A stretch of 64,000 nt of DNA from a virus. Position numbers and translations under genes: made by a program. Shown here one piece after another: positions 1 to 64,000 of the stretch. The stretch covers positions 13,230 to 77,229 of the IMG/VR virus record IMGVR_UViG_3300020060_000010, one strand, 5' to 3'. Every line of letters starts with the position of its first letter. Positions within the stretch are counted from its first letter, which is position 1. Under the pieces are notes generated by a model that worked only from the letters and a program-made list of their open reading frames with translations, did not search any database and had not been told where the DNA came from.

Positions 1-767
1 GCCTCTACAGGCTCTTCACCGAAGAGTAGCTTGACAACTTCCTCTACGTCAAGACCTGTGAGCTTAGAAGCTTCAATATCTTCATCAATAGCAATGGTCT
101 TCAAGGTAGCGAGGTCCAGTGCTCGCGCACCCTCACGGGTTAGCGGTGGTGAGTCATCATCATCTTCCGGCTCAGGAGTGCTGTAGTCAGTATCATCTGG
201 AACCTCTTCAGGCTCAGAATCTACCTTCTCCGCCTTGGCTGGTGTGTTACCGGCCAACTCATCAACTGTCTTGCCGACGAGCATCTCGAAGTTGACGATG
301 AGGATCACTAGTTCTGGCTTCTCATACTTCTCGTAGTGATCGATGTTGTGGCTATCATTGTCAACACCTACTGCTGCAGCCTTGCGGCGGAGTGTACGGA
401 TATTGACCTTGGTCAACTCATCGATACGATCCCCTGGAGCCTTGCTGTCTGCCAGCGCCACCCCTTCACCCGTTGGCAACGTCTCGACTACCTTTTCCTC
501 TTCAACCTCTTCGACTACCTTATCAGCGTTAATCTTGTCGATCGTACGCGTGAAAGGTGTCTTGTCTGAGATGACGAGAGGGTTGGTTGTGTTAGTTGTA
601 GTTACCAGTGGAGTCAGCGGATGGATTACCTCTGGCTTAGCAGGTACCACCTTGGTCTCTACTGCTGGCCAGTCTGTACCCTGCTGGGAAGCCAGCCGAG
701 CTACTACCTTGTCGGCAATAGCATCGGCTAGCTCCTCAAACAACTGATTGAAATCAGTCAACGTCAA
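1..767 (-). CDS. Acidic hypothetical protein with two short helical (Rho-N/HeH-like) modules; runs off the left edge
   Basis: Hand translation gives an open frame from TTG at 767 to the edge (LTLTDFNQLFEELADAIADKV...ELTKVNIRTLRRKAAAVGVD...ALDLATLKTIAIDEDIE). It is absent from the ORF track because it has no stop in the window. Confidence 0.7.
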   Translation of the reverse strand, partial: MTLTDFNQLFEELADAIADKVVARLASQQGTDWPAVETKVVPAKPEVIHPLTPLVTTTNTTNPLVISDKTPFTRTIDKINADKVVEEVEEEKVVETLPTGEGVALADSKAPGDRIDELTKVNIRTLRRKAAAVGVDNDSHNIDHYEKYEKPELVILIVNFEMLVGKTVDELAGNTPAKAEKVDSEPEEVPDDTDYSTPEPEDDDDSPPLTREGARALDLATLKTIAIDEDIEASKLTGLDVEEVVKLLFGEEPVE

Positions 768-1361
768 TCACTTCTTCAGACGTAGCTTGGGCTTTGCTGG
801 AGCATCGTCAGCAATAGCATCGTCAGCAAGCTCATCCTCGGAAGGAGGATTGACGAGACGATCTAGAACTGCCTCAAGGTCAGGTAGCTGATCCTGGAAG
901 CGAGCGATGTCAACAGCGGAGCGCTCTGAATCGAACTTGTAACGAGTCTCCAGGCCCTCACCAGTCTTGTAAAGCTCAAAGGTGAAGGAAGTAATATCGG
1001 CATCCTTGCGGGTACCGAACTCCAGTAGATCCTTAGCGAGACCAGAAGTTAGCTGAACTACGATAACCTTGGCCTCCTTTGGATCAAGTGCTGGGGCTAG
1101 GAAGCGAACAGATGGCTTCTTGCCATACTCTTCCTCGATCTCGTCCCATGCGTCATCATCGTGCTCCAGGGTGACATAGTTTGAGCCGGTCCAGACCTGG
1201 AAGCAGGGGAGCCACTCGAATGGCTCGGAAAGGAACTGGACGGTTAGCTCGCCATCCTTGGGGATGAAGGCAACGTATGGTCCGTCTACCTTCTTCTTGG
1301 GCTTACGGGTAAGGATGTCCTTGGCCGTAGCCTTCTTCTTGAGGTTTAGGTTTTCTGTCAT
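768..1361 (-). CDS. Probable single-stranded DNA-binding protein
   Basis: 197 aa with aromatic-rich beta core, KTGEGLETRY motif and acidic C-terminal region, as in phage SSBs. Confidence 0.6.
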   Translation of the reverse strand: MTENLNLKKKATAKDILTRKPKKKVDGPYVAFIPKDGELTVQFLSEPFEWLPCFQVWTGSNYVTLEHDDDAWDEIEEEYGKKPSVRFLAPALDPKEAKVIVVQLTSGLAKDLLEFGTRKDADITSFTFELYKTGEGLETRYKFDSERSAVDIARFQDQLPDLEAVLDRLVNPPSEDELADDAIADDAPAKPKLRLKK

Positions 1362-1430
1362 TGTGTTCTCCTTGTGCTTGTTCCATTTGATTGCGCGGTA
1401 TCGCGACTTGTTTGGATACTTGTACCTCTT

Positions 1431-1820
1431 CTAGAAATCTTCGTCGCCCTCCTCCTCCTTCTTCTTGTAGATCCGCACGTATGCAGTTCCAGGCTTCTCT
1501 GTGACACAACCCTTCAAGGCTGATGGTTTAATTGTCCCACTCGCGAGGGCCTCATTCAAGAGATTCTCGTCAACAACTAGTCGAGAGATCTTCTTGAACT
1601 GTAGTTCGCCTACGTTGGCACGTACCTTGTCCCAGTCCCAAGTCTTCTTCTCTGGACGGACGATACGGATAACTTCTTCGCCTACCTCGTACTCGTCACC
1701 GGCAGCCTCTGTGGCAGCGAACAGTGCCTTTTTGGCGTCATCAAGGTTACTCTCCGCGAACTTGACCTCGCGCTTGGCGTCCAAGAACTCTTCGCGCAGT
1801 AGCTCGATACTCTTGTTCAT
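1431..1820 (-). CDS. Hypothetical protein (coiled-coil N-terminus)
   Basis: 129-aa ORF co-oriented with SSB. Confidence 0.65.
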   Translation of the reverse strand: MNKSIELLREEFLDAKREVKFAESNLDDAKKALFAATEAAGDEYEVGEEVIRIVRPEKKTWDWDKVRANVGELQFKKISRLVVDENLLNEALASGTIKPSALKGCVTEKPGTAYVRIYKKKEEEGDEDF

Positions 1821-2002
1821 CGGTTACGAGTCCCGAAGTTGGCACCAATGATAAGCGCTACTAGAAAAATAGTAATACATACGATAATTAGTTGAACTGT
1901 GTCCATCAATACTTTCCTCTACTTCCTGGTCCACGTGCATAGATCTTTTCGATCACAAACAACAGTATACTACCCACCACTGACAGTAGGAACGTCTTCA
2001 AG

Positions 2003-2293
2003 TCAGTCAATTGCGCCGTGCTTACGGTAGAACTTCTTGTTGCTGTTGCCCCACTCTGACTGGATGTGATCAGCAATGAATACGATGCCTACAAATAGTC
2101 CAACCAGAACGAGACCAGCAAAACAAAGACTGAAGTAGATAAGTGCCGGGCTGATTACTGACCACCAAGACCAAGTTGCCACCGCGCCAACACCAGCCAA
2201 CTTCAAGCCGATGAACACTGCCGTCAACACGGCTGCGAGAAATCCAAAGAAGCCTATACCGCCTGATGCGTTACTCTGATTCGCCATAACCAT
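2003..2293 (-). CDS. Membrane protein (2 TM)
   Basis: Two hydrophobic stretches, GIGFFGFLAAVLTAVFIGLKLAG and WSWWSVISPALIY. Confidence 0.7.
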   Translation of the reverse strand: MVMANQSNASGGIGFFGFLAAVLTAVFIGLKLAGVGAVATWSWWSVISPALIYFSLCFAGLVLVGLFVGIVFIADHIQSEWGNSNKKFYRKHGAID

Positions 2294-2639
2294 AACCTGC
2301 TTTCTTTAGTAGTTTAACCGCAGTCTCACCAGTCATCATGACATACCACTTACCAGCGTCAGAGATACCACGCTTCTTAGCCCAGACAAGGCCAATCTCT
2401 GCTCCCGCATTGATACGCTCTTCTTCTGCCTCTTTCAGCCACCCAGAGAATTCCAGCTTAGCGGCGTTCTTAACCTCTACCACGACAGAAGGAACAGGGT
2501 AGCCACCAGGGTTAATGTCTCCTTTGTCGGCAGTACCCATGAGTCTACGCCGTTCTGCTGCTGGCCACAGGTGCTGGCGTAGATAGGCAAGAACACCGTT
2601 TTCCCCAACTCTTCCGTAGGCTCCTGGTTTATTCGCCAT
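2271..2639 (-). CDS. Holliday junction resolvase (PD-(D/E)xK, actinophage type)
   Basis: G..GE..V..YL, ERR..G..DKGDI and VVEVKN motifs. Confidence 0.75.
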   Translation of the reverse strand: MANKPGAYGRVGENGVLAYLRQHLWPAAERRRLMGTADKGDINPGGYPVPSVVVEVKNAAKLEFSGWLKEAEEERINAGAEIGLVWAKKRGISDAGKWYVMMTGETAVKLLKKAGYGYGESE

Positions 2640-2835
2640 TCTTAATCTTTCCTGTTAGCTTGTAGTAGCGTGCACCGAGCGTGAAGTCATATCCTGACTC
2701 AGCCAGGACATCGTCTGCGAGTAATAGATGTCCGAAAGACTTCTTGAACTTCTCCAAGTACGGCTCAACGTCTACGTCCTGATCTGTATCAAGGAGATAG
2801 CACGCAGTTAGGTCTGCCTTGGAGTAATCATGCAT
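2629..2835 (-). CDS. Hypothetical protein
   Basis: ORF overlapping neighbours in minus-strand run. Confidence 0.6.
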   Translation of the reverse strand: MHDYSKADLTACYLLDTDQDVDVEPYLEKFKKSFGHLLLADDVLAESGYDFTLGARYYKLTGKIKNGE

Positions 2836-3094
2836 CTGGAACTACCGGCATTTCTACGATACCTGTGATCTGTACCTGCGTGTAGCCTTCTGGCCACAAA
2901 TCATCATCTGGACGCGCACCGTAGGTGAGAGTCAACGACTTGATGTCAGTCGCCTTGTTGTCGTAGCAAGCCTGCATGAATGTCTCTACGATTGCGTGGA
3001 TCTCGCTGCCGATAATGTTGGCACGGGCATCCTCGTACACTCCGTCAACGACAACAATACGACGTGAGCCAACCTGAATCTCAGGCACAATCAT
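2828..3094 (-). CDS. Hypothetical protein
   Basis: Start moved to internal ATG (MIVPEI) to avoid overlap. Confidence 0.6.
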   Translation of the reverse strand: MIVPEIQVGSRRIVVVDGVYEDARANIIGSEIHAIVETFMQACYDNKATDIKSLTLTYGARPDDDLWPEGYTQVQITGIVEMPVVPDA

Positions 3095-3266
3095 TCTCTG
3101 CATATAATAGGCCAACCTCATAGTCGAGGAAACGCTTCTCGGTCTCAACCAAGTCCTGATCGGTACCGTCAAGCTGATCCTCAGTGTAGTGGTCAGGCAC
3201 AGTATATCCGTATGTCTCAAATACATTCAACATTTGCTGACGGTACTCACCAAAGTAGTCGTTCAT
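3081..3266 (-). CDS. Hypothetical acidic protein
   Basis: GGAGGAG RBS upstream. Confidence 0.65.
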   Translation of the reverse strand: MNDYFGEYRQQMLNVFETYGYTVPDHYTEDQLDGTDQDLVETEKRFLDYEVGLLYAENDCA

Positions 3267-3286
3267 GTTCTCCTCCTTAGTAGTTG

Positions 3287-3592
3287 TTATACGTTGGACC
3301 AGCCAATATTCTGCTGTCCTAGCTGCTCTCTGAAGCTGCCTGCTGGCTCCTCTTCCGGCTCAGCGTCCTTCTGTTCAGCCAGTCTCTTCACAGTAACATC
3401 GTAGTCTTCTTCTGTCAACTGCTCGAACCAATATTTTAGTCCTGGTGACAGGTGCATTGCTGTGAAGCCTTCTTTGTCTACAAACTCTACCGCACCGCTG
3501 GGGAGATAGTCAACCTTATCGCAGACAACTGCTGTACCGAATTCTTCACCGTCGCCGGTTAGCATGATGAGGTAATATTCAGGACTCGTCAT
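3287..3592 (-). CDS. Hypothetical protein
   Basis: Start moved to MTSPEY; packed with neighbours. Confidence 0.6.
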   Translation of the reverse strand: MTSPEYYLIMLTGDGEEFGTAVVCDKVDYLPSGAVEFVDKEGFTAMHLSPGLKYWFEQLTEEDYDVTVKRLAEQKDAEPEEEPAGSFREQLGQQNIGWSNV

Positions 3593-3878
3593 CGTCATCC
3601 TCAATAGACCAGTCATAATCAGCATCCTCGTAGATATCACCGTAGTCAAGAGTGTTGTCGCGGACTGGCTTGATGCTTGGATCACGCCAAATCTGTGTTA
3701 CCCGACTGGACACTACCTCTGCGAACCTGCCACCGACGACGGAGCGGAGGTAAAGTTGGCCGTATAGATTATGCTTAACGTGCCATTGAATCTTGTACTG
3801 CGAGAGGAGAACAATGTCTCCTACGCGAGGCGCGTGTACTGCTGGGTCGAGATGATAACGCTCTGATGTTTTAGGCAT
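3579..3878 (-). CDS. Hypothetical protein (KOW-like PRVGDIVLL)
   Basis: AAAGGA RBS upstream. Confidence 0.65.
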   Translation of the reverse strand: MPKTSERYHLDPAVHAPRVGDIVLLSQYKIQWHVKHNLYGQLYLRSVVGGRFAEVVSSRVTQIWRDPSIKPVRDNTLDYGDIYEDADYDWSIEDDDDES

Positions 3879-3957
3879 ATTGTGAGTTTCCTTTGCTTGT
3901 TTACGTACACTAATTGTACAACTGAATCGGTTAAGGAAACTACGCTTTTACGTGACT

Positions 3958-4362
3958 TTATTTAATCGTTACCGGATTAGTATCAGGTCGGTAACACTTG
4001 CTATTGCAGCAGGTTTCTTCCCAGGACTCCTGGTGATGGTATACCCAGATCTGTTCTGTGTCCTCGTTCATGACGCGGACAGACCAGAGGAGGACAGGGT
4101 TGTACTCAACGATCTCTTTGCCGGAACTGGTCAACATCTCAATGACGTAATCAAGACGCTGGGTCTTAGTCAGCTTCACAGTGGTCAGGAGAGCATCATC
4201 CTCATAGACGTGTACCCAAGCCTTGAGTTTACTGTTGTCCTTGTACCACTTGTTAGCTGCCAACTCTTCCTTAGACAGCGCACCAATACGGGAGCGGAGG
4301 TCTGGCTCCCGCTTGGCACGTGGCTTCTTGGTAAGAAGGTCTTTAGCTGAGGTACGAGTCAT
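3958..4362 (-). CDS. Hypothetical protein
   Basis: Start moved to MTRTSAK. Confidence 0.65.
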   Translation of the reverse strand: MTRTSAKDLLTKKPRAKREPDLRSRIGALSKEELAANKWYKDNSKLKAWVHVYEDDALLTTVKLTKTQRLDYVIEMLTSSGKEIVEYNPVLLWSVRVMNEDTEQIWVYHHQESWEETCCNSKCYRPDTNPVTIK

Positions 4363-4543
4363 CTTCCCAACCGCTAGGATTAAAACCGATGGCGACTGAT
4401 ACTTGGTAGAACACCTTGTCACATGTCTTACACATGACCAAGCACTCTGTGCCGAAGAGAACGGCAGGAGGAATATCGTGACCTGCTCTGCAACAGGCTA
4501 GAAGCTCACCTGGCGCGTCAGGCTCTCGTGGCTCGCCATTCAT
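4343..4543 (-). CDS. Small Zn-ribbon-like protein
   Basis: CCxxGH and CxxC motifs. Confidence 0.55.
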   Translation of the reverse strand: MNGEPREPDAPGELLACCRAGHDIPPAVLFGTECLVMCKTCDKVFYQVSVAIGFNPSGWEDDSYLS

Positions 4544-4812
4544 GACTGAACCGCCAGCGCCTTGTCAAACTTCTTGCTGACAGCAATGGTCTTGTTGTCG
4601 ATGTGCTTCTGGACAGTGTTGATAGGAATGTCGAGTAGTACTGAATATACATCTGTACCGTACGAGAGGTCACTGGCGTTCTTTGCCGTGTTGTGTTCCT
4701 CATAGAGAGTGGCATCCAGACGGAAAGCGTCAATCGCGTCAACGCCGATTCCGTAGAGTCGCACTCGAACAAAACTCGTACCCTTGTTATTTACCTTTAC
4801 GGTCATGAACAT
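4540..4812 (-). CDS. Hypothetical protein
   Basis: AGGAG RBS; 4-bp overlap with next gene. Confidence 0.6.
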   Translation of the reverse strand: MFMTVKVNNKGTSFVRVRLYGIGVDAIDAFRLDATLYEEHNTAKNASDLSYGTDVYSVLLDIPINTVQKHIDNKTIAVSKKFDKALAVQS

Positions 4813-4888
4813 CTCCTATCGATAGGAAGGTGTTAAACTACATATTTCACCTTGTGGTTTAGTTAGTTTAGTAACTTTGTTAGTACTA

Positions 4889-5488
4889 TTATACTGCTTC
4901 GGGCTTCACTTCTAGCTCCAAGCGAACGTTATCACAAAATCCACACCACGGCAAACCAAGTCCAACCCACTTCTGGGTCAGGCGAATGATGTACCCGCAC
5001 TGAGCACAGCTAGCCTTGAGCAGGCGGCTGCCAGGTTGCGGAGAGGTAGACGTGTCGAACTTGGGCTGCTGGTACTCACCTAGGACAGGGAGGAACACGT
5101 CTACGTAGCGCCGCTCAAGCTCTTCAGACGGTGCTGTAGCGTACCAGGGTGGTACCAAGCCCAACGCCTTGCATGCCTGTGCAAACGGCTTCTTGTGGTT
5201 CGTGTCAGGTGGGAAGCAACAATGGATCAACTCGTGGCAGATGGTAGCCAGTACTTCTACTGAATCAGTCAAGACAGGGGAGATGAAGATGTGTAGCACG
5301 CCCTTGTCCCCAGCCTCGTGCCAGGTCACTCCAATGTTGCCAGTAGCTGTGTGGTAGTAGCGAGCTTGGGTTGGACCTACACTGATGTGAATCTTCTTGC
5401 GAGGTAGCTTGAGTCCTGCGGCCTTGAAGTCGGGAACCATCAGATCAATGGCCTGGTTCAACCACTCTTCGCGATTGAACCGCATCAC
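4889..5488 (-). CDS. SprT-like zinc metalloprotease
   Basis: CHELIH (HExxH), H.KPF...C..LGL and C-terminal CxxCG...CxxC Zn ribbon. Confidence 0.8.
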   Translation of the reverse strand: MMRFNREEWLNQAIDLMVPDFKAAGLKLPRKKIHISVGPTQARYYHTATGNIGVTWHEAGDKGVLHIFISPVLTDSVEVLATICHELIHCCFPPDTNHKKPFAQACKALGLVPPWYATAPSEELERRYVDVFLPVLGEYQQPKFDTSTSPQPGSRLLKASCAQCGYIIRLTQKWVGLGLPWCGFCDNVRLELEVKPEAV

Positions 5489-5871
5489 TTGGCCTTGGGG
5501 AACGCCTCATAGAGGAGACCGATCGCGGACAGGTAGTTCATGCTCTTGACGAATTCTAGGATCTCGTGGTTCTCGATCGTGACACCCTGACCTGCCAGGT
5601 TGGCAAGGTTTACCCGACGCATTACCTGCTCGTAAGTCGAACCCTTCCGGACATGTTCGAACGGATGGATCGATCCGTGGGCCAGGAGAGTGACGTAGCA
5701 CTGGAGACCGATGAGACTCTGTAGGGCCAGGGCTTCTACCTCGATAGGCAGAGCGTTGATGTTTGGCTTAGTCTCATGGATCGCGGCATCGTTCAGGACA
5801 CGCATGAAGTCTACCAGCGCTTCTTCTAGTGTCTGGATCTCATTCTCAGACAAAGGGTCATCGCTCGACAC
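5485..5871 (-). CDS. Hypothetical protein
   Basis: Start moved to GTG 5871 to limit overlap. Confidence 0.55.
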   Translation of the reverse strand: MSSDDPLSENEIQTLEEALVDFMRVLNDAAIHETKPNINALPIEVEALALQSLIGLQCYVTLLAHGSIHPFEHVRKGSTYEQVMRRVNLANLAGQGVTIENHEILEFVKSMNYLSAIGLLYEAFPKAK

Positions 5872-6094
5872 GGTTGGCCTCACGATTGATGAAGAAGTTG
5901 GCAAGTTCGACGGCTTCATTGTAGCTGTAACACCAGTCGTCTTCAACGCTGTATCCAGTGGCCGGATCAAAAGACTCTACGTGCCACCAGTCGTCAGACG
6001 GGATTCCTAGATTCCTAACGCTGGCAACTACTCGCCCCTCACTGTCCGTGTGGTAAGCGCTGCCGATCTTCCATCCTTCTACCTGCTTTGTCAT
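5858..6094 (-). CDS. Hypothetical protein
   Basis: GGAGGGG RBS. Confidence 0.65.
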   Translation of the reverse strand: MTKQVEGWKIGSAYHTDSEGRVVASVRNLGIPSDDWWHVESFDPATGYSVEDDWCYSYNEAVELANFFINREANRVER

Positions 6095-6115
6095 GCTGCC
6101 CCTCCTTCATCTAGT

Positions 6116-6385
6116 TCAAATAGTGTTACGCTTTCTCAACTTGACAACCATCACGCCAAGAATGACCAAGTTTACCACTGTCAGCGTTGATAGTAAATAG
6201 CCAGCCACGACGAACACAAGAGCAATATCTGCCTTGTAGAACACGTACAGAGTTAGTAGGAGGATAACATCCAGCAGGACTAGAGTGACAAAGCTCGCCA
6301 AGGTCACTCCTAGTCCTTTGACTGTGAAGTACTTAGACATAGACACTGTTCTCAATCCTTCCGTATCATAGTTATTACTTTCCAT
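6116..6385 (-). CDS. Membrane protein (2 TM)
   Basis: Two long hydrophobic segments, basic C-terminus. Confidence 0.7.
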   Translation of the reverse strand: MESNNYDTEGLRTVSMSKYFTVKGLGVTLASFVTLVLLDVILLLTLYVFYKADIALVFVVAGYLLSTLTVVNLVILGVMVVKLRKRNTI

Positions 6386-6505
6386 GATATCTCAAAAATG
6401 CACAACCTGCATATAAAACTGTTTGTGAAAATGCTGTGAGTTAGTCTCGTTCTTATAACATTTTGTCCAAAACGGACACGCTTTTGGACAACTATAACGA
6501 GTATG

Positions 6506-6694
6506 TCACTCTGTAGTGATCTGTTCGTGTGCCCACTGAGCGGCATCAACTTCAGTCAAAAACCCTCGTGAGGCCTTGGAGAAATTTCTGGTCTGCTCTG
6601 GTGGGCCATCCATGATGTATACGGAAAATGTACCATCTTCTTCAGTCACCTTGGCAAAGTGTTCGTCGTTCTCAATTACAGTATACCGCGCCAT
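6506..6694 (-). CDS. Hypothetical protein
   Basis: 1-bp overlap with upstream gene. Confidence 0.6.
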   Translation of the reverse strand: MARYTVIENDEHFAKVTEEDGTFSVYIMDGPPEQTRNFSKASRGFLTEVDAAQWAHEQITTE

Positions 6695-7230
6695 CAGACC
6701 AGAAGCTCCTGTACCAGCTTCAACTGACGTGGCTGTACTGGGATGGCATAGGTATTGTTTGCCGCCTCGATTGCACTCAGTAGCTCATCGAGCGCGACAA
6801 GGTAGAGACTACTCTTCGCGCTGATCAGTTCGTCATAGTCTTCCTGGCTTAGACCGTTGTACATGACATCCTTGACCCAGCACCCGACCTGAAAGTTGTA
6901 GTTCTGAATCTTGATCCAAGCCTTCATCATCTCGTCGTCATCAGAGACATTATCGAGGTCAATGATGGCGTCAGTCAAGTTGACTGGTAGACCGGCAGTA
7001 CCGATGAAGCGGTTGACGTAGTTGAGTAGTAGTTGACGGTGCTCTGCGTCTACGTAGTCGTTGACCTGCTGGCCAACGTAGGCAAGTTCCTCGTCAACAC
7101 ACGCTGGGGTGTCACTCCACTCTTCACCGGTCAAGAAGCTCACTGCTTCCATCAGGCATGCGCCGCTCTCAGGACCCTCGTGGGCTCCCTTGGAAAGCAG
7201 GATCGGCATAAAATCTGGTACTGAACTCAT
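6694..7230 (-). CDS. Conserved actinophage-type hypothetical protein
   Basis: LS.G.H..P..GAC.ME.VS.L.GE.WSD.P.CV motif; AAGGAGG RBS. Confidence 0.7.
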   Translation of the reverse strand: MSSVPDFMPILLSKGAHEGPESGACLMEAVSFLTGEEWSDTPACVDEELAYVGQQVNDYVDAEHRQLLLNYVNRFIGTAGLPVNLTDAIIDLDNVSDDDEMMKAWIKIQNYNFQVGCWVKDVMYNGLSQEDYDELISAKSSLYLVALDELLSAIEAANNTYAIPVQPRQLKLVQELLV

Positions 7231-7370
7231 TTAGTTTCCTCCTTGTTGTTTTGTTCTAGTCGACAGTCATCGATTACAGTGCCGCACTCGCTACACCTGT
7301 AATGCATAGTATCGTCGCACGGACAGATCTCGCGGTCAAACCAGATATCAGCATGCGGACACTTATCCAC
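7227..7370 (-). CDS. Small Cys-rich Zn-binding protein (47 aa)
   Basis: Hand translation VDKCPH...ICPC...HYRCSECG...; stop overlaps next ATG. Confidence 0.55.
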   Translation of the reverse strand: MDKCPHADIWFDREICPCDDTMHYRCSECGTVIDDCRLEQNNKEETK

Positions 7371-7459
7371 GAGTCAACGCCTCTATCAGACGCGACCCTA
7401 GCCAGAGGGCAGCAAAGACAACGAACCCGGCAATGATGGCAAGCCAGATCACTAGACCG

Positions 7460-7654
7460 CTAGTCTTCTTGTCGTACTTGCCCATCTGCCTGCTCCTTTG
7501 CTTGTAGGTATCCAACCAATCCCGCCATTGCTCTCTTTGTTTCTTCCAGACCGGTGGCCAGGATGAGTACTTGTTTCGACAACAGTATCACAGCGTTCTG
7601 TAGTTCTTCAATCGTCGGTGTCTTCTGATTCGAACTGTTCGATTCTTGCTGCAC
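7460..7654 (-). CDS. Hypothetical coiled-coil protein
   Basis: ORF in gene run. Confidence 0.5.
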   Translation of the reverse strand: MQQESNSSNQKTPTIEELQNAVILLSKQVLILATGLEETKRAMAGLVGYLQAKEQADGQVRQED

Positions 7655-7802
7655 GGTCCTCCTTAACGGCCTCCGTAACGCGCCTGATCAGGTCCTGAGC
7701 AACATCAGGTTGATAAGAACTATCAACTTCAAGCTCGTAGATATCACGATTGATGTTACCTTCGTCGTCTTCCCACTCACTGGTGATTCTAGCTGTGATC
7801 AT
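7608..7802 (-). CDS. Hypothetical acidic protein
   Basis: ORF in gene run. Confidence 0.6.
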   Translation of the reverse strand: MITARITSEWEDDEGNINRDIYELEVDSSYQPDVAQDLIRRVTEAVKEDRAARIEQFESEDTDD

Positions 7803-7904
7803 GCCGTCTTTAGTCCCTTCTTCAGGTACTCTACTGCCACTGTAGCAGAGTCAGATGTCCTTGTCCATGGATTTCGTGAAAGCCATGCAAGAAACTTTAG
7901 CTCT

Positions 7905-8231
7905 TCAGACATCAGTGTCCCTGAGTGCCGCCTGGAAGTCGTGAAGCAGAGATGGAATGGTACTGTTGCAGGTCCAATCCTCTTCCCACGCCTTAAGGAC
8001 ACTTTCGACTCTCTCCAGCTTAGCCTTGAGTACATCTCGTTCGGTCTGGATCTGCTTGGCGGTCTTCATGCGGATGCTCTTGAGGCCATCTGTATCTTCG
8101 AAAACTTCAAACTCATGGTCTGGCTGGGCTGCATGCAGCTCGTTAATCTGACGTCCCAGTTCCGCTTCTCGGCGTTCTGAACTCTTCAGCCAGCGCTCCA
8201 GCCGCCTGACTTCTGCCGCTAAATCTTCCAT
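7905..8231 (-). CDS. Hypothetical coiled-coil protein
   Basis: AAGGAGG RBS; promoter upstream. Confidence 0.65.
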   Translation of the reverse strand: MEDLAAEVRRLERWLKSSERREAELGRQINELHAAQPDHEFEVFEDTDGLKSIRMKTAKQIQTERDVLKAKLERVESVLKAWEEDWTCNSTIPSLLHDFQAALRDTDV

Positions 8232-8285
8232 GCATCCTCCTTCGTAGTCGTGATCTCAAACTCTATCACTTAGTCTGACCGCGCG

Positions 8286-8495
8286 TCAAGATGTTTTGTA
8301 CGTTGCTTCCACCCGAGTGAACGACTTACCGCTCTCTACTCCTACTTCCAGTACAGAGTACTTGGTCTGAGTAAGATCCTGCTCGCGCTTGCGAGAGTAG
8401 AAGGCGGCCAACATCTTAGAGTTGGCCAGTGCCGCGTCCAGTGTTGCCCCGCTTGCTGTCTGTGTATATGTCCGCATTTCTCTTGCCCCTGTCAT
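8286..8495 (-). CDS. Hypothetical protein
   Basis: ORF in gene run. Confidence 0.55.
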   Translation of the reverse strand: MTGAREMRTYTQTASGATLDAALANSKMLAAFYSRKREQDLTQTKYSVLEVGVESGKSFTRVEATYKTS

Positions 8496-8496
8496 A

Positions 8497-9204
8497 TCAG
8501 TCCTGCCAATGCAAGTCGCCCATGACTGCTCTGTAAATTGCTGTAAGCGTACGATAATTCTTCTCTGTATAGTTTGCCGTCCCGATCAGGTGACGTGTCA
8601 TGAGTCCTAGTGCTGTGAACTCTACGATAGTCTTGCTGACCGTGTAACTCGGTGCTACTACTGCTGACTGTACAAGGTTCCACTGTGAGTCGGAGATCCC
8701 TGCCAGGGTGGCTGCTTCGTGTGCCCGCCCCTGCGCATCAGTCATCAGGTCATACCAGGTGGTACCACTCTCACCCTGGAGGTTACTCGCCTTGAGGTGA
8801 GTCTCCATCAGCTTCTTCAGTTTCTCTTCCGGAAGGTCTGCAGCCTTTCGTCCAAGTTGCTCAAGTGCTGAGCCTTGCGGCCCCATCATTACACAGCCAG
8901 GCATCTCTGCGTCTGGTACCACTCGCACCTGACGAAAGTAGCTGATGTGTCCGATGGTTAGAACTGGTCGGCCAGTGACTACGAAGATACGACCTTTGAT
9001 ATCTGTGACACCACGGATGTTCTGGTATCGATCTGTCGCTTCGATTGCCGTCTTAGGATCATCTGGATCTACCGGCTTCTTCCTGCCAGAGGATGGTACA
9101 GAGACAACGTTTTGCATGTATTGCGTCTCGCCAAAGCTGTAGCCTTGTGCGTTACCGTCCGCATCAGCGGCAAGATAGAATCTCTTCATGTCTCTCACTT
9201 CCAT
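8497..9204 (-). CDS. Hypothetical protein (actinophage-type C-terminus L..RHLIG...Y..LT..Y...MG.LH..D)
   Basis: 235-aa ORF. Confidence 0.7.
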   Translation of the reverse strand: MEVRDMKRFYLAADADGNAQGYSFGETQYMQNVVSVPSSGRKKPVDPDDPKTAIEATDRYQNIRGVTDIKGRIFVVTGRPVLTIGHISYFRQVRVVPDAEMPGCVMMGPQGSALEQLGRKAADLPEEKLKKLMETHLKASNLQGESGTTWYDLMTDAQGRAHEAATLAGISDSQWNLVQSAVVAPSYTVSKTIVEFTALGLMTRHLIGTANYTEKNYRTLTAIYRAVMGDLHWQD

Positions 9205-9242
9205 TCAGTTTCTGCATCATAGAGTACTATCTTAGCACAAAC

Positions 9243-9271
9243 AAAAGGACCGGATCAACAGATCCGGCCCC
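9243..9271 (-). terminator. Intrinsic terminator
   Basis: Minus strand GGGCCGGATC-TGTT-GATCCGGTCC followed by TTTTGTTT. Confidence 0.7.
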
Positions 9272-9284
9272 AATGTTAGAGTTA

Positions 9285-9473
9285 TTACGTAGTCTTTAGC
9301 TCGATGTGAAAAGGAGGACAGACGCGTCCTCGTGTTGAGTATCCTACTGACCGTGCGTAGGCTCGGTTGTAGACAGGAGGAGTGCCCTTGTCCTGCTTGA
9401 TCTCGATGAGTCCCGCGTTGGTCTTACCTTCGCGTGCATCGTTTGTGTAGTTATTGTCGGCTGGAGTGGTCAT
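9285..9473 (-). CDS. Hypothetical protein
   Basis: 4-bp overlap with upstream gene. Confidence 0.55.
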   Translation of the reverse strand: MTTPADNNYTNDAREGKTNAGLIEIKQDKGTPPVYNRAYARSVGYSTRGRVCPPFHIELKTT

Positions 9474-9721
9474 GAAGTTAGTACTCCTTCTCGTCGGTTG
9501 GTGTAGCGTCCTGCTACCTTGTTGTCACTGGTCAGATCCAGGTGGACCTGAGTGCCGTCATGGAATGTGACGATGGCAGAGCGGTCATTGCCGGTACCGT
9601 AGCGATCCTTCAGTGTCAGAACCAACTGCATCTTCTCGATGCCGAGAGTTGGCCAGTTCTGCTGGCAGTACCACTCAACGCGGCTCTGTAGAATGTATGA
9701 ATCATGTGGTTTGTCTGGCAT
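9470..9721 (-). CDS. Hypothetical protein
   Basis: AAGGAGG RBS. Confidence 0.65.
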   Translation of the reverse strand: MPDKPHDSYILQSRVEWYCQQNWPTLGIEKMQLVLTLKDRYGTGNDRSAIVTFHDGTQVHLDLTSDNKVAGRYTNRREGVLTS

Positions 9722-9730
9722 ACTTCCTCC

Positions 9731-9955
9731 TTACTTCTTGCAATCCTTGGTCTCAAAGAAACAGATGACTCCGTTGTCATTCTTCTTCTCTGTCTTGTTA
9801 GTGTTCTTATCGGGACAACTGATACCTGCTGTCTTGGCATCTTCCTTGTCCATGGTGAAGCAGAGGTAAGCCTGGTCGTTGCGCGGCTGTGGCTCGCAGC
9901 CAGTAAAGAACAGTGCCGCGATACCTACGATGGCACCGATGACAATCTTCTTCAC
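9731..9955 (-). CDS. Small lipoprotein
   Basis: MKK, hydrophobic core, lipobox FTGC; four further Cys. Confidence 0.7.
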   Translation of the reverse strand: MKKIVIGAIVGIAALFFTGCEPQPRNDQAYLCFTMDKEDAKTAGISCPDKNTNKTEKKNDNGVICFFETKDCKK

Positions 9956-10093
9956 AATTCATCATCCCACTTGAACCGTGCTGACAGAGTGGTTGGCTTA
10001 CTCTCACGCGGGGACAGTACCAGTACGCGCTTACGTCCTGCATTCTTACCTGGCGCCTGCTTCTCGCCGCTCTTAGCATTCTTGTTAACCATG

Positions 10094-10306
10094 TTAGTTG
10101 TCCTTGTCTGGTAGATCGAAGCTGAAACGAATCTCATCGTCCCATGCTTCTACGCGAATAGTGTCATCGTAGTACTTGAGCCCGCGAGTGTCAAGCTCTT
10201 GCCCAATGGCTGAGATTACCTTGGAAACCTCGGTGCCGTTGGTCGGGCTCGGAAGAGAATACACCTTGCGGCGCTCTACAACTTCAAAGCTGGTGTACGT
10301 TGCCAT
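10094..10306 (-). CDS. Hypothetical protein
   Basis: Start moved to MATYTS; AAGGAG RBS; promoter upstream. Confidence 0.65.
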   Translation of the reverse strand: MATYTSFEVVERRKVYSLPSPTNGTEVSKVISAIGQELDTRGLKYYDDTIRVEAWDDEIRFSFDLPDKDN

Positions 10307-10398
10307 GGTTGTCTCCTTAAGTAGTTGGTGTAGTAGTAGTACTGTAACAAGACACGGGAAGAGAGTCAATACTTCCCGTGCCCTGTCTCAGCATGTGG

Positions 10399-10614
10399 CT
10401 ATCCGCTGTAATAATCGTTCGGCAGCGACTTGCTTTCGTCCCGAGTTGTAGTGCCCCAGAACTTAATCTCTAGGCTGTCATCGCCTCGCACGAATTCAGC
10501 AGCCTTGAGATACGCATCGTGTACTGTATCCGCGTTGAAGGATGCAACTACCCAGTAAGGGTTGCCAGAATTCTTCTTGGCTACGTCTGCTGTTCCATAA
10601 GTAATTCTATTCAT
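10399..10614 (-). CDS. Hypothetical protein
   Basis: AGGAGG RBS. Confidence 0.65.
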   Translation of the reverse strand: MNRITYGTADVAKKNSGNPYWVVASFNADTVHDAYLKAAEFVRGDDSLEIKFWGTTTRDESKSLPNDYYSG

Positions 10615-10685
10615 TTTTCACCTCCTAACATAACAATGAACACATCTTCTATCCCCGCTAATGACACACTTGAAGAGCGCCCACC

Positions 10686-10925
10686 TCAGGAAAACCAAGG
10701 CCCCAACGCTTCCGGGAAATCCTCTGGCTGTAGATTACGTAGACGGGAAACAAGTTCCTGAAGCATGAGTTCACTAATTGGCCCCTCGTTTAGTGCGTGA
10801 GGGCCGACATATAGTGGAGTCTTATTGCGCTCTACTAGAAACCCAAATGCAATTGGGTTGCCCTCTTCATCAACATCAATGATGGCTCGTGCTGGGAATA
10901 CTACCTGTGCTTTGTTTACTGTCAT
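10686..10925 (-). CDS. Hypothetical protein
   Basis: Start moved to MTVNKA; AAGGAG RBS. Confidence 0.65.
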   Translation of the reverse strand: MTVNKAQVVFPARAIIDVDEEGNPIAFGFLVERNKTPLYVGPHALNEGPISELMLQELVSRLRNLQPEDFPEALGPWFS

Positions 10926-10935
10926 GTTTATCTCC

Positions 10936-11142
10936 TTAATAGATTCTTGTCTTTTTGTTGTCTCGTTCAATGCGCCGCTTTGCAGCATCTACCAATCTCT
11001 TTGCTGTTTTGTTTGCCGACTTCTCAGTAGGTCGCCACCAGGTTTGTACGTAAAACTGGAATCCATCAGGACTCACGGCAACGCGGTAACCTAGTGGAAC
11101 TTTGGTAACTTCAGCACAAGGTTTCGGATTAACTATGTACAT
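10936..11142 (-). CDS. Hypothetical protein
   Basis: 1-bp overlap with upstream gene. Confidence 0.6.
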   Translation of the reverse strand: MYIVNPKPCAEVTKVPLGYRVAVSPDGFQFYVQTWWRPTEKSANKTAKRLVDAAKRRIERDNKKTRIY

Positions 11143-11564
11143 TACGCTTCCTGCTTACTGTGGAACCACTTGCGTAGGTCTTCCTTCTCCTGCTCAGTCA
11201 ATGAGTCTCCACCTTTGCCGAAAGTAATCGGCTCAATAACCTCAAGGTCTTCAGGTAGAACATACACTGACTTACGACGTAGGTCAAAGGTGACGATGTA
11301 GGCTTCAAACCCTTCCCTCGCGATGAAGTTAGCGCCAGTATCAAAGTAATTCACATTGCCGTTAGCCAGAGTTCGCTTGCCGGTGATGATTCCTTCACCG
11401 AAATACGCAGGCCATGGCTGAGCGATCTTGCCGAAACATTGAAGCTCCCACTCACTTGTAGGAACCCATTCTTTATCGTACTTGAGATTGTCGGCTGAGT
11501 ATTTATTCTTGCGTGTGATAGTCCTCTTGTACCGTACACGTGTACCTAACTGTAGGTTAGTCAT
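11142..11564 (-). CDS. Hypothetical protein (KOW-like LQLGTRVRY)
   Basis: 140-aa ORF, 4-bp overlap. Confidence 0.65.
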   Translation of the reverse strand: MTNLQLGTRVRYKRTITRKNKYSADNLKYDKEWVPTSEWELQCFGKIAQPWPAYFGEGIITGKRTLANGNVNYFDTGANFIAREGFEAYIVTFDLRRKSVYVLPEDLEVIEPITFGKGGDSLTEQEKEDLRKWFHSKQEA

Positions 11565-11791
11565 CTTTCACCAGCCGTTAGCCAAGTGCCGATGTAATCA
11601 TATAGTTCTTCTACCTGTTCGCGGTTCAGAGGTACGCCGACTGAATCCCAGCCATCCTTGGTCCAGAAGTATAGCTCCTGGTACTGCTTATTTGAGTTGG
11701 TGTTGTCGTAGTTGTCTACAACCTCAAGATATGAATCTGTCTTGCTGCCGTCGTTATCACACGCGGCGAACTTAAGTTCTTCACTCATCAT
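11561..11791 (-). CDS. Hypothetical protein
   Basis: ORF in gene run. Confidence 0.6.
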   Translation of the reverse strand: MMSEELKFAACDNDGSKTDSYLEVVDNYDNTNSNKQYQELYFWTKDGWDSVGVPLNREQVEELYDYIGTWLTAGER

Positions 11792-11972
11792 CTTCCTCCT
11801 TTGGTAGCTGTAGTACAGTCTCTCCGCTTACTGGATCTTTCCACTCACGAATCTCCTGCTCGTACTCTTCCTTGTACTCCTGGACTCGCGCTTCGTGGCA
11901 AGCCCGTTCCTTCGCATCCATCTTAGCTAGCATCTCTGCCTTGAGTTCTGACCATAGCTTACTCATCTTCAC
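11781..11972 (-). CDS. Hypothetical protein
   Basis: ORF in gene run. Confidence 0.6.
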   Translation of the reverse strand: MKMSKLWSELKAEMLAKMDAKERACHEARVQEYKEEYEQEIREWKDPVSGETVLQLPKEEDDE

Positions 11973-12183
11973 TCCCTGGTGTCCATACTACAATGGCGGG
12001 GAAGTCGTCAGGTTCCAGCGAGTAGCCAGTAACACCTGCGTCTTCATGCCCGGCAAATGACCAGCCACAATAGTAGACAGGGTTTGTAGCAGAAGTTCTC
12101 ACTGCAGCGTTACCTCCAGCTACTCGCAAAATAGTACCGATCGGCAACAGGTCCGCTTCTTCCGGCGTATTGATTACTGTCAT
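11959..12183 (-). CDS. Hypothetical protein
   Basis: 4-bp overlap; GGAGG RBS. Confidence 0.6.
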   Translation of the reverse strand: MTVINTPEEADLLPIGTILRVAGGNAAVRTSATNPVYYCGWSFAGHEDAGVTGYSLEPDDFPAIVVWTPGSEDE

Positions 12184-12542
12184 GCTTCCTCCGTCTCATA
12201 GATTAGAACGTTGAGTCCTGCCTTCTTGGCGCGTCGGATACAGTCGTTGGTACCTCTGGACTCGCCTTGTGGGAATGCTAGCACAAGGTCAGGCTCGCTG
12301 TCTACAAGTTCTTGATTGCGCTTCGGTCCTGCCGCCTTGCCGTGTGCGTTCCAGTCAGCCTTGAAGACTACCAATCCAATGCCATGCATCTCTGCGTAGT
12401 CACGAGCGTACTTGTCAGCACCAGTAGGACAGTCTCCTACAAAGATATCAGGCTGTCCTCTATGCTGCCATACTGTATTCAGAACCCCGTAGACCTTCTC
12501 TCGGTCCTTCAGGTTGCGCGATCCGGTGACAAGTACTCTCAC
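12180..12542 (-). CDS. SLOG-superfamily protein (DUF2493-like)
   Basis: RVLVTGSR, GDCPTGAD..A, ADW..HGKAAGP.RN..LV, AFP..SRGT..CI..A; start moved to GTG in a GTGA overlap. Confidence 0.85.
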   Translation of the reverse strand: MRVLVTGSRNLKDREKVYGVLNTVWQHRGQPDIFVGDCPTGADKYARDYAEMHGIGLVVFKADWNAHGKAAGPKRNQELVDSEPDLVLAFPQGESRGTNDCIRRAKKAGLNVLIYETEEA

Positions 12543-12742
12543 TCTTCCTCCTTGAACTCGATGAGAGTGTCTCCAACGCCAAAACGCATCCAACCATCCG
12601 CATAACCCTGCTCTTCCAGTTCTAGCCATGTTCCGGACGAAGGGTGGTGCTCGATGCCCTTAATTTTGTACGCGTTGTCGTTGATAATAGCTACACGGTT
12701 AAGATGATCCGCGTGAAGATGCCTAACCTGAATTCTCTTCAT
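12539..12742 (-). CDS. Hypothetical protein
   Basis: AGGAG RBS. Confidence 0.6.
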   Translation of the reverse strand: MKRIQVRHLHADHLNRVAIINDNAYKIKGIEHHPSSGTWLELEEQGYADGWMRFGVGDTLIEFKEEE

Positions 12743-13113
12743 CTCTCTCCTGTCTGTGCTGTGGCGGGCTTGGGACCATCCGTTGCGCTCTGCTGTAAAA
12801 CCCGGTGGGTACCTCTTACCTACGGATAGACCACAATTTTACTTCTTGTAGTTCGCGATCTCTTCTAGTACCGTATCACGAACGGTGTCTACCTGTCTAC
12901 GTCTTTCGACAAGAAACTTAGCGAGAGTTACCTGATAAATATTGGGCTCGCTTGCCTTCACTACTTCCTGCGCCTTCTGACTCAGCATGGTTCCTCCGTT
13001 CGTTGTCATTCTTGATCAGATCATCAATCTCTTCTGGTGTCAGACCCATCATATCTGATAGGTACTGCTTGTTAAGTTCTCTTCGCGCGGCGATAGAGGT
13101 AAAGCCGGTCATC

Positions 13114-13392
13114 TCAGTATCCAGCGTCTCGGAATGCCTTGTCAACAGCTTCTTCAGCAATCTTCTTGCCGGTGAACGAGTCACGTAAAGCTTCATACGT
13201 CGGCCCGCCAATGAAAGCTCCACTGATCATGTCTTGGCGAGCCCGTTCGTATCCGAGACGGTGGACCTCTCGAACATACTTGGCTAGTGCAGCCTCAACG
13301 TCAAGGAAGGTAGTCTCGCGATAGATTACATGATTTGCGTAGTCATCAGCATACCGAACGATAGTATCGAGTAGATCGTCTCGCGCGCTCAT
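13114..13392 (-). CDS. Hypothetical protein
   Basis: 4-bp overlap. Confidence 0.6.
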   Translation of the reverse strand: MSARDDLLDTIVRYADDYANHVIYRETTFLDVEAALAKYVREVHRLGYERARQDMISGAFIGGPTYEALRDSFTGKKIAEEAVDKAFRDAGY

Positions 13393-13577
13393 GACTCTTC
13401 TACCTTGTCGATCGCAGCCTGTAGCTGACGCGGACTCATAGCCGCGTTAAACGGGTGACGACCACCAAGGTCTACTGATACAGTCCAGCGTCCGCCCTTG
13501 AAGCGGACCACGGTTGCCTCCTTGACACCAACTCCAAACCAGATACGTAGCTTCTCTCCTACTGTGAATTCATTCAT
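13389..13577 (-). CDS. Hypothetical protein (KOW-like FTVGEKLRI)
   Basis: GGAGG RBS. Confidence 0.6.
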   Translation of the reverse strand: MNEFTVGEKLRIWFGVGVKEATVVRFKGGRWTVSVDLGGRHPFNAAMSPRQLQAAIDKVEES

Positions 13578-13767
13578 TAACTTCCTCCTCTACACTGGCA
13601 GCCATAGCTGCAAGGAACTCAGCCGCGAGCTTGTTGTCGTGGTTCAGTAGCGCCTGGTTCGGGTTGAATCCGAAGGTGAGGCAGCCCTTGATAATCTTCT
13701 CAGTGATACCTGGTGTATGGTTCTCGCGAACACGGTACACAATCTCTTCCATGCGGGGATCAGTCAT
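13570..13767 (-). CDS. Hypothetical protein
   Basis: GAGG RBS. Confidence 0.6.
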   Translation of the reverse strand: MTDPRMEEIVYRVRENHTPGITEKIIKGCLTFGFNPNQALLNHDNKLAAEFLAAMAASVEEEVNE

Positions 13768-13844
13768 TATTTTTCATACTCCTCTAGTTAGTAAGCCAAA
13801 TGCATATCGGTGAGTCTACCGTTTGCATCTCTCCTTGTCAACAC

Positions 13845-14072
13845 TCAGAAGCCATCCTTGTCAAGCGTCTCCTTCAGGCGTCTATGTCGCAGGGCAGCAA
13901 CGGTGTTCGTAGTACCCAGGAGAACCAGGATGAACACGTTCAGGATCAGTCCGATGTATTGCATGTCATCAATGAAGAAGGCAAGGGCCATCGCTGCTGC
14001 CCCAAGGAATGCCGCGCTCGCTACCACTACGTTGATAATGTAGTACAGGAGGTGTCTCTTAGAAAGACGCAT
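13845..14072 (-). CDS. Membrane protein (2 TM)
   Basis: Start moved to MRLSKRH; two hydrophobic helices. Confidence 0.65.
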   Translation of the reverse strand: MRLSKRHLLYYIINVVVASAAFLGAAAMALAFFIDDMQYIGLILNVFILVLLGTTNTVAALRHRRLKETLDKDGF

Positions 14073-14277
14073 TGCGAGTGCTCGCAATCTGAGCAGCCGC
14101 ATCGTCGTATGCCTTGGCCAGCCCGGCAAGGGCATGGTCAGCGTCACCAAAGTCAAACTTGACACTGATCTCAACCCTTGGTGTCACATTGCGATCTTGT
14201 GCCGACAACGGCGACCCAGTAGCAATTGACTCCTTGACAACCGAGACATGTACACGTGGTGTGGTAGTCATCGGCAC
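14059..14277 (-). CDS. Hypothetical protein
   Basis: Downstream of promoter TTGACA-17-TACGTT (about 14309-14337). Confidence 0.6.
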   Translation of the reverse strand: MPMTTTPRVHVSVVKESIATGSPLSAQDRNVTPRVEISVKFDFGDADHALAGLAKAYDDAAAQIASTRNASF

Positions 14278-14420
14278 TCCCTTCTCTGTGATGTAGCTTA
14301 CTGTCTAAACGTACGCTCTTGCCCGCGCCTTGTCAAGCCTTTGCGCTATCTTATCTGTCTTGATGCAATCTGCCACGTAGGTAGCGATGTTGATACCTGC
14401 GTAGATGCCGAACAAGCCTG

Positions 14421-14855
14421 TTACTCCAAATCCGATCGCTGTGAAGATTTTCTTGACCATTCTGCTGGACTCCTTTTCGCGTGTAGTTTCATCTGCTTCT
14501 TGGCGTACCTGATAAAGTTCTTCCGATACGCACGTTCTACCTTGTCAGAGCCTGCTTCGTCGATATAGTCCTTGAGCGCGAGCCGTGCAGCTTTCCGTAC
14601 TGGACGCTCAATCAGACGTAGCTTGACGTAGGTCACGACTGCGACAACCAACATCCACGGCCACAAGAACAGCATGGCGTGGTCGAAGTGGCTCCGGACC
14701 TGATCAAAGTGTAGACCAGAGTCCTGATACTCATGGAGAAGGTTGTTCAGAAACCGCTCGTTCTTGGCGTGAACGCGGCCAGTGTAGAACACGAAGCCGA
14801 GACCGACAACGACGTAGCCGAGCACACAGAGCAGGAAGACACTGAAAGGACTCAT
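14421..14855 (-). CDS. Membrane protein (2 TM)
   Basis: N-terminal TM and LFLWPWMLVVAVV helix. Confidence 0.7.
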   Translation of the reverse strand: MSPFSVFLLCVLGYVVVGLGFVFYTGRVHAKNERFLNNLLHEYQDSGLHFDQVRSHFDHAMLFLWPWMLVVAVVTYVKLRLIERPVRKAARLALKDYIDEAGSDKVERAYRKNFIRYAKKQMKLHAKRSPAEWSRKSSQRSDLE

Positions 14856-15109
14856 TCTGCCTTCTTGTCAAACAGATGCTTAAAATCAAAATTGGGCTTA
14901 GCAGGGCCAAAAGAACTCGTCCACGCGCGGCTAAGATTGACATGGAGGTGCTCTAGATGGCCAGGAACAAATGCCTCTGTCTTCTCGTCATCCTCAATCC
15001 AGATATCAATGCCGAAATCAGAAAGCTTATCGGTCACTGTCTCGAACAGTTCCTCCAGACGCTCCTTGATTAGCTCCTTGTTCAGTTCAAACTTTAGTCT
15101 CTTAGTCAT
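14852..15109 (-). CDS. Hypothetical protein
   Basis: 4-bp overlaps at both ends. Confidence 0.65.
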   Translation of the reverse strand: MTKRLKFELNKELIKERLEELFETVTDKLSDFGIDIWIEDDEKTEAFVPGHLEHLHVNLSRAWTSSFGPAKPNFDFKHLFDKKAE

Positions 15110-15399
15110 CGTGCCTCACGTGCCTTCTTTAGTCGTTCTCCTGCAGCAAGACGCTGCTCTTCTGTCATAACTCGCTTGGTCTGACGCTTGACGCCACTGG
15201 TTGGTGACCACTGCCCCATTGGTACAGTTGCTTCAATCCAGCGAGTGCGGCCATAACGACCCTCTCGTACGATTGTTACCCCCGGATGACGTTCCAGCTT
15301 TGTGATATCCCTAGCAACACAACTGTAAATGCGAACAAAGTCCTCGCCCATGTTGTTGATACAAATTGTCTCTTGTTCTGGAACTGTTACTGCTGCCAT
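15106..15399 (-). CDS. Conserved hypothetical protein (basic C-terminus TEEQR.AAGERL..AR)
   Basis: AAGGAGGAG RBS. Confidence 0.7.
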   Translation of the reverse strand: MAAVTVPEQETICINNMGEDFVRIYSCVARDITKLERHPGVTIVREGRYGRTRWIEATVPMGQWSPTSGVKRQTKRVMTEEQRLAAGERLKKAREAR

Positions 15400-15408
15400 A
15401 ACTCCTCC

Positions 15409-15633
15409 TTAGTTTTGAATTCTCTTGATTGACATTCTCACTACGTTGTGTCGGTTGATCAGGACACGCTCTGTCTCTGTCTCGTATAGCTTTGCTGAGC
15501 CTCTGTGCGCGTCCAGAAGAAAGCCAGCGAAATCTGCACCAGTGACAGTGTAGTACTCAACCTGACCGCTCTCGTAGAGAAACGTCACTTCGATAATGCT
15601 CTCGTCAGTTAGATCCATGGTTCCCTTCCACAT
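15409..15633 (-). CDS. Hypothetical protein
   Basis: ORF in gene run. Confidence 0.6.
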   Translation of the reverse strand: MWKGTMDLTDESIIEVTFLYESGQVEYYTVTGADFAGFLLDAHRGSAKLYETETERVLINRHNVVRMSIKRIQN

Positions 15634-15685
15634 AAAGCAATAACCTCAACCCTACCAGAGGATTGAGGCTACTACAAGGGGTTGA

Positions 15686-15916
15686 TCAGTTAAATCTACG
15701 TTGCACATCCAGGACGCGGCCATGCTTGTCCAGACAGATTGGTACTGTACCTTGCTCGGACACGTGGCCACCTTTGGCTACACAATCGTCGCGGAAGAAA
15801 TTCATCTGTCTGATACTGGCCCAGGAGCCGAGCACCACTACGAGCACGACAAATACAAGTACGCTGATTACGAATCGCGTAACGAACTTCACCGTCTTAT
15901 CATCAGTAGTAGCCAT
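15686..15916 (-). CDS. Single-TM membrane protein, paralog 1
   Basis: TM followed by RQ.NF...DC...GG.V...G.V.IC.D..GRVL. Confidence 0.7.
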   Translation of the reverse strand: MATTDDKTVKFVTRFVISVLVFVVLVVVLGSWASIRQMNFFRDDCVAKGGHVSEQGTVPICLDKHGRVLDVQRRFN

Positions 15917-15931
15917 GATACCAATTATAAC

Positions 15932-16648
15932 CTACGGTGAGACTCTGCCGGAAGTGACAAAGGCAGCATGAGTAACTGGCATCTTCTCTTGGAAATACTG
16001 TTCCGCCTGCTCAGCGAGGATCTCGATCTCTCGTTGCGGGTAGGAAGGAAAGGTGCTTCCTACTACATTTCGACGCAGAGACATGAAGTTCATCATGGAC
16101 CGCGCATTGATGGTCAGATAGACAGATGAGTAGATATTGACTGGAAGGACCAATCGTGCCACTTCGCGAGCAATACCAGTGTCGAGAAGCTCCTGGTAGT
16201 GTCCGTACGCGGCCTGTGCTGCCGAACGTATCCTGTGGTCCACCACGAACTTCTGCGCATCGGTACCTGCTACGAATGTGTATGCACCTGGCTTCCCTTG
16301 CTGAACGAGGTTGCGATTCTCATCCGGCACGTAGAAAAGAGGCTTCATCTCGCGATATCTGGCTGACTCCTCGGAATAACTGCTTATACGATGCTTGACC
16401 AGTTCGCGCATGACGAAGATAGGCGCATGAAAGTAGAAGGTGAAGTAGGAGTGCTCAAAAGGAACACCGTGACGATCTCGCATCAAATAATTGATGAGTC
16501 CTACGTTCTTCCCAGTCATCTCGTGGCTGTTGTGTAGAGAACGTTCACCAGAAGTGGAAACCCGTGCCGCTTGGCAAACCCGTCCATCTCCTCCGAGAAA
16601 ATCAACCAACTCAGCCGTAATCTTACTGGTGAATTCAACTTCAGGCAT
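15932..16648 (-). CDS. thyX: FAD-dependent thymidylate synthase
   Basis: AARVS, H..PFEH, FVMRELVKHRISSYSEESARY (RHRxxSxxxxSxR-like), AREVARLVLP, Q.EI. Confidence 0.95.
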   Translation of the reverse strand: MPEVEFTSKITAELVDFLGGDGRVCQAARVSTSGERSLHNSHEMTGKNVGLINYLMRDRHGVPFEHSYFTFYFHAPIFVMRELVKHRISSYSEESARYREMKPLFYVPDENRNLVQQGKPGAYTFVAGTDAQKFVVDHRIRSAAQAAYGHYQELLDTGIAREVARLVLPVNIYSSVYLTINARSMMNFMSLRRNVVGSTFPSYPQREIEILAEQAEQYFQEKMPVTHAAFVTSGRVSP

Positions 16649-16844
16649 GATCGCCTTCGAAACCCCAGCCGATCGGGCGGACGCGATGATACTTTACTTC
16701 CAATTCAGCCAGTGTATAAAATTCAGTTCCGCCCACTGCAACCCAACAGTCCTGCCTGACGCGCCAACGGTCGCGGATATAATCGAGCGATTCGCCATTA
16801 GCCTGTACACATTCCACTAGGACCGGGACGTTCGGCAGGCTCAC
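16641..16844 (-). CDS. Hypothetical protein
   Basis: Overlaps neighbours. Confidence 0.55.
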   Translation of the reverse strand: MSLPNVPVLVECVQANGESLDYIRDRWRVRQDCWVAVGGTEFYTLAELEVKYHRVRPIGWGFEGDHA

Positions 16845-17071
16845 TTCTTGGCTCCACAGTTAGAAGACTTGAATACGCAGACTGTTACTTGACTGGTAGG
16901 CTCACCCAGGACAAACTTGGGCGGCTTGATCTTCTTACTCTTCTTTGCGGCCTGGAGAGGTAGAACGTTGCCTCCGTCTGGCTTGGAGCCTGGTGGTGCC
17001 TTTGGTGGGTCACAAGCAGCAAGTCCAGTCGCTACAAGGACAGCTACTACAGCTACAATAAGCTTCTTCAC
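16841..17071 (-). CDS. Small lipoprotein
   Basis: MKK, hydrophobic core, lipobox LAAC. Confidence 0.75.
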   Translation of the reverse strand: MKKLIVAVVAVLVATGLAACDPPKAPPGSKPDGGNVLPLQAAKKSKKIKPPKFVLGEPTSQVTVCVFKSSNCGAKK

Positions 17072-17517
17072 TTGATAGCTCCCTTCAAGGTGTTGATGAA
17101 CTCTTCGGCGTCTTGTAGACGACGCTCAAGCTCAAGGTAATCATCATTATTTGGACTCTTGACTACACGCGTTACCAGCTTTTCCACTCGGTCTTCAAGC
17201 TGCTCTAGGCGACCCGACTCATTCATCATAAAGCGACGGCTGGACTCGTCAGCAAGATCTCGTACGACACTAACCAGCTTCTCGTAGTCAGGGCTTGGAT
17301 CTTCAGCGGCTGGGTCCTTATCTTCTGCTAAATCGTCCATTACAAAGTAATCAGTAGGGAAGCTATAGCGGTATCCGTAAACTGACTCCTTGTTGCGGTT
17401 ATCAGCGAGCGCAACAACATCAGTATATTTGTCGCCAGAAGAAGTAACAACTCCCACGAGCCAACTGCCATACTGTGGCTTCTTTAGCCTGACTGTGCTT
17501 CCTAGCTTAAAGCTCAT
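17068..17517 (-). CDS. KOW/SH3-like domain plus coiled coil
   Basis: Start moved to MSFKLGSTVRL; AGGAG RBS. Confidence 0.65.
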   Translation of the reverse strand: MSFKLGSTVRLKKPQYGSWLVGVVTSSGDKYTDVVALADNRNKESVYGYRYSFPTDYFVMDDLAEDKDPAAEDPSPDYEKLVSVVRDLADESSRRFMMNESGRLEQLEDRVEKLVTRVVKSPNNDDYLELERRLQDAEEFINTLKGAIK

Positions 17518-17756
17518 TTTGTCTCCTCTTTTAGTGGTGGTGGCCATTTCGTGCCTAAGTAGTGAAGTTTTCCTGCCTCGTCCAGACGGCAAAACAGTTT
17601 CCCCGCAATGGAACGAATAATCACTATGCCTTCCGGCAAGTAGCGTGGCTCGATCTTCTTTGACCAAGGCCAGTTGATCTGCATCTGATCTCCTCCCGTG
17701 AAACAGTGATACCCCTAAACCTACCAGGTCCAGGGGCGCACAGTCAATAGGTTGGA

Positions 17757-17996
17757 TCAGAAAAATCTACGCTCTACGTTGGTGAGAACTCGACCATCCT
17801 CGTCAATGCAGATAGAGACCGCGCCGGTATCAAGTACCGTGCCGCCTACAGCAGCGCAGTCCTGCTTGTAGAAGTTGATCTGACGGTTACTCAGGATGAT
17901 ACCGCCCACTACCACGATAGTGATGAGGATGATAAAAACGATGAGCGACCGGAACAGCCACTTGGTTCCTACAGCTTCAGCAATGTCATTATTCAT
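17757..17996 (-). CDS. Single-TM membrane protein, paralog 2
   Basis: Aligns by eye with 15686..15916. Confidence 0.7.
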   Translation of the reverse strand: MNNDIAEAVGTKWLFRSLIVFIILITIVVVGGIILSNRQINFYKQDCAAVGGTVLDTGAVSICIDEDGRVLTNVERRFF

Positions 17997-18223
17997 AATC
18001 GTATTATACCTTATCTCTTACATCCACATTATGGAACAAAAGTTTCATCCGAAGCTCCCGAAACCGCTGAAATGTGATACCGTAAAGTAAATAGTCATCA
18101 AGATTACAAAGTAGAGCACGATTAGGATGGCTCTTGGCTTCGTTGTTCTCTTACTCATGGCTTTCCTTCCGGCAGGATCATATCTAATATCATACAGGAA
18201 TCCTTAGATCCTTACAAAGTATA

Positions 18224-18787
18224 CTAATTAGATGCTGGTGCTCTACCATAGTCAAGGCCCACTGGCTTCAACTTGGTCCCGTTAAAACGGCGTCCGAATG
18301 CAGAGATAGCTTCCTTCTCATTCTCCTTCTTGACATAGCCCAGTGTGATATGTGGCTTGTAGCCAGGATGAGTGTCAATGTGAGGCAGGAAGGAAAGACG
18401 ATCATGAGCTTCCATGATGTTGTCGGTCAGTTTGATATGTCCGACAATACAAGCATAGTTAGGCTCGTCCTTGTAGGAGGAAGGGAAAGATCCTACCTTC
18501 TCCAGAACTGGCGCTTCTGGCTCCCAGCCGGACAGTACCTTGTCCACTGCTGCGCGGATAGTGTTGGCGTTGCGGAGGAGGCCATAGAGCAGCGTTACAT
18601 GGTCTCCAGCATTGATTCCCTTGATGTAGCGATAGTCAGGATTCTCAGAGTAGTACTCCCACTCCTTAGGCACGATGAAGTCGGTCTTGAGCTTCTCTAC
18701 CTTGAGCATGACACAACCCATCTTGGGTACGTCGATGCCGAAGTAAGCCTTCAGTACATCCTTGTAGTCGTTTGCATTAATGCTCAT
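18224..18787 (-). CDS. 2H phosphoesterase (LigT / T4 gp57B-Acb1-like fold)
   Basis: Two HxT motifs, HVTLLYG and PHITLGY, with H.DTHP.Y.PH.T. Confidence 0.8.
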   Translation of the reverse strand: MSINANDYKDVLKAYFGIDVPKMGCVMLKVEKLKTDFIVPKEWEYYSENPDYRYIKGINAGDHVTLLYGLLRNANTIRAAVDKVLSGWEPEAPVLEKVGSFPSSYKDEPNYACIVGHIKLTDNIMEAHDRLSFLPHIDTHPGYKPHITLGYVKKENEKEAISAFGRRFNGTKLKPVGLDYGRAPASN

Positions 18788-18808
18788 TCGCTTCTCCTTC
18801 TGTGTAGG

Positions 18809-19045
18809 TCAGTCCCATGTCGCGTCTTCGTATTCTTCGGCGAGAGACAAAGACATAGAGTTGGCTCTCTTCAGCGCCTCTGCCCAGGTTGCATGGTGGA
18901 AGATGTTATCGTAGCCTCCGACACCGCCAAGCTCCCGAGCGCGCCAAGTGTGTCCATCTACGATGTGCTTCTTCAGTATACGCGCCCAAGGATACTCAGG
19001 ATCAACCTTTCCGCCGATTAGACGGATCTTCTTTACCTCAGCCAT
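18809..19045 (-). CDS. Hypothetical protein
   Basis: GAGG RBS. Confidence 0.6.
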   Translation of the reverse strand: MAEVKKIRLIGGKVDPEYPWARILKKHIVDGHTWRARELGGVGGYDNIFHHATWAEALKRANSMSLSLAEEYEDATWD

Positions 19046-19376
19046 CTACTTCCTCAACAATCTCCTGTAGCTTCTCGCCAATCTCAACCTCTACTGGCTT
19101 ATTGCCGCGATAGTCTGTGTTCTGTAGATTATGTGCGAGTACGGCTACCTTACGGACTGCTGCCCAAAGTGCATTGTACTCTTCTTCGTCAATCTCCATA
19201 CTATCACTCATCACGCCACTCCTTAATCAGTTTGAGTACCTGTCGGCTTATATGGTTCTTCTGATTGTGCTTAGCCGCATAGTCTTCGATGTCATTGACA
19301 AGCGATAGTAGTCTATGCGCCTCCTTCTCGTAATTCACCAAAAGCCACTTACTGTCCGCGCGAAGGTCATCGCTGT

Positions 19377-19583
19377 TCATAACCGATCCTCCAGCTTAGC
19401 AATGATACTACGGTGACTCACCCAGTGATACATTTCCTCTGCGCTCCAACGATAGTCCTTGGCGATTTCAACTAGAGCCGCGACAAACTGGTCTTCAGCC
19501 TCCCCAATCGCCTCGTAGGTATCCTCGTGTCGCATGTCCTCGTAGTCTTCGTCAGACATGCTCGGATCGTCATTGTAACTCAC
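19377..19583 (-). CDS. Hypothetical, strongly acidic protein
   Basis: 4-bp overlap. Confidence 0.6.
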   Translation of the reverse strand: MSYNDDPSMSDEDYEDMRHEDTYEAIGEAEDQFVAALVEIAKDYRWSAEEMYHWVSHRSIIAKLEDRL

Positions 19584-19819
19584 AGTTCCTCCTTCAGCGC
19601 CGTTGGATGAGACCTACCGATAGATGTAATGGTTACGCGGTGTTCGTCGTAGGTGCCAAAGTAATGCGTTGTATTGTAAACTAAGCTATTGACGAAATGG
19701 AATGGAGGAATGATGAATCCATACTTGTCCGCCGAAACTACAATACCTTCTACCTTGGTCCCGTTGTCCAGCTTGAGTGATACAAAGTCGCCCTTCTGGA
19801 TCTTCTGTGGATCAAGCAT
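19580..19819 (-). CDS. Hypothetical protein (KOW-like IQKGDFVSL)
   Basis: 1-bp overlap. Confidence 0.6.
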   Translation of the reverse strand: MLDPQKIQKGDFVSLKLDNGTKVEGIVVSADKYGFIIPPFHFVNSLVYNTTHYFGTYDEHRVTITSIGRSHPTALKEEL

Positions 19820-20220
19820 CAGAAACCTGCCTTCACTGTCTCGATAGCGCGGTTATATTCTTCTGAGTTCTCTTCGTAGTAGCCGTTATCAAGGCGGTCC
19901 TTCGTACAAGGGACACAATCGCACTCTTCGTCGGAGTCACCGTGAATCCAATCGATCCGGCCGATGTTGAGCCAACCGTAGCCGTAGACATCGATGCTGC
20001 CAGCGATAGCGTAGTCACCGTCCATGTAGAGCCAGTAGATATCTTGGCCGCGTCCAGTTCGGGTCTCTTCGAGGTAGTCTACCATCATATTATGGCTGTA
20101 GTACGAATGATCAATGTGGATGCCGTAGTCGTTGCGGAGAGAATTAAATACGCGCTCTACTTCGGCAATCTGCTTGTCTGTCATCTTGCTCTTGATAAAG
20201 CCGCTCATGATACAGGCCAT
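19819..20220 (-). CDS. Hypothetical protein
   Basis: Acidic, CxCxxC near C-terminus. Confidence 0.65.
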   Translation of the reverse strand: MACIMSGFIKSKMTDKQIAEVERVFNSLRNDYGIHIDHSYYSHNMMVDYLEETRTGRGQDIYWLYMDGDYAIAGSIDVYGYGWLNIGRIDWIHGDSDEECDCVPCTKDRLDNGYYEENSEEYNRAIETVKAGF

Positions 20221-20456
20221 CCGTACTTGCGAACATATTCATCCAGCGCATCGCCGACGCTATCTTTGCGCAAGCTATCGTGAATATAGTTGGTGTCGAT
20301 ATCCCAGCGCTTTGCTACTGGCTCAAGAGATAGAAAGAACTCTACCCAGGCAGTTTTAACGGCGTCTTCGAACACTTCGTAACGAACATCCAAACCTTCA
20401 TCAGATAGCTCGTCATATTCTTTGTCCCAGTACTGTGCCTTAATTCCGTCATCCAT
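20205..20456 (-). CDS. Hypothetical acidic protein
   Basis: Start moved to MDDGIK. Confidence 0.6.
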   Translation of the reverse strand: MDDGIKAQYWDKEYDELSDEGLDVRYEVFEDAVKTAWVEFFLSLEPVAKRWDIDTNYIHDSLRKDSVGDALDEYVRKYGWPVS

Positions 20457-20877
20457 GACTTGTCTCCTTATATACTCGTACGAGTGCTGGATGTTCTGCG
20501 CGCCATTGTGCCCACGAATCATCCGTCAGTTTCCAATCAATCCATTCCTGGATATCAGGCTTGCCCGGAAGCGGTGCTTCACCCTTCGCACATCTTTCAC
20601 ATACTTCAGCGTACACCATATCATTGTTATCGTCTAGAGTGTATGTATCCTCATCATCCCAATCAACCGGCTCACCAGTGATTGAATGCCAAGAGCCAAA
20701 CTGAAGATGTAGTTCACAAAAGAACAGACCACAACCATGTTCTCCACCATACGGCTTGGAACCACAGACGTATCCTAGTCCGCGATCAATCTGTACCTGA
20801 CAACCAGGATGGTCACATTCTGCGGGAACACCATAGCCGATGTCTCGACCGTTATGGTATCCAATCTGCCAACCCAT
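20449..20877 (-). CDS. Conserved Cys/His-rich phage protein
   Basis: MGW.IG....RDIGYGVPA.CDHPGC...IDRGL.YVCG..PYGGE.GCGLFFC..H motif. Confidence 0.8.
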   Translation of the reverse strand: MGWQIGYHNGRDIGYGVPAECDHPGCQVQIDRGLGYVCGSKPYGGEHGCGLFFCELHLQFGSWHSITGEPVDWDDEDTYTLDDNNDMVYAEVCERCAKGEAPLPGKPDIQEWIDWKLTDDSWAQWRAEHPALVRVYKETSHG

Positions 20878-20878
20878 G

Positions 20879-21124
20879 TCAGGCCACTTCTTCTCGGTAG
20901 TTCTTAACAAGAGTATCAATGACAGAAGCTACTACTGAAGAAGGCAGGAAGCCAGTGTAGATCGAAGCGAAATACCCATTCCCGCTCTTGTACAGAGTTA
21001 GATCCTTTTCGTCCATCTCGAAACTGAAGCCAGCAAGTGTGTACTCTGTGTCGAACTCGTCATCAGCAGAGTGACGCTCCCACGCGAAGCAACTCTTGTC
21101 CGCGACTTCTCCAATAAAGCTCAT
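20879..21124 (-). CDS. Hypothetical protein
   Basis: Start moved to MSFIGE; AGGAGGAG RBS. Confidence 0.65.
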   Translation of the reverse strand: MSFIGEVADKSCFAWERHSADDEFDTEYTLAGFSFEMDEKDLTLYKSGNGYFASIYTGFLPSSVVASVIDTLVKNYREEVA

Positions 21125-21164
21125 CTTGTCTCCTCCTGTAGTAGTTACCTGAACAGTAGCACTG

Positions 21165-22232
21165 TTACTTGGTGTCGTCAAGTAGATTCTTGAGCCAAGC
21201 TGCGGCCAAGAACAATCCGTCAGCTTCACCGGAGATCTGTGCCGCGTTGACCTCGTGCCGGGACGGGTTGTCCTCGTTACTCTGATCATACTTCATGGCG
21301 CGGTCAGTAATTTGCTGCACCAGTTCCTGTACCTTGGCGCGGTCTACTGTCTTGGGCTCAATGTCATCTTGGCCTAAAACAATATCCAAATGGTCGTTGT
21401 ACTTAGAATCTTCCTTAGCTACATGGGTAAGAGCAGTCACAGCAATTCCGTCAGTGTCGCCATTAGACCGAACGTACCCTTCAGCATACCCGCCTGATAC
21501 GTCAGTAACAGTATATACTGCGTGTTCACCCCAGCGTACACAATCTCCTACCTTGATAGGACGATCGATTGGCTTGAAGCCTGCGAGGTACTCTGGTTCG
21601 GGGTTGTTAGAGACAAACAGGCCACTGACGCCAACACTACCGGGATGACGGCTAATCTTATAGTTAAAGAAGTCTCCGAGAGGAATATCTCCCGCGATCT
21701 GTACGTAAGAGTCATAGTCAGGTAGTTCTACTGGCTTGAACTCTCCGAGCGCCGTCACTGCCTCTTCGGTCAATTCGGCGTAATCAGTATTTGGCAGCCA
21801 ACGTTCAAGAACACGATCCAGACCAGTATGGGTACCAACCTGGTTGTAATCATCAATGTGTACCTGTACAAGAGCACTATTCTTCTCAAACTCTTCCTTG
21901 GTGTAGATGTCAGTGATATCTTTGCCGGAAGAGAGAAAAGCATCAGTACTGTATACTACGCGCCACTTGTTGGTAACATCTCCTGCGACCTTAACTCTAT
22001 CTCCTGCCTTAATAACTGGTCCAGTAGTGTAAGAAAGAGTAGGAATAGAGAAGGTGCGATCCTTTACCTCGTTTGCTGGCTTAATCTGAACACCGCTCGC
22101 GTTAACGATGAACAGTGGCTTCTTCAACTTCTCTACCTCGCGCTCAAGCCTAGATACACGGTCAAGTGTGTTTTCCATATCGGTGCCGAGATCGTACAAC
22201 TGATCGTTGACACTAGGTAGTTCAAAAGTCAT
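21165..22232 (-). CDS. Mosaic hypothetical protein with coiled coil and two KOW-like motifs
   Basis: IKAGDRVKV and IKVGDCVRW. Confidence 0.75.
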   Translation of the reverse strand: MTFELPSVNDQLYDLGTDMENTLDRVSRLEREVEKLKKPLFIVNASGVQIKPANEVKDRTFSIPTLSYTTGPVIKAGDRVKVAGDVTNKWRVVYSTDAFLSSGKDITDIYTKEEFEKNSALVQVHIDDYNQVGTHTGLDRVLERWLPNTDYAELTEEAVTALGEFKPVELPDYDSYVQIAGDIPLGDFFNYKISRHPGSVGVSGLFVSNNPEPEYLAGFKPIDRPIKVGDCVRWGEHAVYTVTDVSGGYAEGYVRSNGDTDGIAVTALTHVAKEDSKYNDHLDIVLGQDDIEPKTVDRAKVQELVQQITDRAMKYDQSNEDNPSRHEVNAAQISGEADGLFLAAAWLKNLLDDTK

Positions 22233-22432
22233 TAGTTCTCCTCCAGTAGTTCTAGTAGGTCTTCTCCGATGACGGCAACTTCAGGTCGCTGCTGATTAGC
22301 TAACGCTAGCGCGTACTCGCGTACCTTGTCAAGAGTAATCTCGGATACCGGAAGGTGACCTTTGGTAGGCACATAAACAAGGTCATTGTCGCACTCAAAG
22401 CAAGTATAGTTACTCATTGTCCCAATCTCCAA
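22232..22432 (-). CDS. Hypothetical protein
   Basis: CxxC near N-terminus. Confidence 0.55.
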   Translation of the reverse strand: MEIGTMSNYTCFECDNDLVYVPTKGHLPVSEITLDKVREYALALANQQRPEVAVIGEDLLELLEEN

Positions 22433-22631
22433 TCAAGTCGTCTAGTAGTTCAAGAGTTGTGTTAAAACCTGATTCTTGTCCGGCATTATACGCGGCCAAC
22501 CTATTGCGATTATTTTCGTCATTAATACGAGCAGACTCCTCTGCAATAGCTAGCTCGTGTCCAATGTTGTATCGCACCTTCTTAAGGTCTGCAAGGATAT
22601 CTTCTGCCTTCTTACCCATCAGGCCCACCAA
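22410..22631 (-). CDS. Hypothetical protein
   Basis: ORF in gene run. Confidence 0.55.
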   Translation of the reverse strand: MVGLMGKKAEDILADLKKVRYNIGHELAIAEESARINDENNRNRLAAYNAGQESGFNTTLELLDDLIGDWDNE

Positions 22632-22795
22632 TCACAAGCGTCTACAACAGCCTGGTATGCCGCACGGACCTCTTCAGGTACAACCTGTAGCAGAATACTG
22701 TCCGCGTATGAGTGTGCAAACTCGGGATCGCCGAAATGCAACAGTGCCACATTCTGTAGCTGCTTGATCGCCGCTGCCTTTGTCAACTTTGCCAT
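22619..22795 (-). CDS. Hypothetical protein
   Basis: Start moved to MAKLTK (downstream of tRNA); AAAGGAG RBS. Confidence 0.65.
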   Translation of the reverse strand: MAKLTKAAAIKQLQNVALLHFGDPEFAHSYADSILLQVVPEEVRAAYQAVVDACDWWA

Positions 22796-22821
22796 CTCTC
22801 TCCTTTTTGATAGTTGTTTTG

Positions 22822-22888
22822 CACCGCATGCAAGAATCGAACTTGCTGTCGTAGGCCTAGAAAACCCTGACCTATCCAAAGATGCGGC
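22822..22888 (-). tRNA. Atypical short tRNA, best read as Arg(UCU); no encoded CCA
   Basis: Acceptor GCCGCAT/ATGCGGT, T arm GCAAG-TTCGATT-CTTGC, anticodon loop TT-TCT-AG; only 13 nt between acceptor and anticodon stems. Confidence 0.7.
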
Positions 22889-22902
22889 TTGCTGTTAGAT
22901 CA

Positions 22903-22932
22903 AACGTATCACGAGTGCCGACATTACGTCAA
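22903..22932 (-). promoter_or_regulatory. Promoter for the tRNA
   Basis: TTGACG-18-TACGTT. Confidence 0.65.
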
Positions 22933-23000
22933 GAGGTCAGAAGATGTTTCTTACATAAGCCTGGACTGTTTGACCTATCTTAAACGGTACAGAGCTACGG

Positions 23001-23351
23001 TTATCGGTTATTTTCATACTTGGCCTCTTCTCCTTTGGGAATCATTAGTTCGGGTAGGATGGTTGCGATGATTTTGATAGGTTGGTTCGCGTAGTAGCGG
23101 CTGATTTCACCAGTTGTAATGTATTCAGAGTCTTCTAGCTCAGGATAAGCATATGAAGCGTATGAGCGAGAGGAGTTGTGTTGCCATGTCCACAAATCGT
23201 TCACTCCGCGATAATGCAACCATCGTACAAACCGCACCGGCTGTTTACTATCGTCAGACAATACGTCATATGTTTCAATGAGAGCTACATTGTTATCAGT
23301 CCAGAACATCATCGTGTTAGTCCCATCAAGGTATGCATGTACTGCTCCCAT
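23001..23351 (-). CDS. Hypothetical protein
   Basis: ORF in gene run. Confidence 0.6.
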   Translation of the reverse strand: MGAVHAYLDGTNTMMFWTDNNVALIETYDVLSDDSKQPVRFVRWLHYRGVNDLWTWQHNSSRSYASYAYPELEDSEYITTGEISRYYANQPIKIIATILPELMIPKGEEAKYENNR

Positions 23352-23521
23352 GCTTCATCGGTTACATCTTTTAGTTCGATACAATCAACCGCGCCAGGAA
23401 CAGGAACTCTCTGCCCGAAGAAGTAGGGAGAGTTAAAATCTGTCCGCTCATGACGGTTATCTGACTCGAAAGTGTGCAGTACTTCTCCGGCCTCGTCAAT
23501 GTAGGCCCAACCTTGGCTCAC
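23309..23521 (-). CDS. Hypothetical protein
   Basis: 4-bp overlap. Confidence 0.6.
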   Translation of the reverse strand: MSQGWAYIDEAGEVLHTFESDNRHERTDFNSPYFFGQRVPVPGAVDCIELKDVTDEAWEQYMHTLMGLTR

Positions 23522-23736
23522 GGCTTCTCCATCAAGTGTAGTGTTAGTAGAATACCTTTGGCATTCTCGAACTCGCCAGTCCAGAAACTCTCATAGCTGG
23601 GATAATCTTCAATGTCCTGGTTGCTACTCCACCAATCCATCATGAAATTATTTACAATATTATCAAGATCTTGTACTGGCATCTCGTCCTTCGATCTTAA
23701 CAGATGACTTCCAGTGTCCGGTTTCCCAACTCTCAT
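23518..23736 (-). CDS. Hypothetical protein
   Basis: Start uncertain. Confidence 0.5.
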   Translation of the reverse strand: MRVGKPDTGSHLLRSKDEMPVQDLDNIVNNFMMDWWSSNQDIEDYPSYESFWTGEFENAKGILLTLHLMEKP

Positions 23737-23870
23737 CCAGATCCGCCGAAAGGTTGGCCAGAGGACAACCCCAAGGAATACGATTCTTGATTGGTTTAGG
23801 TAGGGCCATAATTACTGTGTCAATAACGTTGCATAGACTCTCCAGTGCCCACACGATGAAGTGCTTGAGT

Positions 23871-24110
23871 TTACTCGTCATCAAAGTACCACTGCTCAAT
23901 AGCGTCAATATCTTGTAGTTCTGTCAACATAGCTCGCTTGCCTTGGTCAAATAACATCTGTGCTACTGGGTAGATCCACTCAAGAGCCTGCTGCTTGACG
24001 CCCCACTGAGTGATCGTAGGCAGGTCGTCGAACGGGATAGTGCCGTCGTGTTTGGCGTATACGGCGCGTGCAGCTACATCAACTGCTTCTGTGAGTTCAG
24101 GCGCGCTCAT
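23871..24110 (-). CDS. Hypothetical protein
   Basis: 4-bp overlap. Confidence 0.65.
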   Translation of the reverse strand: MSAPELTEAVDVAARAVYAKHDGTIPFDDLPTITQWGVKQQALEWIYPVAQMLFDQGKRAMLTELQDIDAIEQWYFDDE

Positions 24111-24292
24111 AGCTTCTCTAATTCATCAGCGAAGAAAGGTAGTTGTAATGTTGTTATATCCATCTGAACCATGTAGTCAAACTCGTACTTATGCTCAACC
24201 TCGATCACTACACCAGTCGAACCAGTGCAATCATCGTAACCTTCGCGGCAAGCAACGACCTTTACCTTAGTACCTACTTCGTATCCGCTCAT
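24107..24292 (-). CDS. KOW/SH3-like small protein
   Basis: YEVGTKVKV...TGSTGVVI...Y.V.MD...F..DELE. Confidence 0.65.
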   Translation of the reverse strand: MSGYEVGTKVKVVACREGYDDCTGSTGVVIEVEHKYEFDYMVQMDITTLQLPFFADELEKL

Positions 24293-24480
24293 TCTGTCTC
24301 CTCATATGGGTTAGGCCAACCTTCATGTGTGTTGTTACCTTTCCGCCACGCATCGGCTTGTAGGGCCTTGAGCCCGCGATCCACTTCCTCTTCTACGTTA
24401 TCTCTATATCGACCTTGCCAAGGGCCACCAGTGATAGCCCAATCTCGAATTTCTTCAATAGAAGGTGTGTAGTTAGTCAC
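24289..24480 (-). CDS. Hypothetical protein
   Basis: 4-bp overlaps. Confidence 0.6.
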   Translation of the reverse strand: MTNYTPSIEEIRDWAITGGPWQGRYRDNVEEEVDRGLKALQADAWRKGNNTHEGWPNPYEETE

Positions 24481-24809
24481 AGTCCTTCCAGTTCGTTGGC
24501 GTAGTCAGCAATCTCTTTGGCCTTGTTACGTAGAACGTACTCTACAGCAGTCTCTTCAGTGCCGTCAAGCTGGCTGAGAGAATCTTTCACTGCCGCGTTG
24601 TAGGAGTCTCGCTCCTGCTGCTCAAGGATCTCTACGATCTCGTTGATGCTGCCTTCTCTGGTTGCCGCTCTGCCCTCTGGTGACATGCGCCAGGCAAATT
24701 CAGCCTTTAGCTGCTCTGACTCGTCTAACTCATCTTCGTAGTCAGACAGTAGAGCGTCAAGGTCGTCTTCGTACTCGTCCCAGCCGCGTGTCATCAGTTC
24801 ACCGGCCAC
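24477..24809 (-). CDS. Hypothetical acidic protein
   Basis: ORF in gene run. Confidence 0.6.
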   Translation of the reverse strand: MAGELMTRGWDEYEDDLDALLSDYEDELDESEQLKAEFAWRMSPEGRAATREGSINEIVEILEQQERDSYNAAVKDSLSQLDGTEETAVEYVLRNKAKEIADYANELEGL

Positions 24810-25060
24810 AGGACAATAGCTTCAACTGCCGTATCTGGCGCTGCAAAGTATTCGTCAGGCTCACCAGTTTCTTCTCGCTGCTCATCAGTCATGTAAGCGT
24901 CTCCTGACCATGTACTGGTAGCCTCATACAGACCAACATACCCTTCTGTAAGCGGAGAGAATCCGTTGCCTTCTGCATCCTTTGATAGAATGATAACTGT
25001 TTCTCCTGGCAAGTCAGATAGGTCTTCAGTCAATAGTCTAATCAGTTCATCTTTAGTCAT
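24794..25060 (-). CDS. Conserved hypothetical protein
   Basis: MT..ELI..L...P....VILSKDAEGNGFSPL...IVLWPVN motif. Confidence 0.7.
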   Translation of the reverse strand: MTKDELIRLLTEDLSDLPGETVIILSKDAEGNGFSPLTEGYVGLYEATSTWSGDAYMTDEQREETGEPDEYFAAPDTAVEAIVLWPVN

Positions 25061-25308
25061 CAGAACGGCCTCTTGACGTACTTCTGCTCAAACCACCAGA
25101 TCAGGTTAGCTAATCCGACCAAGAGCCCGAGCAGGATACCAAGACCAACAGTGATGATTGCACCGGATGCCGGACCATACCACAGTGGCTGGCCATCATT
25201 GTAAGCAGCAAGAGTAAAAACTGCAGTAGTGGAGATGAATACGAAGATAGTTCCTAGGATGCCGAGACCAATATTGAACGCCCTGCGGCTAATCATTCGT
25301 TGTCCCAA
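25060..25308 (-). CDS. Membrane protein (2 TM)
   Basis: Two hydrophobic helices. Confidence 0.7.
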   Translation of the reverse strand: MGQRMISRRAFNIGLGILGTIFVFISTTAVFTLAAYNDGQPLWYGPASGAIITVGLGILLGLLVGLANLIWWFEQKYVKRPF

Positions 25309-25502
25309 GAGACAGTAACGTTGGCGTCGCGGACCAGAGTATGGATGGCCTCGTAGATCTCTTCGCGTTCGTCGTCGTCAATCTCATATTCGTCAAATAG
25401 ATCATTCAACTCATAGTTCTCACAGATAGATAGAAACTCAAAATCCTCAAGCTGTGTCTTGATAAAATCTCGTGCGAAATCACGCTTAGTTGCGTCATCC
25501 AT
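25293..25502 (-). CDS. Hypothetical acidic protein
   Basis: AAGGAG RBS. Confidence 0.65.
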   Translation of the reverse strand: MDDATKRDFARDFIKTQLEDFEFLSICENYELNDLFDEYEIDDDEREEIYEAIHTLVRDANVTVSWDNE

Positions 25503-25920
25503 TGTTGTTCTCCTTCGTTAGTTCTACTGACTTGCCGGAATTAAGGTCACGTTCTAGCTCGCGGCTCAACATGGTGCTGGTGTACTCATAATCCAGATAG
25601 TTAGCAGCCTGTGCAGCGCTAGCGGAGACCAGAGGATCATGGTTCGCCGTGATACGCGAGTAGCTCCGAGCAAGGTCCGCCTCTTCCTTGAGTGTGAGAG
25701 TCTTTGATAGCCCGCGTGCAGGGGTTAGACGATTGTAGATGCGCTCTCCGTAGAACATTAGCAGCAACGCCCACAGTAGTGTGCTGCCGATGTCTCCAGT
25801 GCCGATCCAAACTGCCAGGTTTACACCGAACACGACATTAGAAATAGCAATGAGAATCAGAAGGAACAATCCTCCAATGTCTCGTACTGCTTCCTTGATC
25901 CATTCCCAGTTCTCTCTCAT
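25495..25920 (-). CDS. Membrane protein (2 TM)
   Basis: N-terminal hydrophobic helices. Confidence 0.7.
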   Translation of the reverse strand: MRENWEWIKEAVRDIGGLFLLILIAISNVVFGVNLAVWIGTGDIGSTLLWALLLMFYGERIYNRLTPARGLSKTLTLKEEADLARSYSRITANHDPLVSASAAQAANYLDYEYTSTMLSRELERDLNSGKSVELTKENNNG

Positions 25921-26174
25921 CGTGGCTCCTTCAAGTCTCGTAGTTCCATCGTGTTAGCTTGCTGGTTGAGCCAGACATATACGTCGCGCTCACTCAGTGT
26001 CTTCTCTGTCTTGGTGCTGTCCAGCGTCTCTGCCAGATCACGCAGTAGCTTCCGCATCGACTCGTGTGCTTGGTGAATCTCCATGTACTTGTAAGTCACT
26101 TCTCTCCTCCTGTAGTGGTTTCTCTTCTTTACAGTATCAGCGCAGAAAGAGCCTGTCAATGGTTTCTGCTCCAC
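25917..26174 (-). CDS. Hypothetical protein
   Basis: Start uncertain. Confidence 0.5.
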   Translation of the reverse strand: MEQKPLTGSFCADTVKKRNHYRRREVTYKYMEIHQAHESMRKLLRDLAETLDSTKTEKTLSERDVYVWLNQQANTMELRDLKEPR

Positions 26175-26395
26175 CAGTGATGTTTCTTCGCCGCGACCCG
26201 AGTGTTTCTCTCATCCCAGTGAAGAGGAGTCCTACCTCTGTACTCGGAGATGGCTCCGCAAGCGCATCTGAAGTACTGGTGGAGACCAGAGAATCCTTGA
26301 GTCTGGACCACGCAAACGTGGACGGTAGGAGGTACTGTGGCCTCGAACCAGGGAACGCCGTTCAAGTGTTGAATCTGTGAATCTCCATCAAGCAT
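26156..26395 (-). CDS. Hypothetical Cys/His protein
   Basis: H.C....RC.CG; promoter TTGACA-17-TAGGTT upstream (about 26429-26457). Confidence 0.65.
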   Translation of the reverse strand: MLDGDSQIQHLNGVPWFEATVPPTVHVCVVQTQGFSGLHQYFRCACGAISEYRGRTPLHWDERNTRVAAKKHHWWSRNH

Positions 26396-26462
26396 TCTGT
26401 TCTTGTCCTCTCTCGTGGTTGTAGTCCCAACCTACACCTAGAGAAGAAGCCTGTCAAGACGC

Positions 26463-26507
26463 AGAAAGACCCTGACGCTTTCTCACATGGAGCGCTTATC
26501 AGGGTCT
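26463..26507 (-). terminator. Intrinsic terminator
   Basis: AGACCCTGA/TCAGGGTCT stem followed by TTCT. Confidence 0.6.
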
Positions 26508-26727
26508 AACGCGGTGCCCGAAGGCTGTTACCATGTACAGGTATTGTGTGTTTCTCTTGGTTTCCTGGTACTTGATCCTGTACTGCAACCCTCTCAAAAT
26601 GCCATCGGTCTTGAGAGTTATTAAAGTCGATCCTAGCGCTTGGTCAGACTCCATGGCTACTAGAAAGGTCTGATACTTCCTAGTCTCACATCTACCCTGC
26701 TTTACGTCACAGGTCGGGGATCAACTA
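26508..26727 (-). ncRNA. Candidate structured ncRNA A
   Basis: Five hand-paired stems between a consensus promoter and a terminator; a 51-aa ORF without RBS (26499..26654) is the alternative. Confidence 0.4.
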
Positions 26728-26733
26728 CTACTA

Positions 26734-26762
26734 ACTATACTGTTTTCTCTGGCTCCCGTCAA
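26734..26762 (-). promoter_or_regulatory. Sigma-A/70-type promoter
   Basis: TTGACG-17-TATAGT. Confidence 0.75.
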
Positions 26763-26789
26763 GGGGTTTCAGAACTTTTTTTCAGCAAA

Positions 26790-27012
26790 ATGCCCCACCG
26801 TGGTTGGCTTCTGAGGGCGAACAGGTGGGGCACTGCTACAGGTACTCCTGCGAGAGGATTGCATTCAAGTCATGATGGTCGCGAGGGACTTTCACCCCAT
26901 CTTCTGCCGTGTGGGCAGACGTTTTGTGTTACAACCATGATTAAACTACGCGGCTAGACTTGACTACTTGTTGACAGCTAGCAAAGCACGTTCTAGAAAA
27001 CTTCGCTGCAAG
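26790..27012 (-). ncRNA. Candidate ncRNA B with a tRNA-like cloverleaf (26876-26955)
   Basis: TAGTTTAA...GG D-arm start, TCTGC/GCAGA stem with 7-nt loop, GGGG-TGAAAGT-CCCT arm, ends ACCA; promoter TTGTGC-17-TATATT (27017-27045); closing hairpin TGCCCCACC/GGTGGGGCA plus TTTT. Confidence 0.45.
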
Positions 27013-27101
27013 TACTAATATACTACTTCTTCAACTTCTGCACAAGAAAATCGAGGAACTTAATTAAGTTCTTTAGTGCGGCCGAGACGTAGTAGCGCCA
27101 G

Positions 27102-27308
27102 CTATAGCGTGCCATCTGTTCCGGCTCTGCTGAGAATCCATGCAACGACGATCGCAACCGCTCCGATGATGAGAAGAGTTACTGCTGAAGCGATAGATCC
27201 CCAGACACCCAGGATGGCCAGCACAAGTACCACTGCGCCGACTACGAGAAAAAGTACGCCGATACTACTTACTACACGTGTTAGAGACATTTGACCTCCA
27301 GTGATCAA
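27102..27308 (-). CDS. Membrane protein (2 TM)
   Basis: Almost entirely hydrophobic. Confidence 0.7.
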   Translation of the reverse strand: MITGGQMSLTRVVSSIGVLFLVVGAVVLVLAILGVWGSIASAVTLLIIGAVAIVVAWILSRAGTDGTL

Positions 27309-27333
27309 CTACACCTTATCATACGGAGGCCGA

Positions 27334-27729
27334 TCAGTCAAACGTCGCTTGTGGATCATTGTAGTTCGGTCTGAACCTAAACTCGATGCCCTTCATGTCT
27401 TGTACTCGATACTTGTAGGTGACAGTCGTTGTCTTACCTTTGGCGAGACGGATGGAGTTAGGACTCTCGACCAGGACCGCGTTTCCCTTGCTGGTAGACA
27501 GACCGGTCAACGGGCGTATCTCTACTTTCATACCTGCTCTGTTAGTGATCGTAACGCGGATTGAGACCTTCTTGGCCTCTTTGTCCAGGATCGGCTTAGC
27601 TGCCTTGATTTTGTAGTCTCCAAGTGTAACTGAATCACCAAAATCGAGGTGTTTCACCTTGGCAGTCTTCTCTGGCTCGCAAGCAGAGAGAAGCAACAGA
27701 AGAACTGCTACTACTGCCAGGATCTTCAT
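27334..27729 (-). CDS. Lipoprotein with Ig-like (DUF4352-like) domain
   Basis: Start moved to MKILAV; lipobox LSAC; V.V.ITN...L..GK......F pattern. Confidence 0.7.
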   Translation of the reverse strand: MKILAVVAVLLLLLSACEPEKTAKVKHLDFGDSVTLGDYKIKAAKPILDKEAKKVSIRVTITNRAGMKVEIRPLTGLSTSKGNAVLVESPNSIRLAKGKTTTVTYKYRVQDMKGIEFRFRPNYNDPQATFD

Positions 27730-27953
27730 TACACGGCCTCGATGTCCTCTGCGTTCCACAGCATTGTCTTTGGCTTCTTCGGGTTAAAAGTGTCTTTCTG
27801 TCCATCCATAGCAACAATGTAGACCTCTGCTGCTATTCCTGCGTACCGGATAACTCCAGTCTTGCCGAGTTGAGAGTCGGTTGCTACGTGCTGGATAATT
27901 CTAACTCGCGTCCCTGCCGGGAGGAGTGAATCGGTCTTCGATTTCAAGCTCAT
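27729..27953 (-). CDS. KOW/SH3-like small protein
   Basis: LPAGTRVRI...GKTGVI...Y.V.MD. Confidence 0.65.
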   Translation of the reverse strand: MSLKSKTDSLLPAGTRVRIIQHVATDSQLGKTGVIRYAGIAAEVYIVAMDGQKDTFNPKKPKTMLWNAEDIEAV

Positions 27954-28083
27954 GATAATCTGCGCCTACCTTCCAATTGTCGCGATACCAGAATGCTGCC
28001 TCGCTTGCGGCAGGCCAGAACTTGTAGACTCCTTGGACTTCATCTCCCCAGTCGTCACTGGTGATTACGACGTAGACATTCAT
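27901..28083 (-). CDS. Hypothetical protein
   Basis: VYVV...GVY motif. Confidence 0.55.
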   Translation of the reverse strand: MNVYVVITSDDWGDEVQGVYKFWPAASEAAFWYRDNWKVGADYHELEIEDRFTPPGRDAS

Positions 28084-28271
28084 CAGTCATCCCACCCAGG
28101 AGGAGTAAATGTGCTAGGGATGCGCTCCATGTACACATAGATAGCCTCGCCGTACTCGCCAACATCGATCCAATAGTCACGACACTCGTTAGCGGCCTCC
28201 AGGTTGTCAAACATACCCAAGTCTACGGCCAGAATCGTTTCGTTCGACTGCACGGTCCAAATCAGCATCAA
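28083..28271 (-). CDS. Hypothetical protein
   Basis: Overlaps neighbours. Confidence 0.6.
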   Translation of the reverse strand: MMLIWTVQSNETILAVDLGMFDNLEAANECRDYWIDVGEYGEAIYVYMERIPSTFTPPGWDD

Positions 28272-28474
28272 TTGCCTCTCTCTAGTAGTTCTACATTCCA
28301 GGCAGATACTACTCTCGTTCTGGCCTGGCTGTCAAGAGAGATTACGTGCAACTTCTGGTTGATTTCCAACTCTGACACCGCATCCCACTCGCTGTCGATG
28401 TGGTCAATGACCCAGCGAGGGACGAGACGGTTGTTCTTGAGAGCTACCACGTCGCCAATTTGATATTCACTCAC
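28268..28474 (-). CDS. KOW/SH3-like small protein
   Basis: YQIGDVVALK. Confidence 0.6.
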   Translation of the reverse strand: MSEYQIGDVVALKNNRLVPRWVIDHIDSEWDAVSELEINQKLHVISLDSQARTRVVSAWNVELLERGN

Positions 28475-28805
28475 GAGGAAGCTCCACTTCTACTTCTACA
28501 ATGGCGTAGTTTTGACTCCGGCTAGGATAGTGAATCTCTGCATCTTCCTTGTTCGTGAAAGTGTTGATATACCGAGCATCAGCCTTACGTAGTACTACAT
28601 AGATGTAGGCCCAAGTCTTCTTCTTCCAACCGATAGTGTCGCCAATCTTGACCTTCTGGCCGTGGACCACATCGATCTTATCGAGGTCCCAGTATCCGTT
28701 ACCACCTTCTGCGTTGAACACAGTAAAATGGTCAGGCTTAAGGAACTCCACGGCGCCGTTAATCACTGCCTTGATAGGGTAGTACTCACCAGTCCATTCA
28801 GTCAT
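28467..28805 (-). CDS. Hypothetical protein
   Basis: Overlaps neighbours. Confidence 0.65.
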   Translation of the reverse strand: MTEWTGEYYPIKAVINGAVEFLKPDHFTVFNAEGGNGYWDLDKIDVVHGQKVKIGDTIGWKKKTWAYIYVVLRKADARYINTFTNKEDAEIHYPSRSQNYAIVEVEVELPRE

Positions 28806-29134
28806 CGGTTGTCCTTGACGTACTGAGCCAGAAGGAGAATGTACTCTCCTAGCGCATAGCGGCTTGGCGGCTCGTCGCTTTCAAGAGCGTTGCCGAGAGT
28901 GTCAATGATTTCATCAAGCTTATCCTCTGCCAACTCAAGCTCGTGCTCAGTGTAGAGGATGTTTAGTTCGCCACTGTCTGGATGATTGACCTTGACGCGG
29001 TAGTTCAGAGTGTTATATGGACGATGTTCTACTACTGTGCCGACTAGTCCGATAGTGGTGGTGTTATTAGGATTAAATTCAGTCTGTCCATTGATATTAG
29101 TTACACGAACCTTGTCGCCTACTTTGAAGCTCAT
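28802..29134 (-). CDS. KOW/SH3-like protein
   Basis: Start moved to MSFKVGDKVRV; GLVGTVV...Y.V...ELEL. Confidence 0.7.
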   Translation of the reverse strand: MSFKVGDKVRVTNINGQTEFNPNNTTTIGLVGTVVEHRPYNTLNYRVKVNHPDSGELNILYTEHELELAEDKLDEIIDTLGNALESDEPPSRYALGEYILLLAQYVKDNR

Positions 29135-29349
29135 AGGTATACATCCACCTCTCTGATTACACAACGGTCGTCACGGGTAAGCTGATGATACTCTGCTGTC
29201 CGCTCATTGTCGAATGATTCGGATAGAGCCCATCCTCCGCCGACACGTGGTACAAAAGTAAGCCATACCGTGACAGGCTCGCACCACTCGTCATCAGCGG
29301 AAGGATTATAATCTACAGCGTCGTCGTTCTCATCGTAGCCGTCAGTCAT
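29131..29349 (-). CDS. Hypothetical acidic protein
   Basis: 4-bp overlaps. Confidence 0.6.
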   Translation of the reverse strand: MTDGYDENDDAVDYNPSADDEWCEPVTVWLTFVPRVGGGWALSESFDNERTAEYHQLTRDDRCVIREVDVYL

Positions 29350-29531
29350 GCTCTCGCCTCTACGATTGCCGTGATGGTGGTCTGAGAGGGTTCACGCTGG
29401 TCTCCGTGGTCAACTGAGATGTCAATCTTAGCATCACCATCGGCAACCTCGTCCAGGAACTCCTGCAGATCTCCTGCCGTTAGTGCCGAACCAGTGACGG
29501 TCATCGTGTAGGTCTGAGTAATCTTAGTCAC
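29346..29531 (-). CDS. Hypothetical protein
   Basis: Overlaps neighbours. Confidence 0.6.
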   Translation of the reverse strand: MTKITQTYTMTVTGSALTAGDLQEFLDEVADGDAKIDISVDHGDQREPSQTTITAIVEARA

Positions 29532-29703
29532 TCTTTGCTCCTCGCTCTAGTGTCTCAACACGCTCTTCTAGTTCCTGAAGGTACCCTACAAGGTAGTCGA
29601 TGTCAATACCACAGTCACGATCTGGATCGGAATTCAGTGATCCAGTGTCGATCTGAGCCTTGATCTCGTCGCGGCGAGTGAAGGTGTACTTGTACTCAGG
29701 CAT
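29524..29703 (-). CDS. Hypothetical protein
   Basis: Start moved to MPEYKY; GGAGG RBS. Confidence 0.6.
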   Translation of the reverse strand: MPEYKYTFTRRDEIKAQIDTGSLNSDPDRDCGIDIDYLVGYLQELEERVETLERGAKSD

Positions 29704-30511
29704 TGTCCTCCACTTCCTCCGCAAGACGCTTGACAAGCTGAGCAAGAGAGGCTAGGTCGTAGCCCTGGCTACCAGCAGTGGTGTACCTCTTGCTGGTGTA
29801 GTCGTAGAACGCCTCTGCAAGCTCGGAGAGGGTCTTCTTCTCAACCTTGAACTTAGGTGCAGTAATCTCTACCTTCTTGAGCCATTGGCCATTTAAATCA
29901 AGAGTCTGTGGAATACTGGTCTTGTCGAGCCGAACAGTGTAAATGTCCTTCTTGTCAGCGACAAGATGAATAACAGTACCCGTATCTCCACGAGCAACAC
30001 TGTAGTGCGAAAACGATACGGTAATCTTTACCTTGTCACCAACCTTGAACTTAGGCTCTGGTGCAGGAGTAGGTACATGCTCAAGCTCGTAGTGGTAGTA
30101 CCAGAAGGTATTACCGTTGGGGTATTCTACGCGGATCTGGTTGTTAGCACCGTTCTCACTCAGACGAAAACCAACAATTACACCGTTACTCCGGGAATCC
30201 TTGACGCGAACCTTATCACCAGTGCCGAAACCGTACACCTTAAGAACATCAGAAGCTTTGATAGTGTTGGAAGCTACGTTAGACTTCTCTGCCGCCTCTA
30301 CAAGCCTCTTAACCGCGCTATGATGCTCAACAAAGGTCAAATCCTCGGCGTACTTATTGCAAACTCTGTGAGTGGCCTTGCTGTCATCCCAGTAAACAAT
30401 ACGATAAATGTCAGGTGACTTCTTGAAGCTGCCATAGATGTTGCCGGTAAGAGTAACGCCGTCGATAGATCTCTTAAATGAAACTAGGTCTCCTGGATAA
30501 AACTTGGTCAT
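29696..30511 (-). CDS. Protein with three tandem KOW/SH3-like domains
   Basis: FYPGDLVSF, FGTGDKVRV, FKVGDKVKI. Confidence 0.75.
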   Translation of the reverse strand: MTKFYPGDLVSFKRSIDGVTLTGNIYGSFKKSPDIYRIVYWDDSKATHRVCNKYAEDLTFVEHHSAVKRLVEAAEKSNVASNTIKASDVLKVYGFGTGDKVRVKDSRSNGVIVGFRLSENGANNQIRVEYPNGNTFWYYHYELEHVPTPAPEPKFKVGDKVKITVSFSHYSVARGDTGTVIHLVADKKDIYTVRLDKTSIPQTLDLNGQWLKKVEITAPKFKVEKKTLSELAEAFYDYTSKRYTTAGSQGYDLASLAQLVKRLAEEVEDNA

Positions 30512-30544
30512 ACTGTCTCCTTTGTTAGTGTCATGTGGTGTAGA

Positions 30545-30847
30545 TTACTCTGTCTCGTCTGCCGTGTCAAGCCAAAACTCAGACTTGATCCCCGAAAGTG
30601 TGTCATGCCAGGCAACGCACGTGTAGATGGTGTAACCTTCACTGTTCTTTACAGAAGCGCCGTTAGTGCCCAGGAGAGGTACATAGAGGTATTTAACCTC
30701 CTGCTTAAACGTGTACGTCGTGCTTGGAATCTCGCGGCCAGTAGCGAACACCTGGCCATCTTGAGGACCTCCCTGCCAGATGCAGGGTGTCAATCTTAGC
30801 GCGCCCATGTCTCTCCTTGTCTCGTAGTGTTGGTTCCAACGTATCAC
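30545..30847 (-). CDS. Hypothetical protein
   Basis: Start uncertain. Confidence 0.55.
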   Translation of the reverse strand: MIRWNQHYETRRDMGALRLTPCIWQGGPQDGQVFATGREIPSTTYTFKQEVKYLYVPLLGTNGASVKNSEGYTIYTCVAWHDTLSGIKSEFWLDTADETE

Positions 30848-30862
30848 AAGCTTCTAGTGCCG

Positions 30863-32680
30863 TCAAGGCAATCCGCGAGTCATTTCAAAATTGTTTGCTG
30901 GCTCCGGCTTTACCTTGTCGAAGTGTGCAGAGAAGTACCACACAGAGTCACCAGTAGGAGTTGGTGTGAACCAATTTCCTCCGCGCGAAAGTGCCTTGAC
31001 CTCAAATGTCGTTCCGAGCATAACCTCGCGCTGTCGCTCTCCATGAGTATCACAACTACGTAGAGTTACTACTCCTCGGTTGGCTTCTACTTTGTCTCCA
31101 ATAGAGAATTTGGGTGCGGAGATTGCCTTTGGTGCCGCTTTGACAAGCTCCAAGCAAACTGTGTCATAAAAGTACTTGGTGCCCTTGACCCAATCCTTTC
31201 CAACCTCCGTCACCTTGATGTGATAACCAGGACCGACAACCATACTACTTGTTGCGTTTGGCTTACTGCGAGAGGGAATGGTCTGAGTAGGAGTAACCCA
31301 ATCTCCGATCTTGAATTGTGGTGCCGGAGAAATAAGCGCTTCTGCAATTTTTTGATGATGGTCGTTTAGTGCTGAACTCAGAACAAAACGCGCTTGACTC
31401 TTGTCTCCGTCAAAGTGCTTCTTTGCTAACTTATAGTACTGCCTCTCAGTAAGTTCACCACTGATTACTGCTCTAATAAGACTACCAATGTTTGCGTCTT
31501 TGTATGTTTCTAGCACCGGTAGTTCAACAGAGACATACATCCGCGCGGGCTTACCAGTTACCTTGCACATAAGAATTGGTGCCGTTGTATCAGGATCACA
31601 ATACCTACAGGTGCAAGAGTTACGGATGCAATTCTCTGCCGGAGTGATACCAAAGGTGGGGTTGCAGGCTACACAAGAACAACTATCACTCGTCGCGTGC
31701 TGGTCTTTCGGAACATCGAGCCCAGGCAAAGAATAGGTACTGTATGCCGTTACATGGTCCATCTGCCTTTTGGCGAGTTCATAAGTATCATAGGTTGAAC
31801 TCTGTCGAGTGCCGTCCTTGTATGTGATGCAAAGGTAGTGGATGCCGTATCGAGACAGAATATCTGCCTTCTCAACCTGAGACCGCGCATTGTCCGCCGA
31901 GATAATGCTGGTGCTTACTACGGTCTTATCCTTCTTTAGTCGCTTGACTTCATTCCGTGCCGTTTCAATATTTAGAAGGTATATGGTTTCATTGGTGCCA
32001 TCATTGTAATTGATTTTTAGACAAATTCGTCCGGCTCTGTAATCCTCGTCCTTGGCAGGTACAGAGAGAGCTTTGTACTGATCTGTAGTTCTGAACTCTT
32101 CCCAATGGTCCGCGCACATAGGCAGACCAAACTTCTGTGTCCTGTAACAATCATCGTTACTGCACTTGTTGTCCTTAATAGGAGTAACGGACATATCTTC
32201 TGGAAGGACAACACTACTTCCTGGCAAACTGGCATGCCATGCTTCCGAATATGTCTTGAAAGACTCGTTAGTGCCGTTCTTTTGAGTGACAACGTAATTG
32301 AGAGGTACATAGATAGAGCTACTACTACTGATCCGTTTCATAGGGTCTTTGTACTGGCATTCTGTACATACGCACTTGTCAGGGTGCTCAGAGAGGGTCC
32401 ATCCCAACTCGCGCTCTTGGGCATTAATGTAGAGCCAATCCACGCGGCTGTCAAAATCGTTTGGATCAAGTTCCCTCTGTTGCTCTACCTTGGGTGCCGA
32501 CTCGATAGCTGTCTTGGGAAGCTGTTGAATGATTGACACGGCGATAGGAGTAATTGCCAGAGCAGCAGCGCCAAGGATAGCCAGGATGACACCGGGACCG
32601 AACGCGACGCCGACAGTGGTCAATACAACGATACTCAGAGCCATGACACAGAGCCAGAACATACTCTTTGCGCTGGTCAT
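30863..32680 (-). CDS. Large membrane-anchored mosaic protein (2 TM, Cys clusters, internal repeats, two KOW-like domains)
   Basis: 605-aa ORF; see findings. Confidence 0.8.
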   Translation of the reverse strand: MTSAKSMFWLCVMALSIVVLTTVGVAFGPGVILAILGAAALAITPIAVSIIQQLPKTAIESAPKVEQQRELDPNDFDSRVDWLYINAQERELGWTLSEHPDKCVCTECQYKDPMKRISSSSSIYVPLNYVVTQKNGTNESFKTYSEAWHASLPGSSVVLPEDMSVTPIKDNKCSNDDCYRTQKFGLPMCADHWEEFRTTDQYKALSVPAKDEDYRAGRICLKINYNDGTNETIYLLNIETARNEVKRLKKDKTVVSTSIISADNARSQVEKADILSRYGIHYLCITYKDGTRQSSTYDTYELAKRQMDHVTAYSTYSLPGLDVPKDQHATSDSCSCVACNPTFGITPAENCIRNSCTCRYCDPDTTAPILMCKVTGKPARMYVSVELPVLETYKDANIGSLIRAVISGELTERQYYKLAKKHFDGDKSQARFVLSSALNDHHQKIAEALISPAPQFKIGDWVTPTQTIPSRSKPNATSSMVVGPGYHIKVTEVGKDWVKGTKYFYDTVCLELVKAAPKAISAPKFSIGDKVEANRGVVTLRSCDTHGERQREVMLGTTFEVKALSRGGNWFTPTPTGDSVWYFSAHFDKVKPEPANNFEMTRGLP

Positions 32681-32889
32681 CAGTCGTCCAAACTCAGTCG
32701 TTCTACCTTGTGCGCGCTTAGCCAGAATGCCTCTGAGCGGTCATCAGAATAGCTTGGACGGACATGTAGGAAGCTACCCATACTTGCATACACTGTGACC
32801 CAGGTTCCGCGCTTGTGCCCGGATCGTACACAGACAATCTCTCCTTTGTCAAAAGGACGCCGGTCAGACTCCTTAGTTGTGTTAGACAT
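32680..32889 (-). CDS. KOW-like small protein
   Basis: FDKGEIVCVRSG. Confidence 0.6.
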   Translation of the reverse strand: MSNTTKESDRRPFDKGEIVCVRSGHKRGTWVTVYASMGSFLHVRPSYSDDRSEAFWLSAHKVERLSLDD

Positions 32890-33082
32890 CGATGCTCACA
32901 CCTTCCCAATAGTTGTCGCCGTGTGCATAGTCAAAACTCGTTTCGTCCGCAAACTCAAAGTGCACCTTACGAACAGTATTGCAAATATAGATACCGTAAT
33001 CTGTCTCAGTTACAATTTCAATTTCCGGGTCAAACTCGCCCAACTTCTCAATTAGCTCACGTACCTTCATTTCATGCTCCAA
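32882..33082 (-). CDS. Hypothetical protein
   Basis: MKVRELIEKL..FDP motif. Confidence 0.65.
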   Translation of the reverse strand: MEHEMKVRELIEKLGEFDPEIEIVTETDYGIYICNTVRKVHFEFADETSFDYAHGDNYWEGVSIDV

Positions 33083-33359
33083 TCAATGTCTTAGGCTCGA
33101 TAACAAAGTCTGCCTTGCGATGATAGCTGTATTGAGCAACTTCGGAAGCGATGAATTCTTCTGCCGCCTCGGGTGTCGTGAATACTTCCTGTAGCTCTGT
33201 GGTCTCAATATCGGGACAATAGAGCACTACGTAGACTGTCTGGTTAGTCATTCTTGTTCCTCCATTGCATAGATGAGTGATTCAAGCTGGTCTATATCTT
33301 TGCCGCGCAAAGCGGACATCATACGTGCATCTAACTCTGCCATACTCTTATGTTCTCTG

Positions 33360-33779
33360 TCAATAGTAATCGGAAAGATGTGGCTCGCGTTTCTTACGCG
33401 CCCATGGGTGCTCAAGCTCGCGTGCTGCCTTGCGCTTGGTCTCTGCCTGCGTCTCGGTTAGCACGTGGTTAGTCGCTCGCCTCTCCCGCTTGTCAGCACC
33501 GATCCGGGTCAGTGGGTAAAGGATGGTCCCCAGCGGCCGGAGATTCACCCGCACAGAGTGCCAGAGTCCTTGCAGCGGGTAGAGCACTAGGACGCGACCT
33601 AGGACGTTCAGAGCGCGACGAGAATAAGAGACGATCAGGACTGCACCGACAAGAGTCATAGCCCAAGCGAATCCAACAGAGTTTGGCACGTTTGGATATG
33701 ATGCCGGATCAATACGTGCTACATAAAGAATCCCAACCCCGAACACGAGGAACGGAACTGCCACTTTAAGTCGATTCAT
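33360..33779 (-). CDS. Membrane protein
   Basis: 2 TM plus basic C-terminus. Confidence 0.65.
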   Translation of the reverse strand: MNRLKVAVPFLVFGVGILYVARIDPASYPNVPNSVGFAWAMTLVGAVLIVSYSRRALNVLGRVLVLYPLQGLWHSVRVNLRPLGTILYPLTRIGADKRERRATNHVLTETQAETKRKAARELEHPWARKKREPHLSDYY

Positions 33780-34651
33780 CTTGCCATCCTTCCTCTATCT
33801 TCAGCGTTATGGGTGAACAGTCTATTGCGCAATTCTTGTGCGGCTAATGCTGCCTCATAAGGATCATCGAATACACCATTGAAATAGGTCTTTTTGTTAT
33901 GCGCGGCATATGCTTTCCACCGACCATCGCCATTAGGTGTAACTCCTCGATAACCGCTCTGTGATACGCGAGATAAGAAAGCTCGGTTTTCTTGATTCTC
34001 TTTATTTGTGGCTAACCTAAGGTGGTCGGGGTTAACACAACTGCGATGACGGCATTCATGGTCAATTTCCAACCCATTAGGAATTTCTCCATTGAATTCT
34101 TGATAAGACCATCGGTGTGCTCGATACTGACCATCCTTCATATGAAATTTGCCATATCCGTCTTTGTCCAGCTTTTTGTTCCAATACCAGCACCCATCAA
34201 TATTCTTATCGTGATTTAGCTCAAAGCGCTCTATCGGAGTTAATGGCGTAGGAACATAAAAAGGGTCACCGTATTCAGTAAATCTGTATTTGTGCTCTTT
34301 ACAATAACCATAACCTAAATGAATTTCATTACATCCGTCAATGTCGCAATAGCGAATTGGGATTCGCTTTTTGTCGGAGAGATAAAAATGATCCGGGTTC
34401 ACACAGTGATACCTTTCGCATGTCTGCATTACAAACATCTTGTCTGGAATCGGACCAATGTACAATTCGTATGACAATCGGTGTGCCTTATATGGCTTGG
34501 TCTTAAAGGCGCCCTGTGCATAACCTTGCGGACCAATCGTGCCAGTCCAAAGCCAACATCCGTCGTCTGAGACCTCATATCGCGCTGTGAAGTTCTCTTC
34601 AATGGTCTTAGGTTTCAGAAAACTAACCTCCCTGCCTCTACTTCCTAGCAT
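33776..34651 (-). CDS. Homing endonuclease with two HNH domains and C-terminal AP2 domain
   Basis: CWLW..GY..AHRLSYEL..G.IP..CVNPDH; CWYW..GYG..AHRWSY..IP.GLEIDHECRHRSCVNPDHLRLAT..EN..N; SGYRGV...RWKA...G.FD...EAA. Confidence 0.9.
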   Translation of the reverse strand: MLGSRGREVSFLKPKTIEENFTARYEVSDDGCWLWTGTIGPQGYAQGAFKTKPYKAHRLSYELYIGPIPDKMFVMQTCERYHCVNPDHFYLSDKKRIPIRYCDIDGCNEIHLGYGYCKEHKYRFTEYGDPFYVPTPLTPIERFELNHDKNIDGCWYWNKKLDKDGYGKFHMKDGQYRAHRWSYQEFNGEIPNGLEIDHECRHRSCVNPDHLRLATNKENQENRAFLSRVSQSGYRGVTPNGDGRWKAYAAHNKKTYFNGVFDDPYEAALAAQELRNRLFTHNAEDRGRMAR

Positions 34652-34672
34652 TGTTCCACCTTTCCTAGTCTG

Positions 34673-34715
34673 CCGCTACACGTCGCGCTCCCGCTACTCG
34701 AATCGCTCCCGCTAC
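34673..34715. repeat. Three CCGCTAC direct repeats at 18-bp period
   Basis: Copies start at 34673, 34691 and 34709. Confidence 0.7.
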
Positions 34716-34748
34716 ACTAGCACGAATCGTACTGTTTTGGGAAGGGCT

Positions 34749-34780
34749 AAACCCCGGTAGCGGAGAGAGGTCGCTACCGG
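34749..34780 (-). terminator. Intrinsic terminator after the DUF3631 gene
   Basis: CCGGTAGCG/CGCTACCGG 9-bp stem, short T run. Confidence 0.6.
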
Positions 34781-34799
34781 AGTCTGCCCTAGTCATTGA

Positions 34800-35831
34800 T
34801 CATCCAACAGTGACGCCATGCGATTCGAACACGGACTCGAATTGGGCCAGAGTGAACCCCTTGCGTACAGTGTTACCCTTGCGGACGTTAATAGGTGCAA
34901 GCTTAAACGGGTCCAAGGCTGCCACCAACTCTTTAGAGTTGAGAATGCCAGTCATGACCAGAACGTCTTCGGTTTGAATCTTAACTGACTCCATAACAGA
35001 GAAAGTGTCAGCGATGCCCTGTAGCAGCTTGGTAGTCGCGTCCTGGTGGAGTGAAGCGTAATCCGCGAACACGAATCGAAGTGCAGAGACAAACTCCTCG
35101 CGAACACCGAACGTATCCGCAATCGCCACCATGGGCCACACTAGCTCGCTAGTCCTATCGTTAAGCCCGTCAAGTACCTCTAGCGGGTAAGCCTTAAGCG
35201 TCTCGGTGTGCTCGGTCAGCCATTCCTCTACGCGGTCCAGGATCGGTCCTGTAATGCCCTGAACGTCCGTGGAGAAGAAAGGTACAGTGTCGCCCTGGCC
35301 AGTCACCTTACGGCGCAGCACGATCGGGATACAACGGTCCAGAACGGTGTCAGGAAGCTCGGAAGTCGCATCATTAATTCCGCTCAAAACCTTGCTTCCG
35401 AAAACGTTAAACTGGCGAACCTCTCCCTTATCGACACGCGGAACAGTGGCACCAATCTTGCAACCGGCGTTGATAACTGCGTTCAATTCTTTGTTGCCGC
35501 TTCGGCCCTTACTCCACACGGTATCCACTTCATCAATCATCATACACGGCTGTCCCAATTGATCGATACTTCTGAACATCGTCGCGGGAGTCATTGACAC
35601 CGCTTTCAGTGGATTGGGGACCAAGGTAGCCAATACATCAAGAGTCAATGTCTTGCCTGAGCGCTTCTCGGCACTGTTGATATAAGCATATGCGGTCGTC
35701 TTAGGAATGCCGTGATGGAATGACCAGGCGTGCACCGCAAACACTGACAGAATCAGCTTATTCTCGTCCGACGTGGCGACATATTTTCCGATGTAGCTCT
35801 GAATCTCTTTTAGGACGGTAGTCTCCGTCAT
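34800..35831 (-). CDS. DUF3631-family P-loop NTPase (replication/primase-associated)
   Basis: SAEKRSGKT Walker A, MIDEVDT Walker B, EL..VINAG..G.TVPR, LPDT..DRCI.I.LRRK. Confidence 0.8.
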   Translation of the reverse strand: MTETTVLKEIQSYIGKYVATSDENKLILSVFAVHAWSFHHGIPKTTAYAYINSAEKRSGKTLTLDVLATLVPNPLKAVSMTPATMFRSIDQLGQPCMMIDEVDTVWSKGRSGNKELNAVINAGCKIGATVPRVDKGEVRQFNVFGSKVLSGINDATSELPDTVLDRCIPIVLRRKVTGQGDTVPFFSTDVQGITGPILDRVEEWLTEHTETLKAYPLEVLDGLNDRTSELVWPMVAIADTFGVREEFVSALRFVFADYASLHQDATTKLLQGIADTFSVMESVKIQTEDVLVMTGILNSKELVAALDPFKLAPINVRKGNTVRKGFTLAQFESVFESHGVTVG

Positions 35832-36144
35832 GCTTTGCTACCTCTCTCCAGGTGGGAGTCTCTCTCCCGATAAGTAGAACACTACCAGTACAGATATTGA
35901 ATCACAAGCCATTGTCCAAATAGTGAGATTGGAATCGGCAGGACTAAACTCATACTTTCTTCCTGCCGAAACCAAGCTAACTACTCTGGGCTATCCTTGT
36001 GCTGCCTGGCGTACTCTTTGGCCTCATTTGACGGCATTTCAGTATCCTCTCACAACAGCAACGATTGCGACAACCATTAGACCGATTGCCAGGATAGGCC
36101 AGACGGACATAAAGAGAACGAACGCTACGTCATCGGGGTCCCAC

Positions 36145-36375
36145 TTAGACATTAGACCTCCCGAAGTCCTTCAGGATGACGCGATAATCGTCGGCCACGC
36201 TGGCAAACGCAGAGGACTTGCCTTGCAGTCTTGAATACTCTTCGGTTGTCCGCGTATCCTCACTCATCCGCAAGCAACTCGCCGCGCGTCGATCGTTTCG
36301 CTCTATCTCATCCTCAATACGGGAGATAAGGCTCTCAAAGGCAAGCTCAGTTTGAAATGGATTATTCATTTTCAT
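36145..36375 (-). CDS. Hypothetical protein
   Basis: 4-bp overlap. Confidence 0.6.
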   Translation of the reverse strand: MKMNNPFQTELAFESLISRIEDEIERNDRRAASCLRMSEDTRTTEEYSRLQGKSSAFASVADDYRVILKDFGRSNV

Positions 36376-36551
36376 ACTCCCTGTCGTCCCGCATTGTAAA
36401 GGTTAGAATGGAATGCTGCCTTGGCTTCCTCTAGAATCTTCTCTACGTCAAGTTCACGCGTCTGGGCTTTCGCCTTGCGGCTGTAGCGCTTGGCGATGCT
36501 GGCAAGCTTTCGGCTCGCGTCCCGCTTAGTATTCAATCCGTAGTCACTCAT
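36372..36551 (-). CDS. Hypothetical basic protein
   Basis: Start moved to MSDYGL. Confidence 0.55.
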   Translation of the reverse strand: MSDYGLNTKRDASRKLASIAKRYSRKAKAQTRELDVEKILEEAKAAFHSNLYNAGRQGV

Positions 36552-36748
36552 GAAACCGTCACCCATTCCAGTGCAGTACGCAGGACATTGTCATAGTCGC
36601 CAGACATAGCCTGATCAGTGAACTCGTCAATCTCTGCCGCGTCGACTCCGGCCCGGCGGAGTGCCTTGGCAACCGATCCGATGATGCCGAACGCGTTACC
36701 ATCCTGTCCGGTCTGAACCTCAATATCGGGGTACTTAACCTCGCTCAT
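36548..36748 (-). CDS. Conserved hypothetical protein
   Basis: GQDGNAFGIIG.V..ALR.AG...EF...AMSGDYD.VL motif. Confidence 0.75.
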   Translation of the reverse strand: MSEVKYPDIEVQTGQDGNAFGIIGSVAKALRRAGVDAAEIDEFTDQAMSGDYDNVLRTALEWVTVS

Positions 36749-36753
36749 TCTTC

Positions 36754-36999
36754 TCACCACTCCAATTCAACGGTAGGGATATCTTCGGGCTCTGAGTTGT
36801 AGATAATCTCACAGACGGTTTCAAGGATAGGGTCGTCTCGCTTAATCTCTGCGAGGTTACCGTTTCCCGGCATGATGTAGTCGCGGCTAAAACCATCCTT
36901 GCGATCAACTTCCGCCAGAGTCACGGAAAGGATCTTCTCCGTGTCCGTATCAACCCAGAAGTAAACACTTCCGGTAAACTCTACACTAACTCGCGTCAT
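36754..36999 (-). CDS. Hypothetical protein
   Basis: Start moved to MTRVSV; downstream of operator-promoter at 37037-37087. Confidence 0.65.
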   Translation of the reverse strand: MTRVSVEFTGSVYFWVDTDTEKILSVTLAEVDRKDGFSRDYIMPGNGNLAEIKRDDPILETVCEIIYNSEPEDIPTVELEW

Positions 37000-37086
37000 T
37001 TCTCTCCTAGTGGTTAGTCTTTGCTTTCTAAGTCCTAATCTACTCTGGACTTCGCTGTCCGTCAAGGTGCTATCTCAGGATGTGGA

Positions 37087-37356
37087 CTACTGCCCCTGTC
37101 CGCCCGAAAACTCATTGTCACTGTATCCGGAACGGTTAACGATCGGATAGAAACCACGGTCCTTAGCTTTAATCTCTGCCCGCGCATCTTCGATCTTATC
37201 ACGCTGTTCAGTAACTATCGCGTCAAGTTTCTCATTCTCCGCGCGGAGACGTTCAATCTCAGCATAGGCCTGTTGCACCACGTTCCGCTGACCACGAGTC
37301 AAATTATCACCGTGGTTCACTATGATGGCAAGGTTGGTCAGTAGAATGTCACTCAT
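37087..37356 (-). CDS. Hypothetical coiled-coil protein
   Basis: A..EIERLRAEN motif. Confidence 0.65.
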   Translation of the reverse strand: MSDILLTNLAIIVNHGDNLTRGQRNVVQQAYAEIERLRAENEKLDAIVTEQRDKIEDARAEIKAKDRGFYPIVNRSGYSDNEFSGGQGQ

Positions 37357-37578
37357 CGTTCACCGCTCCAGTCATGCGGCTTGAATCCACCTGTAACCAA
37401 CCAGGCATCGATCGCATCAAACTTCTCCGCAAACTCTTCTAGCAACTCTCCCGCATCGTCATCTAGAAACGCATTATTGAGTACGCGGTCGGTCAATGAT
37501 CGCAGGCTGGCAAGGGTCTGATCGGGGTCCATTTCGTTTCTCTCTTCTCTCGTTTGTTGGTCTTGGTAGTAACTTAGC

Positions 37579-38055
37579 TCAGATTCCTAGCGATGTCAAT
37601 AGCTCGGAGGCACGTTTCCAGTCCGGGTTCACGTGCCAGTCGATCACCGCGTTTGGCTTGCAGGCAGTACAGACGTAGCCACCGGAGACAGGCGCACGGT
37701 GCTTACCGTAGCGGTGTCCGTTGAGACAGACGCCGATGTACTTCGCGTCAGGGGTGGTGAGGTTATGGGTCCGCTTGCCATCCCCACCTAGCTCCAAGCA
37801 CTTAGCGCGCCACAGGGGGCCGTGTGAGTCGTTGGGTATGATGCCGTGGCTTGCCTCATGCAGGCCGATCAGGTGGAAGTCTTCCAGGCTGTTCAGGGCC
37901 GCAATCGGAGCAGACAGTCTGATCAGTCGCTTGCCAGCGTAGCAGACGCCAGCTTGACGGACAGAGTTGCTCCAAGTCCATCGATAGCTGGGGAGGTAAC
38001 CTCGCAGCAAGCTTGTGAATTCGCGGGAGAAATGTTTGAAGTCGTTTGCATCCAT
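37579..38055 (-). CDS. SprT-like zinc metalloprotease (second copy)
   Basis: AGVC......IRLS, LHEASH (HExxH), HGPLWR..C..LGG, Y...C..GH...C..C. Confidence 0.85.
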   Translation of the reverse strand: MDANDFKHFSREFTSLLRGYLPSYRWTWSNSVRQAGVCYAGKRLIRLSAPIAALNSLEDFHLIGLHEASHGIIPNDSHGPLWRAKCLELGGDGKRTHNLTTPDAKYIGVCLNGHRYGKHRAPVSGGYVCTACKPNAVIDWHVNPDWKRASELLTSLGI

Positions 38056-38066
38056 TGTCTTGCCTC

Positions 38067-38267
38067 TCAGTAAACGAAACCGTCAACTTTGCGCAGCTTT
38101 GTACGGACTTCCTCCGCCCGTACGTGACTCTGCCAGTATTCACCATACTTAGCCTTGGCGTACTGATTGGCAACCTGCTCATTGGCGAATACTAGCACTT
38201 CTCCCCATCCTGAGCAAGCCCATTCATCACAGTCGCATGGATCGGACACAAGCCATACCGTGTCCAT
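38067..38267 (-). CDS. Hypothetical protein
   Basis: GAGG RBS. Confidence 0.6.
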   Translation of the reverse strand: MDTVWLVSDPCDCDEWACSGWGEVLVFANEQVANQYAKAKYGEYWQSHVRAEEVRTKLRKVDGFVY

Positions 38268-38327
38268 TAGTCGGCATCCGAGAGACGCTCTACGAACTCT
38301 TCTGAGTCAGTTACCGTGATAAGCATG

Positions 38328-38699
38328 TCAGACCTTAGCCGCAAACCAGGTAGTGCTAGCCTCCGAGCGACGGAAGCGGGACCGCGCGCGCTCAGGATGG
38401 CCACCAAACTTAGCGGCGAACTCAGACCACGGTGCAGTCGGGAAGTGAGCCTTAAACGTATGCTCTGCCTGTCCCTTGCCATACACGTCAGACTGATCAA
38501 GGCGACGCTTGATAGAGGACTCAGGATTGAACTTGCGGGACCGGTCGCTAGCGAACTTAGCAAGCGAGCCGACAGTAACGTGGTACTCTCCGCCGGAGTA
38601 GGTAGCGACTACATCGCTATTGTGAATCGCGTCAAGCATCGTCGGGTACGAAACTCCGGCCAGCTTGGCGGACTTGATACCGTTGAAAGTGTGCGTCAT
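38328..38699 (-). CDS. Excisionase/MerR-like HTH DNA-binding protein
   Basis: SAKLAGVSYPTMLDAI..SDV.A...G.YHV; AAAGGAG RBS; operator-promoter upstream. Confidence 0.6.
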   Translation of the reverse strand: MTHTFNGIKSAKLAGVSYPTMLDAIHNSDVVATYSGGEYHVTVGSLAKFASDRSRKFNPESSIKRRLDQSDVYGKGQAEHTFKAHFPTAPWSEFAAKFGGHPERARSRFRRSEASTTWFAAKV

Positions 38700-38787
38700 G
38701 ATGGTTTCTCCTTTTGGTCTGGTCAGTCTCTCTGACCTTGTGATGGTTAATCTACCTGGGTCTGATCTAGCGTGTCAACCTAGCGTC

Positions 38788-38955
38788 TCAAGAGATGAGA
38801 CTGCGAATTCGTTTATTGTTGACAGGCGCGGACTTGTAATACGATTGGCCAACACTTCGCTTTGCATAATACCTGACCGTACGAACCGCAACATTAAACC
38901 GCTCCGCCAATTGGGTCGCAGTTTGATATGACTGTCGATCAGAACTGTGAAACAT
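38788..38955 (-). CDS. Small HTH protein (55 aa), possibly the +1-frame continuation of 38939..39022
   Basis: Hand translation MFHSSDRQSYQTATQLAERFNVAVRTVRYYAKR... Confidence 0.6.
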   Translation of the reverse strand: MFHSSDRQSYQTATQLAERFNVAVRTVRYYAKRSVGQSYYKSAPVNNKRIRSLIS

Positions 38956-39022
38956 AATACCTGTTATGACGATAGTTATCTTTGATGTACCAAATGTCTG
39001 CGGCGCTAAGTTGACTGCTCAT
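38939..39022 (-). CDS. 27-aa leaderless ORF, N-terminal half of an HTH-type domain
   Basis: MSSQLSAADIWYIKDNYRHNRYYVSQF; ATG 6 nt after -10 box TAGAGT. Confidence 0.45.
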   Translation of the reverse strand: MSSQLSAADIWYIKDNYRHNRYYVSQF

Positions 39023-39064
39023 AACCAGACTCTATCTGTCTGTTGGAAGGATGTCAAGGGAGTC

Positions 39065-39274
39065 TCACATGCTGGACAAGTGAGCCTTGCAGGTCCGGGG
39101 ATGAGTCTGGCAGACGCAACGGAACGTAGTATCGTACGGTAGCTTAGCCTTGCGCTCTATGTCGCGCTGAGAGGCAACCTCGCGTCTCTCAGCTTCCGCT
39201 TTCAGGATGTAGGCAGGCTTAAGACTGACGTAGCCACCCATGGCGGTCCCGACTCTGCCTTTACCTTTACTCAT
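39065..39274 (-). CDS. Hypothetical basic protein with C-terminal CxC...H...C...H
   Basis: Start moved to MSKGKG. Confidence 0.6.
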   Translation of the reverse strand: MSKGKGRVGTAMGGYVSLKPAYILKAEAERREVASQRDIERKAKLPYDTTFRCVCQTHPRTCKAHLSSM

Positions 39275-39394
39275 GACGTTTACCTTGATAGACTGTACTG
39301 TTGATTCAATTTTACAGCACGGCACAAGTCGAGTCCAGAGAATGAGTTGTCAGATTCCTACAAAAATACGTCAGAAAGTTTGTAGGTAAAATCA

Positions 39395-39424
39395 TTGACA
39401 AAGATTTGCCCAGTATTTTATAAT
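39395..39424 (+). promoter_or_regulatory. Perfect-consensus promoter
   Basis: TTGACA-18-TATAAT. Confidence 0.75.
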
Positions 39425-39430
39425 TGAATC

Positions 39431-39680
39431 TTAGTACTTAAATAATTACTTCGTACTCTCTCATAACTCATACATTTCTCGTTCCTCGAAATGCATAAGT
39501 TATTCAAGAATACTCAGTAATTATGAAAGAAATTTTGAAATTCATTTCGGAAAACAACAAACGAAAAAAACTAACTTAGCGGGAAAGAATTCCAGTAGTC
39601 CGAAGGACAGTTCTCTTCCGGCATACCGAAGGTAACTATCTCCGTTCCGCTTCGCTCCACTACGATAGTTGTGCTGCAAC
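39431..39680 (+). ncRNA. Candidate AT-rich structured RNA upstream of HNH gene
   Basis: Nested stems ATAATTACT/AGTAATTAT, ATAACT/AGTTAT, CATTTC/GAAATG; GTCC-GAA-GGAC; AACTATC/GATAGTT. Confidence 0.4.
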
Positions 39681-39710
39681 CACTCAATTTTTAAAATTGG
39701 TACAATGGAC

Positions 39711-40074
39711 TATGACAAAGAGACGTAGAACAAGAATTTCCTACAGAGCTAAGTACCGTAGGTACTTGAAGAGTAAAGCATGGTCTGATAAACGAAATCA
39801 GTATTGGAATTCTTCATCAACTCGAAAAACTTGTTTGTTCTGCGGAAAGAGAAGAACTCAAGCTAAGTTAGATTTACACCACCTTGATTACTCACATGTT
39901 TATAACGAACGTCTGAAAGATTTGATTCCGCTCTGTTCTATCCTTGACAGGACAGGAAACGGATGTGGAGCACACAAGACAGTAACTCTAGCTTGGTCAA
40001 GAGAGAAACGTCTACCTGTTAAAGATAGACGCACTCTCAGACAACTAACCTTTGACTTGATCCCGCTTAGATAG
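39711..40074 (+). CDS. Small HNH endonuclease
   Basis: Y..YLKS..W...R, CLFCG, LDLHH.DY..V..E.L.DL..LC...H; ATG 39711 lies 5 nt after TGGTACAAT (leaderless-type). Confidence 0.8.
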
Positions 40075-40098
40075 AGTTCACGAACGAAAGAACTGGCA

Positions 40099-40329
40099 TC
40101 AGAGCCAAAACGATTCGTATTCATACAGCCACGAACTGATCAGTGCTTCCGCATCATCCGGATCAATGGTATCCGGGTCAAGATCGACCGTGCGAAGAAT
40201 GTCGTTTGACAGGATGTCTCCGGCCCATTCTCCAGAGAGAGGATCGGATCGGTAGTCGTGACTCTTGGCGTAGGACACCGCATGCTCTTGCACCTTGGCG
40301 TCTGCCAGTCCGTACTCAAAGCCGCTCAT
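40099..40329 (-). CDS. Hypothetical acidic protein
   Basis: Start moved to MSGFEY; promoter TTGACT-17-TACGTT upstream. Confidence 0.65.
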   Translation of the reverse strand: MSGFEYGLADAKVQEHAVSYAKSHDYRSDPLSGEWAGDILSNDILRTVDLDPDTIDPDDAEALISSWLYEYESFWL

Positions 40330-40487
40330 CTGCTTACTCACGTTGTCTCCCTTGTTCTCTTCCCGCGCCTTGCGGGTGATGGGTGAAACGTATCCTGTCT
40401 GCTGACCAGAGTCAAACACCTGTCTCAAGATGTAAGATGACCCCGGCAGGGCTTGACAGATCCGGAACGAGAGAGTAGATTTCTGTC

Positions 40488-40935
40488 TATCGGGTCAAGC
40501 GAAACCGTAGGGATTGCCTCACTAGCTCAGCAGTCAGGACTAGGGTTGAGTCTCTGAGAGTAGCGCCATAGTTACTCCGGAGATACCCGTAAGTGTCGGC
40601 TTGACAGTAGGAAAGCAAGATGATAGCGTGAGACCAGAACGAACGGCCACTGTGCCACTAGTAAGGTGGTGATTATCATGACTGGGCCAGAGAAAGACTG
40701 GCACCCGAAAGCTTGACAACAGAATAGCTTGGCGGAACAATCCTGAATAAATAGGATACTCCCCAAGTCAGTCCGATATAACCAGCCGGACTATAAATGG
40801 ACTTGGTTGGGTTGCATAGCCCAATAGTATGCCGTACTGGAAATCATCCGAAAACAGAATCCCGGTGTGATCTCAGGAAACCGTCTCTACAAGCCGTAAA
40901 CCGCAAGAGACGGACCCACCTAAACTTCTATGAGA
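40488..40935 (+). ncRNA. Candidate large structured ncRNA C
   Basis: About 450 nt with no credible ORF and at least seven hand-paired hairpins, after promoter TTGACA-17-TAGATT. Confidence 0.5.
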
Positions 40936-40945
40936 GAGGCAGACC

Positions 40946-41158
40946 ATGGCCAAAGGCAAGACAAGCTCAGCACCAAAGGCGAAGTTTTACGTCCTAGTCG
41001 GCCACAACGGCACTGTGCTGCCCTTGACGGCGCTTTGTGTAGCTCACCTGACCAAAACGAATTACCTGCCGCTACAGCGCCGTTTTGACCTCTCCCAATG
41101 GGCGCAGGTCAGCGAGGGAACCTGTATCATCTGTCCGGATGACGAGACTGGGGTTTGA
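40946..41158 (+). CDS. Early hypothetical protein
   Basis: GAGAGG RBS. Confidence 0.6.
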   Translation: MAKGKTSSAPKAKFYVLVGHNGTVLPLTALCVAHLTKTNYLPLQRRFDLSQWAQVSEGTCIICPDDETGV

Positions 41159-41212
41159 CAGTCTGCCCGGTCTGTGATTAGATACAGCTATCAACTACTG
41201 AAAGGTAAGACA

Positions 41213-41491
41213 ATGGCTACCAAGGCAGACCGGGATGAGGCTATCCGCAAGTTGCAAGAAATGGCTCCGAGATTGGGAAAGGCTATCAATACGGTGATGG
41301 CGCTTGATCAGACCGCGACCCATGAGGAACTGGTCGCTAAGCTTGACGCTATGAAGCCAGGAAGTAAGGTATTCGGCGCGCGGGACGAGTACACCAAAAG
41401 CCGCGTCCGTTGGACCTCCGGCATTTGGGGTGACAGGCTAACGTCTGACGAAGTTGTCTTTCGTTGCGGCACCGGTCTGGCAGATCAGTAA
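41213..41491 (+). CDS. Early hypothetical protein
   Basis: GAAAGGTAAGACAATG start. Confidence 0.7.
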   Translation: MATKADRDEAIRKLQEMAPRLGKAINTVMALDQTATHEELVAKLDAMKPGSKVFGARDEYTKSRVRWTSGIWGDRLTSDEVVFRCGTGLADQ

Positions 41492-41682
41492 TGATCGGCC
41501 AGCGGCTCGTGATCGACCCGGTAGAGTGTGAGTGTACCGACTGTATCCTAGGCGATTCCGTGCCCGCTGACAGGCTCACAGAGCGTCGCAAGGATCGTGT
41601 GGCGCAGGATGATCCGGGTGTGATTGATCGTACCGGCTACAGTGAGCGAGACTGGGACCAAATCTTGCTGACCAGTATGTGA
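41491..41682 (+). CDS. Early hypothetical protein (CxCxxC)
   Basis: TAATG overlap with upstream stop. Confidence 0.65.
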   Translation: MIGQRLVIDPVECECTDCILGDSVPADRLTERRKDRVAQDDPGVIDRTGYSERDWDQILLTSM

Positions 41683-41892
41683 GACGGGGCTTGACTTGCC
41701 CAGTCGGCAGGCGTAGAGTAAAACTTAATAGAACAGCAGGGAAGCCGAGAGGCAGAGTAGGTCCAGGGTCAGGCCGTAAAGCGTCGGGCGGACAGAAAAC
41801 TCTCGGTAGTTTCAATTCTCGATAGCGCGACATAGAGAAATGTCTCTATCGGGAGTTGTGATTCAAAACCCTAACGAGAGATAGGCGAGACA

Positions 41893-42015
41893 ATGAAGGT
41901 TCGCGCGTTGATCGTAATCTTTTGTTCTATTGCAGCACTTATCGGCTTTCTACTGCCGCCGGACCCTTGGCAAGCAATTGCGGATGCCATTCGATCTTAC
42001 TACACTTATAACTAA
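41893..42015 (+). CDS. 40-aa membrane peptide
   Basis: Hand translation MKVRALIVIFCSIAALIGFLLPPDPW...; AGACAATG start. Confidence 0.55.
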   Translation: MKVRALIVIFCSIAALIGFLLPPDPWQAIADAIRSYYTYN

Positions 42016-42035
42016 GAAAACGAGAGGAAATCGAC

Positions 42036-42281
42036 GTGCTGACCGAATACTACCAACTGACAATCGACAGAGACAATCATCCCCGCGTCACTGAGACGTT
42101 TCCGAGCGCGCGGGAGGCGTGGACGTTTGTACTGTCTCAGTATCCTACCCTCACCACATTCTCTGCCGGACTGGCAACTGGCCTACGGATGGCCGACTAC
42201 CCGACGCGCGTAGAGTTTGACCTTGACTACAGCGGAGGATACATCACCGCGTCAGTGGAGCGTGTTGTCCCTGTCTCATGA
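42036..42281 (+). CDS. Early hypothetical protein
   Basis: AACGAGAGG RBS. Confidence 0.65.
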   Translation: MLTEYYQLTIDRDNHPRVTETFPSAREAWTFVLSQYPTLTTFSAGLATGLRMADYPTRVEFDLDYSGGYITASVERVVPVS

Positions 42282-42353
42282 TGCGGACAGGCTTGACACC
42301 GGACTGACGCGGGTATAGATTAGTTCTTACAAGCCAAACGAAAGGGCAAGACA

Positions 42354-42539
42354 ATGGGAAAGTCAAAGCGAGACCTTGACCAGGACTGGCGAAACTACGG
42401 TCCGAACGAAGGCTACGCGCAAGCGATGGCGGACCTGAGAAAGTCTGGCGCGGCAGGGTTTCATATCCCGACCCCGAATCGTGAACGCCAGAGAGGGCAG
42501 GCTACACGCCGCGCCATCCGTGACCAGTGGGAAGGGTAG
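42354..42539 (+). CDS. Early basic hypothetical protein
   Basis: AAACGAAAGG...AGACAATG start after promoter. Confidence 0.7.
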   Translation: MGKSKRDLDQDWRNYGPNEGYAQAMADLRKSGAAGFHIPTPNRERQRGQATRRAIRDQWEG

Positions 42540-42544
42540 GGACC

Positions 42545-42691
42545 ATGCTCTACATCGTCGCCAACGGCCCCACCAATGCCCGCAGGATCGCTGCTGAGCA
42601 GTCAGGCGGACGTCCGGTCAAGTTCGTTCGTACCCTGTGTGTGCCTGGTCAGGGACGCACGTATGAATTCAAAATCCTGCCCAGCATGTAA
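42545..42691 (+). CDS. 48-aa early protein
   Basis: Hand translation MLYIVANGPTNARRIAAEQSGG... Confidence 0.55.
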   Translation: MLYIVANGPTNARRIAAEQSGGRPVKFVRTLCVPGQGRTYEFKILPSM

Positions 42692-42770
42692 GATACCGGT
42701 TGACATCCCGCCGGACCTGAGATAAATTACTACCAACAGTAAAGAAACCAAAACTTTAAGGGAGAAAGAA

Positions 42771-43079
42771 ATGACCGACTTCTATGTGTCCCGCGAATCG
42801 TTCGACAACTTCACGGACGAGAATATCACTCTTGCGGAGTTGGTAGAGTCCGAGCTTACCGACAATAAGTTGCACGAGTTGCATGACAGTGACCTTGACG
42901 AGATTTACGGCACTGTGACCGTGGCGGGATATGAGTATGATACTGCCCGCGCTCTGAAGTCCCTTGACGAAGTCGCGTATAACGAGAGCTTCAATAATTT
43001 TATCGATGCGGAGTGCAAGAACACCGGTTACGGTTCGATCGTTTCCATTGACCCCGAAACGGGTAGCGAAGATTACTGA
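42771..43079 (+). CDS. Early strongly acidic protein
   Basis: AAGGGAG RBS after promoter; LDEIYG.V.VAG.EY..A.ALK..DE.AY motif. Confidence 0.75.
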   Translation: MTDFYVSRESFDNFTDENITLAELVESELTDNKLHELHDSDLDEIYGTVTVAGYEYDTARALKSLDEVAYNESFNNFIDAECKNTGYGSIVSIDPETGSEDY

Positions 43080-43164
43080 CCTCCGAGAGCTTGCTTGCCC
43101 TAGGAATGTCCCCCGCATCCTAGGGTGGGTTAGACCCCGGCAGGACCTATGAGAGGCTCACAGC

Positions 43165-43308
43165 ATGCTCTACACCATTGTAACGACTGACCGTGCAGGA
43201 CTCGTCACAGCCAAGCATGAGCGCCTGACCAAGGATCAAGCGGACGCGCTGGCACTCAGTATCGAGCTTCCTGCCGGACACAAGATCACGCGGCGAGAGT
43301 CAAAGTAG
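43165..43308 (+). CDS. 47-aa early protein
   Basis: Hand translation MLYTIVTTDRAGLVTAKH... Confidence 0.55.
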   Translation: MLYTIVTTDRAGLVTAKHERLTKDQADALALSIELPAGHKITRRESK

Positions 43309-43403
43309 AAAGAGTCTCATCATCCGGACAGGACTTGACGGCACCGAAAGACTAGAGTAGGTTAGTACTTAGAGGGAGAGAGACTCCCAAACGAGAGGAA
43401 ACC

Positions 43404-43658
43404 ATGATGACACGGCACTCCAATTGGGACGATTACCGGACCGAAGCAGAGTATTGGACGGTAGTCGACACGTTCAGCGGTCAGGCCACGGTCTACGTCT
43501 CCAAGGCAGGAGGCGGAACGATTGGCAAAGAATACTCCGGCACCTGGTACGTTGAAATTCAGCTCAACGGAGAGATCTACTGGGAGTCTATTGAAACCGG
43601 TATGCCGCACGATCACGACCGTGTTGCTAAGCTAGCAGTCGACCTTAAGTTTGATTGA
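43404..43658 (+). CDS. Early hypothetical protein
   Basis: AAACGAGAGG RBS after promoter. Confidence 0.7.
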   Translation: MMTRHSNWDDYRTEAEYWTVVDTFSGQATVYVSKAGGGTIGKEYSGTWYVEIQLNGEIYWESIETGMPHDHDRVAKLAVDLKFD

Positions 43659-43755
43659 TCGCCGTCTGAGCAATTTTGATTCCCGACTGGGGTTGACACT
43701 CAGTCGGGTTTCATGATAGCTTCAGATCAACGTCAAACCAACGAAGGATACGGAA

Positions 43756-44079
43756 ATGTTCTCAGATAAGGCAGTCGCAAAGTTCACTGTCGGAGTAGTC
43801 GCAGTTGTGGCAGTTGTGGCGGGTGGATCATGGGTCTATAACCAGAACGTCCAGAGCGCGGCGGAGGCTAACAAGCCGGTAGCGATTGACGCCTGCACAG
43901 CGGCCATCCGTTCCCGCGTCCCTGCTGCCACTGTGAGCGGCTCGGAAGCGTTCGGCTCACTGGCAGACGGCTTCACTGTGACAGGCCGTGTGAGCGTCGC
44001 AGGCGTCTCTGCCAGCTACGTCGGAGACGTGGTCAAGCGTGGCGACAGTCTAATCTGTACGATTGTCAGCGCTGGCTGA
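43756..44079 (+). CDS. Early membrane-anchored protein
   Basis: N-terminal TM, two Cys in ectodomain. Confidence 0.7.
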   Translation: MFSDKAVAKFTVGVVAVVAVVAGGSWVYNQNVQSAAEANKPVAIDACTAAIRSRVPAATVSGSEAFGSLADGFTVTGRVSVAGVSASYVGDVVKRGDSLICTIVSAG

Positions 44080-44166
44080 GACTGTCCACATCGCAAGATG
44101 ACGCCTTGACAGGCTCAGTCCGGCAGGATAGATTGATCCTAACGAACCAAACGAGAGGTTAAGACA

Positions 44167-44361
44167 ATGCGACCCTACTCTTTCTTTAATGACTCTGAAC
44201 TTGACGGACAGATCGACGCGATGCATGCCTGTGGAGAGGATCTGACCAACGTTCTCTATGAGAAGTCTCTCCGGCTGGCAGGCTTTCCGGATGCCCGTTA
44301 CAAGGCTGTCGGCTGGGGCGAGGATAAGACTTGCGAGCGCGTGGCCCCGTGGATTGACTGA
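44167..44361 (+). CDS. Early hypothetical protein
   Basis: AAACGAGAGG...AGACAATG start. Confidence 0.7.
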   Translation: MRPYSFFNDSELDGQIDAMHACGEDLTNVLYEKSLRLAGFPDARYKAVGWGEDKTCERVAPWID

Positions 44362-44483
44362 GCCTACGAAAAGGCGTGAAAAGCCTATGTTTTTGCGTAA
44401 TAAAGATATGACAGAAACTATTGACAGAGTTTGAAACTCAGATTACAATCGCACATATCAAACCACTATCTAAGGATATCGCT

Positions 44484-44762
44484 ATGAATGCTGCAGACAT
44501 CGTGATCGGCCAGGACATCATGGTAATGAAGGATGAAAGCGGGCTAGGCTTTCCGGCGGTCGTGAGCATCGTTTCTGCTAGCGTCCTAAACCATCCGAGC
44601 GGTGTCTCCCACCGTGTCATTGTGACCAATGGGGACGGGCACTACGGGGTTGGCTACGTGGTCCAGCGAGGGTCAGCCAAGCCACGGGTGATGATTCGGG
44701 AGGAAGCGGACTTCCACAATGAGTTTGCCATTTCCGACTCCGCTGACCGAGACTGGAACTAA
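44484..44762 (+). CDS. Early hypothetical protein
   Basis: Start moved to MNAADI; TAAGGA RBS; promoter TTGACA-17-TACAAT. Confidence 0.65.
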   Translation: MNAADIVIGQDIMVMKDESGLGFPAVVSIVSASVLNHPSGVSHRVIVTNGDGHYGVGYVVQRGSAKPRVMIREEADFHNEFAISDSADRDWN

Positions 44763-44912
44763 TTTTCAGTAGCCCTTGACAGGCAACCGGCGGGCGTGAC
44801 ATGATGAAAGCTTAGCCTCAAATCGGCAGTCCAAGATGTGAGACAGGCACTTGACTCCCTAGGCGGGTAGGGAGTAAGCTACAGTTAACGGATCGAAACA
44901 AGGGGAGAAATC

Positions 44913-45086
44913 ATGAGCAAGCAAAGCGTACTGAACCGGATCAATGACTTTCTCAACGGCATGGCTGACGGAGTCGCGGCGGAGGTAGTCAAGGATACTG
45001 GCCTGGTCTACGTGGCGGGTCAGGGTGCCCTTGACGCTGACCAGTACGCGGAGTACCTCGCGGGAGAAGAGACGTCCACATCCTGA
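44913..45086 (+). CDS. 57-aa early protein
   Basis: Hand translation MSKQSVLNRINDFLNGMADG...; AAGGGGAG RBS. Confidence 0.6.
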   Translation: MSKQSVLNRINDFLNGMADGVAAEVVKDTGLVYVAGQGALDADQYAEYLAGEETSTS

Positions 45087-45157
45087 GATAGCACTTGACC
45101 AGGCAGGACAGACAGAGTAGGCTACAGCTAAGAAGTCAAACACACCAGGGAGTCAAA

Positions 45158-45418
45158 ATGTTCGAATTGCGAATCGTCGGAGGAAGCATCCGGAAGCCGG
45201 TTGACCACACGGAAGAGTTTGACTCGGTCGAGGCAGCATGGAGCGCGGCTGGACAGATTACCAAGGCTTGCCAGTATGATTTGGGATACATGCGAGCACT
45301 AGGTCAGCACGGCAACACGGACGTTCTGCACTCGGTTGAGACCAACGCCGGATTGACCTACCGGGTGAGTGTGACCGGACCGGATCAGGTTGCAGGCAAG
45401 CCCCAGACTGACCGGTAA
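45158..45418 (+). CDS. Early hypothetical protein
   Basis: Start moved to MFELRI; AGGGAG RBS. Confidence 0.65.
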   Translation: MFELRIVGGSIRKPVDHTEEFDSVEAAWSAAGQITKACQYDLGYMRALGQHGNTDVLHSVETNAGLTYRVSVTGPDQVAGKPQTDR

Positions 45419-45518
45419 CGAGTTGTCCACGATGTGAGATCCGGGCTTGACACTGAGCCCGGACTCACGTAAGTTTTGTCTTAGCGGGAGAGATAGTCTC
45501 TCCGGCAGAGAGGTAGAA

Positions 45519-45725
45519 ATGAACACCCTTGATTATCTCCGCTGGATGGGCGAGGATTCGGTCTATGTTCGGTCCGCTGACCTGCTCACTGACGTTGTGG
45601 TCACTGACCACTACCGGAACGTGATTGCCAGTTTCAAGGATTGCACCGATGCCGAAGCTGACAAAATCATGGCAAGCTTTCCGGTCAAGGTGGGCGAGAT
45701 TATCGGCAGGGTCGAACACTACTGA
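45519..45725 (+). CDS. Early hypothetical protein
   Basis: Start moved to MNTLDY; GAGAGGT RBS. Confidence 0.65.
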   Translation: MNTLDYLRWMGEDSVYVRSADLLTDVVVTDHYRNVIASFKDCTDAEADKIMASFPVKVGEIIGRVEHY

Positions 45726-45798
45726 CCGCTTTGGTAGCCCATCCGATGGGTGGGTTGCCATGGCAGGCCAGAACGGCACCAACAGAGGAGGCAGAGAC

Positions 45799-45993
45799 AT
45801 GAGTAACGATGACAACCCCTACACGTGTACGGGAGAGGCTCAAAAGATGGGCAAGGGAGAGCGGGTGAGGGACATCTTGTTCCATGGTCTGGTCCTTCCC
45901 CTGGTCGGGGCGGCATCGGTGATCGTAGGTCTCTACGCGGGAATGACACTCGATTCATTCCTAGGACTGTCTCGGCTGGTTTACGGGAAGTAG
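45799..45993 (+). CDS. Early membrane protein
   Basis: Start moved to MSNDDN; GAGGAGG RBS; one TM. Confidence 0.65.
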   Translation: MSNDDNPYTCTGEAQKMGKGERVRDILFHGLVLPLVGAASVIVGLYAGMTLDSFLGLSRLVYGK

Positions 45994-46087
45994 GAAAACT
46001 GCCAAGAAGTTGGCAGGAAACTAGCGGGTAAACCACTTGACACGGCAGGCAGGGACCGGTAATGTTTGCCTTGCGGGGATGAAAACT

Positions 46088-46221
46088 TAACAGAGAGTCG
46101 GCCAAGAGAATACGGCGACAGACCCGAAAGGGCTCACGTCGATAGGGTGTCAGCGACAGATACTAAATCCGGCAGACCCGGTACCCGTCAAACCATGGTA
46201 GTAACCACCGACTCTCTGTTA
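46088..46221 (+). ncRNA. Candidate multibranch RNA D (5' leader or independent ncRNA)
   Basis: Perfect 14-bp closing stem TAACAGAGAGTCGG/CCGACTCTCTGTTA enclosing CCC-GAAA-GGG and other hairpins. Confidence 0.6.
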
Positions 46222-46259
46222 GATCTTCACTCTCGACCGAACCGACGAAAGGCAAGACA

Positions 46260-46343
46260 ATGGCTGCACCTGCTACTTGTTCGGGAAACGGAACGTGTGA
46301 CCCGCGCATCCCTCACATTTGTTACAAGGGAACCAAAGCCTGA
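46260..46343 (+). CDS. 27-aa Cys-containing peptide
   Basis: MAAPATCSGNGTCDPRIPHICYKGTKA; GAAAGGCAAGACAATG start as in other early genes. Confidence 0.55.
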   Translation: MAAPATCSGNGTCDPRIPHICYKGTKA

Positions 46344-46362
46344 CAGACCAGCAAGACAGGAT

Positions 46363-46387
46363 GGCCCCGCTACGGCGGGGTTTTCTT
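46363..46387 (+). terminator. Intrinsic terminator
   Basis: CCCCGC-TACG-GCGGGG-TTTTCTT. Confidence 0.8.
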
Positions 46388-46702
46388 GCGTCCTGGCGCG
46401 CGTCTCTGACCTTGGCATGTCTGACCTGGACTGATGTACGGGAAGAGTCCTGAGCGGGCCGTGGCGGGCTGGCTACCCTCCGGCAGGGAGGGTCGGGCGT
46501 GAGCTTGCGAGCGACCGGGGTGGGTTGGGAGAGTCATCCCAAAGGATGGTCACTCAGTAGTATGAAGTATGTGATAAGGGATTGATGGTAGACAGATAGG
46601 TAGAACAAATGATAGGTTGGAAGGGATGAGTAAGAATAAACGTGCAACCAAGAGTTGCGCTTAGGGTTCAAACCAACATATTGAAGGATATCGATTTGAA
46701 AG

Positions 46703-46984
46703 GTGGTGATAATGATGGTCGAAAGGGTCATCAAACTTAGACATTCTCTCGCATTCCACGCGCGTAAAGGCGCTGAATTGTTCCCTGACGACGTGCCTAC
46801 GGGGAAACGGATATGCAAAGGCAAATGTGGTCTAGCCCTGCCTACGGGGAAGTTCTATACGTGGAAAGACCAGAGAGATAACCGCACCTATACCCGTACA
46901 GAATGCAAAGACTGTCACCTAGATAAGACCAATGAAGCGAGACGTAATAGGAAAGGCAAAGGGGTGCCTACGGGGACAGAATAG
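46703..46984 (+). CDS. Small Zn-finger protein (endonuclease VII N-terminal-like)
   Basis: KRICKGKCG..LP..KFY....R....TECKDCH; GAAAGGTGGTG RBS. Confidence 0.6.
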   Translation: MVIMMVERVIKLRHSLAFHARKGAELFPDDVPTGKRICKGKCGLALPTGKFYTWKDQRDNRTYTRTECKDCHLDKTNEARRNRKGKGVPTGTE

Positions 46985-47097
46985 AACTCTCTCCGCATGC
47001 CTACGGGGATTGATATGGGTATGCCTACGGGGAATGGGAAAGGCTATTCAATGCACTCTATTGACCCGCCTATTCATGTCCACGCATGCCTACGGGG
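46794..47097 (+). repeat. Six exact TGCCTACGGGG direct repeats
   Basis: Start at 46794, 46839, 46965, 46998, 47022 and 47087. Confidence 0.9.
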
Positions 47098-47719
47098 CGG
47101 CATCCATATCAAGGGCTAGATGCCTCTATGCGGGACCAGTAGACAGCTACCCATACAGACACACCATGGCAGGGGTCAACGCTCTCTAGGGTGGCACACA
47201 GGGGCAGGGAGGAGTGGTGCTGCTGTGAGTGCAGGCGCTGTAGGGGCACGTGTAGGGCGTCCAGTGGCGTTAGGTAGCCTAGCTATGTGGTTTGATGTCG
47301 AGTTCGAGTTGTAGGCGGGGTGGAGGGGATGGGGCGCGTTAGATACACCCCCAGCGAAACAGAGGCTGGCCCTCCCTCTTTTCGTAAATGGGCGTATTCC
47401 GTGGACACCGGAATGTCAAAAGTGTACCGAAAGTGGTACGGTTTTGACACGAGAAAATCCCCAAGTCGGAATAAGAGGCTGGCTATTCCGAGTTATCATT
47501 TAACGAGCTTGTCATCTATTAAAGGATATGACAAGTTGAAGCAAGTTATTTGTCACTTCCGCTCGACATGGTAAATATCCGAGGATAATCTTCTATGTTT
47601 TAGTGATATCATAGTTCACAATAAGGGCCAGTTCATTATTTTTATAAACAGTCTTAAGTTGAACGTAGCCATGTTTCTCGAACTGACCTGTTTCTTCTCT
47701 GAGGAAACGGAGAAACAAG

Positions 47720-47750
47720 AAAACCCCGCCGGATCTACCGGAACGGGGCC
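47720..47750 (-). terminator. Intrinsic terminator
   Basis: Minus strand GGCCCCGTTCCGG-TAGAT-CCGGCGGGGTT followed by TTCTTGTTT. Confidence 0.7.
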
Positions 47751-47754
47751 AGCG

Positions 47755-48064
47755 AGCACCTGTGGCTTTAACCACAGATGAGCTTACTCTTGCGCCTCAC
47801 CTCGGAATCAGTAGTGGCTTATCCGAAGTCTCTTGACTTGGTAGATTTCTCAGAGGCTCTACCTGCCCGCTGGTCTCACGTTCCCAGCAAACGCCTGGAG
47901 CCATCACTACAAGGCCACAGGAACTTCTTCTGTTTTTTTGACTTAGCCACGGTCCACATGGGGGGCCGCAAGCAGCACGACTAAGTCTTATCTCCTGTGC
48001 CGGAGTCCTGCGAGGCTCCTCCCATTTGAGCATTCTTTCGAAGAGGCTTGGGAGGATGTCTATT
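47755..48064 (-). ncRNA. Candidate structured ncRNA E
   Basis: About 310 nt with at least eight hand-paired stems, between promoter TATACA-17-TAGAAT (extended -10) and a terminator. Confidence 0.55.
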
Positions 48065-48325
48065 ATTTCTATTCTATCATCCGAAATAGAACCTGTATAC
48101 CTTTAGATGATACTTCTTCAACCACTCTGCCTCGTCCGGGTGCATGACTACCTCATTAGAGATATCGCCTGGCGGGCGTGAGCGGAGCGAGCGGGTTCTC
48201 TTCATCCGGCTCGTCGTAGTACCATTCATCCGGCAGTGGGCCAGTAGAGTTGAGGTATTCGGCGTATTCTTCTTTGGTCAGGACGCGGAAACGAAGTTGA
48301 TCTTTGGGTTTACCCGGCGATTTAG

Positions 48326-48682
48326 TCACGCTTGGTTCTCCCGTACGTGTTTAACCCACTCGCGAGTTACCTCAATGATGGTTGGCTCGTGTGATCGCGC
48401 TCTGTCCGTCTGCACCCAGCCGATGTTGAATCGATCAAAGGCTTCATCGCAGTCACAGAAGTAGTCTGCACTGAATGGCTCGTTCCACCCATCACCATCC
48501 GCGCTTACCTCTAGTTTGTGATACTCGTTGAAGAGCATGTAAGCCATGGCCTCTTCATAGATTTCCGCGTCAGAGCACTTGTCGATTGGACGGCATCCAT
48601 TCTCGTCAATTTCTCCACTGGCCAGCAGTCGCTCGTACTCGTTGTGCGCATCTGGATCAAGACTATCCCAAAACTCAATCAT
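48326..48682 (-). CDS. Hypothetical acidic protein
   Basis: Overlaps neighbours. Confidence 0.65.
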   Translation of the reverse strand: MIEFWDSLDPDAHNEYERLLASGEIDENGCRPIDKCSDAEIYEEAMAYMLFNEYHKLEVSADGDGWNEPFSADYFCDCDEAFDRFNIGWVQTDRARSHEPTIIEVTREWVKHVRENQA

Positions 48683-48893
48683 TGATCGGCAGATCTCTTG
48701 TGTTCAAGACAGGCTTATCGAATGCCGCAATGAAGTACTCGACATCATTCTTTAGCTCGTCAATGGTCTCACCAGATGGCGTGACAGGATTTGACCAAAG
48801 CCAAATCTCTCCGTTATCGTTATAGTAGATTTCATGGATCTGGAGTAGCCCGTCCTTATCATTCTGAACTACTCTGTGGTTCCAGTGACTCAT
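48675..48893 (-). CDS. Conserved hypothetical protein
   Basis: Start moved to MSHWNHRV; IHE.YY....P..P.GET.DEL...A.DKPVL motif. Confidence 0.7.
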   Translation of the reverse strand: MSHWNHRVVQNDKDGLLQIHEIYYNDNGEIWLWSNPVTPSGETIDELKNDVEYFIAAFDKPVLNTRDLPIND

Positions 48894-49116
48894 TGTGCTC
48901 CTCCTTCTTTTCGCGTCTCCAGGTGATAAAATTCTTGCCATAGACGAATCCATAGGCTAGCGCCGAGATAATAAATCCGTACTGTACAGTAACACAGGCA
49001 TAGACAATCCACAAGACCTGAGCGGCCAATCCTACAAGCCAGCCCCACGCATTCTTCTTACCTGCGATCCAAAGGCCAGCGATGCCGACCGCAGCCAATA
49101 CCAAAGACCATACCAC
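48859..49116 (-). CDS. PnuC-like 3-TM membrane protein
   Basis: G.AGLWIAG.K..WGWLVGL..Q.LWI.Y...QYGFI...AY..VY..N...W. Confidence 0.7.
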   Translation of the reverse strand: MVWSLVLAAVGIAGLWIAGKKNAWGWLVGLAAQVLWIVYACVTVQYGFIISALAYGFVYGKNFITWRREKKEEHNESLEPQSSSE

Positions 49117-49222
49117 TTGTAAGCCCCAATCTCCTCTAGTTGTCGGACTACGATCTTGTACTCTCTAGCGAACTCTGAACTCTTCATATCTTTTTCGAAG
49201 TCGCGCCAGTACACACTGTCTC

Positions 49223-50674
49223 TCACGATACGCTGACTCCAGAAACGAATCCGCTTGTACCGTTCGCTGCCAGTGCGAAGAACTGGTCTCCGCCGTACGT
49301 ACCTGACGCTACCACAAGTTTGGTACCACTGGCAAGGTCTGTGGCGGTAAAAGTATTGCCAACTCGCTTGAACTCTACCTTGCGACGTCCACCAGATCCG
49401 ACAGGAGTAGTCTCGATTGACCCGAGCAGGAGTGGAGCACCATTGTCGTTGCGGTAGATAGACATCTGCCCATTGCGGCGCCAGAGGACTCCGTAGCCGT
49501 ACTGCTGGGACACAGTTGGACTGCTCTCGTCTCGCCAGACAGCATCCGGGCCAACGACTGCCTTGCCCTTGCCACAGCCTACAAACATGCCGAGCCAGCG
49601 AGTATCACTTGAACAGTTGCTGCCGTAGTCGAATGTTGCACGGATCTTGAAGTCGCCGTTGATGACCCCAGCCCATGTCTGGGTGAGTGAGCGGGTGCGA
49701 GAACCGACTGGGTTACGCTTGACGGAAATCTTTCCGCGAGCCGCGTCCTGGAAGCTCCAGAGACGACCTGTGTTACCGTCCGCCACGTCTGCAGCGGTGA
49801 CTCCTTCTTGCCAACCAGGGTAAGCGAAGCGCTTGGCATACGGATCGGCGGTCAATTTACGGCTCTGGCCGGAAACATACCACGGATCGTCAGAAATGAG
49901 ACCGACTGCGCCTCTGTCATGGTCAAAATCGCCTTGGATCGGATCTTCGACAGTCCAGGTTGCCATCTTAAGGCCTGCAGCCTTGAAAGCATCGAAAGAA
50001 GACTGTGCTGTACCACGCGAGATACCAATGTACTCGATACCGGCCGCCTTGATCTGTGCAGGCGTTTGAGCAACTGAACCCTGTACGAGGTACAAAGAGA
50101 CCAAACCGGCGTCCGCGATGAGTGCGGCACTGTTATAGTCAAAGGAACTCAGGATAATGGAGCCCTGTAGCCCACGTGCGTTAATGGTCTCAATGATTTC
50201 TGCAGCCTCAGAGGCGTTCTTGGCCTCGACCAGCAGTGTTCGGCCTCCGAATTCGTCCAAAACCTCATCCCACAGGAGAGGAGTGCCGTAGTCGCCACCA
50301 GGAATTGGATTCTTGACCTTGCCGCGCTTGAACTGGGCGCTGGTGAGGCTACTGACTGCACCAGTCACGCCAATCATGGTCCGGGTGACTGTTTCGTCGT
50401 GGATAACGGCGAACTTGCCGTCTGCTAGCTTACGCAGGTCAATTTCTGGTAGATACCCTGAGTTGGATGTTGCCTTGTAACCTTCTAGACAGTGTTCCGG
50501 GTAGATATTGGCTCCACCTCTGTGTCCTGCGATCCATGGTGTCTTGATAGTCATTGGCTTCCTAGGTGTTGCGTTAGATGATGTAAGTGGTTCCAGGGGT
50601 CCAGAGGACAGCCAAAGGCCGCCTAGCAAAAAACCACTGAACGTTCGCCTGCTTAAGAATGACTGCTGGTTCAA
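49223..50674 (-). CDS. Glycerophosphodiester phosphodiesterase with Tat signal and C-terminal beta-sandwich
   Basis: SRRTFSGFLLG signal; IAGHRGG..YPEH, EIDLR..DG.F.VIHD.T..RT, LVEAK, WTV.D, GLISDDP. Confidence 0.9.
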   Translation of the reverse strand: MNQQSFLSRRTFSGFLLGGLWLSSGPLEPLTSSNATPRKPMTIKTPWIAGHRGGANIYPEHCLEGYKATSNSGYLPEIDLRKLADGKFAVIHDETVTRTMIGVTGAVSSLTSAQFKRGKVKNPIPGGDYGTPLLWDEVLDEFGGRTLLVEAKNASEAAEIIETINARGLQGSIILSSFDYNSAALIADAGLVSLYLVQGSVAQTPAQIKAAGIEYIGISRGTAQSSFDAFKAAGLKMATWTVEDPIQGDFDHDRGAVGLISDDPWYVSGQSRKLTADPYAKRFAYPGWQEGVTAADVADGNTGRLWSFQDAARGKISVKRNPVGSRTRSLTQTWAGVINGDFKIRATFDYGSNCSSDTRWLGMFVGCGKGKAVVGPDAVWRDESSPTVSQQYGYGVLWRRNGQMSIYRNDNGAPLLLGSIETTPVGSGGRRKVEFKRVGNTFTATDLASGTKLVVASGTYGGDQFFALAANGTSGFVSGVSVS

Positions 50675-50855
50675 GTAACTCCTCCTCCATGTCTAGTAGT
50701 GGCTTGGCCACAGTGTTAGCCCAGTAATCTACGTCATGCCACAGAGACCAGGTGTAGCCGATGTTGTCTCTCACAACTGCGTTGTCGCGCATGCCAGTAA
50801 TCTTAGCTAGTAGAGCCAACCAGTCAGTCTCTTCGATTGCAAGATCAATGTTCAT
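50574..50855 (-). CDS. Hypothetical protein
   Basis: Overlaps GDPD start; reading-frame end uncertain. Confidence 0.5.
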   Translation of the reverse strand: MNIDLAIEETDWLALLAKITGMRDNAVVRDNIGYTWSLWHDVDYWANTVAKPLLDMEEELLEPAVILKQANVQWFFARRPLAVLWTPGTTYII

Positions 50856-50862
50856 GGGTCAA

Positions 50863-51021
50863 TTATACTCTGCGAGTTATGAAGAAGTAGATACTTGTCA
50901 GTACTGCTCCGATGAATAGGCTTACATCCATGTTAAGGCCAAACATACCATAAACCATTGCTCCAAGGATGGCTGTCAGTACAAAGAACACGCCAACTGG
51001 ATTATTTCTGTAGTAATACAT
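50863..51021 (-). CDS. 52-aa membrane protein (2 TM)
   Basis: Hand translation MYYYRNNPVGVFFVLTAILG...; AAGGAG RBS; operator-promoter upstream. Confidence 0.6.
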   Translation of the reverse strand: MYYYRNNPVGVFFVLTAILGAMVYGMFGLNMDVSLFIGAVLTSIYFFITRRV

Positions 51022-51388
51022 GGTTTTCTCCTTAACTGTAGGTGTTTTCTTCTTCTACAGGGACACTACATGCTGTTTTTCTACTTGTCAAGTGAATCTC
51101 ATATTTTGAGATGATGAACTTTGTAGTGATAACACTTACTAACTACTCAAGTGTAAAATACTTGAGATTTCGAGTCAACGAAAAGTTCTGATAAATAGTT
51201 TTATCACTCGGTAACGATTTGAAACTGTCATCTGGACCCGTACTTGGTACTCAGGAGATGAAAACAGGTTGGATCTGACAGTAGCACGCCTCAGAAACGA
51301 AAAATACCCCAGAGGAGAGACTGACTCTGAGGTATTTCCCGACTAGAAAGGAGGTAGTTACCATGATACAGGCTTCAACTACTCAGTG

Positions 51389-51583
51389 TCAAGAACCGTC
51401 ACGTAGATACATACCGATGGAGTCAGCAGTAGTCTTCAAGGTACCTAGGTTACCAGGGGTCGCCTTCGGATTGGCATGGACGCCGTTCAGGAACCAGACA
51501 GCCAAGGTCATGGCCAGAACTCGTTCGTCATCTAGGTAGTCACCTAGGATTTCGCTCTTCAGAGCGTCAGATGGATCGCGCAT
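51389..51583 (-). CDS. Hypothetical protein
   Basis: Divergent from terminase. Confidence 0.55.
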   Translation of the reverse strand: MRDPSDALKSEILGDYLDDERVLAMTLAVWFLNGVHANPKATPGNLGTLKTTADSIGMYLRDGS

Positions 51584-51656
51584 TATATGATATTCCTTAG
51601 TAATTTTGATGTTGATGCGATAAAATATATTATAGCGTAATCTTTAGGAGATAATA

Positions 51657-52451
51657 GTGCCAAATCAGAAGTTGAAGTTGACCAAGCGTCCTTTGATTGC
51701 ACCCAAGCAGCAGCAGGTTGTTGAGTACAACGGAAACACGAAGTATGACTGGCCAGCTATCAAGGCTGAGTACATCGGCGGTTACGAGAAGGAACCCGGT
51801 GTAATCTACTTCCCGAACACGAAGGAACTTGCGGAGCGCTACCCCGATGTTCCGTACGGTCAGATTCGTAACCGCTGCTCCAAGGAGAAATGGGAAGAGT
51901 ACAAGCAGAAGGCCATGCGAGCCGCTGCTGTTGCTCGCCACAAGGAACAACTCAAGCGCATGAACAACGCCGCCATTTTGTTCGATCAGAACGTGGCCGA
52001 CGATGCTGCCTTCGCCATCAACCTGCTCAAAAAGCAGATGATCCAGTTCGGCAAAATCATGGATCATGACGAAGCCCGCCTGGTTGACATTTTTGAGCGA
52101 ATCGACGCTGGCGAGGATGTAAGCTTCAACGAGTTCAAACCTCTCGTCTCGCCATCTGCGTGGGAATCGATGGGCAAGGCATATGCACTCTTTGTCGAGG
52201 TGGGCCGCAAGGCACTCGGTATCAAGGACGACGAGCCAGCCATCCACCAGCAGGTCAATATCGAGGTCACCCACAACACGACTGTTACACAGGAGCTTCA
52301 GAAGAACGACCCAGCCCGTCTGGCCGCACTTCAAAGAATCTTCCAGAACCAGAACCTTATCCTTCCGGCCGGTGATACAGTAGATGCTGAGATTGTCGAG
52401 CCAAAGGAGATTACAGATGGAACTGACGAAGAACTTGACGACGAAGACTGA
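51657..52451 (+). CDS. Terminase small subunit
   Basis: YDWPAIKAEY...ELAERY...IRNR..KEKW HTH; position upstream of large terminase. Confidence 0.75.
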   Translation: MPNQKLKLTKRPLIAPKQQQVVEYNGNTKYDWPAIKAEYIGGYEKEPGVIYFPNTKELAERYPDVPYGQIRNRCSKEKWEEYKQKAMRAAAVARHKEQLKRMNNAAILFDQNVADDAAFAINLLKKQMIQFGKIMDHDEARLVDIFERIDAGEDVSFNEFKPLVSPSAWESMGKAYALFVEVGRKALGIKDDEPAIHQQVNIEVTHNTTVTQELQKNDPARLAALQRIFQNQNLILPAGDTVDAEIVEPKEITDGTDEELDDED

Positions 52452-52606
52452 TCGCATGGTTGTTCCAGGCTGGCTTACGTTTGACTTGGCCGTAGAAGCC
52501 TGGAATAAACATACTGAAGGTATTCCTTATGTCAAGTACCTTCTTGAGAAGTACAAGAAGTTCACACTGATTGCCGACAAGAAACCAGAGCCGGAAGCCA
52601 AACCGA

Positions 52607-55099
52607 ATGACACAGACTGAACAAGAGTACGCAGAGCAGCTACATGCCCTGCTCCAGCCGAGAATCCTTGATGAATACGCAGTACACGTACCACACCCTG
52701 CCCAACAGGTAGCTCTTGCCCTCCCGGCGAAGGAGATGCTGTTTGGTGGTGCTGCTGGTGGTGGAAAGGCCCTGGCCTTGGATACACCTATTCGCACACC
52801 ACTTGGCTGGACCACCATGAGTGATCTACCTATCGGTGCGCTGGTTTATGACGAAAATGGAGAGCCTTGTAAGGTTGTCTGGAAGTCGGAGGTCCAAGAA
52901 GGCCGTCCGTGCTATCGAGTTCAGTTTTCTGACGGATCAGAAATTGTAGCCGACCAGGATCACAAATGGTCTGTTGGGTTAGCAGGCAGCCGAAATCAGA
53001 GCCAACACATCAAGACTACTGGCGAAATGTTTCGCACTATGGAAACAGCCAAGAGGGTCAAATTCTATATCGACGTAGCCCGCCCGCTTTTCCAGTTCAA
53101 GGAAGAATACCCAATTGATCCGTATATCATGGGCTATTGGCTTGGTGACGGGGATACCAGACGAGGCTATGTGACAATTGGTGATTCAGATTTCGAATCA
53201 GTCTCGGCACTGTTTGAAGCTTGTGGTGAAACTCTTACCAAGCTCGCGCCTATGCATTACAAGGTCGAAGGCTTGACCAAGCGTCTAATTTCTCTTGGTA
53301 TCGTTGGACCGCAGGCTGTTGACGGAGTCAAGATGACACCGCGACCAAAGCGCATTCCCCGTCAGTATATCGAAGAAGGCAACATTGAGCAGAGACTCGC
53401 ACTGCTCCAGGGCTTGGTTGATAGTGACGGATTTGTAGACTCGGACATTGAACTAACAACAGTCAGCGCCGAATTGGCTAAAGACTATCTCGAACTAATT
53501 TTATCTCTCGGTATCAAGGCGACGATTCGTGAAGGTGTCGCAACTTTGAATGGCCGGATCATCGGCCCAAAGTATCGAATCAAGTTTGTTACCGATATGG
53601 AAAGCGCTCGACTACCGCGCAAGCTGGCTCGCCAAAAAGTTGACGGATTTAGAGGCACACACAACAAGCGATACATTACTGCCATTATCGCTACAGAATC
53701 CGTACCAGTACAGTGTATCGGTGTAGACTCGCCAAGTCACTTGTATCTCGCTGGACGCGAATTAATTCCGACCCACAACAGCGACTTCCTCCTGATGGCT
53801 GCTCTCCGCTACGTGGACGTGCCTGGATACTCTGCCATTCTGTTCCGTCGTACGTACAAGCAGCTTATCGAATCAGGCGCTATCCTTGACCGTTTCAAGT
53901 CTTGGATGGCTGGCAAGAACGTGAAAAAGGAAGAGCGAGGCATGACCTGGGTCTTCCCTTCCGGCGCCAAGATTCGCTTTGGACACATTCACCGTGAAGC
54001 CGACAAGTACAACTACCAAGGTGCTGAATTCCAGTTCATCGGATTCGATGAGGCCACGATGTTCGAGCCTGACATCTACACTTGGGCATTCTCTCGTCTC
54101 CGTAAGCCAACTGTGTCGTGCAACTACTGCTCGTTGCCTCTGACCGGCGCTAAGAATGGCTTCATCCATCTGGCTAGCCAGAAGGAAGCCTGCAATACAC
54201 CCATGCCGGATGAGCGAGTGTTGAACCAGTACTCTCCTGCCGAGCGCGACGGAATGACTGTCTTCGACCTGCCACTACAGGTCATCGCTACCGCCAACCC
54301 TGGTGGTCTATCTCATGAGTTCTTCAAGGAACGCTTCGTAGACCCAGCAGACCCAGACCTTCACGATGAAGAGGAAATGGCCGCGCGCAAGCAGCGCGCC
54401 TATATTCCTTCGACCATTCGTGACAACCCTTCTCTTAACCAGGAAGAGTACATGGCTACTCTTCAGAACCTATCAATGGTTGACCGTGAGCGCTACCTGA
54501 ACGGTGACTGGGAGATCCTGGAAGAAGGCAATCTGTTCAAGGCCAGCGACTTCCAGTATGTGGAGCGAGGTCCAAGTCCGGATGACGTTAAGTCTCGTGT
54601 GCGATTCTGGGACTTCGCGGCGTCCGATGGTCAGCACTCTGACTGGACAGCCGGAGCACTCTGCTCTATCACCAAAGACGGCCGATGGTTCATTGAGGAC
54701 ATGAAGCGGGTCCGCGCACTACCTCCAGACGTGGAGAAGCTGGTCAAGAAGACAGCACAAGAAGATGGTATCGGAGTCCGCGTCTATTCCGAGCAGGAGC
54801 CTGGCTCGTCCGGTAAGGCTCTCGTATCTTACTACAAGCGTCACGTTCTCGCTGGCTGGAGATACGACGGAGTCCGCAGTACCGGCAGTAAGACTGACCG
54901 CGCTGGCTCCCTCGTCTCACAGACCGAAGGAAAGAATGTCTACCTCGTCAAGGCATCTTGGAACAAGGCTTTCACTACCGAAGCGAGCCTGTTCCCGGTC
55001 GGCGCACACGACGACCAGGTGGACGCTGCAGCGGGTGCATTTGTAGCAATGACAGTGAACGCAAAAAGAAAAGTGCGACTTGTTACCAGATACAACTAA
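52607..55099 (+). CDS. terL: Terminase large subunit (intein-containing)
   Basis: GGAAGGGK|S Walker A, YQGAEFQFIGFDEAT Walker B, ATANPGG, RFWDFAAS, HDDQVDA. Confidence 0.95.
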   Translation: MTQTEQEYAEQLHALLQPRILDEYAVHVPHPAQQVALALPAKEMLFGGAAGGGKALALDTPIRTPLGWTTMSDLPIGALVYDENGEPCKVVWKSEVQEGRPCYRVQFSDGSEIVADQDHKWSVGLAGSRNQSQHIKTTGEMFRTMETAKRVKFYIDVARPLFQFKEEYPIDPYIMGYWLGDGDTRRGYVTIGDSDFESVSALFEACGETLTKLAPMHYKVEGLTKRLISLGIVGPQAVDGVKMTPRPKRIPRQYIEEGNIEQRLALLQGLVDSDGFVDSDIELTTVSAELAKDYLELILSLGIKATIREGVATLNGRIIGPKYRIKFVTDMESARLPRKLARQKVDGFRGTHNKRYITAIIATESVPVQCIGVDSPSHLYLAGRELIPTHNSDFLLMAALRYVDVPGYSAILFRRTYKQLIESGAILDRFKSWMAGKNVKKEERGMTWVFPSGAKIRFGHIHREADKYNYQGAEFQFIGFDEATMFEPDIYTWAFSRLRKPTVSCNYCSLPLTGAKNGFIHLASQKEACNTPMPDERVLNQYSPAERDGMTVFDLPLQVIATANPGGLSHEFFKERFVDPADPDLHDEEEMAARKQRAYIPSTIRDNPSLNQEEYMATLQNLSMVDRERYLNGDWEILEEGNLFKASDFQYVERGPSPDDVKSRVRFWDFAASDGQHSDWTAGALCSITKDGRWFIEDMKRVRALPPDVEKLVKKTAQEDGIGVRVYSEQEPGSSGKALVSYYKRHVLAGWRYDGVRSTGSKTDRAGSLVSQTEGKNVYLVKASWNKAFTTEASLFPVGAHDDQVDAAAGAFVAMTVNAKRKVRLVTRYN
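52769..53779 (+). mobile_element. Class 3 intein with LAGLIDADG endonuclease (337 aa)
   Basis: Starts ALALDTPI (Ala1), block B DQDHKW, block F VQCIGV, block G IPTHN|S; YWLGDG and LLQGLVDSDG. Confidence 0.9.
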
Positions 55100-55119
55100 C
55101 GCTTGATATAATTGATATC

Positions 55120-55335
55120 ATGACGAGACCGATTGTAATCACTGGGCTAAATCTGTCCGATGGGCAGAAGGTTCTACTCATGACTCCAGAGTACCTGGAC
55201 GCCGAAGATTCAGACGCCATTAGTGAGAAGATGCACGAACTTTTCCCTGGGGTGCAGTTCTTTATTTTGTCCGGTGGATTTCAAGCTTTAACGTTCGGTA
55301 AAGACGTAGACATGGTAATTGGAGAAGTAGAGTGA
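55120..55335 (+). CDS. Hypothetical protein
   Basis: Start moved to MTRPIV. Confidence 0.6.
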   Translation: MTRPIVITGLNLSDGQKVLLMTPEYLDAEDSDAISEKMHELFPGVQFFILSGGFQALTFGKDVDMVIGEVE

Positions 55336-55523
55336 GTAGTCCAGAGCAGATTGTACCTAAAGAAGTAGTCATTAGCAAGGAATTTATTTCTATTTTGGCT
55401 ATTGTTTTTGGTACCCTTGTACTATCGCTTGGTTGCGGCTTCGCTTTGGGTTGGCCGTTCGGGCTGATCGTAACAGGAGTGGTTTCAACAGTGTTCGGTT
55501 TCATTCTCGGCCTAAGTAAGTAA
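55332..55523 (+). CDS. Small 2-TM membrane protein
   Basis: Hydrophobic, GTGA overlap; directly before portal. Confidence 0.65.
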   Translation: MSSPEQIVPKEVVISKEFISILAIVFGTLVLSLGCGFALGWPFGLIVTGVVSTVFGFILGLSK

Positions 55524-55531
55524 GGTAAACA

Positions 55532-58500
55532 ATGGGCTTTCTCGACAATGTGTTTCGTAAGAGCGTAAGCTCTGAGGTTGAGACCAAGAAGCGCGGATTC
55601 GTAAACTTGGGTGGCGGAAACTTCGGTTTCGGCAACGGATACGACCGTGGCAGTAAGTGGGATGACTTTGAGTACGCCCAAGACCGTGGTTTGGACCTTG
55701 TTGTTTGGGTATATCGCTGTGTAGACGCTATCGCGAACAGCCAGGCTGGCGTCACTATCAATACTCACAAAAAAGGTGATCCTCTCAACTCATTCGTTGA
55801 GATGGACAACGTCTTCAATATCTTGAACTCTTGGTCCAACCCATACGAGAACTCATTCAACTGGCGTTACCGCCTAACTGCCCAACTACTTCTTTCTACC
55901 CAGGGTGCCTTCATTGAGGTCTCTAAGACCGCAAGTGGCAAGATTATGCATGCCTACCTGCTTAACCCAGGTCAGGTTGAGGTCGTTCGTCACCCCACCC
56001 AGTTCGTGGACCACTACAAGGTCAACCGTGGAACTCATATCGAAGAGGTTCCCAAGGACAATATCATCTGGGTCATGATTAAGCCTCGCCCAGGCGACCC
56101 TTACACACAGATGACTCCGATTACTTCCGCCGGTGTCGCAATCGATACTGACTATCTCGCCCGCAAGTTCAATGCTAACTTCCTGAAGAACGATGGCCGC
56201 CCCGGAATGCTTATTGCCATCAATGGCGACGCGGACCAGGACACCACCGCTGAAATTCTTGACCAGTTCAGAGGCGGTCCTGCTGCAGCCGGTATGCCGG
56301 TTGTCATCGAGGCAGACGGCATGGACGTTATCGACATGCAAGGTAAGCCACGCGATGCACAGTGGGAAGAAGCCATTGCGAGCGCCAAGGATACAATCCT
56401 TGCTGCATTCGGTGTGCCAGAGTCTGTCCTTGGTAACGCCTCCGGCCGATGCCTCCGTGCTTCTGAGAAGGTTCACCTGGCCAACGGTTCTATCAAGAAG
56501 GCCGAAGAACTTGTCGGTCAGACCGTTGAACTTATGCAGACCTGGAAGGGCACCAACCAAAAGGTCAATGCCCGCGTCGAGTACGCAGCCAAGGAACCAA
56601 TTTACAAGCTGACTACATTTTCTGGTCGCACCATCGAGACCAATGGCGAGCACCCTCTCTACATGGCTACCTGTAGCGCGTGGGGAAAGTTTAAGCGTGA
56701 CTTCTACGCGCACGCATGGACACCCATGCATGCAATCAGCCTCAACTACAAGCGTCACGACGCGGTTGGTGACGGAACTTACACCGAGGTCGCTATCCCT
56801 CTTCACTTTAATGATGAAGATGGACCAGATTTCAACTTTGATGACGCTTTCGAAGATGGAAAGAACCTTGACGTAGTTCCTGACTACATCTTCAAGGCCA
56901 GCGCTGAAACCAAGCGTTCTTTCCTTTCCGGCGTCTACTCAACTCATGGTCGTGTTTCACAGCACACAGCGTTTGATGTAGTTGTCCCAAGCCTCCAGTA
57001 CGCCTCAGATCTTCAGATTATCCTTCAGCGTCTTGGAATTAATGCTTATGTCAATACAAAGAAGCTAACTCGCGTCGTTTCTATCGGTGGCAAGGTCAAT
57101 ATCGTCAATTTCTTGGCTCAGGTCGAGATTGTTGGCGACAACGAGGCCAAGGCCATCGCAGTTTTTGAGCGTCTGTCTACCGACACAACTCGTGAAATCA
57201 ACTTCCACCGCTCCGATGACCTTCCAGAAGGCTTCATCTGGGACCGAATTGCAGACGTTGAGCTAATTGGCGTGGATCAGACAGTTGCTATCACCATCAA
57301 CAAGGGCGACAACAGCTACCTGTCCAGCTTCCTTGAGCACAATACCTACTCTAACGCTGAAACTGAGAACGAAGGCTTCTGGGTTGGCACCATGAAGCCT
57401 CACTGTCAGGCAATTTCGCGTGGACTTGAGCCACTAACTGGTTCAATCACTGACGATATTACCTTGAAGTTCAATTTCAACGAGATTGACGTTCTTGAGC
57501 GCGTCGAGCGCAAGCGTCTTGACACAGTTAAGCAGGATTGGGCTTCCGGAGCACTAACTCAGAACGAATATCTTGAGGCTATCGGTCGTCCACGCGTCAA
57601 GGACCCACTTGCTGACGTTTATATGTTGCCGAATGGCCTTCCAATTGGTGATCCTGACAACGTTCAGGCATACTGGGATGCTATGCGCCTACTTTCCGAG
57701 ATTCAGGCTCCAAAACAGCAAAATATGCTTGGTGCAAGCCCATTTAGCTCTAACGGAGCTATTGGTGATGGCATTGTCGGCGGTCGTAATGATATGATTA
57801 CCGGTCAGACAGCAGCAGTTGGTATCAACAGCGGTCAGACCATCAACCAGCAGGCCGCTCGTACTCTCCGCTCTGCCAATCACAATAATACGACACCGGC
57901 TGCAGTGAACCCGAACGCCGTAACGGCCGTGTCTGACCGTGTTTCGCAGCTAATCAACAAGACTGATGAAGTTGAGGCTGTTATCGAGGTCAAGCAGATC
58001 GATATGAGCGATCCTCACAAGAATGTGCGCCACAGAATGCACGGATTCCTTGAAGGATGCCTCGAATCTTGGTCCAGCAGACAGATTAGTGTTGTTTCCG
58101 ACCGCGTGAGCCACGTCAAGGTCCGCAAGGGAACTCGTCACTGGGACGGCGAGACAAAAGTAGACCGCGTACTCGATACTGGCTACATTGTCGAGCAGGA
58201 TCAGTGGATTACTGACCTCAAGGCAAACATCGCTCCATCTATCCGTAAGACACTTCGTGACCGCGCGTTCGATATTGCTACCGAACTCAAGGAAAACGGT
58301 CACGTACGTCCCAAGCCTGGCTCAGGCGCACTGGAGACCCTCCTAGGTGAAGATTACAGTGACCAGATCAAGGCAATCGCAGATTGCGCAGTAGATTACG
58401 TCTCTGAGTCAGCCAAGAGTCAAACTGAACTTGTTGCCAAGCACATTTCGATCCTGGACAGCGACAACCGCTCAATTGATGAGATCAAGTCCACTCTGGA

Positions 58501-58798
58501 TTCCGAGACCTTCGATCGCGACCGTTGGATTATTGCTCTGGCCAAGACTGCCACCACTGCAGCCCTGGAAGACCTTTCTGACCTGCTCTACTTCAACGTA
58601 AGCGAGAAGGCTTACAAGATTTGGCGTACGGCCGGAGATGAACACTTCCGTGCAGACCACATTAGCCTCAATGGTGTAAAATTGTCTGTTAAGGACTCCT
58701 TCACTGCCGGTACCGAACAACTACGATACCCTTGTGATGGATACAGCGACGCAAACAGCGTATGCTCTTGCTGGATTTACTACGGAGTTGATTCGTAA
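55532..58798 (+). CDS. Portal protein (HK97-type) with intein and C-terminal MuF-like domain
   Basis: VYRCV.AIA, F..N.GRP, I..AFGVP.SVLG, LT.NE.L..IG; C-terminal KIW.T..D...R.DH..L.G...F...L.YP.D...C.C. Confidence 0.9.
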   Translation: MGFLDNVFRKSVSSEVETKKRGFVNLGGGNFGFGNGYDRGSKWDDFEYAQDRGLDLVVWVYRCVDAIANSQAGVTINTHKKGDPLNSFVEMDNVFNILNSWSNPYENSFNWRYRLTAQLLLSTQGAFIEVSKTASGKIMHAYLLNPGQVEVVRHPTQFVDHYKVNRGTHIEEVPKDNIIWVMIKPRPGDPYTQMTPITSAGVAIDTDYLARKFNANFLKNDGRPGMLIAINGDADQDTTAEILDQFRGGPAAAGMPVVIEADGMDVIDMQGKPRDAQWEEAIASAKDTILAAFGVPESVLGNASGRCLRASEKVHLANGSIKKAEELVGQTVELMQTWKGTNQKVNARVEYAAKEPIYKLTTFSGRTIETNGEHPLYMATCSAWGKFKRDFYAHAWTPMHAISLNYKRHDAVGDGTYTEVAIPLHFNDEDGPDFNFDDAFEDGKNLDVVPDYIFKASAETKRSFLSGVYSTHGRVSQHTAFDVVVPSLQYASDLQIILQRLGINAYVNTKKLTRVVSIGGKVNIVNFLAQVEIVGDNEAKAIAVFERLSTDTTREINFHRSDDLPEGFIWDRIADVELIGVDQTVAITINKGDNSYLSSFLEHNTYSNAETENEGFWVGTMKPHCQAISRGLEPLTGSITDDITLKFNFNEIDVLERVERKRLDTVKQDWASGALTQNEYLEAIGRPRVKDPLADVYMLPNGLPIGDPDNVQAYWDAMRLLSEIQAPKQQNMLGASPFSSNGAIGDGIVGGRNDMITGQTAAVGINSGQTINQQAARTLRSANHNNTTPAAVNPNAVTAVSDRVSQLINKTDEVEAVIEVKQIDMSDPHKNVRHRMHGFLEGCLESWSSRQISVVSDRVSHVKVRKGTRHWDGETKVDRVLDTGYIVEQDQWITDLKANIAPSIRKTLRDRAFDIATELKENGHVRPKPGSGALETLLGEDYSDQIKAIADCAVDYVSESAKSQTELVAKHISILDSDNRSIDEIKSTLDSETFDRDRWIIALAKTATTAALEDLSDLLYFNVSEKAYKIWRTAGDEHFRADHISLNGVKLSVKDSFTAGTEQLRYPCDGYSDANSVCSCWIYYGVDS
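56450..57343 (+). mobile_element. Class 1 intein in portal (298 aa), endonuclease partly degenerate
   Basis: GR|CLRASEKV start, TIETNGEHP block B, FLEHN|T end; FLSGVYSTHG is the only LAGLIDADG-like block seen. Confidence 0.9.
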
Positions 58799-59994
58799 TG
58801 TCGGAATGGCTGACAGTCAGTGGCAACCCAATCGTCGCTGACGAGTCTAAGACCATGAAGATTGTACGAACAGTTGGCGGTGCTCGTAGATACGGTCAGC
58901 CAAAGGGCTCCATCATCGTACGAGATGGCAAGGACCCTCTGGATGCCTTGGTGGCACTTCCGAACGATCGTGAAGGCTACGAAAAAGTAGCTGACCTAAA
59001 CGGCAACGTTTACTATGTCGGCTTCGTCAAGGACCCAAAAGGTAACGAGACGTGGGTAGTAGAAACTGCTGATGGTCAGAAGGCCAAGGAAGCGACCTCC
59101 AGTGAGATTGCTTTCTCGTGGCTCAATAACCAAGTTGGTGGAAACAGCGCTACACCAGATGAGCGCTTGCCAGATGTGGTTCTTTCTAAGCCTACCGACT
59201 CAGCAAGAATGCGTATCGAGAAGGCAGAGCTTAACAGACCAGAATACGGACTGTCACAAGCACAAGGCGCGTCACTTGGCGTTCTGAAAGAGGGGGAACT
59301 CGTCAAGTACCGTCAACTACGAGATAGCGGACTGGATCACGCTCACGCCTACAAGCTGTCTCATTCGGGTTCACCAACCCCGACACCTAAGCCAAAGCCA
59401 ACTCCGGCCCCAGCTAAGAAGAAACAAATGGACACAGCAGTCGAATACAAGAGACAGTTTACTACCGAGCGCCTGGAAGAACTGGGCAAGGCTGGTAAAG
59501 CTTTCAAGAACCACAACGGTGACTGGTCTTATCCAGTCGAGTCCGAGCAGGATCTCAAGAACGCCATCCAGGCAGTGGGGCGTTGTGCACCAGCAGATCG
59601 CAACGGACTTATCCGCTACCTGAAGCGTCGTGCGTCTGCTCTCGGAAAGCGCGACCTGGTGCCAGATCAGTGGAGTGGCCAGAAAGACGAGATGGGTTGG
59701 GACATGGAAGAAAAGGTCCATGGCCACCAGACTCTTGAGCGCGCACCAGGCAAACGAGATAATTGGGTAGAGATCGCAGGTGGGCTTCCTCCTTACATCG
59801 AGCACATCGCTCAGGCTCTCCATGAGCGTGAAGGCTTCACTATCAGCCGCGCTATCGCCACTGCCGTCAATCGTGTAAAGCGTTGGGCTGCAGGTCTGGA
59901 TAATGTAAAGCCAGACACTCGCGCAAAAGCAATTAAAGCCTTGGCTCAGTGGACCGCGCTAAAAGCAAAGAGCGCCGCAAAGCGCAATAAGTAG
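58798..59994 (+). CDS. Modular head-morphogenesis-associated protein (DUF6582-like central domain)
   Basis: GARRYGQP.GS.I motif; SYPV...DLKNAIQAVGR...YLKRRA..LG..DL.P..W; NWVE..GGLPPYI..IA.AL. Confidence 0.65.
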   Translation: MSEWLTVSGNPIVADESKTMKIVRTVGGARRYGQPKGSIIVRDGKDPLDALVALPNDREGYEKVADLNGNVYYVGFVKDPKGNETWVVETADGQKAKEATSSEIAFSWLNNQVGGNSATPDERLPDVVLSKPTDSARMRIEKAELNRPEYGLSQAQGASLGVLKEGELVKYRQLRDSGLDHAHAYKLSHSGSPTPTPKPKPTPAPAKKKQMDTAVEYKRQFTTERLEELGKAGKAFKNHNGDWSYPVESEQDLKNAIQAVGRCAPADRNGLIRYLKRRASALGKRDLVPDQWSGQKDEMGWDMEEKVHGHQTLERAPGKRDNWVEIAGGLPPYIEHIAQALHEREGFTISRAIATAVNRVKRWAAGLDNVKPDTRAKAIKALAQWTALKAKSAAKRNK

Positions 59995-60057
59995 TATTTT
60001 AACAGATAATTTGAGATAATAAATACGTTAAGTCAAAGGAAATGATTAGGTATCACT

Positions 60058-61347
60058 ATGCAGCAATTAGAACATAAGGACGCCAAGGCTGTTGCCGGGC
60101 TCGTTGTTGAAGAGGCTGTAAGCAACGATGGCGATAAGATCGGCATTGTCAAGGCTCTTGTGTCCATCACGGGCATCAAGGATCACGTGGGTGACATCAT
60201 CACTCCTGGCGCTTACGCACGCACTCTCAAGACCCGCAAGCCAAAAGGCGTTGCTCACCACAGTTGGGATACTCCTGTGTCCCGCACCAAGGACATCGAA
60301 GAGTACATGCCAGGCGATTCACGCCTGCCAAAGAATATGTCAGATGGCAAGGCTTGGCCAGTCGGCGCGGGCGCACTCTACGTTGAGACAGAATTCAACC
60401 TTGAGACACAGCGCGGACGCGAAGCTTACTCAGACATCAAGTTCTTCGGTGACGACGCAGAGTTCTCCATCGGTTACAAGGTACCAACTGGCGGTTCACG
60501 CAAGGACGCCAAGACAAACACTCGCCACATCGACGATCTCGATCTGTTCGAGTACTCACCAGTTCTATTTGGTGCTGCACCTGGTACCCGTCAGCTTGCA
60601 GGCGTAAAGTCACTCTTCGCCACAGATGAAGAGTTCCTTGATGCTGTTAACGCTGTTGTTTCTGAGGAAAAGGGCGAAAAGGATGAGGACGAGACCGAAG
60701 AGGTCGCTCCTGATACTGAGCCTGATGACGGTCTACTGACTGAGTCTGACAAGGAAGTTCTTGCCGAGATCGTAGAGTCTGACGAGAACACGCCAGTTGA
60801 AGGCGAAAAGGTTATCGAGGCTGTTGTGACTGTCCCAGAAACAACACTTGCCGATGTACTGTTTGCAATCGAGCAGCTAAAGACCGCCATCGCAGAACTT
60901 CAGACCAAGACACTCGTTGATGTTTCTGACATCGTAAACGAGACCGAAAAAGAGAAGTCAGACGACGAGTCAGAGGTAGAGCACAAGGTTGAGTCCAGTC
61001 CTCTCCGCAAGGCAATGGACGAGCTAATCTATGAGTCCACATTCGACCAGGCACTAATTGACCAGATTGATGAGGCTGTTCTTGGTCTCGAAGGTTCAAT
61101 CAAGGCTGCTGACGGCAACTCTATCGCTCAGTACGCAACTCTTGCTCTCGACGGTATCTCAAAGGCCAAGGATTCAAAGCCTGACGAGAAGACCGCAGAA
61201 GAGCTAAATGTTCTTGCCAAGGCAATCGATGAGGCAGTTAAGGCTGCCGCTGGTGTTACCACAGAAGCACCTATCGAAGAGGCTGCACCAGCACCTCAGG
61301 CCAAGTCAATTTCACTCAGCGATTGGGAATCACTTCTCAAGAGTTGA
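60058..61347 (+). CDS. Prohead protease (HK97/S78 family) fused to acidic scaffold region
   Basis: D..GDII..GAY..TL, catalytic H (KGVAHH) and S (FSIGY), LFEYSPV.F.A. Confidence 0.9.
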   Translation: MQQLEHKDAKAVAGLVVEEAVSNDGDKIGIVKALVSITGIKDHVGDIITPGAYARTLKTRKPKGVAHHSWDTPVSRTKDIEEYMPGDSRLPKNMSDGKAWPVGAGALYVETEFNLETQRGREAYSDIKFFGDDAEFSIGYKVPTGGSRKDAKTNTRHIDDLDLFEYSPVLFGAAPGTRQLAGVKSLFATDEEFLDAVNAVVSEEKGEKDEDETEEVAPDTEPDDGLLTESDKEVLAEIVESDENTPVEGEKVIEAVVTVPETTLADVLFAIEQLKTAIAELQTKTLVDVSDIVNETEKEKSDDESEVEHKVESSPLRKAMDELIYESTFDQALIDQIDEAVLGLEGSIKAADGNSIAQYATLALDGISKAKDSKPDEKTAEELNVLAKAIDEAVKAAAGVTTEAPIEEAAPAPQAKSISLSDWESLLKS

Positions 61348-61466
61348 TATTAACCATAGTTTTGTTGTAAAATGAATATGTCGTTATCGATCAGAGACAA
61401 GTGCTGACTTGTAGCAAAGATAACAAACCTAATTTTAAGTCATATATATCTAAAAGGATATACCAA

Positions 61467-62789
61467 ATGAGTAATGCAGATTACAAGTCGGCAGTAGACG
61501 TAGAAGTAAAGAACATCTCAGATGCTCTTGCTCACCTACAAGCCAACGATGGTGTCAAGGTAGACGGCAACACCGTTCACATCGACGAGAAGGTTTACAA
61601 CGAGATTGCCGCTTCCAAGGCCAAGCTCGCCCAGCTAAAGAACCTAATGTCAACTGACTCTGAGCTTTCAGAGATCAAGGGTCTATTTGATGAGGCAGTT
61701 GCTGAGAAGCAGGCTTTCTCACCAGCACCCGTACAGTACAAGACCTTCGGTGAGCAGTTCGCTGACTCAGACGAGCTAAAGGAAATGTTCGATCGCAACG
61801 AAAAGTCCTCAAAGGATTTCGGCATCGATTCAGCCGACGTTGTTGCAGCTAACGCACAGGTCAAGGACGTATACAGCGCCCAGAACCCTTACGCCAGCAC
61901 AGTCGGTATTGCAGGCGTTCGTCAGACCCTCCCACTAGTACAGATCCCACAGCTACGTCAGCGTATTCGTGACCTGTTCCCAGTGAACCGCACTGCATCT
62001 AACCTAATCGAGTTCTTCCGTGTTGTCGAAATGGCAAACGGTGGACGCGGTAACGCTGCAGTAGTTGCAGAGCGTCGTGCGCAGGATGGCACTTCTGCTC
62101 CTGCAGGCAACCAGACCACTGACGTATTCGGTCTAAAGCCCAAGTCCGTCGTGAACTTCGAGTCTGACCAGGCTTCTGTTCGCACAATCGCTCACTGGGT
62201 TGCAGTTCACCGTAACACACTGGCTGACAAGTCACAGATCCGCTCCGTCATCGACAACCAGCTATTCTACGGTCTAGCCCTAGTTGAGGACGACCAGCTT
62301 CTAAATGGTACAGGAACCGGCGAAGAAGTTCGCGGAATCCTAAATACCCCAGGCATCCTGGAGTACACCGCACCAACCGGCGAGATCAAGTCTGACTCTC
62401 TACGTCGTGCACAGACCCTATCTGCTCTATCACTATTCCCAGCAACAGGCTATGTCCTGCACCCAAATGACTGGGAAGATGTAGAGCTACAGAAGGTCAG
62501 CGCAACTGACGATCGCTACATGCTAGTCACCAACGTATCTGTTGGTGCAGCTTCACGCGTATGGCGTCTACCAGTGGTTGAATCCCCTTCAATCACCGAA
62601 GGTGACTTCCTAACTGGTGCATTCGGCCAGGGCGTACAGATCTGGGATCGCGAGCAGGCTAACATCCGCGTCAGCGATTCACACGCAGATTACTTCACAC
62701 GTAACGCTCTAGCAATCCTAGCAGAAGAGCGTCTAGCTCTAACTGTGACCCACCCACAGAGCGTAGTTCACGGTCACTTCGACGCCTGA
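61467..62789 (+). CDS. Major capsid protein (HK97 fold)
   Basis: Start moved to MSNADY; RIRDLF, IAHW, L.NG.G.G.E..GIL, HP.DW, RLWRLPVV-like, F.RN...ILAEER. Confidence 0.95.
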   Translation: MSNADYKSAVDVEVKNISDALAHLQANDGVKVDGNTVHIDEKVYNEIAASKAKLAQLKNLMSTDSELSEIKGLFDEAVAEKQAFSPAPVQYKTFGEQFADSDELKEMFDRNEKSSKDFGIDSADVVAANAQVKDVYSAQNPYASTVGIAGVRQTLPLVQIPQLRQRIRDLFPVNRTASNLIEFFRVVEMANGGRGNAAVVAERRAQDGTSAPAGNQTTDVFGLKPKSVVNFESDQASVRTIAHWVAVHRNTLADKSQIRSVIDNQLFYGLALVEDDQLLNGTGTGEEVRGILNTPGILEYTAPTGEIKSDSLRRAQTLSALSLFPATGYVLHPNDWEDVELQKVSATDDRYMLVTNVSVGAASRVWRLPVVESPSITEGDFLTGAFGQGVQIWDREQANIRVSDSHADYFTRNALAILAEERLALTVTHPQSVVHGHFDA

Positions 62790-62816
62790 TCGATCGGAAT
62801 AATCTCTCAATGAGAG

Positions 62817-62847
62817 TCTCTCCTGCTATAATGGCAGGAGAGATTTT
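62817..62847 (+). terminator. Intrinsic terminator after capsid gene
   Basis: TCTCTCCTGC-TATAATG-GCAGGAGAGA-TTTT. Confidence 0.8.
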
Positions 62848-62867
62848 CGTTATGTACAAGGAGAAAC

Positions 62868-63065
62868 ATGCCAAATATCACTCTTACGCTTCAAGGTGGG
62901 CTTACTGAAGGAGCGTTTGCCGTGAACCAAGCTAAAATCGACAAGGTGTTGGCCGACATGGAAAATGGTGTTGACTTTATCAAGTTTATCAATGGCCAGG
63001 ACGGATACACCTATCTGACAAAGTGGTATCAAACCACACACATTAGCTGTGTGACAATTTCTTAG
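62868..63065 (+). CDS. Hypothetical protein
   Basis: AAGGAG RBS. Confidence 0.6.
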   Translation: MPNITLTLQGGLTEGAFAVNQAKIDKVLADMENGVDFIKFINGQDGYTYLTKWYQTTHISCVTIS

Positions 63066-63157
63066 TCGCCACCTAAGGAGGAACGCCCTGGTCAGAGATG
63101 GCCAGGGTTGTTCTGATTTATGGTAAAATTTACTTAGAACGTTCAATGGGAAGTGTT

Positions 63158-63484
63158 ATGTCTGATTTGATTATCCAGCAGGGCACGGATGACTCTTTTG
63201 TATGGCCAGTCACCGATGCTGATGGCCTACCCATTGATCTAACCGGTTGGTCTGTAAGCGCACAGGTTCGCAATATTCGTGACAATATCGTACACGAGTG
63301 GAATGACGAAGAAGAGAACGTTGCTTACCAAGATGGACTGATCTATATTCTCTGGACCAGTACTGAATCTGCCGCATGGACTTGGACTGAAGGCAAATAC
63401 GACCTTGAGGCCACTCTGCCTGGCGGAAATGTGATTCGACTGGACCAAGGTTTTATTTCATTAGCTAAGGAAGTTACACGATGA
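63158..63484 (+). CDS. Virion structural protein (BppU-N-like Ig fold)
   Basis: L.I.QGT, P.DLTGW...AQVR, G.YDLE...G.V.RL..G motifs. Confidence 0.7.
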   Translation: MSDLIIQQGTDDSFVWPVTDADGLPIDLTGWSVSAQVRNIRDNIVHEWNDEEENVAYQDGLIYILWTSTESAAWTWTEGKYDLEATLPGGNVIRLDQGFISLAKEVTR

Positions 63485-63741
63485 CTATTATTGTAGGCAA
63501 TCCTGGCCAAGGCGGAGCAGGTCCAGTTTCAACCGTACAGCGTTACGCGCGCCTGCATACACAAGATGAAGCTCTAACCGTTTGGGTTATCCAGCACGAT
63601 CTCGGTTATGACCCCGCTGGCATCACTGTCGTTGACGAATTCAATAACGTGCACTGGCCGAATATCACTTACCCCACAGTTAATAGTATAATTAGACTGG
63701 ACTTCGAAACGCCTGTACGTGGTGTTTGTCGCCTATCATAA
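63481..63741 (+). CDS. Small virion structural protein
   Basis: H.Q.....W.IQH.LG..P..ITVVD......I.Y...N...L.F..P..G...LS motif. Confidence 0.7.
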   Translation: MTIIVGNPGQGGAGPVSTVQRYARLHTQDEALTVWVIQHDLGYDPAGITVVDEFNNVHWPNITYPTVNSIIRLDFETPVRGVCRLS

Positions 63742-63751
63742 GGAAAAGTAA

Positions 63752-64000
63752 ATGGCAACACAAAATTTCTATGGTGACGCAGCCTTCAAGAAGACTGTCA
63801 CCGTTACAGGCACTATCACGCATGCTGATGGTACATCTGTTGGTCAAGGCGCGACCAAGGGTCAGGTAGACGCCGCTTATAGCAACGCTAGACTCCGCTC
63901 CAACCACACCGGTACACAGGCTGCAGCTACCATCTCTGACTTCAGTACTGTTGTTGACGGTCGTATCGATACAAAGATTGCTACTCTAGTTGGCGGCGCT
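63752..64000 (+). CDS. Head/tail fibre-like structural protein, truncated at the right edge
   Basis: MATQNF...RSNHTGTQ.A.TISDF...V..RID..IA.LVGGA. Confidence 0.7.
   Translation, partial: MATQNFYGDAAFKKTVTVTGTITHADGTSVGQGATKGQVDAAYSNARLRSNHTGTQAAATISDFSTVVDGRIDTKIATLVGGA

Follow-up and report, generated by a model that had tools for sequence, protein, structure and literature searches.

The abortive-infection RNase AbiF is widespread; characterisation of the RNA that serves as its antitoxin dates only from 2025. Escape from type III toxin–antitoxin (TA) defence by RNA mimicry has, to our knowledge, so far been shown only for ToxIN. In that case, reportedly described by Blower et al. in 2012, pseudo-ToxI of Pectobacterium phage PhiTE mimics the ToxI antitoxin RNA, and the phage escapes ToxIN. 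RNA anti-CRISPRs (Racr), which Camara-Wilpert et al. are said to have reported in 2023, are phage-borne solitary CRISPR-repeat mimics.

The abiF RNA (RF03085; AbiFr, RCd22) is the antitoxin of the AbiF/Abi_2 HEPN RNase in type III TA and abortive infection (PMC12373285; PMC12737573; PMC13064643), and AbiF is held to be the ancestor of Cas13 (PMC12737573). As shown for RCd22, RNA carrying the abiF motif binds AbiF directly and thereby neutralises it in trans (PMC12373285). RCd22 requires both of its motif copies, the first of which lies at +9 to +41, and the motif in canonical loci also attenuates abiF transcription (PMC12373285).

The window analysed here is a stretch of 64,000 nucleotides of phage DNA, in which six segments (A, B, the 39431 unit, C, D, and E) had been annotated as separate structured RNA units. 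These gene-free stretches are a mixed set and not a single system. With slightly better than even confidence, E was read as a surrogate AbiF antitoxin, A and B as conserved structured RNAs, and the 39431 unit, C, and D as 5′ leaders.

Unit E and the abiF RNA family

The initial annotation had recognised no known RNA class in any unit and had suggested an Rfam search. The only match of note in this search was the abiF motif (RF03085), with which unit E opens, and the claim was thus corrected for this unit. The other five units had no match to a defence-linked Rfam family. Unit E (48064-47715, minus strand) is a stand-alone predicted transcript of approximately 350 nt behind a promoter at 48071-48099 (minus strand; TATACA-17-TAGAAT with a TG extended −10). 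The motif hairpin (48017-48055, minus strand) is intergenic and starts at 48055, and, as in RCd22, it lies approximately 9 nt past the start, here predicted, of a sigma-70-type promoter. It is followed by the unit body (47790-48016, minus strand), a multi-hairpin non-coding RNA with folding z-scores of −1.7 in sense and 0.0 in antisense, for which no homologue was found. The 3′ end (47712-47789, minus strand) consists of two hairpins, and the second (GGCCCCG...CGGGGUUUU) runs into a U-run.

The hairpin shares with abiF/RCd22 a six-pair stem and the conserved loops. Both loops, AAGCCUCU on the 5′ side and GCUCAAAU on the 3′ side, matched the conserved abiF loops exactly, and all six pairs of the P1 stem CCUCCC/GGGAGG were retained by compensation relative to the consensus CCCGCC/GGCGGG, with GAAA closing an extended tip. 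The two-loop pattern was found once in the window and in none of 100 shuffles (chance expectation, 0.00). At 31.1 bits, the hairpin fell short of the gathering score (37 bits), with E-values of 0.046 (22.5 kb, all families), 0.0043 (2.1 kb), and 4e-5 (83.5-kb record, single family). The score was lowered because of a 9-nt insertion at the tip and a 3′ loop shorter by 1 nt, and each of these deviations was also found in copies passing the gathering score. Accordingly, L062, a copy adjoining an Abi_2 gene, shares with E the stem and the loop shortened by 1 nt and scores 49.9 bits, and L148, which also adjoins Abi_2, has the GAAA-tipped extension at 43.8 bits. This extension is common to E and the canonical Verrucomicrobia AbiF loci L148 and L149, in both of which the Abi_2 gene is present beside the motif, and the stem of E recurs in the virus copies L045, L062, and L110. 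When E was aligned with 78 distinct virus copies (79 sequences), every invariant column was kept and the stem was compensated. Despite the sub-gathering score, the E hairpin belongs to the abiF family. Unlike abiF/RCd22, E holds one motif copy instead of two, and no U-run follows the hairpin; approximately 300 nt of further structured RNA stands there instead.

The motif variant nearest to that of E that is accompanied by a toxin gene occurs in Verrucomicrobia genomes, which gives only a lead to the host.

Toxin-less abiF copies and the decoy reading of E

In the abiF system the antitoxin stands with its toxin gene, whereas in this phage no abiF gene lay downstream of E or elsewhere. Pfam Abi_2 (PF07751) had no match in the 83.5-kb record, the gene tables across the complete (closed) phage genome of approximately 120 kb held no Abi_2 entry, and a local AbiF profile gave a best E-value of 0.02 against the phage, with the positive control recovered at 3e-71. 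A search for an AbiF remnant inside unit E also found none. As the phage lacks the AbiF gene, E would be an orphan antitoxin, and it is most probably a decoy against host AbiF. The earlier suggestion that the units act as decoys against host defences was therefore retained for E, which has a toxin-less abiF hairpin, but not for A and B, for which no link to defence was found.

E would be transcribed during infection, bind AbiF, and act in trans as a surrogate antitoxin, keeping host AbiF blocked once the host's own unstable antitoxin declines. The 300-nt body may supply stability or additional functions. Like pseudo-ToxI, E is a phage-borne, toxin-less copy of a type III RNA antitoxin that would act in trans to neutralise the toxin of the host. 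Unlike pseudo-ToxI, its target would be the HEPN protein AbiF and not ToxN, and it is a single hairpin and not a set of tandem 36-nt repeats; moreover, the effect of pseudo-ToxI was shown experimentally, whereas that of E is one that we infer. E also resembles Racr as a small phage RNA imitating the RNA with which a host defence protein is paired. However, its target would be a TA RNase and not a Cas effector, and E is expected to hold the inhibition rather than to form aberrant complexes.

Other viruses also carry such copies. Abi_2 was absent from 14 of the 16 IMG/VR virus genomes with the motif core that were at least 90% complete (present in two), and among 43 motif-bearing virus records with a length of 20 kb or more, 7 held it. 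Acinetobacter phage Acj61, a cultured, lytic, T4-like phage, has an orphan abiF copy within an intergenic gap. A literature search found no paper on orphan abiF RNAs in phages or on tests of their decoy role. If phages routinely carry toxin-less abiF RNA, this would be a simple and general escape from type III TA defence by RNA mimicry, and the idea is directly testable, given the near-complete genomes without the toxin and the copy in a cultured phage.

The hairpin could instead be a generic transcript element (a 5′ stabiliser, an attenuator or terminator, or a site for another protein) or the relic of a captured AbiF locus, with no anti-defence role. A T-run follows the hairpin in 51 of the 78 distinct virus copies, which are thus terminator-like, so that a purely transcriptional role is possible; the single copy in E and the attenuation of abiF transcription by the motif in canonical loci (PMC12373285) agree with this. 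However, the orphan copies show no variation in the loop sequences through which AbiF is contacted, an invariance that a plain hairpin or terminator would not require, and the copy in E has no U-run behind it. A relic is further opposed by the missing AbiF remnant downstream of the hairpin. Consequently, this explanation was considered unlikely, and the decoy reading of E was preferred.

A broader version would extend this reading to an RNA counter-defence arsenal. E would then fuse the AbiF-antitoxin decoy to domains disarming other RNA-neutralised or RNA-guided systems, with A, B, and D serving as decoys or sponges for the RNA partners of undescribed defences. The phage encodes an RNA ligase, PNKP, and 17 tRNAs, an investment in RNA repair that was counted in favour of the main reading and alongside which the decoys of this version would act. 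Such an arsenal was nevertheless judged very improbable.

Coding signal, folding, and the conserved units A and B

The claim that the six segments lack credible ORFs was borne out. The ORFs inside them had codon log-odds of at most 0.07 per codon, compared with a mean of 0.28 ± 0.08 for the trusted genes of the phage. None of these ORFs had a good Shine–Dalgarno site, and no gene was called within the segments by the caller used for the public contigs. Hairpins followed by U-runs were present in the predicted folds of A, B, D, and E, as had been annotated. A recognisable promoter had been assigned to every unit, and this was upheld for A, the 39431 unit, C, and E; D has a perfect −35 and a weak −10 (TAATGT), and the sole candidate for B, TTGTGC-17-TATATT, lies within the end of the upstream gene.

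The description of the units as highly structured was upheld in part, with the set as a whole folding better than coding controls. Whole-unit folding z-scores of the six units were −1.1, −2.3, −3.1, −2.2, −3.6, and −3.4, and for 36 coding segments the mean was −0.07 (sd 0.95), a value of −2 or lower occurring once. Without the terminators and the abiF hairpin, the only z-scores to stand out were −3.7 for D, −2.5 for the 39431 unit, and −2.6 for the final third of C. The sense strand folded better than the antisense strand in A, B, C, and E.

Unit A has a promoter at 26734-26762 (minus strand; TTGACG-17-TATAGT) that is kept in L141, the only relative found and the one on which the conservation of A and B rests. 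In domain 1 (26618-26727, minus strand), a closing stem, GUUGAUCC/GGAUCGAC, encloses three hairpins, and the same junction was predicted in the relative. A 99-nt insert with two hairpins (26524-26622, minus strand) is missing there, and the outer stem of the 3′ end (26461-26523, minus strand), which combines a GCC-UUCG-GGC hairpin with a terminator hairpin and U-run, is kept. Unit B opens with a hairpin (26977-27009, minus strand) that begins 13 nt beyond the upstream gene's stop codon and in which three pairs are compensatory relative to L141. Its middle three-way junction (26845-26965, minus strand) is missing in the relative. For this junction, a Tymovirus tRNA-like element was rejected, as 20.5 bits against a gathering score of 40 is at chance level. 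The terminator hairpin of B (26783-26840, minus strand) has four compensatory stem pairs, and its loop, UUCGCCCUCAGAAGCCAA, is kept.

Covariation in relatives had been proposed as a check on the units. Of the 58 pairs predicted in A and B, 8 differed from L141 at both positions and 5 at one position, and none was broken (in A alone, none of 29); C, D, and E had no relatives found, and their folds are without covariation support. Conservation of terminator stems would be expected in any case. As far as the sequence comparison goes, both A and B are genuine, conserved small RNA elements. With its own promoter and terminator, no ORF, and a fold kept in one relative, A is a predicted free-standing small RNA gene. 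B is a candidate 3′-UTR-type or weakly promoted RNA, and both may be regulatory.

The region is promoter-dense, its promoters having a common upstream operator-like motif, and a cluster of 11-bp repeats lies at 46794-47097.

The stretches might also be control DNA or untranslated spacers (promoters, terminators, operators, and origin-like repeats) with functionless RNA. The promoter density with its common motif, the repeat cluster, and the z-scores of only −1.5 to −1.7 for the bodies of A, B, and E without terminators speak for this. Against it, a 63-nt core of A is 92% identical to L141, compared with approximately 85% in the flanking genes, double changes preserve pairing in internal hairpins too and not only in terminators, and sense folding exceeds antisense folding in A, B, C, and E. 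This reading was thus regarded as quite unlikely, somewhat more so than a generic role of the E hairpin.

Hidden small proteins were also weighed, namely an ORF of 51 aa within A (26654-26499), the Cys peptide of 27 aa that follows D, and micro-ORFs. The ORF in A stays in frame despite the 99-nt indel relative to L141, with two synonymous and two conservative changes in the shared codons, and the start context of the D peptide is common to two genes. However, the ORF in A has no Shine–Dalgarno site and codon log-odds of −0.04 per codon, its frame in L141 continues through the terminator and the next promoter, and the Pfam search gave no match. Small proteins were hence considered a very doubtful explanation, and A and B were retained as conserved RNAs.

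Probable leaders at 39431, C, and D

The 39431 unit, C, and D had been counted among six separate RNA units, which did not hold because they continue into same-strand ORFs. In all three, a promoter, an untranslated stretch, and an ORF lie on one strand without an intervening terminator, the ORFs starting at 39697/39715, 40946, and 46260, respectively. The 39431 unit (39395-39696, plus strand) has a consensus TTGACA-18-TATAAT promoter and a leader of approximately 265 nt that lies in an AT-rich island and leads into an HNH-endonuclease-like ORF (39697-40074, plus strand; 35% identity, E-value 2e-4, to an annotated phage HNH endonuclease). Unit C (40453-40945, plus strand) is placed as the leader of the rightward early operon, whose first ORF starts at 40946 with a GAGG site before the start. 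Its first promoter is TTGACA-17-TAGATT, and two further TTGACA promoters lie inside C, the three strong promoters (40453, 40601, and 40713) standing in the same orientation within 260 nt and giving leaders of approximately 200–460 nt. Unit D (46037-46259, plus strand) has a TTGACA-17-TAATGT promoter and a leader of approximately 190 nt (z, −3.6 to −3.7), in which a 15-pair helix (46087-46101/46208-46222) encloses four hairpins. A 27-aa Cys-rich ORF (46260-46343) and a GC hairpin with a U-run follow (46260-46385, plus strand), and the start context of the ORF, AAAGGCAAGACAATGG, recurs at the gene starts 41213 and 42354. Since ORFs directly follow, C has tandem promoters, and the start context behind D occurs in two genes, the three units are most readily explained as 5′ leaders, the 39431 unit leading a mobile HNH nuclease gene, C the early operon, and D the 27-aa peptide gene.

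The initial annotation had instead proposed six independent trans-acting ncRNAs forming a new anti-defence repertoire. None of the six units has a coding signal, the set folds better than coding controls, one unit is an antitoxin look-alike, and the phage invests heavily in RNA countermeasures, all of which would suit that proposal. However, three units continue into ORFs with no terminator between, C holds three promoters, no sequence common to any of the six units was found, the five units other than E lack defence-linked Rfam matches, and L141 does without the middle domain of B and 99 nt of A. The proposal was therefore held to be highly unlikely. An "undescribed ncRNA repertoire" or "new system" is an overstatement for three leaders, units without common sequence, and one member of a described Rfam family; most of the claimed repertoire in the window is ordinary, comprising leaders and conserved small RNAs. 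The units resemble GOLLD and ROOL in being phage-borne and non-coding but are far smaller (190–460 nt) and mutually unrelated. GOLLD, ROOL, and other large phage ncRNAs were rejected as candidates, with no Rfam match at the gathering score or at E-values up to 10.

The tandem promoters and long leader of C before the first early ORF have a counterpart in T7, where the tandem early promoters A1, A2, and A3 and a long untranslated leader precede gene 0.3. No RNase III site was identified in C. Unlike the T7 leader, to which it has no sequence relation, C bears an operator-like motif of the phage itself on its first promoter.

Coding potential, promoters and folding of the six units

The initial annotation described six promoter-driven, structured non-coding RNA units as a possible undescribed phage repertoire, perhaps of decoys or sponges. 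As delimited in the present analysis, these are A (26727-26461, minus strand), B (27009-26783, minus), the 39431 unit (plus), C (40453-40945, plus), D (46037-46259, plus) and E (48064-47715, minus). The observation was partly confirmed, and its interpretation was partly supported. The six gene-free places were also left as gaps by a codon-usage scorer trained on the long genes of the phage, and ORFs within the units reached at most 0.07 per codon compared with 0.28 ± 0.08 in trusted phage genes. No good ribosome site was found before the ORFs in the six units, and the public gene calls were also empty there. Promoter-like sites were confirmed for A, C, E and the 39431 unit. D has a perfect -35 box with a weak -10 box, and B has only a weak promoter-like site that falls within the last part of the preceding gene. 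Promoters at 37065, 38778, 39057 and 40415 (minus), 40453, 41691, 42293, 42700, 43335, 44106, 44851 and 45447 (plus), and 51091 (minus) share an operator-like motif close to CCAnnATGTGAGA, partly palindromic (TCTCA..TGAGA), which stops a few bases short of the -35 box. This motif is missing from the promoters of the 39431 unit, A and D, which points to at least two promoter classes.

The whole-unit folding z-scores were -1.1, -2.3, -3.1, -2.2, -3.6 and -3.4 for A, B, the 39431 unit, C, D and E, respectively, and 36 coding controls of 250 nt each gave -0.07 ± 0.95, with 1 of the 36 at or below -2. After the terminators and the abiF hairpin of E were removed, the bodies scored -1.65 (A), -1.5 (B), -1.7 (E), -2.5 (39431 unit) and -3.7 (D), and the three parts of C, terminators excluded, scored -1.7, -0.8 and -2.6. 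The folding signal of the units is owed in part to terminators. For A, B, C and E, the assigned strand gave the better fold of the two strands, and the reverse was the case for the 39431 unit. Over window positions 39431-39690, the complement reached -78.5 kcal/mol (z -4.25) versus -52.8 kcal/mol (z -2.5) for the sense strand; thus, an antisense transcript or a minus-strand structure is possible there.

At the gathering thresholds, no Rfam family matched anywhere in the window, and at permissive thresholds only the abiF motif was credible. The earlier statement that no unit belongs to a known RNA class was therefore overturned for E, where this match lies. No similarity was detected among the units or between them and the rest of the genome, and no ToxI-like tandem repeats were found.

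Relatives of units A and B, and the ordinary units

In IMG/VR, three flanking proteins used as queries gave no match, the core 18-mer of A was not found, and the relatives of the capsid protein (40-47% identity) carried no DNA resembling the units. JGI metagenome contigs gave no match to one protein query or to the core of A, a representative search returned no close relative, and blastn with near and distant settings found no DNA-level relative of the phage or of any unit among cultured phages. Protein searches yielded L141, a 22-kb Logan contig covering A and B only, L147 (a 3.3-kb contig; 42.3-44.8 kb) and L142 (rearranged, 2.8 kb), and the other matches were identical copies of the phage from four other samples. 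Consequently, these searches left C, D, E and the 39431 unit without a relative for comparison.

L141, the one relative found for this region, is 75-92% identical across window positions 22.7-38.5 kb. The promoter of A (TTGACG-17-TATAGT) is retained in L141, and the 63-nt core of A differs at five positions (92% identity), compared with about 85% identity in the flanking genes. When the two versions of A were folded separately, the same closing stem formed round three hairpins, followed by a UUCG hairpin and the terminator, and the first hairpin formed in both despite its altered sequence and length; 99 nt of A, comprising two hairpins, are present in the window only. In pairwise alignments, domain 1 of A has 29 pairs, of which 1 differs at both positions and 2 at a single position. 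The first hairpin of B has 10 pairs, 3 of them differing at both positions, and the B terminator has 19 pairs, with 4 double and 2 single changes. No pair was broken in these three elements. The loop of the B terminator, UUCGCCCUCAGAAGCCAA, is conserved although its stem differs. A 51-aa ORF in A keeps its frame across the 99-nt indel, yet it lacks a ribosome site, its codon scores are negative, and its frame in L141 would pass through the terminator. As judged from this sequence comparison, both A and B are real RNA elements conserved in L141. Complementarity between their conserved loops and the phage mRNAs did not exceed 11 nt, which is the chance level, and no convincing target emerged.

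A Tymovirus tRNA-like match in B (20.5 bits) was rejected, its three-way-junction domain being missing from L141; the absence of this middle junction means that it is dispensable or an insertion. After A comes a 79-aa ORF (26395-26156) whose codon score is negative and which L141 lacks. Between window position 26626 and about 25330, L141 diverges wholly, which marks a variable spot beside the conserved RNAs.

The units other than A, B and E are ordinary. The 39431 unit lies in an island of 42% G+C behind a perfect consensus promoter and leads into an ORF whose Cys and His residues follow an HNH-type pattern; the ORF weakly matches an annotated phage HNH endonuclease (35%, E 2e-4). Together, the unit and the ORF look like a typical free-standing homing-endonuclease cassette preceded by its leader. 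In C, three TTGACA promoters (40453, 40601 and 40713) point the same way; the unit ends at an ORF start (40946) with a GAGG site and is located where leftward and rightward operons diverge, and it is read as tandem early promoters with a leader. Of the six units, D folds best: in its predicted structure, a 15-pair helix encloses four hairpins, one of them GAAA-looped. Directly 3' of D lie a Cys-rich ORF of 27 aa and then a terminator; the start context of this ORF, AAAGGCAAGACAATGG, is shared with two genes (family D8). D may act as a leader with a regulatory role or as a dual-function RNA. Two other readings of D were discarded: an RsmY match after D (20.1 bits) was merely the terminator, and masking of its own ribosome site by the 5' end of D failed because the complementary bases are upstream of the likely start. 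Further along, six copies of TGCCTACGGGG occur in and after a small gene of zinc-finger/endonuclease-VII-like type (window 46794-47097), followed by about 600 nt without a public gene call (46985-47592). The repeats and the gene-free stretch may form an origin-like region.

The abiF hairpin of unit E

The abiF motif (RF03085) is the RNA antitoxin of AbiF, an Abi_2 protein. It was detected in E at 48055-48017 on the minus strand with 31.1 bits against a gathering threshold of 37 in the permissive scan, with E-values of 0.046 (22.5 kb, all families), 0.0043 (2.1 kb) and 4e-5 (single family, 83.5-kb record). The hairpin loops AAGCCUCU and GCUCAAAU are exact, and the stem CCUCCC/GGGAGG replaces CCCGCC/GGCGGG. 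The loop pattern matched once in the window and in none of 100 shuffles, and every invariant column was kept in an alignment with 78 distinct copies among the matches listed. No second copy was found in the genome, the next-best scores being 12.7 and 11.9 bits. The sub-threshold score arises because the window motif unites two deviations that occur separately beside Abi_2 genes: the stem and 1-nt shorter 3' loop of the viral locus L062 (49.9 bits; 32 nt before the gene), and the GAAA-tipped extension of the Verrucomicrobia locus L148 (43.8 bits; before a 319-aa Abi_2 gene).

The hairpin of E starts roughly 9 nt past the transcription start predicted for the promoter TATACA-17-TAGAAT (extended TG), and the first motif of RCd22, a characterised abiF-motif RNA, is placed likewise after its transcription start. 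Canonical AbiF loci (L148:5470-6545, L149:1584-2660) consist of a promoter, the motif with a GCGAAAGC tip, a U-run and the 319-aa Abi_2 gene, whereas E continues after its abiF hairpin with about 300 nt of other hairpins and then a terminator. L148 is from Spartobacteria bacterium LR76 and L149 from a Verrucomicrobia MAG; these were the sole species genomes in the collection with the GAAA-tipped variant, a weak lead to the host lineage of the phage.

That E is a decayed abiF gene was ruled out, as E holds no trace of an AbiF reading frame. Pfam detected no Abi_2 in the 83.5-kb record, and none was listed in the gene tables around the remaining circle. A local AbiF profile recovered L148 at 3e-71, and its best match in the phage had an E-value of 0.02. 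Accordingly, E is an orphan antitoxin-type RNA.

The loop pattern also matched at least 119 IMG/VR contigs; this sample is skewed to exact-core copies, and the following counts apply to the matches listed. Abi_2 accounted for 7 of the 23 ORFs of 180-420 aa directly downstream of motif copies, and AbiF was found by the local profile in 10 of 119 loci. With Pfam on whole records, Abi_2 turned up in 7 of the 43 records that were 20 kb or longer; among the 16 with a completeness of at least 90%, 2 carried it. A T-run followed 51 of the 78 distinct copies, and 55 of the 78 were outside long ORFs. The abiF-motif hairpins in virus contigs are thus widespread and mostly toxin-less. A covariance model of our own was attempted for the virus motifs; their MAFFT alignment yielded no consensus pairs. 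Copies were also located in unannotated DNA of the lytic T4-like Acinetobacter phage Acj61 (GU911519.1, 77197-77235), flanked by a hypothetical gene and a GIY-YIG endonuclease with tRNA genes nearby, and of the cultured Roseobacter phage CRP-143 (OR420748.1, 21013-21053).

The orphan AbiF antitoxin hairpin of E is the most interesting element among the six units. Through direct binding, abiF-motif RNA neutralises AbiF both in trans and in cis, the stem structure being required (PMC12373285; reviewed in PMC12737573 and PMC13064643). E made by the phage would supplement the antitoxin during infection, and host AbiF would then be kept blocked while infection proceeds, a plausible counter-defence role. 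Pseudo-ToxI of phage PhiTE reportedly follows the same logic. No description of orphan phage abiF copies as decoys was found in the literature searched.

The phage genome and its RNA-related genes

The window covers positions 13230-77229 of the 83.5-kb IMG/VR virus record. The same phage was present in four other samples at 99.98-100% identity, including a 120,196-bp ENA contig (ERZ27268008 k141_312667), and it is nearly unchanged there, with 1 mismatch and 2 gaps in 20 kb. It recurs across several samples in ENA, JGI and Logan assemblies, among them ERZ27268008, JGI 3300020061 and SRR7015891, and the 120-kb contig closes on itself. Since the same baseplate-J and 809-aa fibre genes stand at both contig ends, the genome is circularly permuted and essentially complete at about 120 kb. 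It codes for an HK97-type capsid, a terminase and a portal protein, both with inteins, DNA polymerase III alpha, RecA, DnaB and ribonucleotide reductase. The LAGLIDADG/intein-type insertions are in the terminase large subunit (window 52571-55099) and the portal protein (55532-58798).

No tRNA gene was detected inside the window (ARAGORN; Rfam at gathering), and a cluster of 17 tRNAs (Rfam tRNA, 44-67 bits) lies just left of it, at 8.7-12.6 kb of the full record (L152:8765-12586, minus strand). An RNA ligase (PF09414) adjoins a polynucleotide kinase-phosphatase (KTI12/AAA_33/HAD_PNKP) at L154:15534-17749. On the ENA contig, this locus precedes the left end of the full record by about 8 kb, and the record itself begins 13 kb left of the window. 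RNA ligase and polynucleotide kinase-phosphatase form a T4-type pair that mends RNAs cut by host nucleases. The pair and the 17 tRNAs fit, as circumstantial evidence, a phage attacked by host RNases. A 2H-phosphoesterase-like ORF had been noted by the earlier reader at window 18224-18787.

Follow-up and report, generated by a model that had tools for sequence, protein, structure and literature searches.

The window analysed here is a 64,000-nucleotide stretch of DNA that comprises bases 13230–77229 of IMG/VR virus record IMGVR_UViG_3300020060_000010, an 83.5-kb record estimated to be 66% complete. At 46037–46388 it contains a short plus-strand unit composed of a promoter, a folded RNA domain, an open reading frame (ORF) of 27 codons and an intrinsic terminator. 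A first reading of the sequence alone (the sequence-only reading) had described a self-contained promoter-to-terminator unit at this place and, in this respect, the description stands: all of the elements are intact and in the right order. Very probably it is a genuine unit of transcription. Its features, together with a hairpin that lies upstream of the promoter, are as follows.

45999–46016, no strand assigned: perfect 7-bp palindromic hairpin (−12.5 kcal/mol, z −3.1)
46037–46065, plus strand: promoter, TTGACA (46037–42), 17 nt, TAATGT (46060–65), member of a 43-copy class
46087–46101, plus strand: 5′ arm of closing helix P1, 14 perfect pairs and one U-G pair
46113–46141, plus strand: hairpin P2 with a GAAA tetraloop (loop 46126–29), pair probability 0.8–1.0
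46146–46207, plus strand: three short hairpins (46146–64, 46169–81 and 46196–207), pair probabilities 0.44–0.62
46208–46222, plus strand: 3′ arm of closing helix P1, pairing with 46087–46101
46245–46262, plus strand: putative translation initiation region (ACGAAAGG, C, AAGACAATG), with a signature common to five other gene starts
46260–46343, plus strand: 27-aa ORF with the spacing C-x5-C-x5-H-x-C, polar and with no hydrophobic stretch
46357–46388, plus strand: intrinsic terminator, a GC-rich hairpin followed by UUUUCUU (−22.6 kcal/mol, z −3.8)

The DNA belongs to a tailed phage that has not been cultivated. Genes in the right part of the window specify a terminase (52607–55099) and a portal protein (55532–58798), each with a LAGLIDADG intein, as well as a prohead protease and an HK97-type capsid protein. 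The nearest cultured relatives of the capsid protein are those of Gordonia phage GMA6 and of related Gordonia and Brevibacterium phages (∼44% identity) which, together with the TANNNT −10 boxes of the phage, suggests an actinobacterial host. The same phage was found in three further metagenome assemblies, one of them a 120-kb contig, and all three are identical to the window over 45799–46500. These copies differ from the window by only 1–2 bases in 5–20 kb (the phage is near-clonal there), and hence they provide no population-level information. Source samples of the phage are ENA ERZ27268008 and ERZ27268014 and JGI 3300020061. The terminase is 830 aa long in this phage, 902 aa in sister phages with a 97% identical terminase and 493–498 aa in the relatives L002 and L031, where it is too short to include an intein. 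A comparison of L002, L029 and L031 with the window thus suggests that intein content is variable in the phage group.

The promoter belongs to a class that is the phage's own. TTGAC[AT] separated by 16–18 nt from TANNNT occurs 43 times in the window compared with ∼3 occurrences expected from base frequencies, and all 12 of the plus-strand copies fall within 39.4–46.1 kb, a block of small plus-strand early genes. The TTGACA-17-TAATGT pair that had been picked out in the sequence-only reading is thus present and fits an enriched promoter class, with a predicted transcript start at ∼46072. An E. coli-style scanner misses it because the consensus used is that of E. coli and only three of the six positions of the −10 box match. 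The palindromic hairpin at 45999–46016 is directly 3′ of the stop codon of the upstream 64-aa gene (45799–45993) and on the minus strand it resembles a terminator. By appearance it is either a variant of the phage operator or a hairpin at the 3′ end of that 64-aa gene, and a relative (L008) carries the regular operator GTCCAAGATGCGAGA at the same position. Elsewhere in the early region a 14-nt motif, GCTCAGCAGTCAGG, is present at 40525, 42593 and 43472 with one or two changes, in leaders or intergenic DNA.

In the predicted transcript the folded domain is closed by a helix in which 46088–101 and 46208–221 pair perfectly over 14 bp with an extension by a U-G pair (46087/46222). Among perfect inverted repeats with arms up to 200 nt apart, the 64-kb window contains no other of 12 bp or longer, and first-order Markov resamples of the window contained a mean of 0.05 inverted repeats of at least 14 bp. 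The perfect helix described in the sequence-only reading is therefore both real and unique in the window. The enclosing 141 nt (46085–46225) fold with a predicted energy of −50.6 kcal/mol (RNAfold; z −4.47, with 0 of 200 shuffles as good), and the pair probability of the closing helix is >0.9 in the domain and ∼1.0 in the full predicted transcript. Hairpin P2 taken alone gives −12.8 kcal/mol (z −3.1). Alternative pairings are possible in 46146–46207, and the folded domain contains two copies each of the internal repeats GCGACAGA and CAGACCCG. According to these models, the closing helix and the GAAA hairpin are the only robust helices of the five and the other three are weakly predicted. The pairing scheme first proposed for the domain (−43.6 kcal/mol as a whole) survives to the same extent, with its closing helix and GAAA hairpin retained and its CGAC/GTCG and GGGTG/TACCC helices reduced to minor alternatives (probability ∼0.07–0.1). 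No helix has covariation support, since no homologue was found in anything searched.

On the scale of the window, the predicted plus-strand fold ranks only in the top 2% of 6,386 sliding 141-nt windows after correction for GC content. The minus strand of the domain reaches a lower raw energy (−56.9 kcal/mol) although with a weaker z-score (−3.96). A minus-strand RNA was rejected despite that lower raw energy, given the absence of a promoter, the weaker z-score and a terminator on the plus strand only. Identity as a tRNA or tmRNA was also rejected. The strongest GC-corrected local folds in the window lie elsewhere, at 39380–39580 (z ∼−5.2) and 600–820 (z ∼−4.6), both on the minus strand, and the former is located in an AT-rich island with a consensus TTGACA-18-TATAAT promoter at 39395–39424.

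The 27-aa ORF lies at 46260–46343, with the sequence originally given for it, and has no in-frame start upstream. Its initiation region has a signature consisting of a purine-rich Shine–Dalgarno (SD) sequence, one to three bases and then AAGACAATG. Elsewhere in the record this signature was found five times (38055 on the minus strand, 41213, 41893, 42354 and 44167), all five of which begin ORFs of 40–158 aa, and the two that were checked (41893 and 38055) are both called by gene callers in the identical contigs. Two copies of AGACAATG are not preceded by an SD sequence and both are inside genes. This start signature is the best available evidence on the point and by it the 27-aa ORF is probably translated. 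The initiation region has a mean unpaired probability of ∼0.5 and is predicted to pair weakly, and only with nearby coding sequence rather than with the leader. The peptide, for which a metal-binding or toxic role had been suggested in the sequence-only reading, has no Pfam or PHROG match. The ORF is skipped by the gene callers in the identical contigs, and neither it nor the folded RNA is called in any of the assemblies. A segment of 17 nt that spans the stop codon, CCAAAGCCTGACAGACC (46333–46349), is shared without mismatch with the 3′ end (192–211) of a 57-aa gene of the sister phage L037 that is unrelated to the ORF, which suggests a cassette-exchange boundary produced by recombination at cassette borders. 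A type I toxin–antitoxin arrangement was considered and rejected, as the peptide is polar and the phage's promoter class is not represented on the minus strand around 46230–46700.

The strong terminator described in the sequence-only reading is likewise present, beginning 13 nt past the stop codon of the 27-aa ORF. Its 3′ half (46373–88) has a perfect 16-nt reverse complement at 47716–31, in the terminator of a convergent minus-strand unit. That unit (47710–48075, minus strand; −137.9 kcal/mol, z −3.8) is a second promoter-to-terminator stretch with no convincing ORF, and it and the 46037–46388 unit converge on a 1.3-kb iteron region. A longer ORF of 122 aa (46066–46434) overlaps the unit but was rejected as a real gene, in that it starts at the −10 box, runs through the terminator and is not called by gene callers. 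It has no Pfam or PHROG match, and a phmmer search of 1.84 billion representative proteins returned three matches only (843–3,818 aa), each made up of 3–14 short stretches, which we read as low-complexity similarity.

Searches for relatives of the unit covered known RNA families, phage records and metagenomic contigs. The whole window gave no match to Rfam 15 at gathering thresholds, and at E≤10 no family was assigned within 45900–46500, including all riboswitch and ribozyme models. The sub-threshold matches in this interval, RsmY (20 bits, where the threshold is 57), istR and a CRISPR repeat, are driven by the terminator. A blastn search in distant mode with 45900–46500 found no homologue among 50,697 phage records. 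In the viral_contigs collection, none of the patterns used (exact and two-motif RNA patterns, the back-translated peptide, the pair of helix arms and the operator-promoter arrangement) matched beyond chance. The two-motif pattern had three matches in genome_contigs where about two are expected by chance; these are weak by covariance model (7–11 bits), and L033 and L035 match at a short hairpin only. A covariance model (R1) built from the sequence and predicted structure of the element found nothing except the element itself in the window, the 83.5-kb record, 19 related or terminase-linked loci and the complete GMA6 record. With this model on those loci, and with exact pattern scans, no homologue was recovered that could show the conservation with covariation of a riboswitch aptamer. 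The neighbouring proteins are near-orphans too, with one relative for the upstream 64-aa protein and none for the downstream 90-aa protein. A mobile inverted-repeat (MITE-like) element was rejected, given that the window and the 83.5-kb record contain only one copy and that the arm pair is absent from viral_contigs. Paralogy with the leader at 41691 was rejected as well, since only ∼15 nt at the start and the initiation region can be aligned. Hence, as judged by these searches, the unit is an orphan with no relatives among the collections searched.

The unit at 41691–42015 has features of its own. A 170-nt folded leader (z −2.2) precedes a gene for a 40-aa hydrophobic peptide that has the AGACAATG start signature, and its first bases, AAAACTTAATAGA, match 46080–46094, just before the closing helix of the 46037–46388 unit.

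The locus was compared with that of sister phages, which were found by a terminase search of a large protein collection and have terminases 97% identical to that of the window. In run SRR29078136 the counterpart of the upstream 64-aa gene (78% identity) precedes a promoter, after which come an unrelated Cys-rich gene of 57 aa and one further gene, and the 88.7-kb contig of this phage starts ∼180 nt beyond the place of the terminator. In run SRR29078261 unrelated genes of 57 and 72 aa are the last early cassettes before the conserved downstream region, and homology between this sister (L037) and the window resumes only at ∼46490. A search of JGI metagenomes with a terminase profile yielded one close relative, on a contig that ends short of the region. 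Thus, the expectation that RNA and peptide would be conserved and linked in relatives is not borne out, as the unit is missing from the corresponding position in the closest relatives. The test is a weak one because almost all early cassettes differ between these phages, and of five early genes seen in these relatives only one is common to the window. From this comparison, non-conservation is the rule in the early module and is not specific to the unit. The presence of other genes at the syntenic place marks the unit as a strain-specific cassette at a hypervariable junction.

The explanation that we place first, tentatively and at somewhat below even confidence, is that the unit is a strain-specific early cassette in which the folded 5′ domain, ahead of the micro-protein gene, serves to stabilise the message and/or as a module for its processing. 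The host-type promoter would give rise to a transcript of ∼315 nt, the first ∼150 nt of which would form an autonomous domain closed by the perfect 14–15-bp helix. Some 25 nt past the domain, a standard early-gene ribosome-binding region would direct translation of the 27-codon ORF for a Cys/His micro-protein ahead of the intrinsic terminator. The folded domain would leave the ribosome-binding site neither hidden nor exposed, and its role would be at the RNA level, as a 5′ stabiliser and/or as a double-strand-specific (RNase III-type) processing module. Stabilisation or processing would protect or release the tiny message, with a stable small RNA as a possible by-product. Transcription, translation and the stabilising or processing role are all things that we infer.

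RNase III stems are the sites at which the early mRNAs of T7 and SP82 are processed, and bacterial mRNAs can be stabilised by stem-loops at their 5′ ends, with ompA, ermC and SP82 as examples of such stabilisers. These systems have in common with the unit a long double-stranded stem in an early transcript (predicted in the present case), and they serve message stability or processing rather than ligand sensing. However, classical RNase III sites are single irregular hairpins of ∼20 bp or more, whereas the helix modelled here has 15 bp, is free of mismatches and encloses a branched insert of ∼105 nt. It is thus short for a classical RNase III site, and a five-way junction of 135 nt far exceeds what a stabiliser would need. 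Also counting against a stabiliser or processing module are the weak prediction of three of the five helices, a fold that stands out only at the 2% level window-wide and is surpassed in raw energy by its own minus strand, the lack of any homologue and hence of covariation, and the absence of the unit from sister phages.

Several observations favour the same explanation. The promoter is of the enriched class, with every plus-strand copy inside the early plus-strand block; the helix is without parallel in the window and is predicted to form almost invariably in the whole transcript, within a fold of z −4.47; the ORF shares its initiation signature with five real gene starts and is followed directly by a strong terminator; and the leader has no alternative pairing with the ribosome-binding site. 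Other early transcripts of the phage also carry 5′ hairpins (45485–45502) or long folded leaders (170 nt before the 40-aa gene at 41893), which makes 5′ RNA structure a theme of the early module and was counted in favour of the stabiliser or processing module. A precedent for a stable and abundant early RNA exists in the Pleft transcript of mycobacteriophages L5, D29 and StarStuff, a toxic non-coding RNA (ncRNA) of unknown function (PMC5712189). As in that case, the unit is found in an actinophage-type virus and has a strong early host-type promoter (here predicted), a short transcript, no ORF longer than ∼30 codons and an unknown function. In contrast, the two are unrelated in sequence: the Pleft RNA comes from a genome-end region of ∼500 nt and is conserved within Cluster A (PMC5712189), whereas the unit described here is an orphan with a defined terminator and an ORF that has a standard ribosome-binding region.

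It is also conceivable, although we consider it rather unlikely, that the folded RNA is itself the product, either as a trans-acting ncRNA (a decoy, a sponge or a regulator of a host protein or RNA) or as a dual-function RNA together with the peptide. The domain is autonomous and insulated and has its own promoter and terminator, and the phage contains several other promoter-driven, ORF-poor folded stretches, such as 47710–48075 on the minus strand (z −3.8). Dual-function RNAs such as RNAIII/hld (delta-haemolysin), SgrS/SgrT and SR1/SR1P similarly combine a folded domain with a very small ORF on a short transcript. However, they are conserved and have known base-pairing targets, whereas the unit has neither a known target nor a homologue. 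That L5 and D29 make an abundant, stable and toxic early ncRNA (PMC5712189) fits an RNA product as well. The unit is nonetheless a single copy with no homologue in the collections searched, and in sister phages its place is taken by protein-coding cassettes.

An unlikely origin is evolutionary debris: a recombination scar or decayed cassette at a hypervariable junction, in which neither the repeat nor the ORF has a selected function. An orphan unit that is absent from the nearest relatives, with homology to L037 returning only at ∼46490, would be expected of such a scar, as would an ORF whose last 17 nt are the 3′ end of an unrelated 57-aa L037 gene, like a remnant of a cassette boundary. A patchwork origin is suggested by the stretch just 3′ of the −10 box, which is similar to the start region and −10 box of the 41691 unit, and a fold within only the top 2% window-wide also speaks for this explanation. 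Decay is harder to reconcile with a mismatch-free 14-bp helix that has no second example in 64 kb (resample mean 0.05), and with a promoter, initiation region and terminator that are all intact and correctly ordered. The unit is also identical in three further contigs from other samples, but this is weak evidence against debris because the whole phage is near-clonal there.

We regard as quite improbable a more far-reaching proposal, that the unit represents a new class of autonomous phage RNA in which a five-way junction would bind a host factor or small ligand and be paired with the Cys/His micro-protein encoded on the same transcript for early takeover of the host. If expressed, the unit would be one more structured early RNA joined to a micro-protein in an actinophage-like virus, a field in which, to our knowledge, the L5/D29 Pleft RNA is the one well-documented case. 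One unconserved sequence is, however, not yet enough to define an RNA family. More generally, the early regions of phages of little-studied hosts are rich in tiny genes and folded RNAs that annotation pipelines miss.

The sequence-only reading had favoured a riboswitch- or ribozyme-like leader, that is, an RNA that controls the peptide gene by ligand-dependent switching or self-cleavage, and this has become highly improbable. The position in a 5′ leader, the multibranch junction with its GNRA tetraloop and the long closing helix are indeed reminiscent of the riboswitches and small self-cleaving ribozymes in Rfam 15. Unlike these, the domain matches no model at E≤10, is not conserved and lacks an expression platform. 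The most stable rival duplex that either helix arm could form with downstream sequence is predicted at −9.6 kcal/mol compared with −26 kcal/mol for the helix, and the ∼38 nt that separate domain and ORF (46223–46259) show no hairpin with a T-run behind it. With neither pairing between leader and ribosome-binding site nor a terminator before the ORF, the domain is an insulated module and does not have the architecture of a switch. What it regulated would, moreover, be an ORF of 27 codons with no known role. Self-cleaving ribozymes (hammerhead, twister, pistol, hatchet and HDV-like) were rejected on the grounds that no catalytic core or fold in Rfam was matched at E≤10.

Equally remote is a cis-acting RNA for processive antitermination, like HK022 put or EAR, that would allow read-through of 46357–88 into the Zn-finger and iteron region: a folded RNA directly 3′ of a promoter and 5′ of a strong terminator would suit this role, as would the lack of a convincing promoter of the phage's class before the downstream gene (46703–46984), but the put and EAR models of Rfam do not match it and the downstream region is kept in sister phages that do not have the folded RNA.

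In the downstream region an 11-bp repeat, TGCCTACGGGG, occurs in six copies within 46703–47097, inside and just 3′ of the Zn-finger ORF (46703–46984). Sister phages have a different repeat at that place, TGCCTACAGAG in L029 (281–352) and TGTCCGCTAA in L037 (1051–1320), and the L037 repeat is again partly inside an ORF, where it encodes MSAN in place of PTG. Repeat and carrier gene thus vary in concert, which is what a DNA-binding protein and its sites would be expected to do, and the repeat region of the Zn-finger ORF is possibly an origin.
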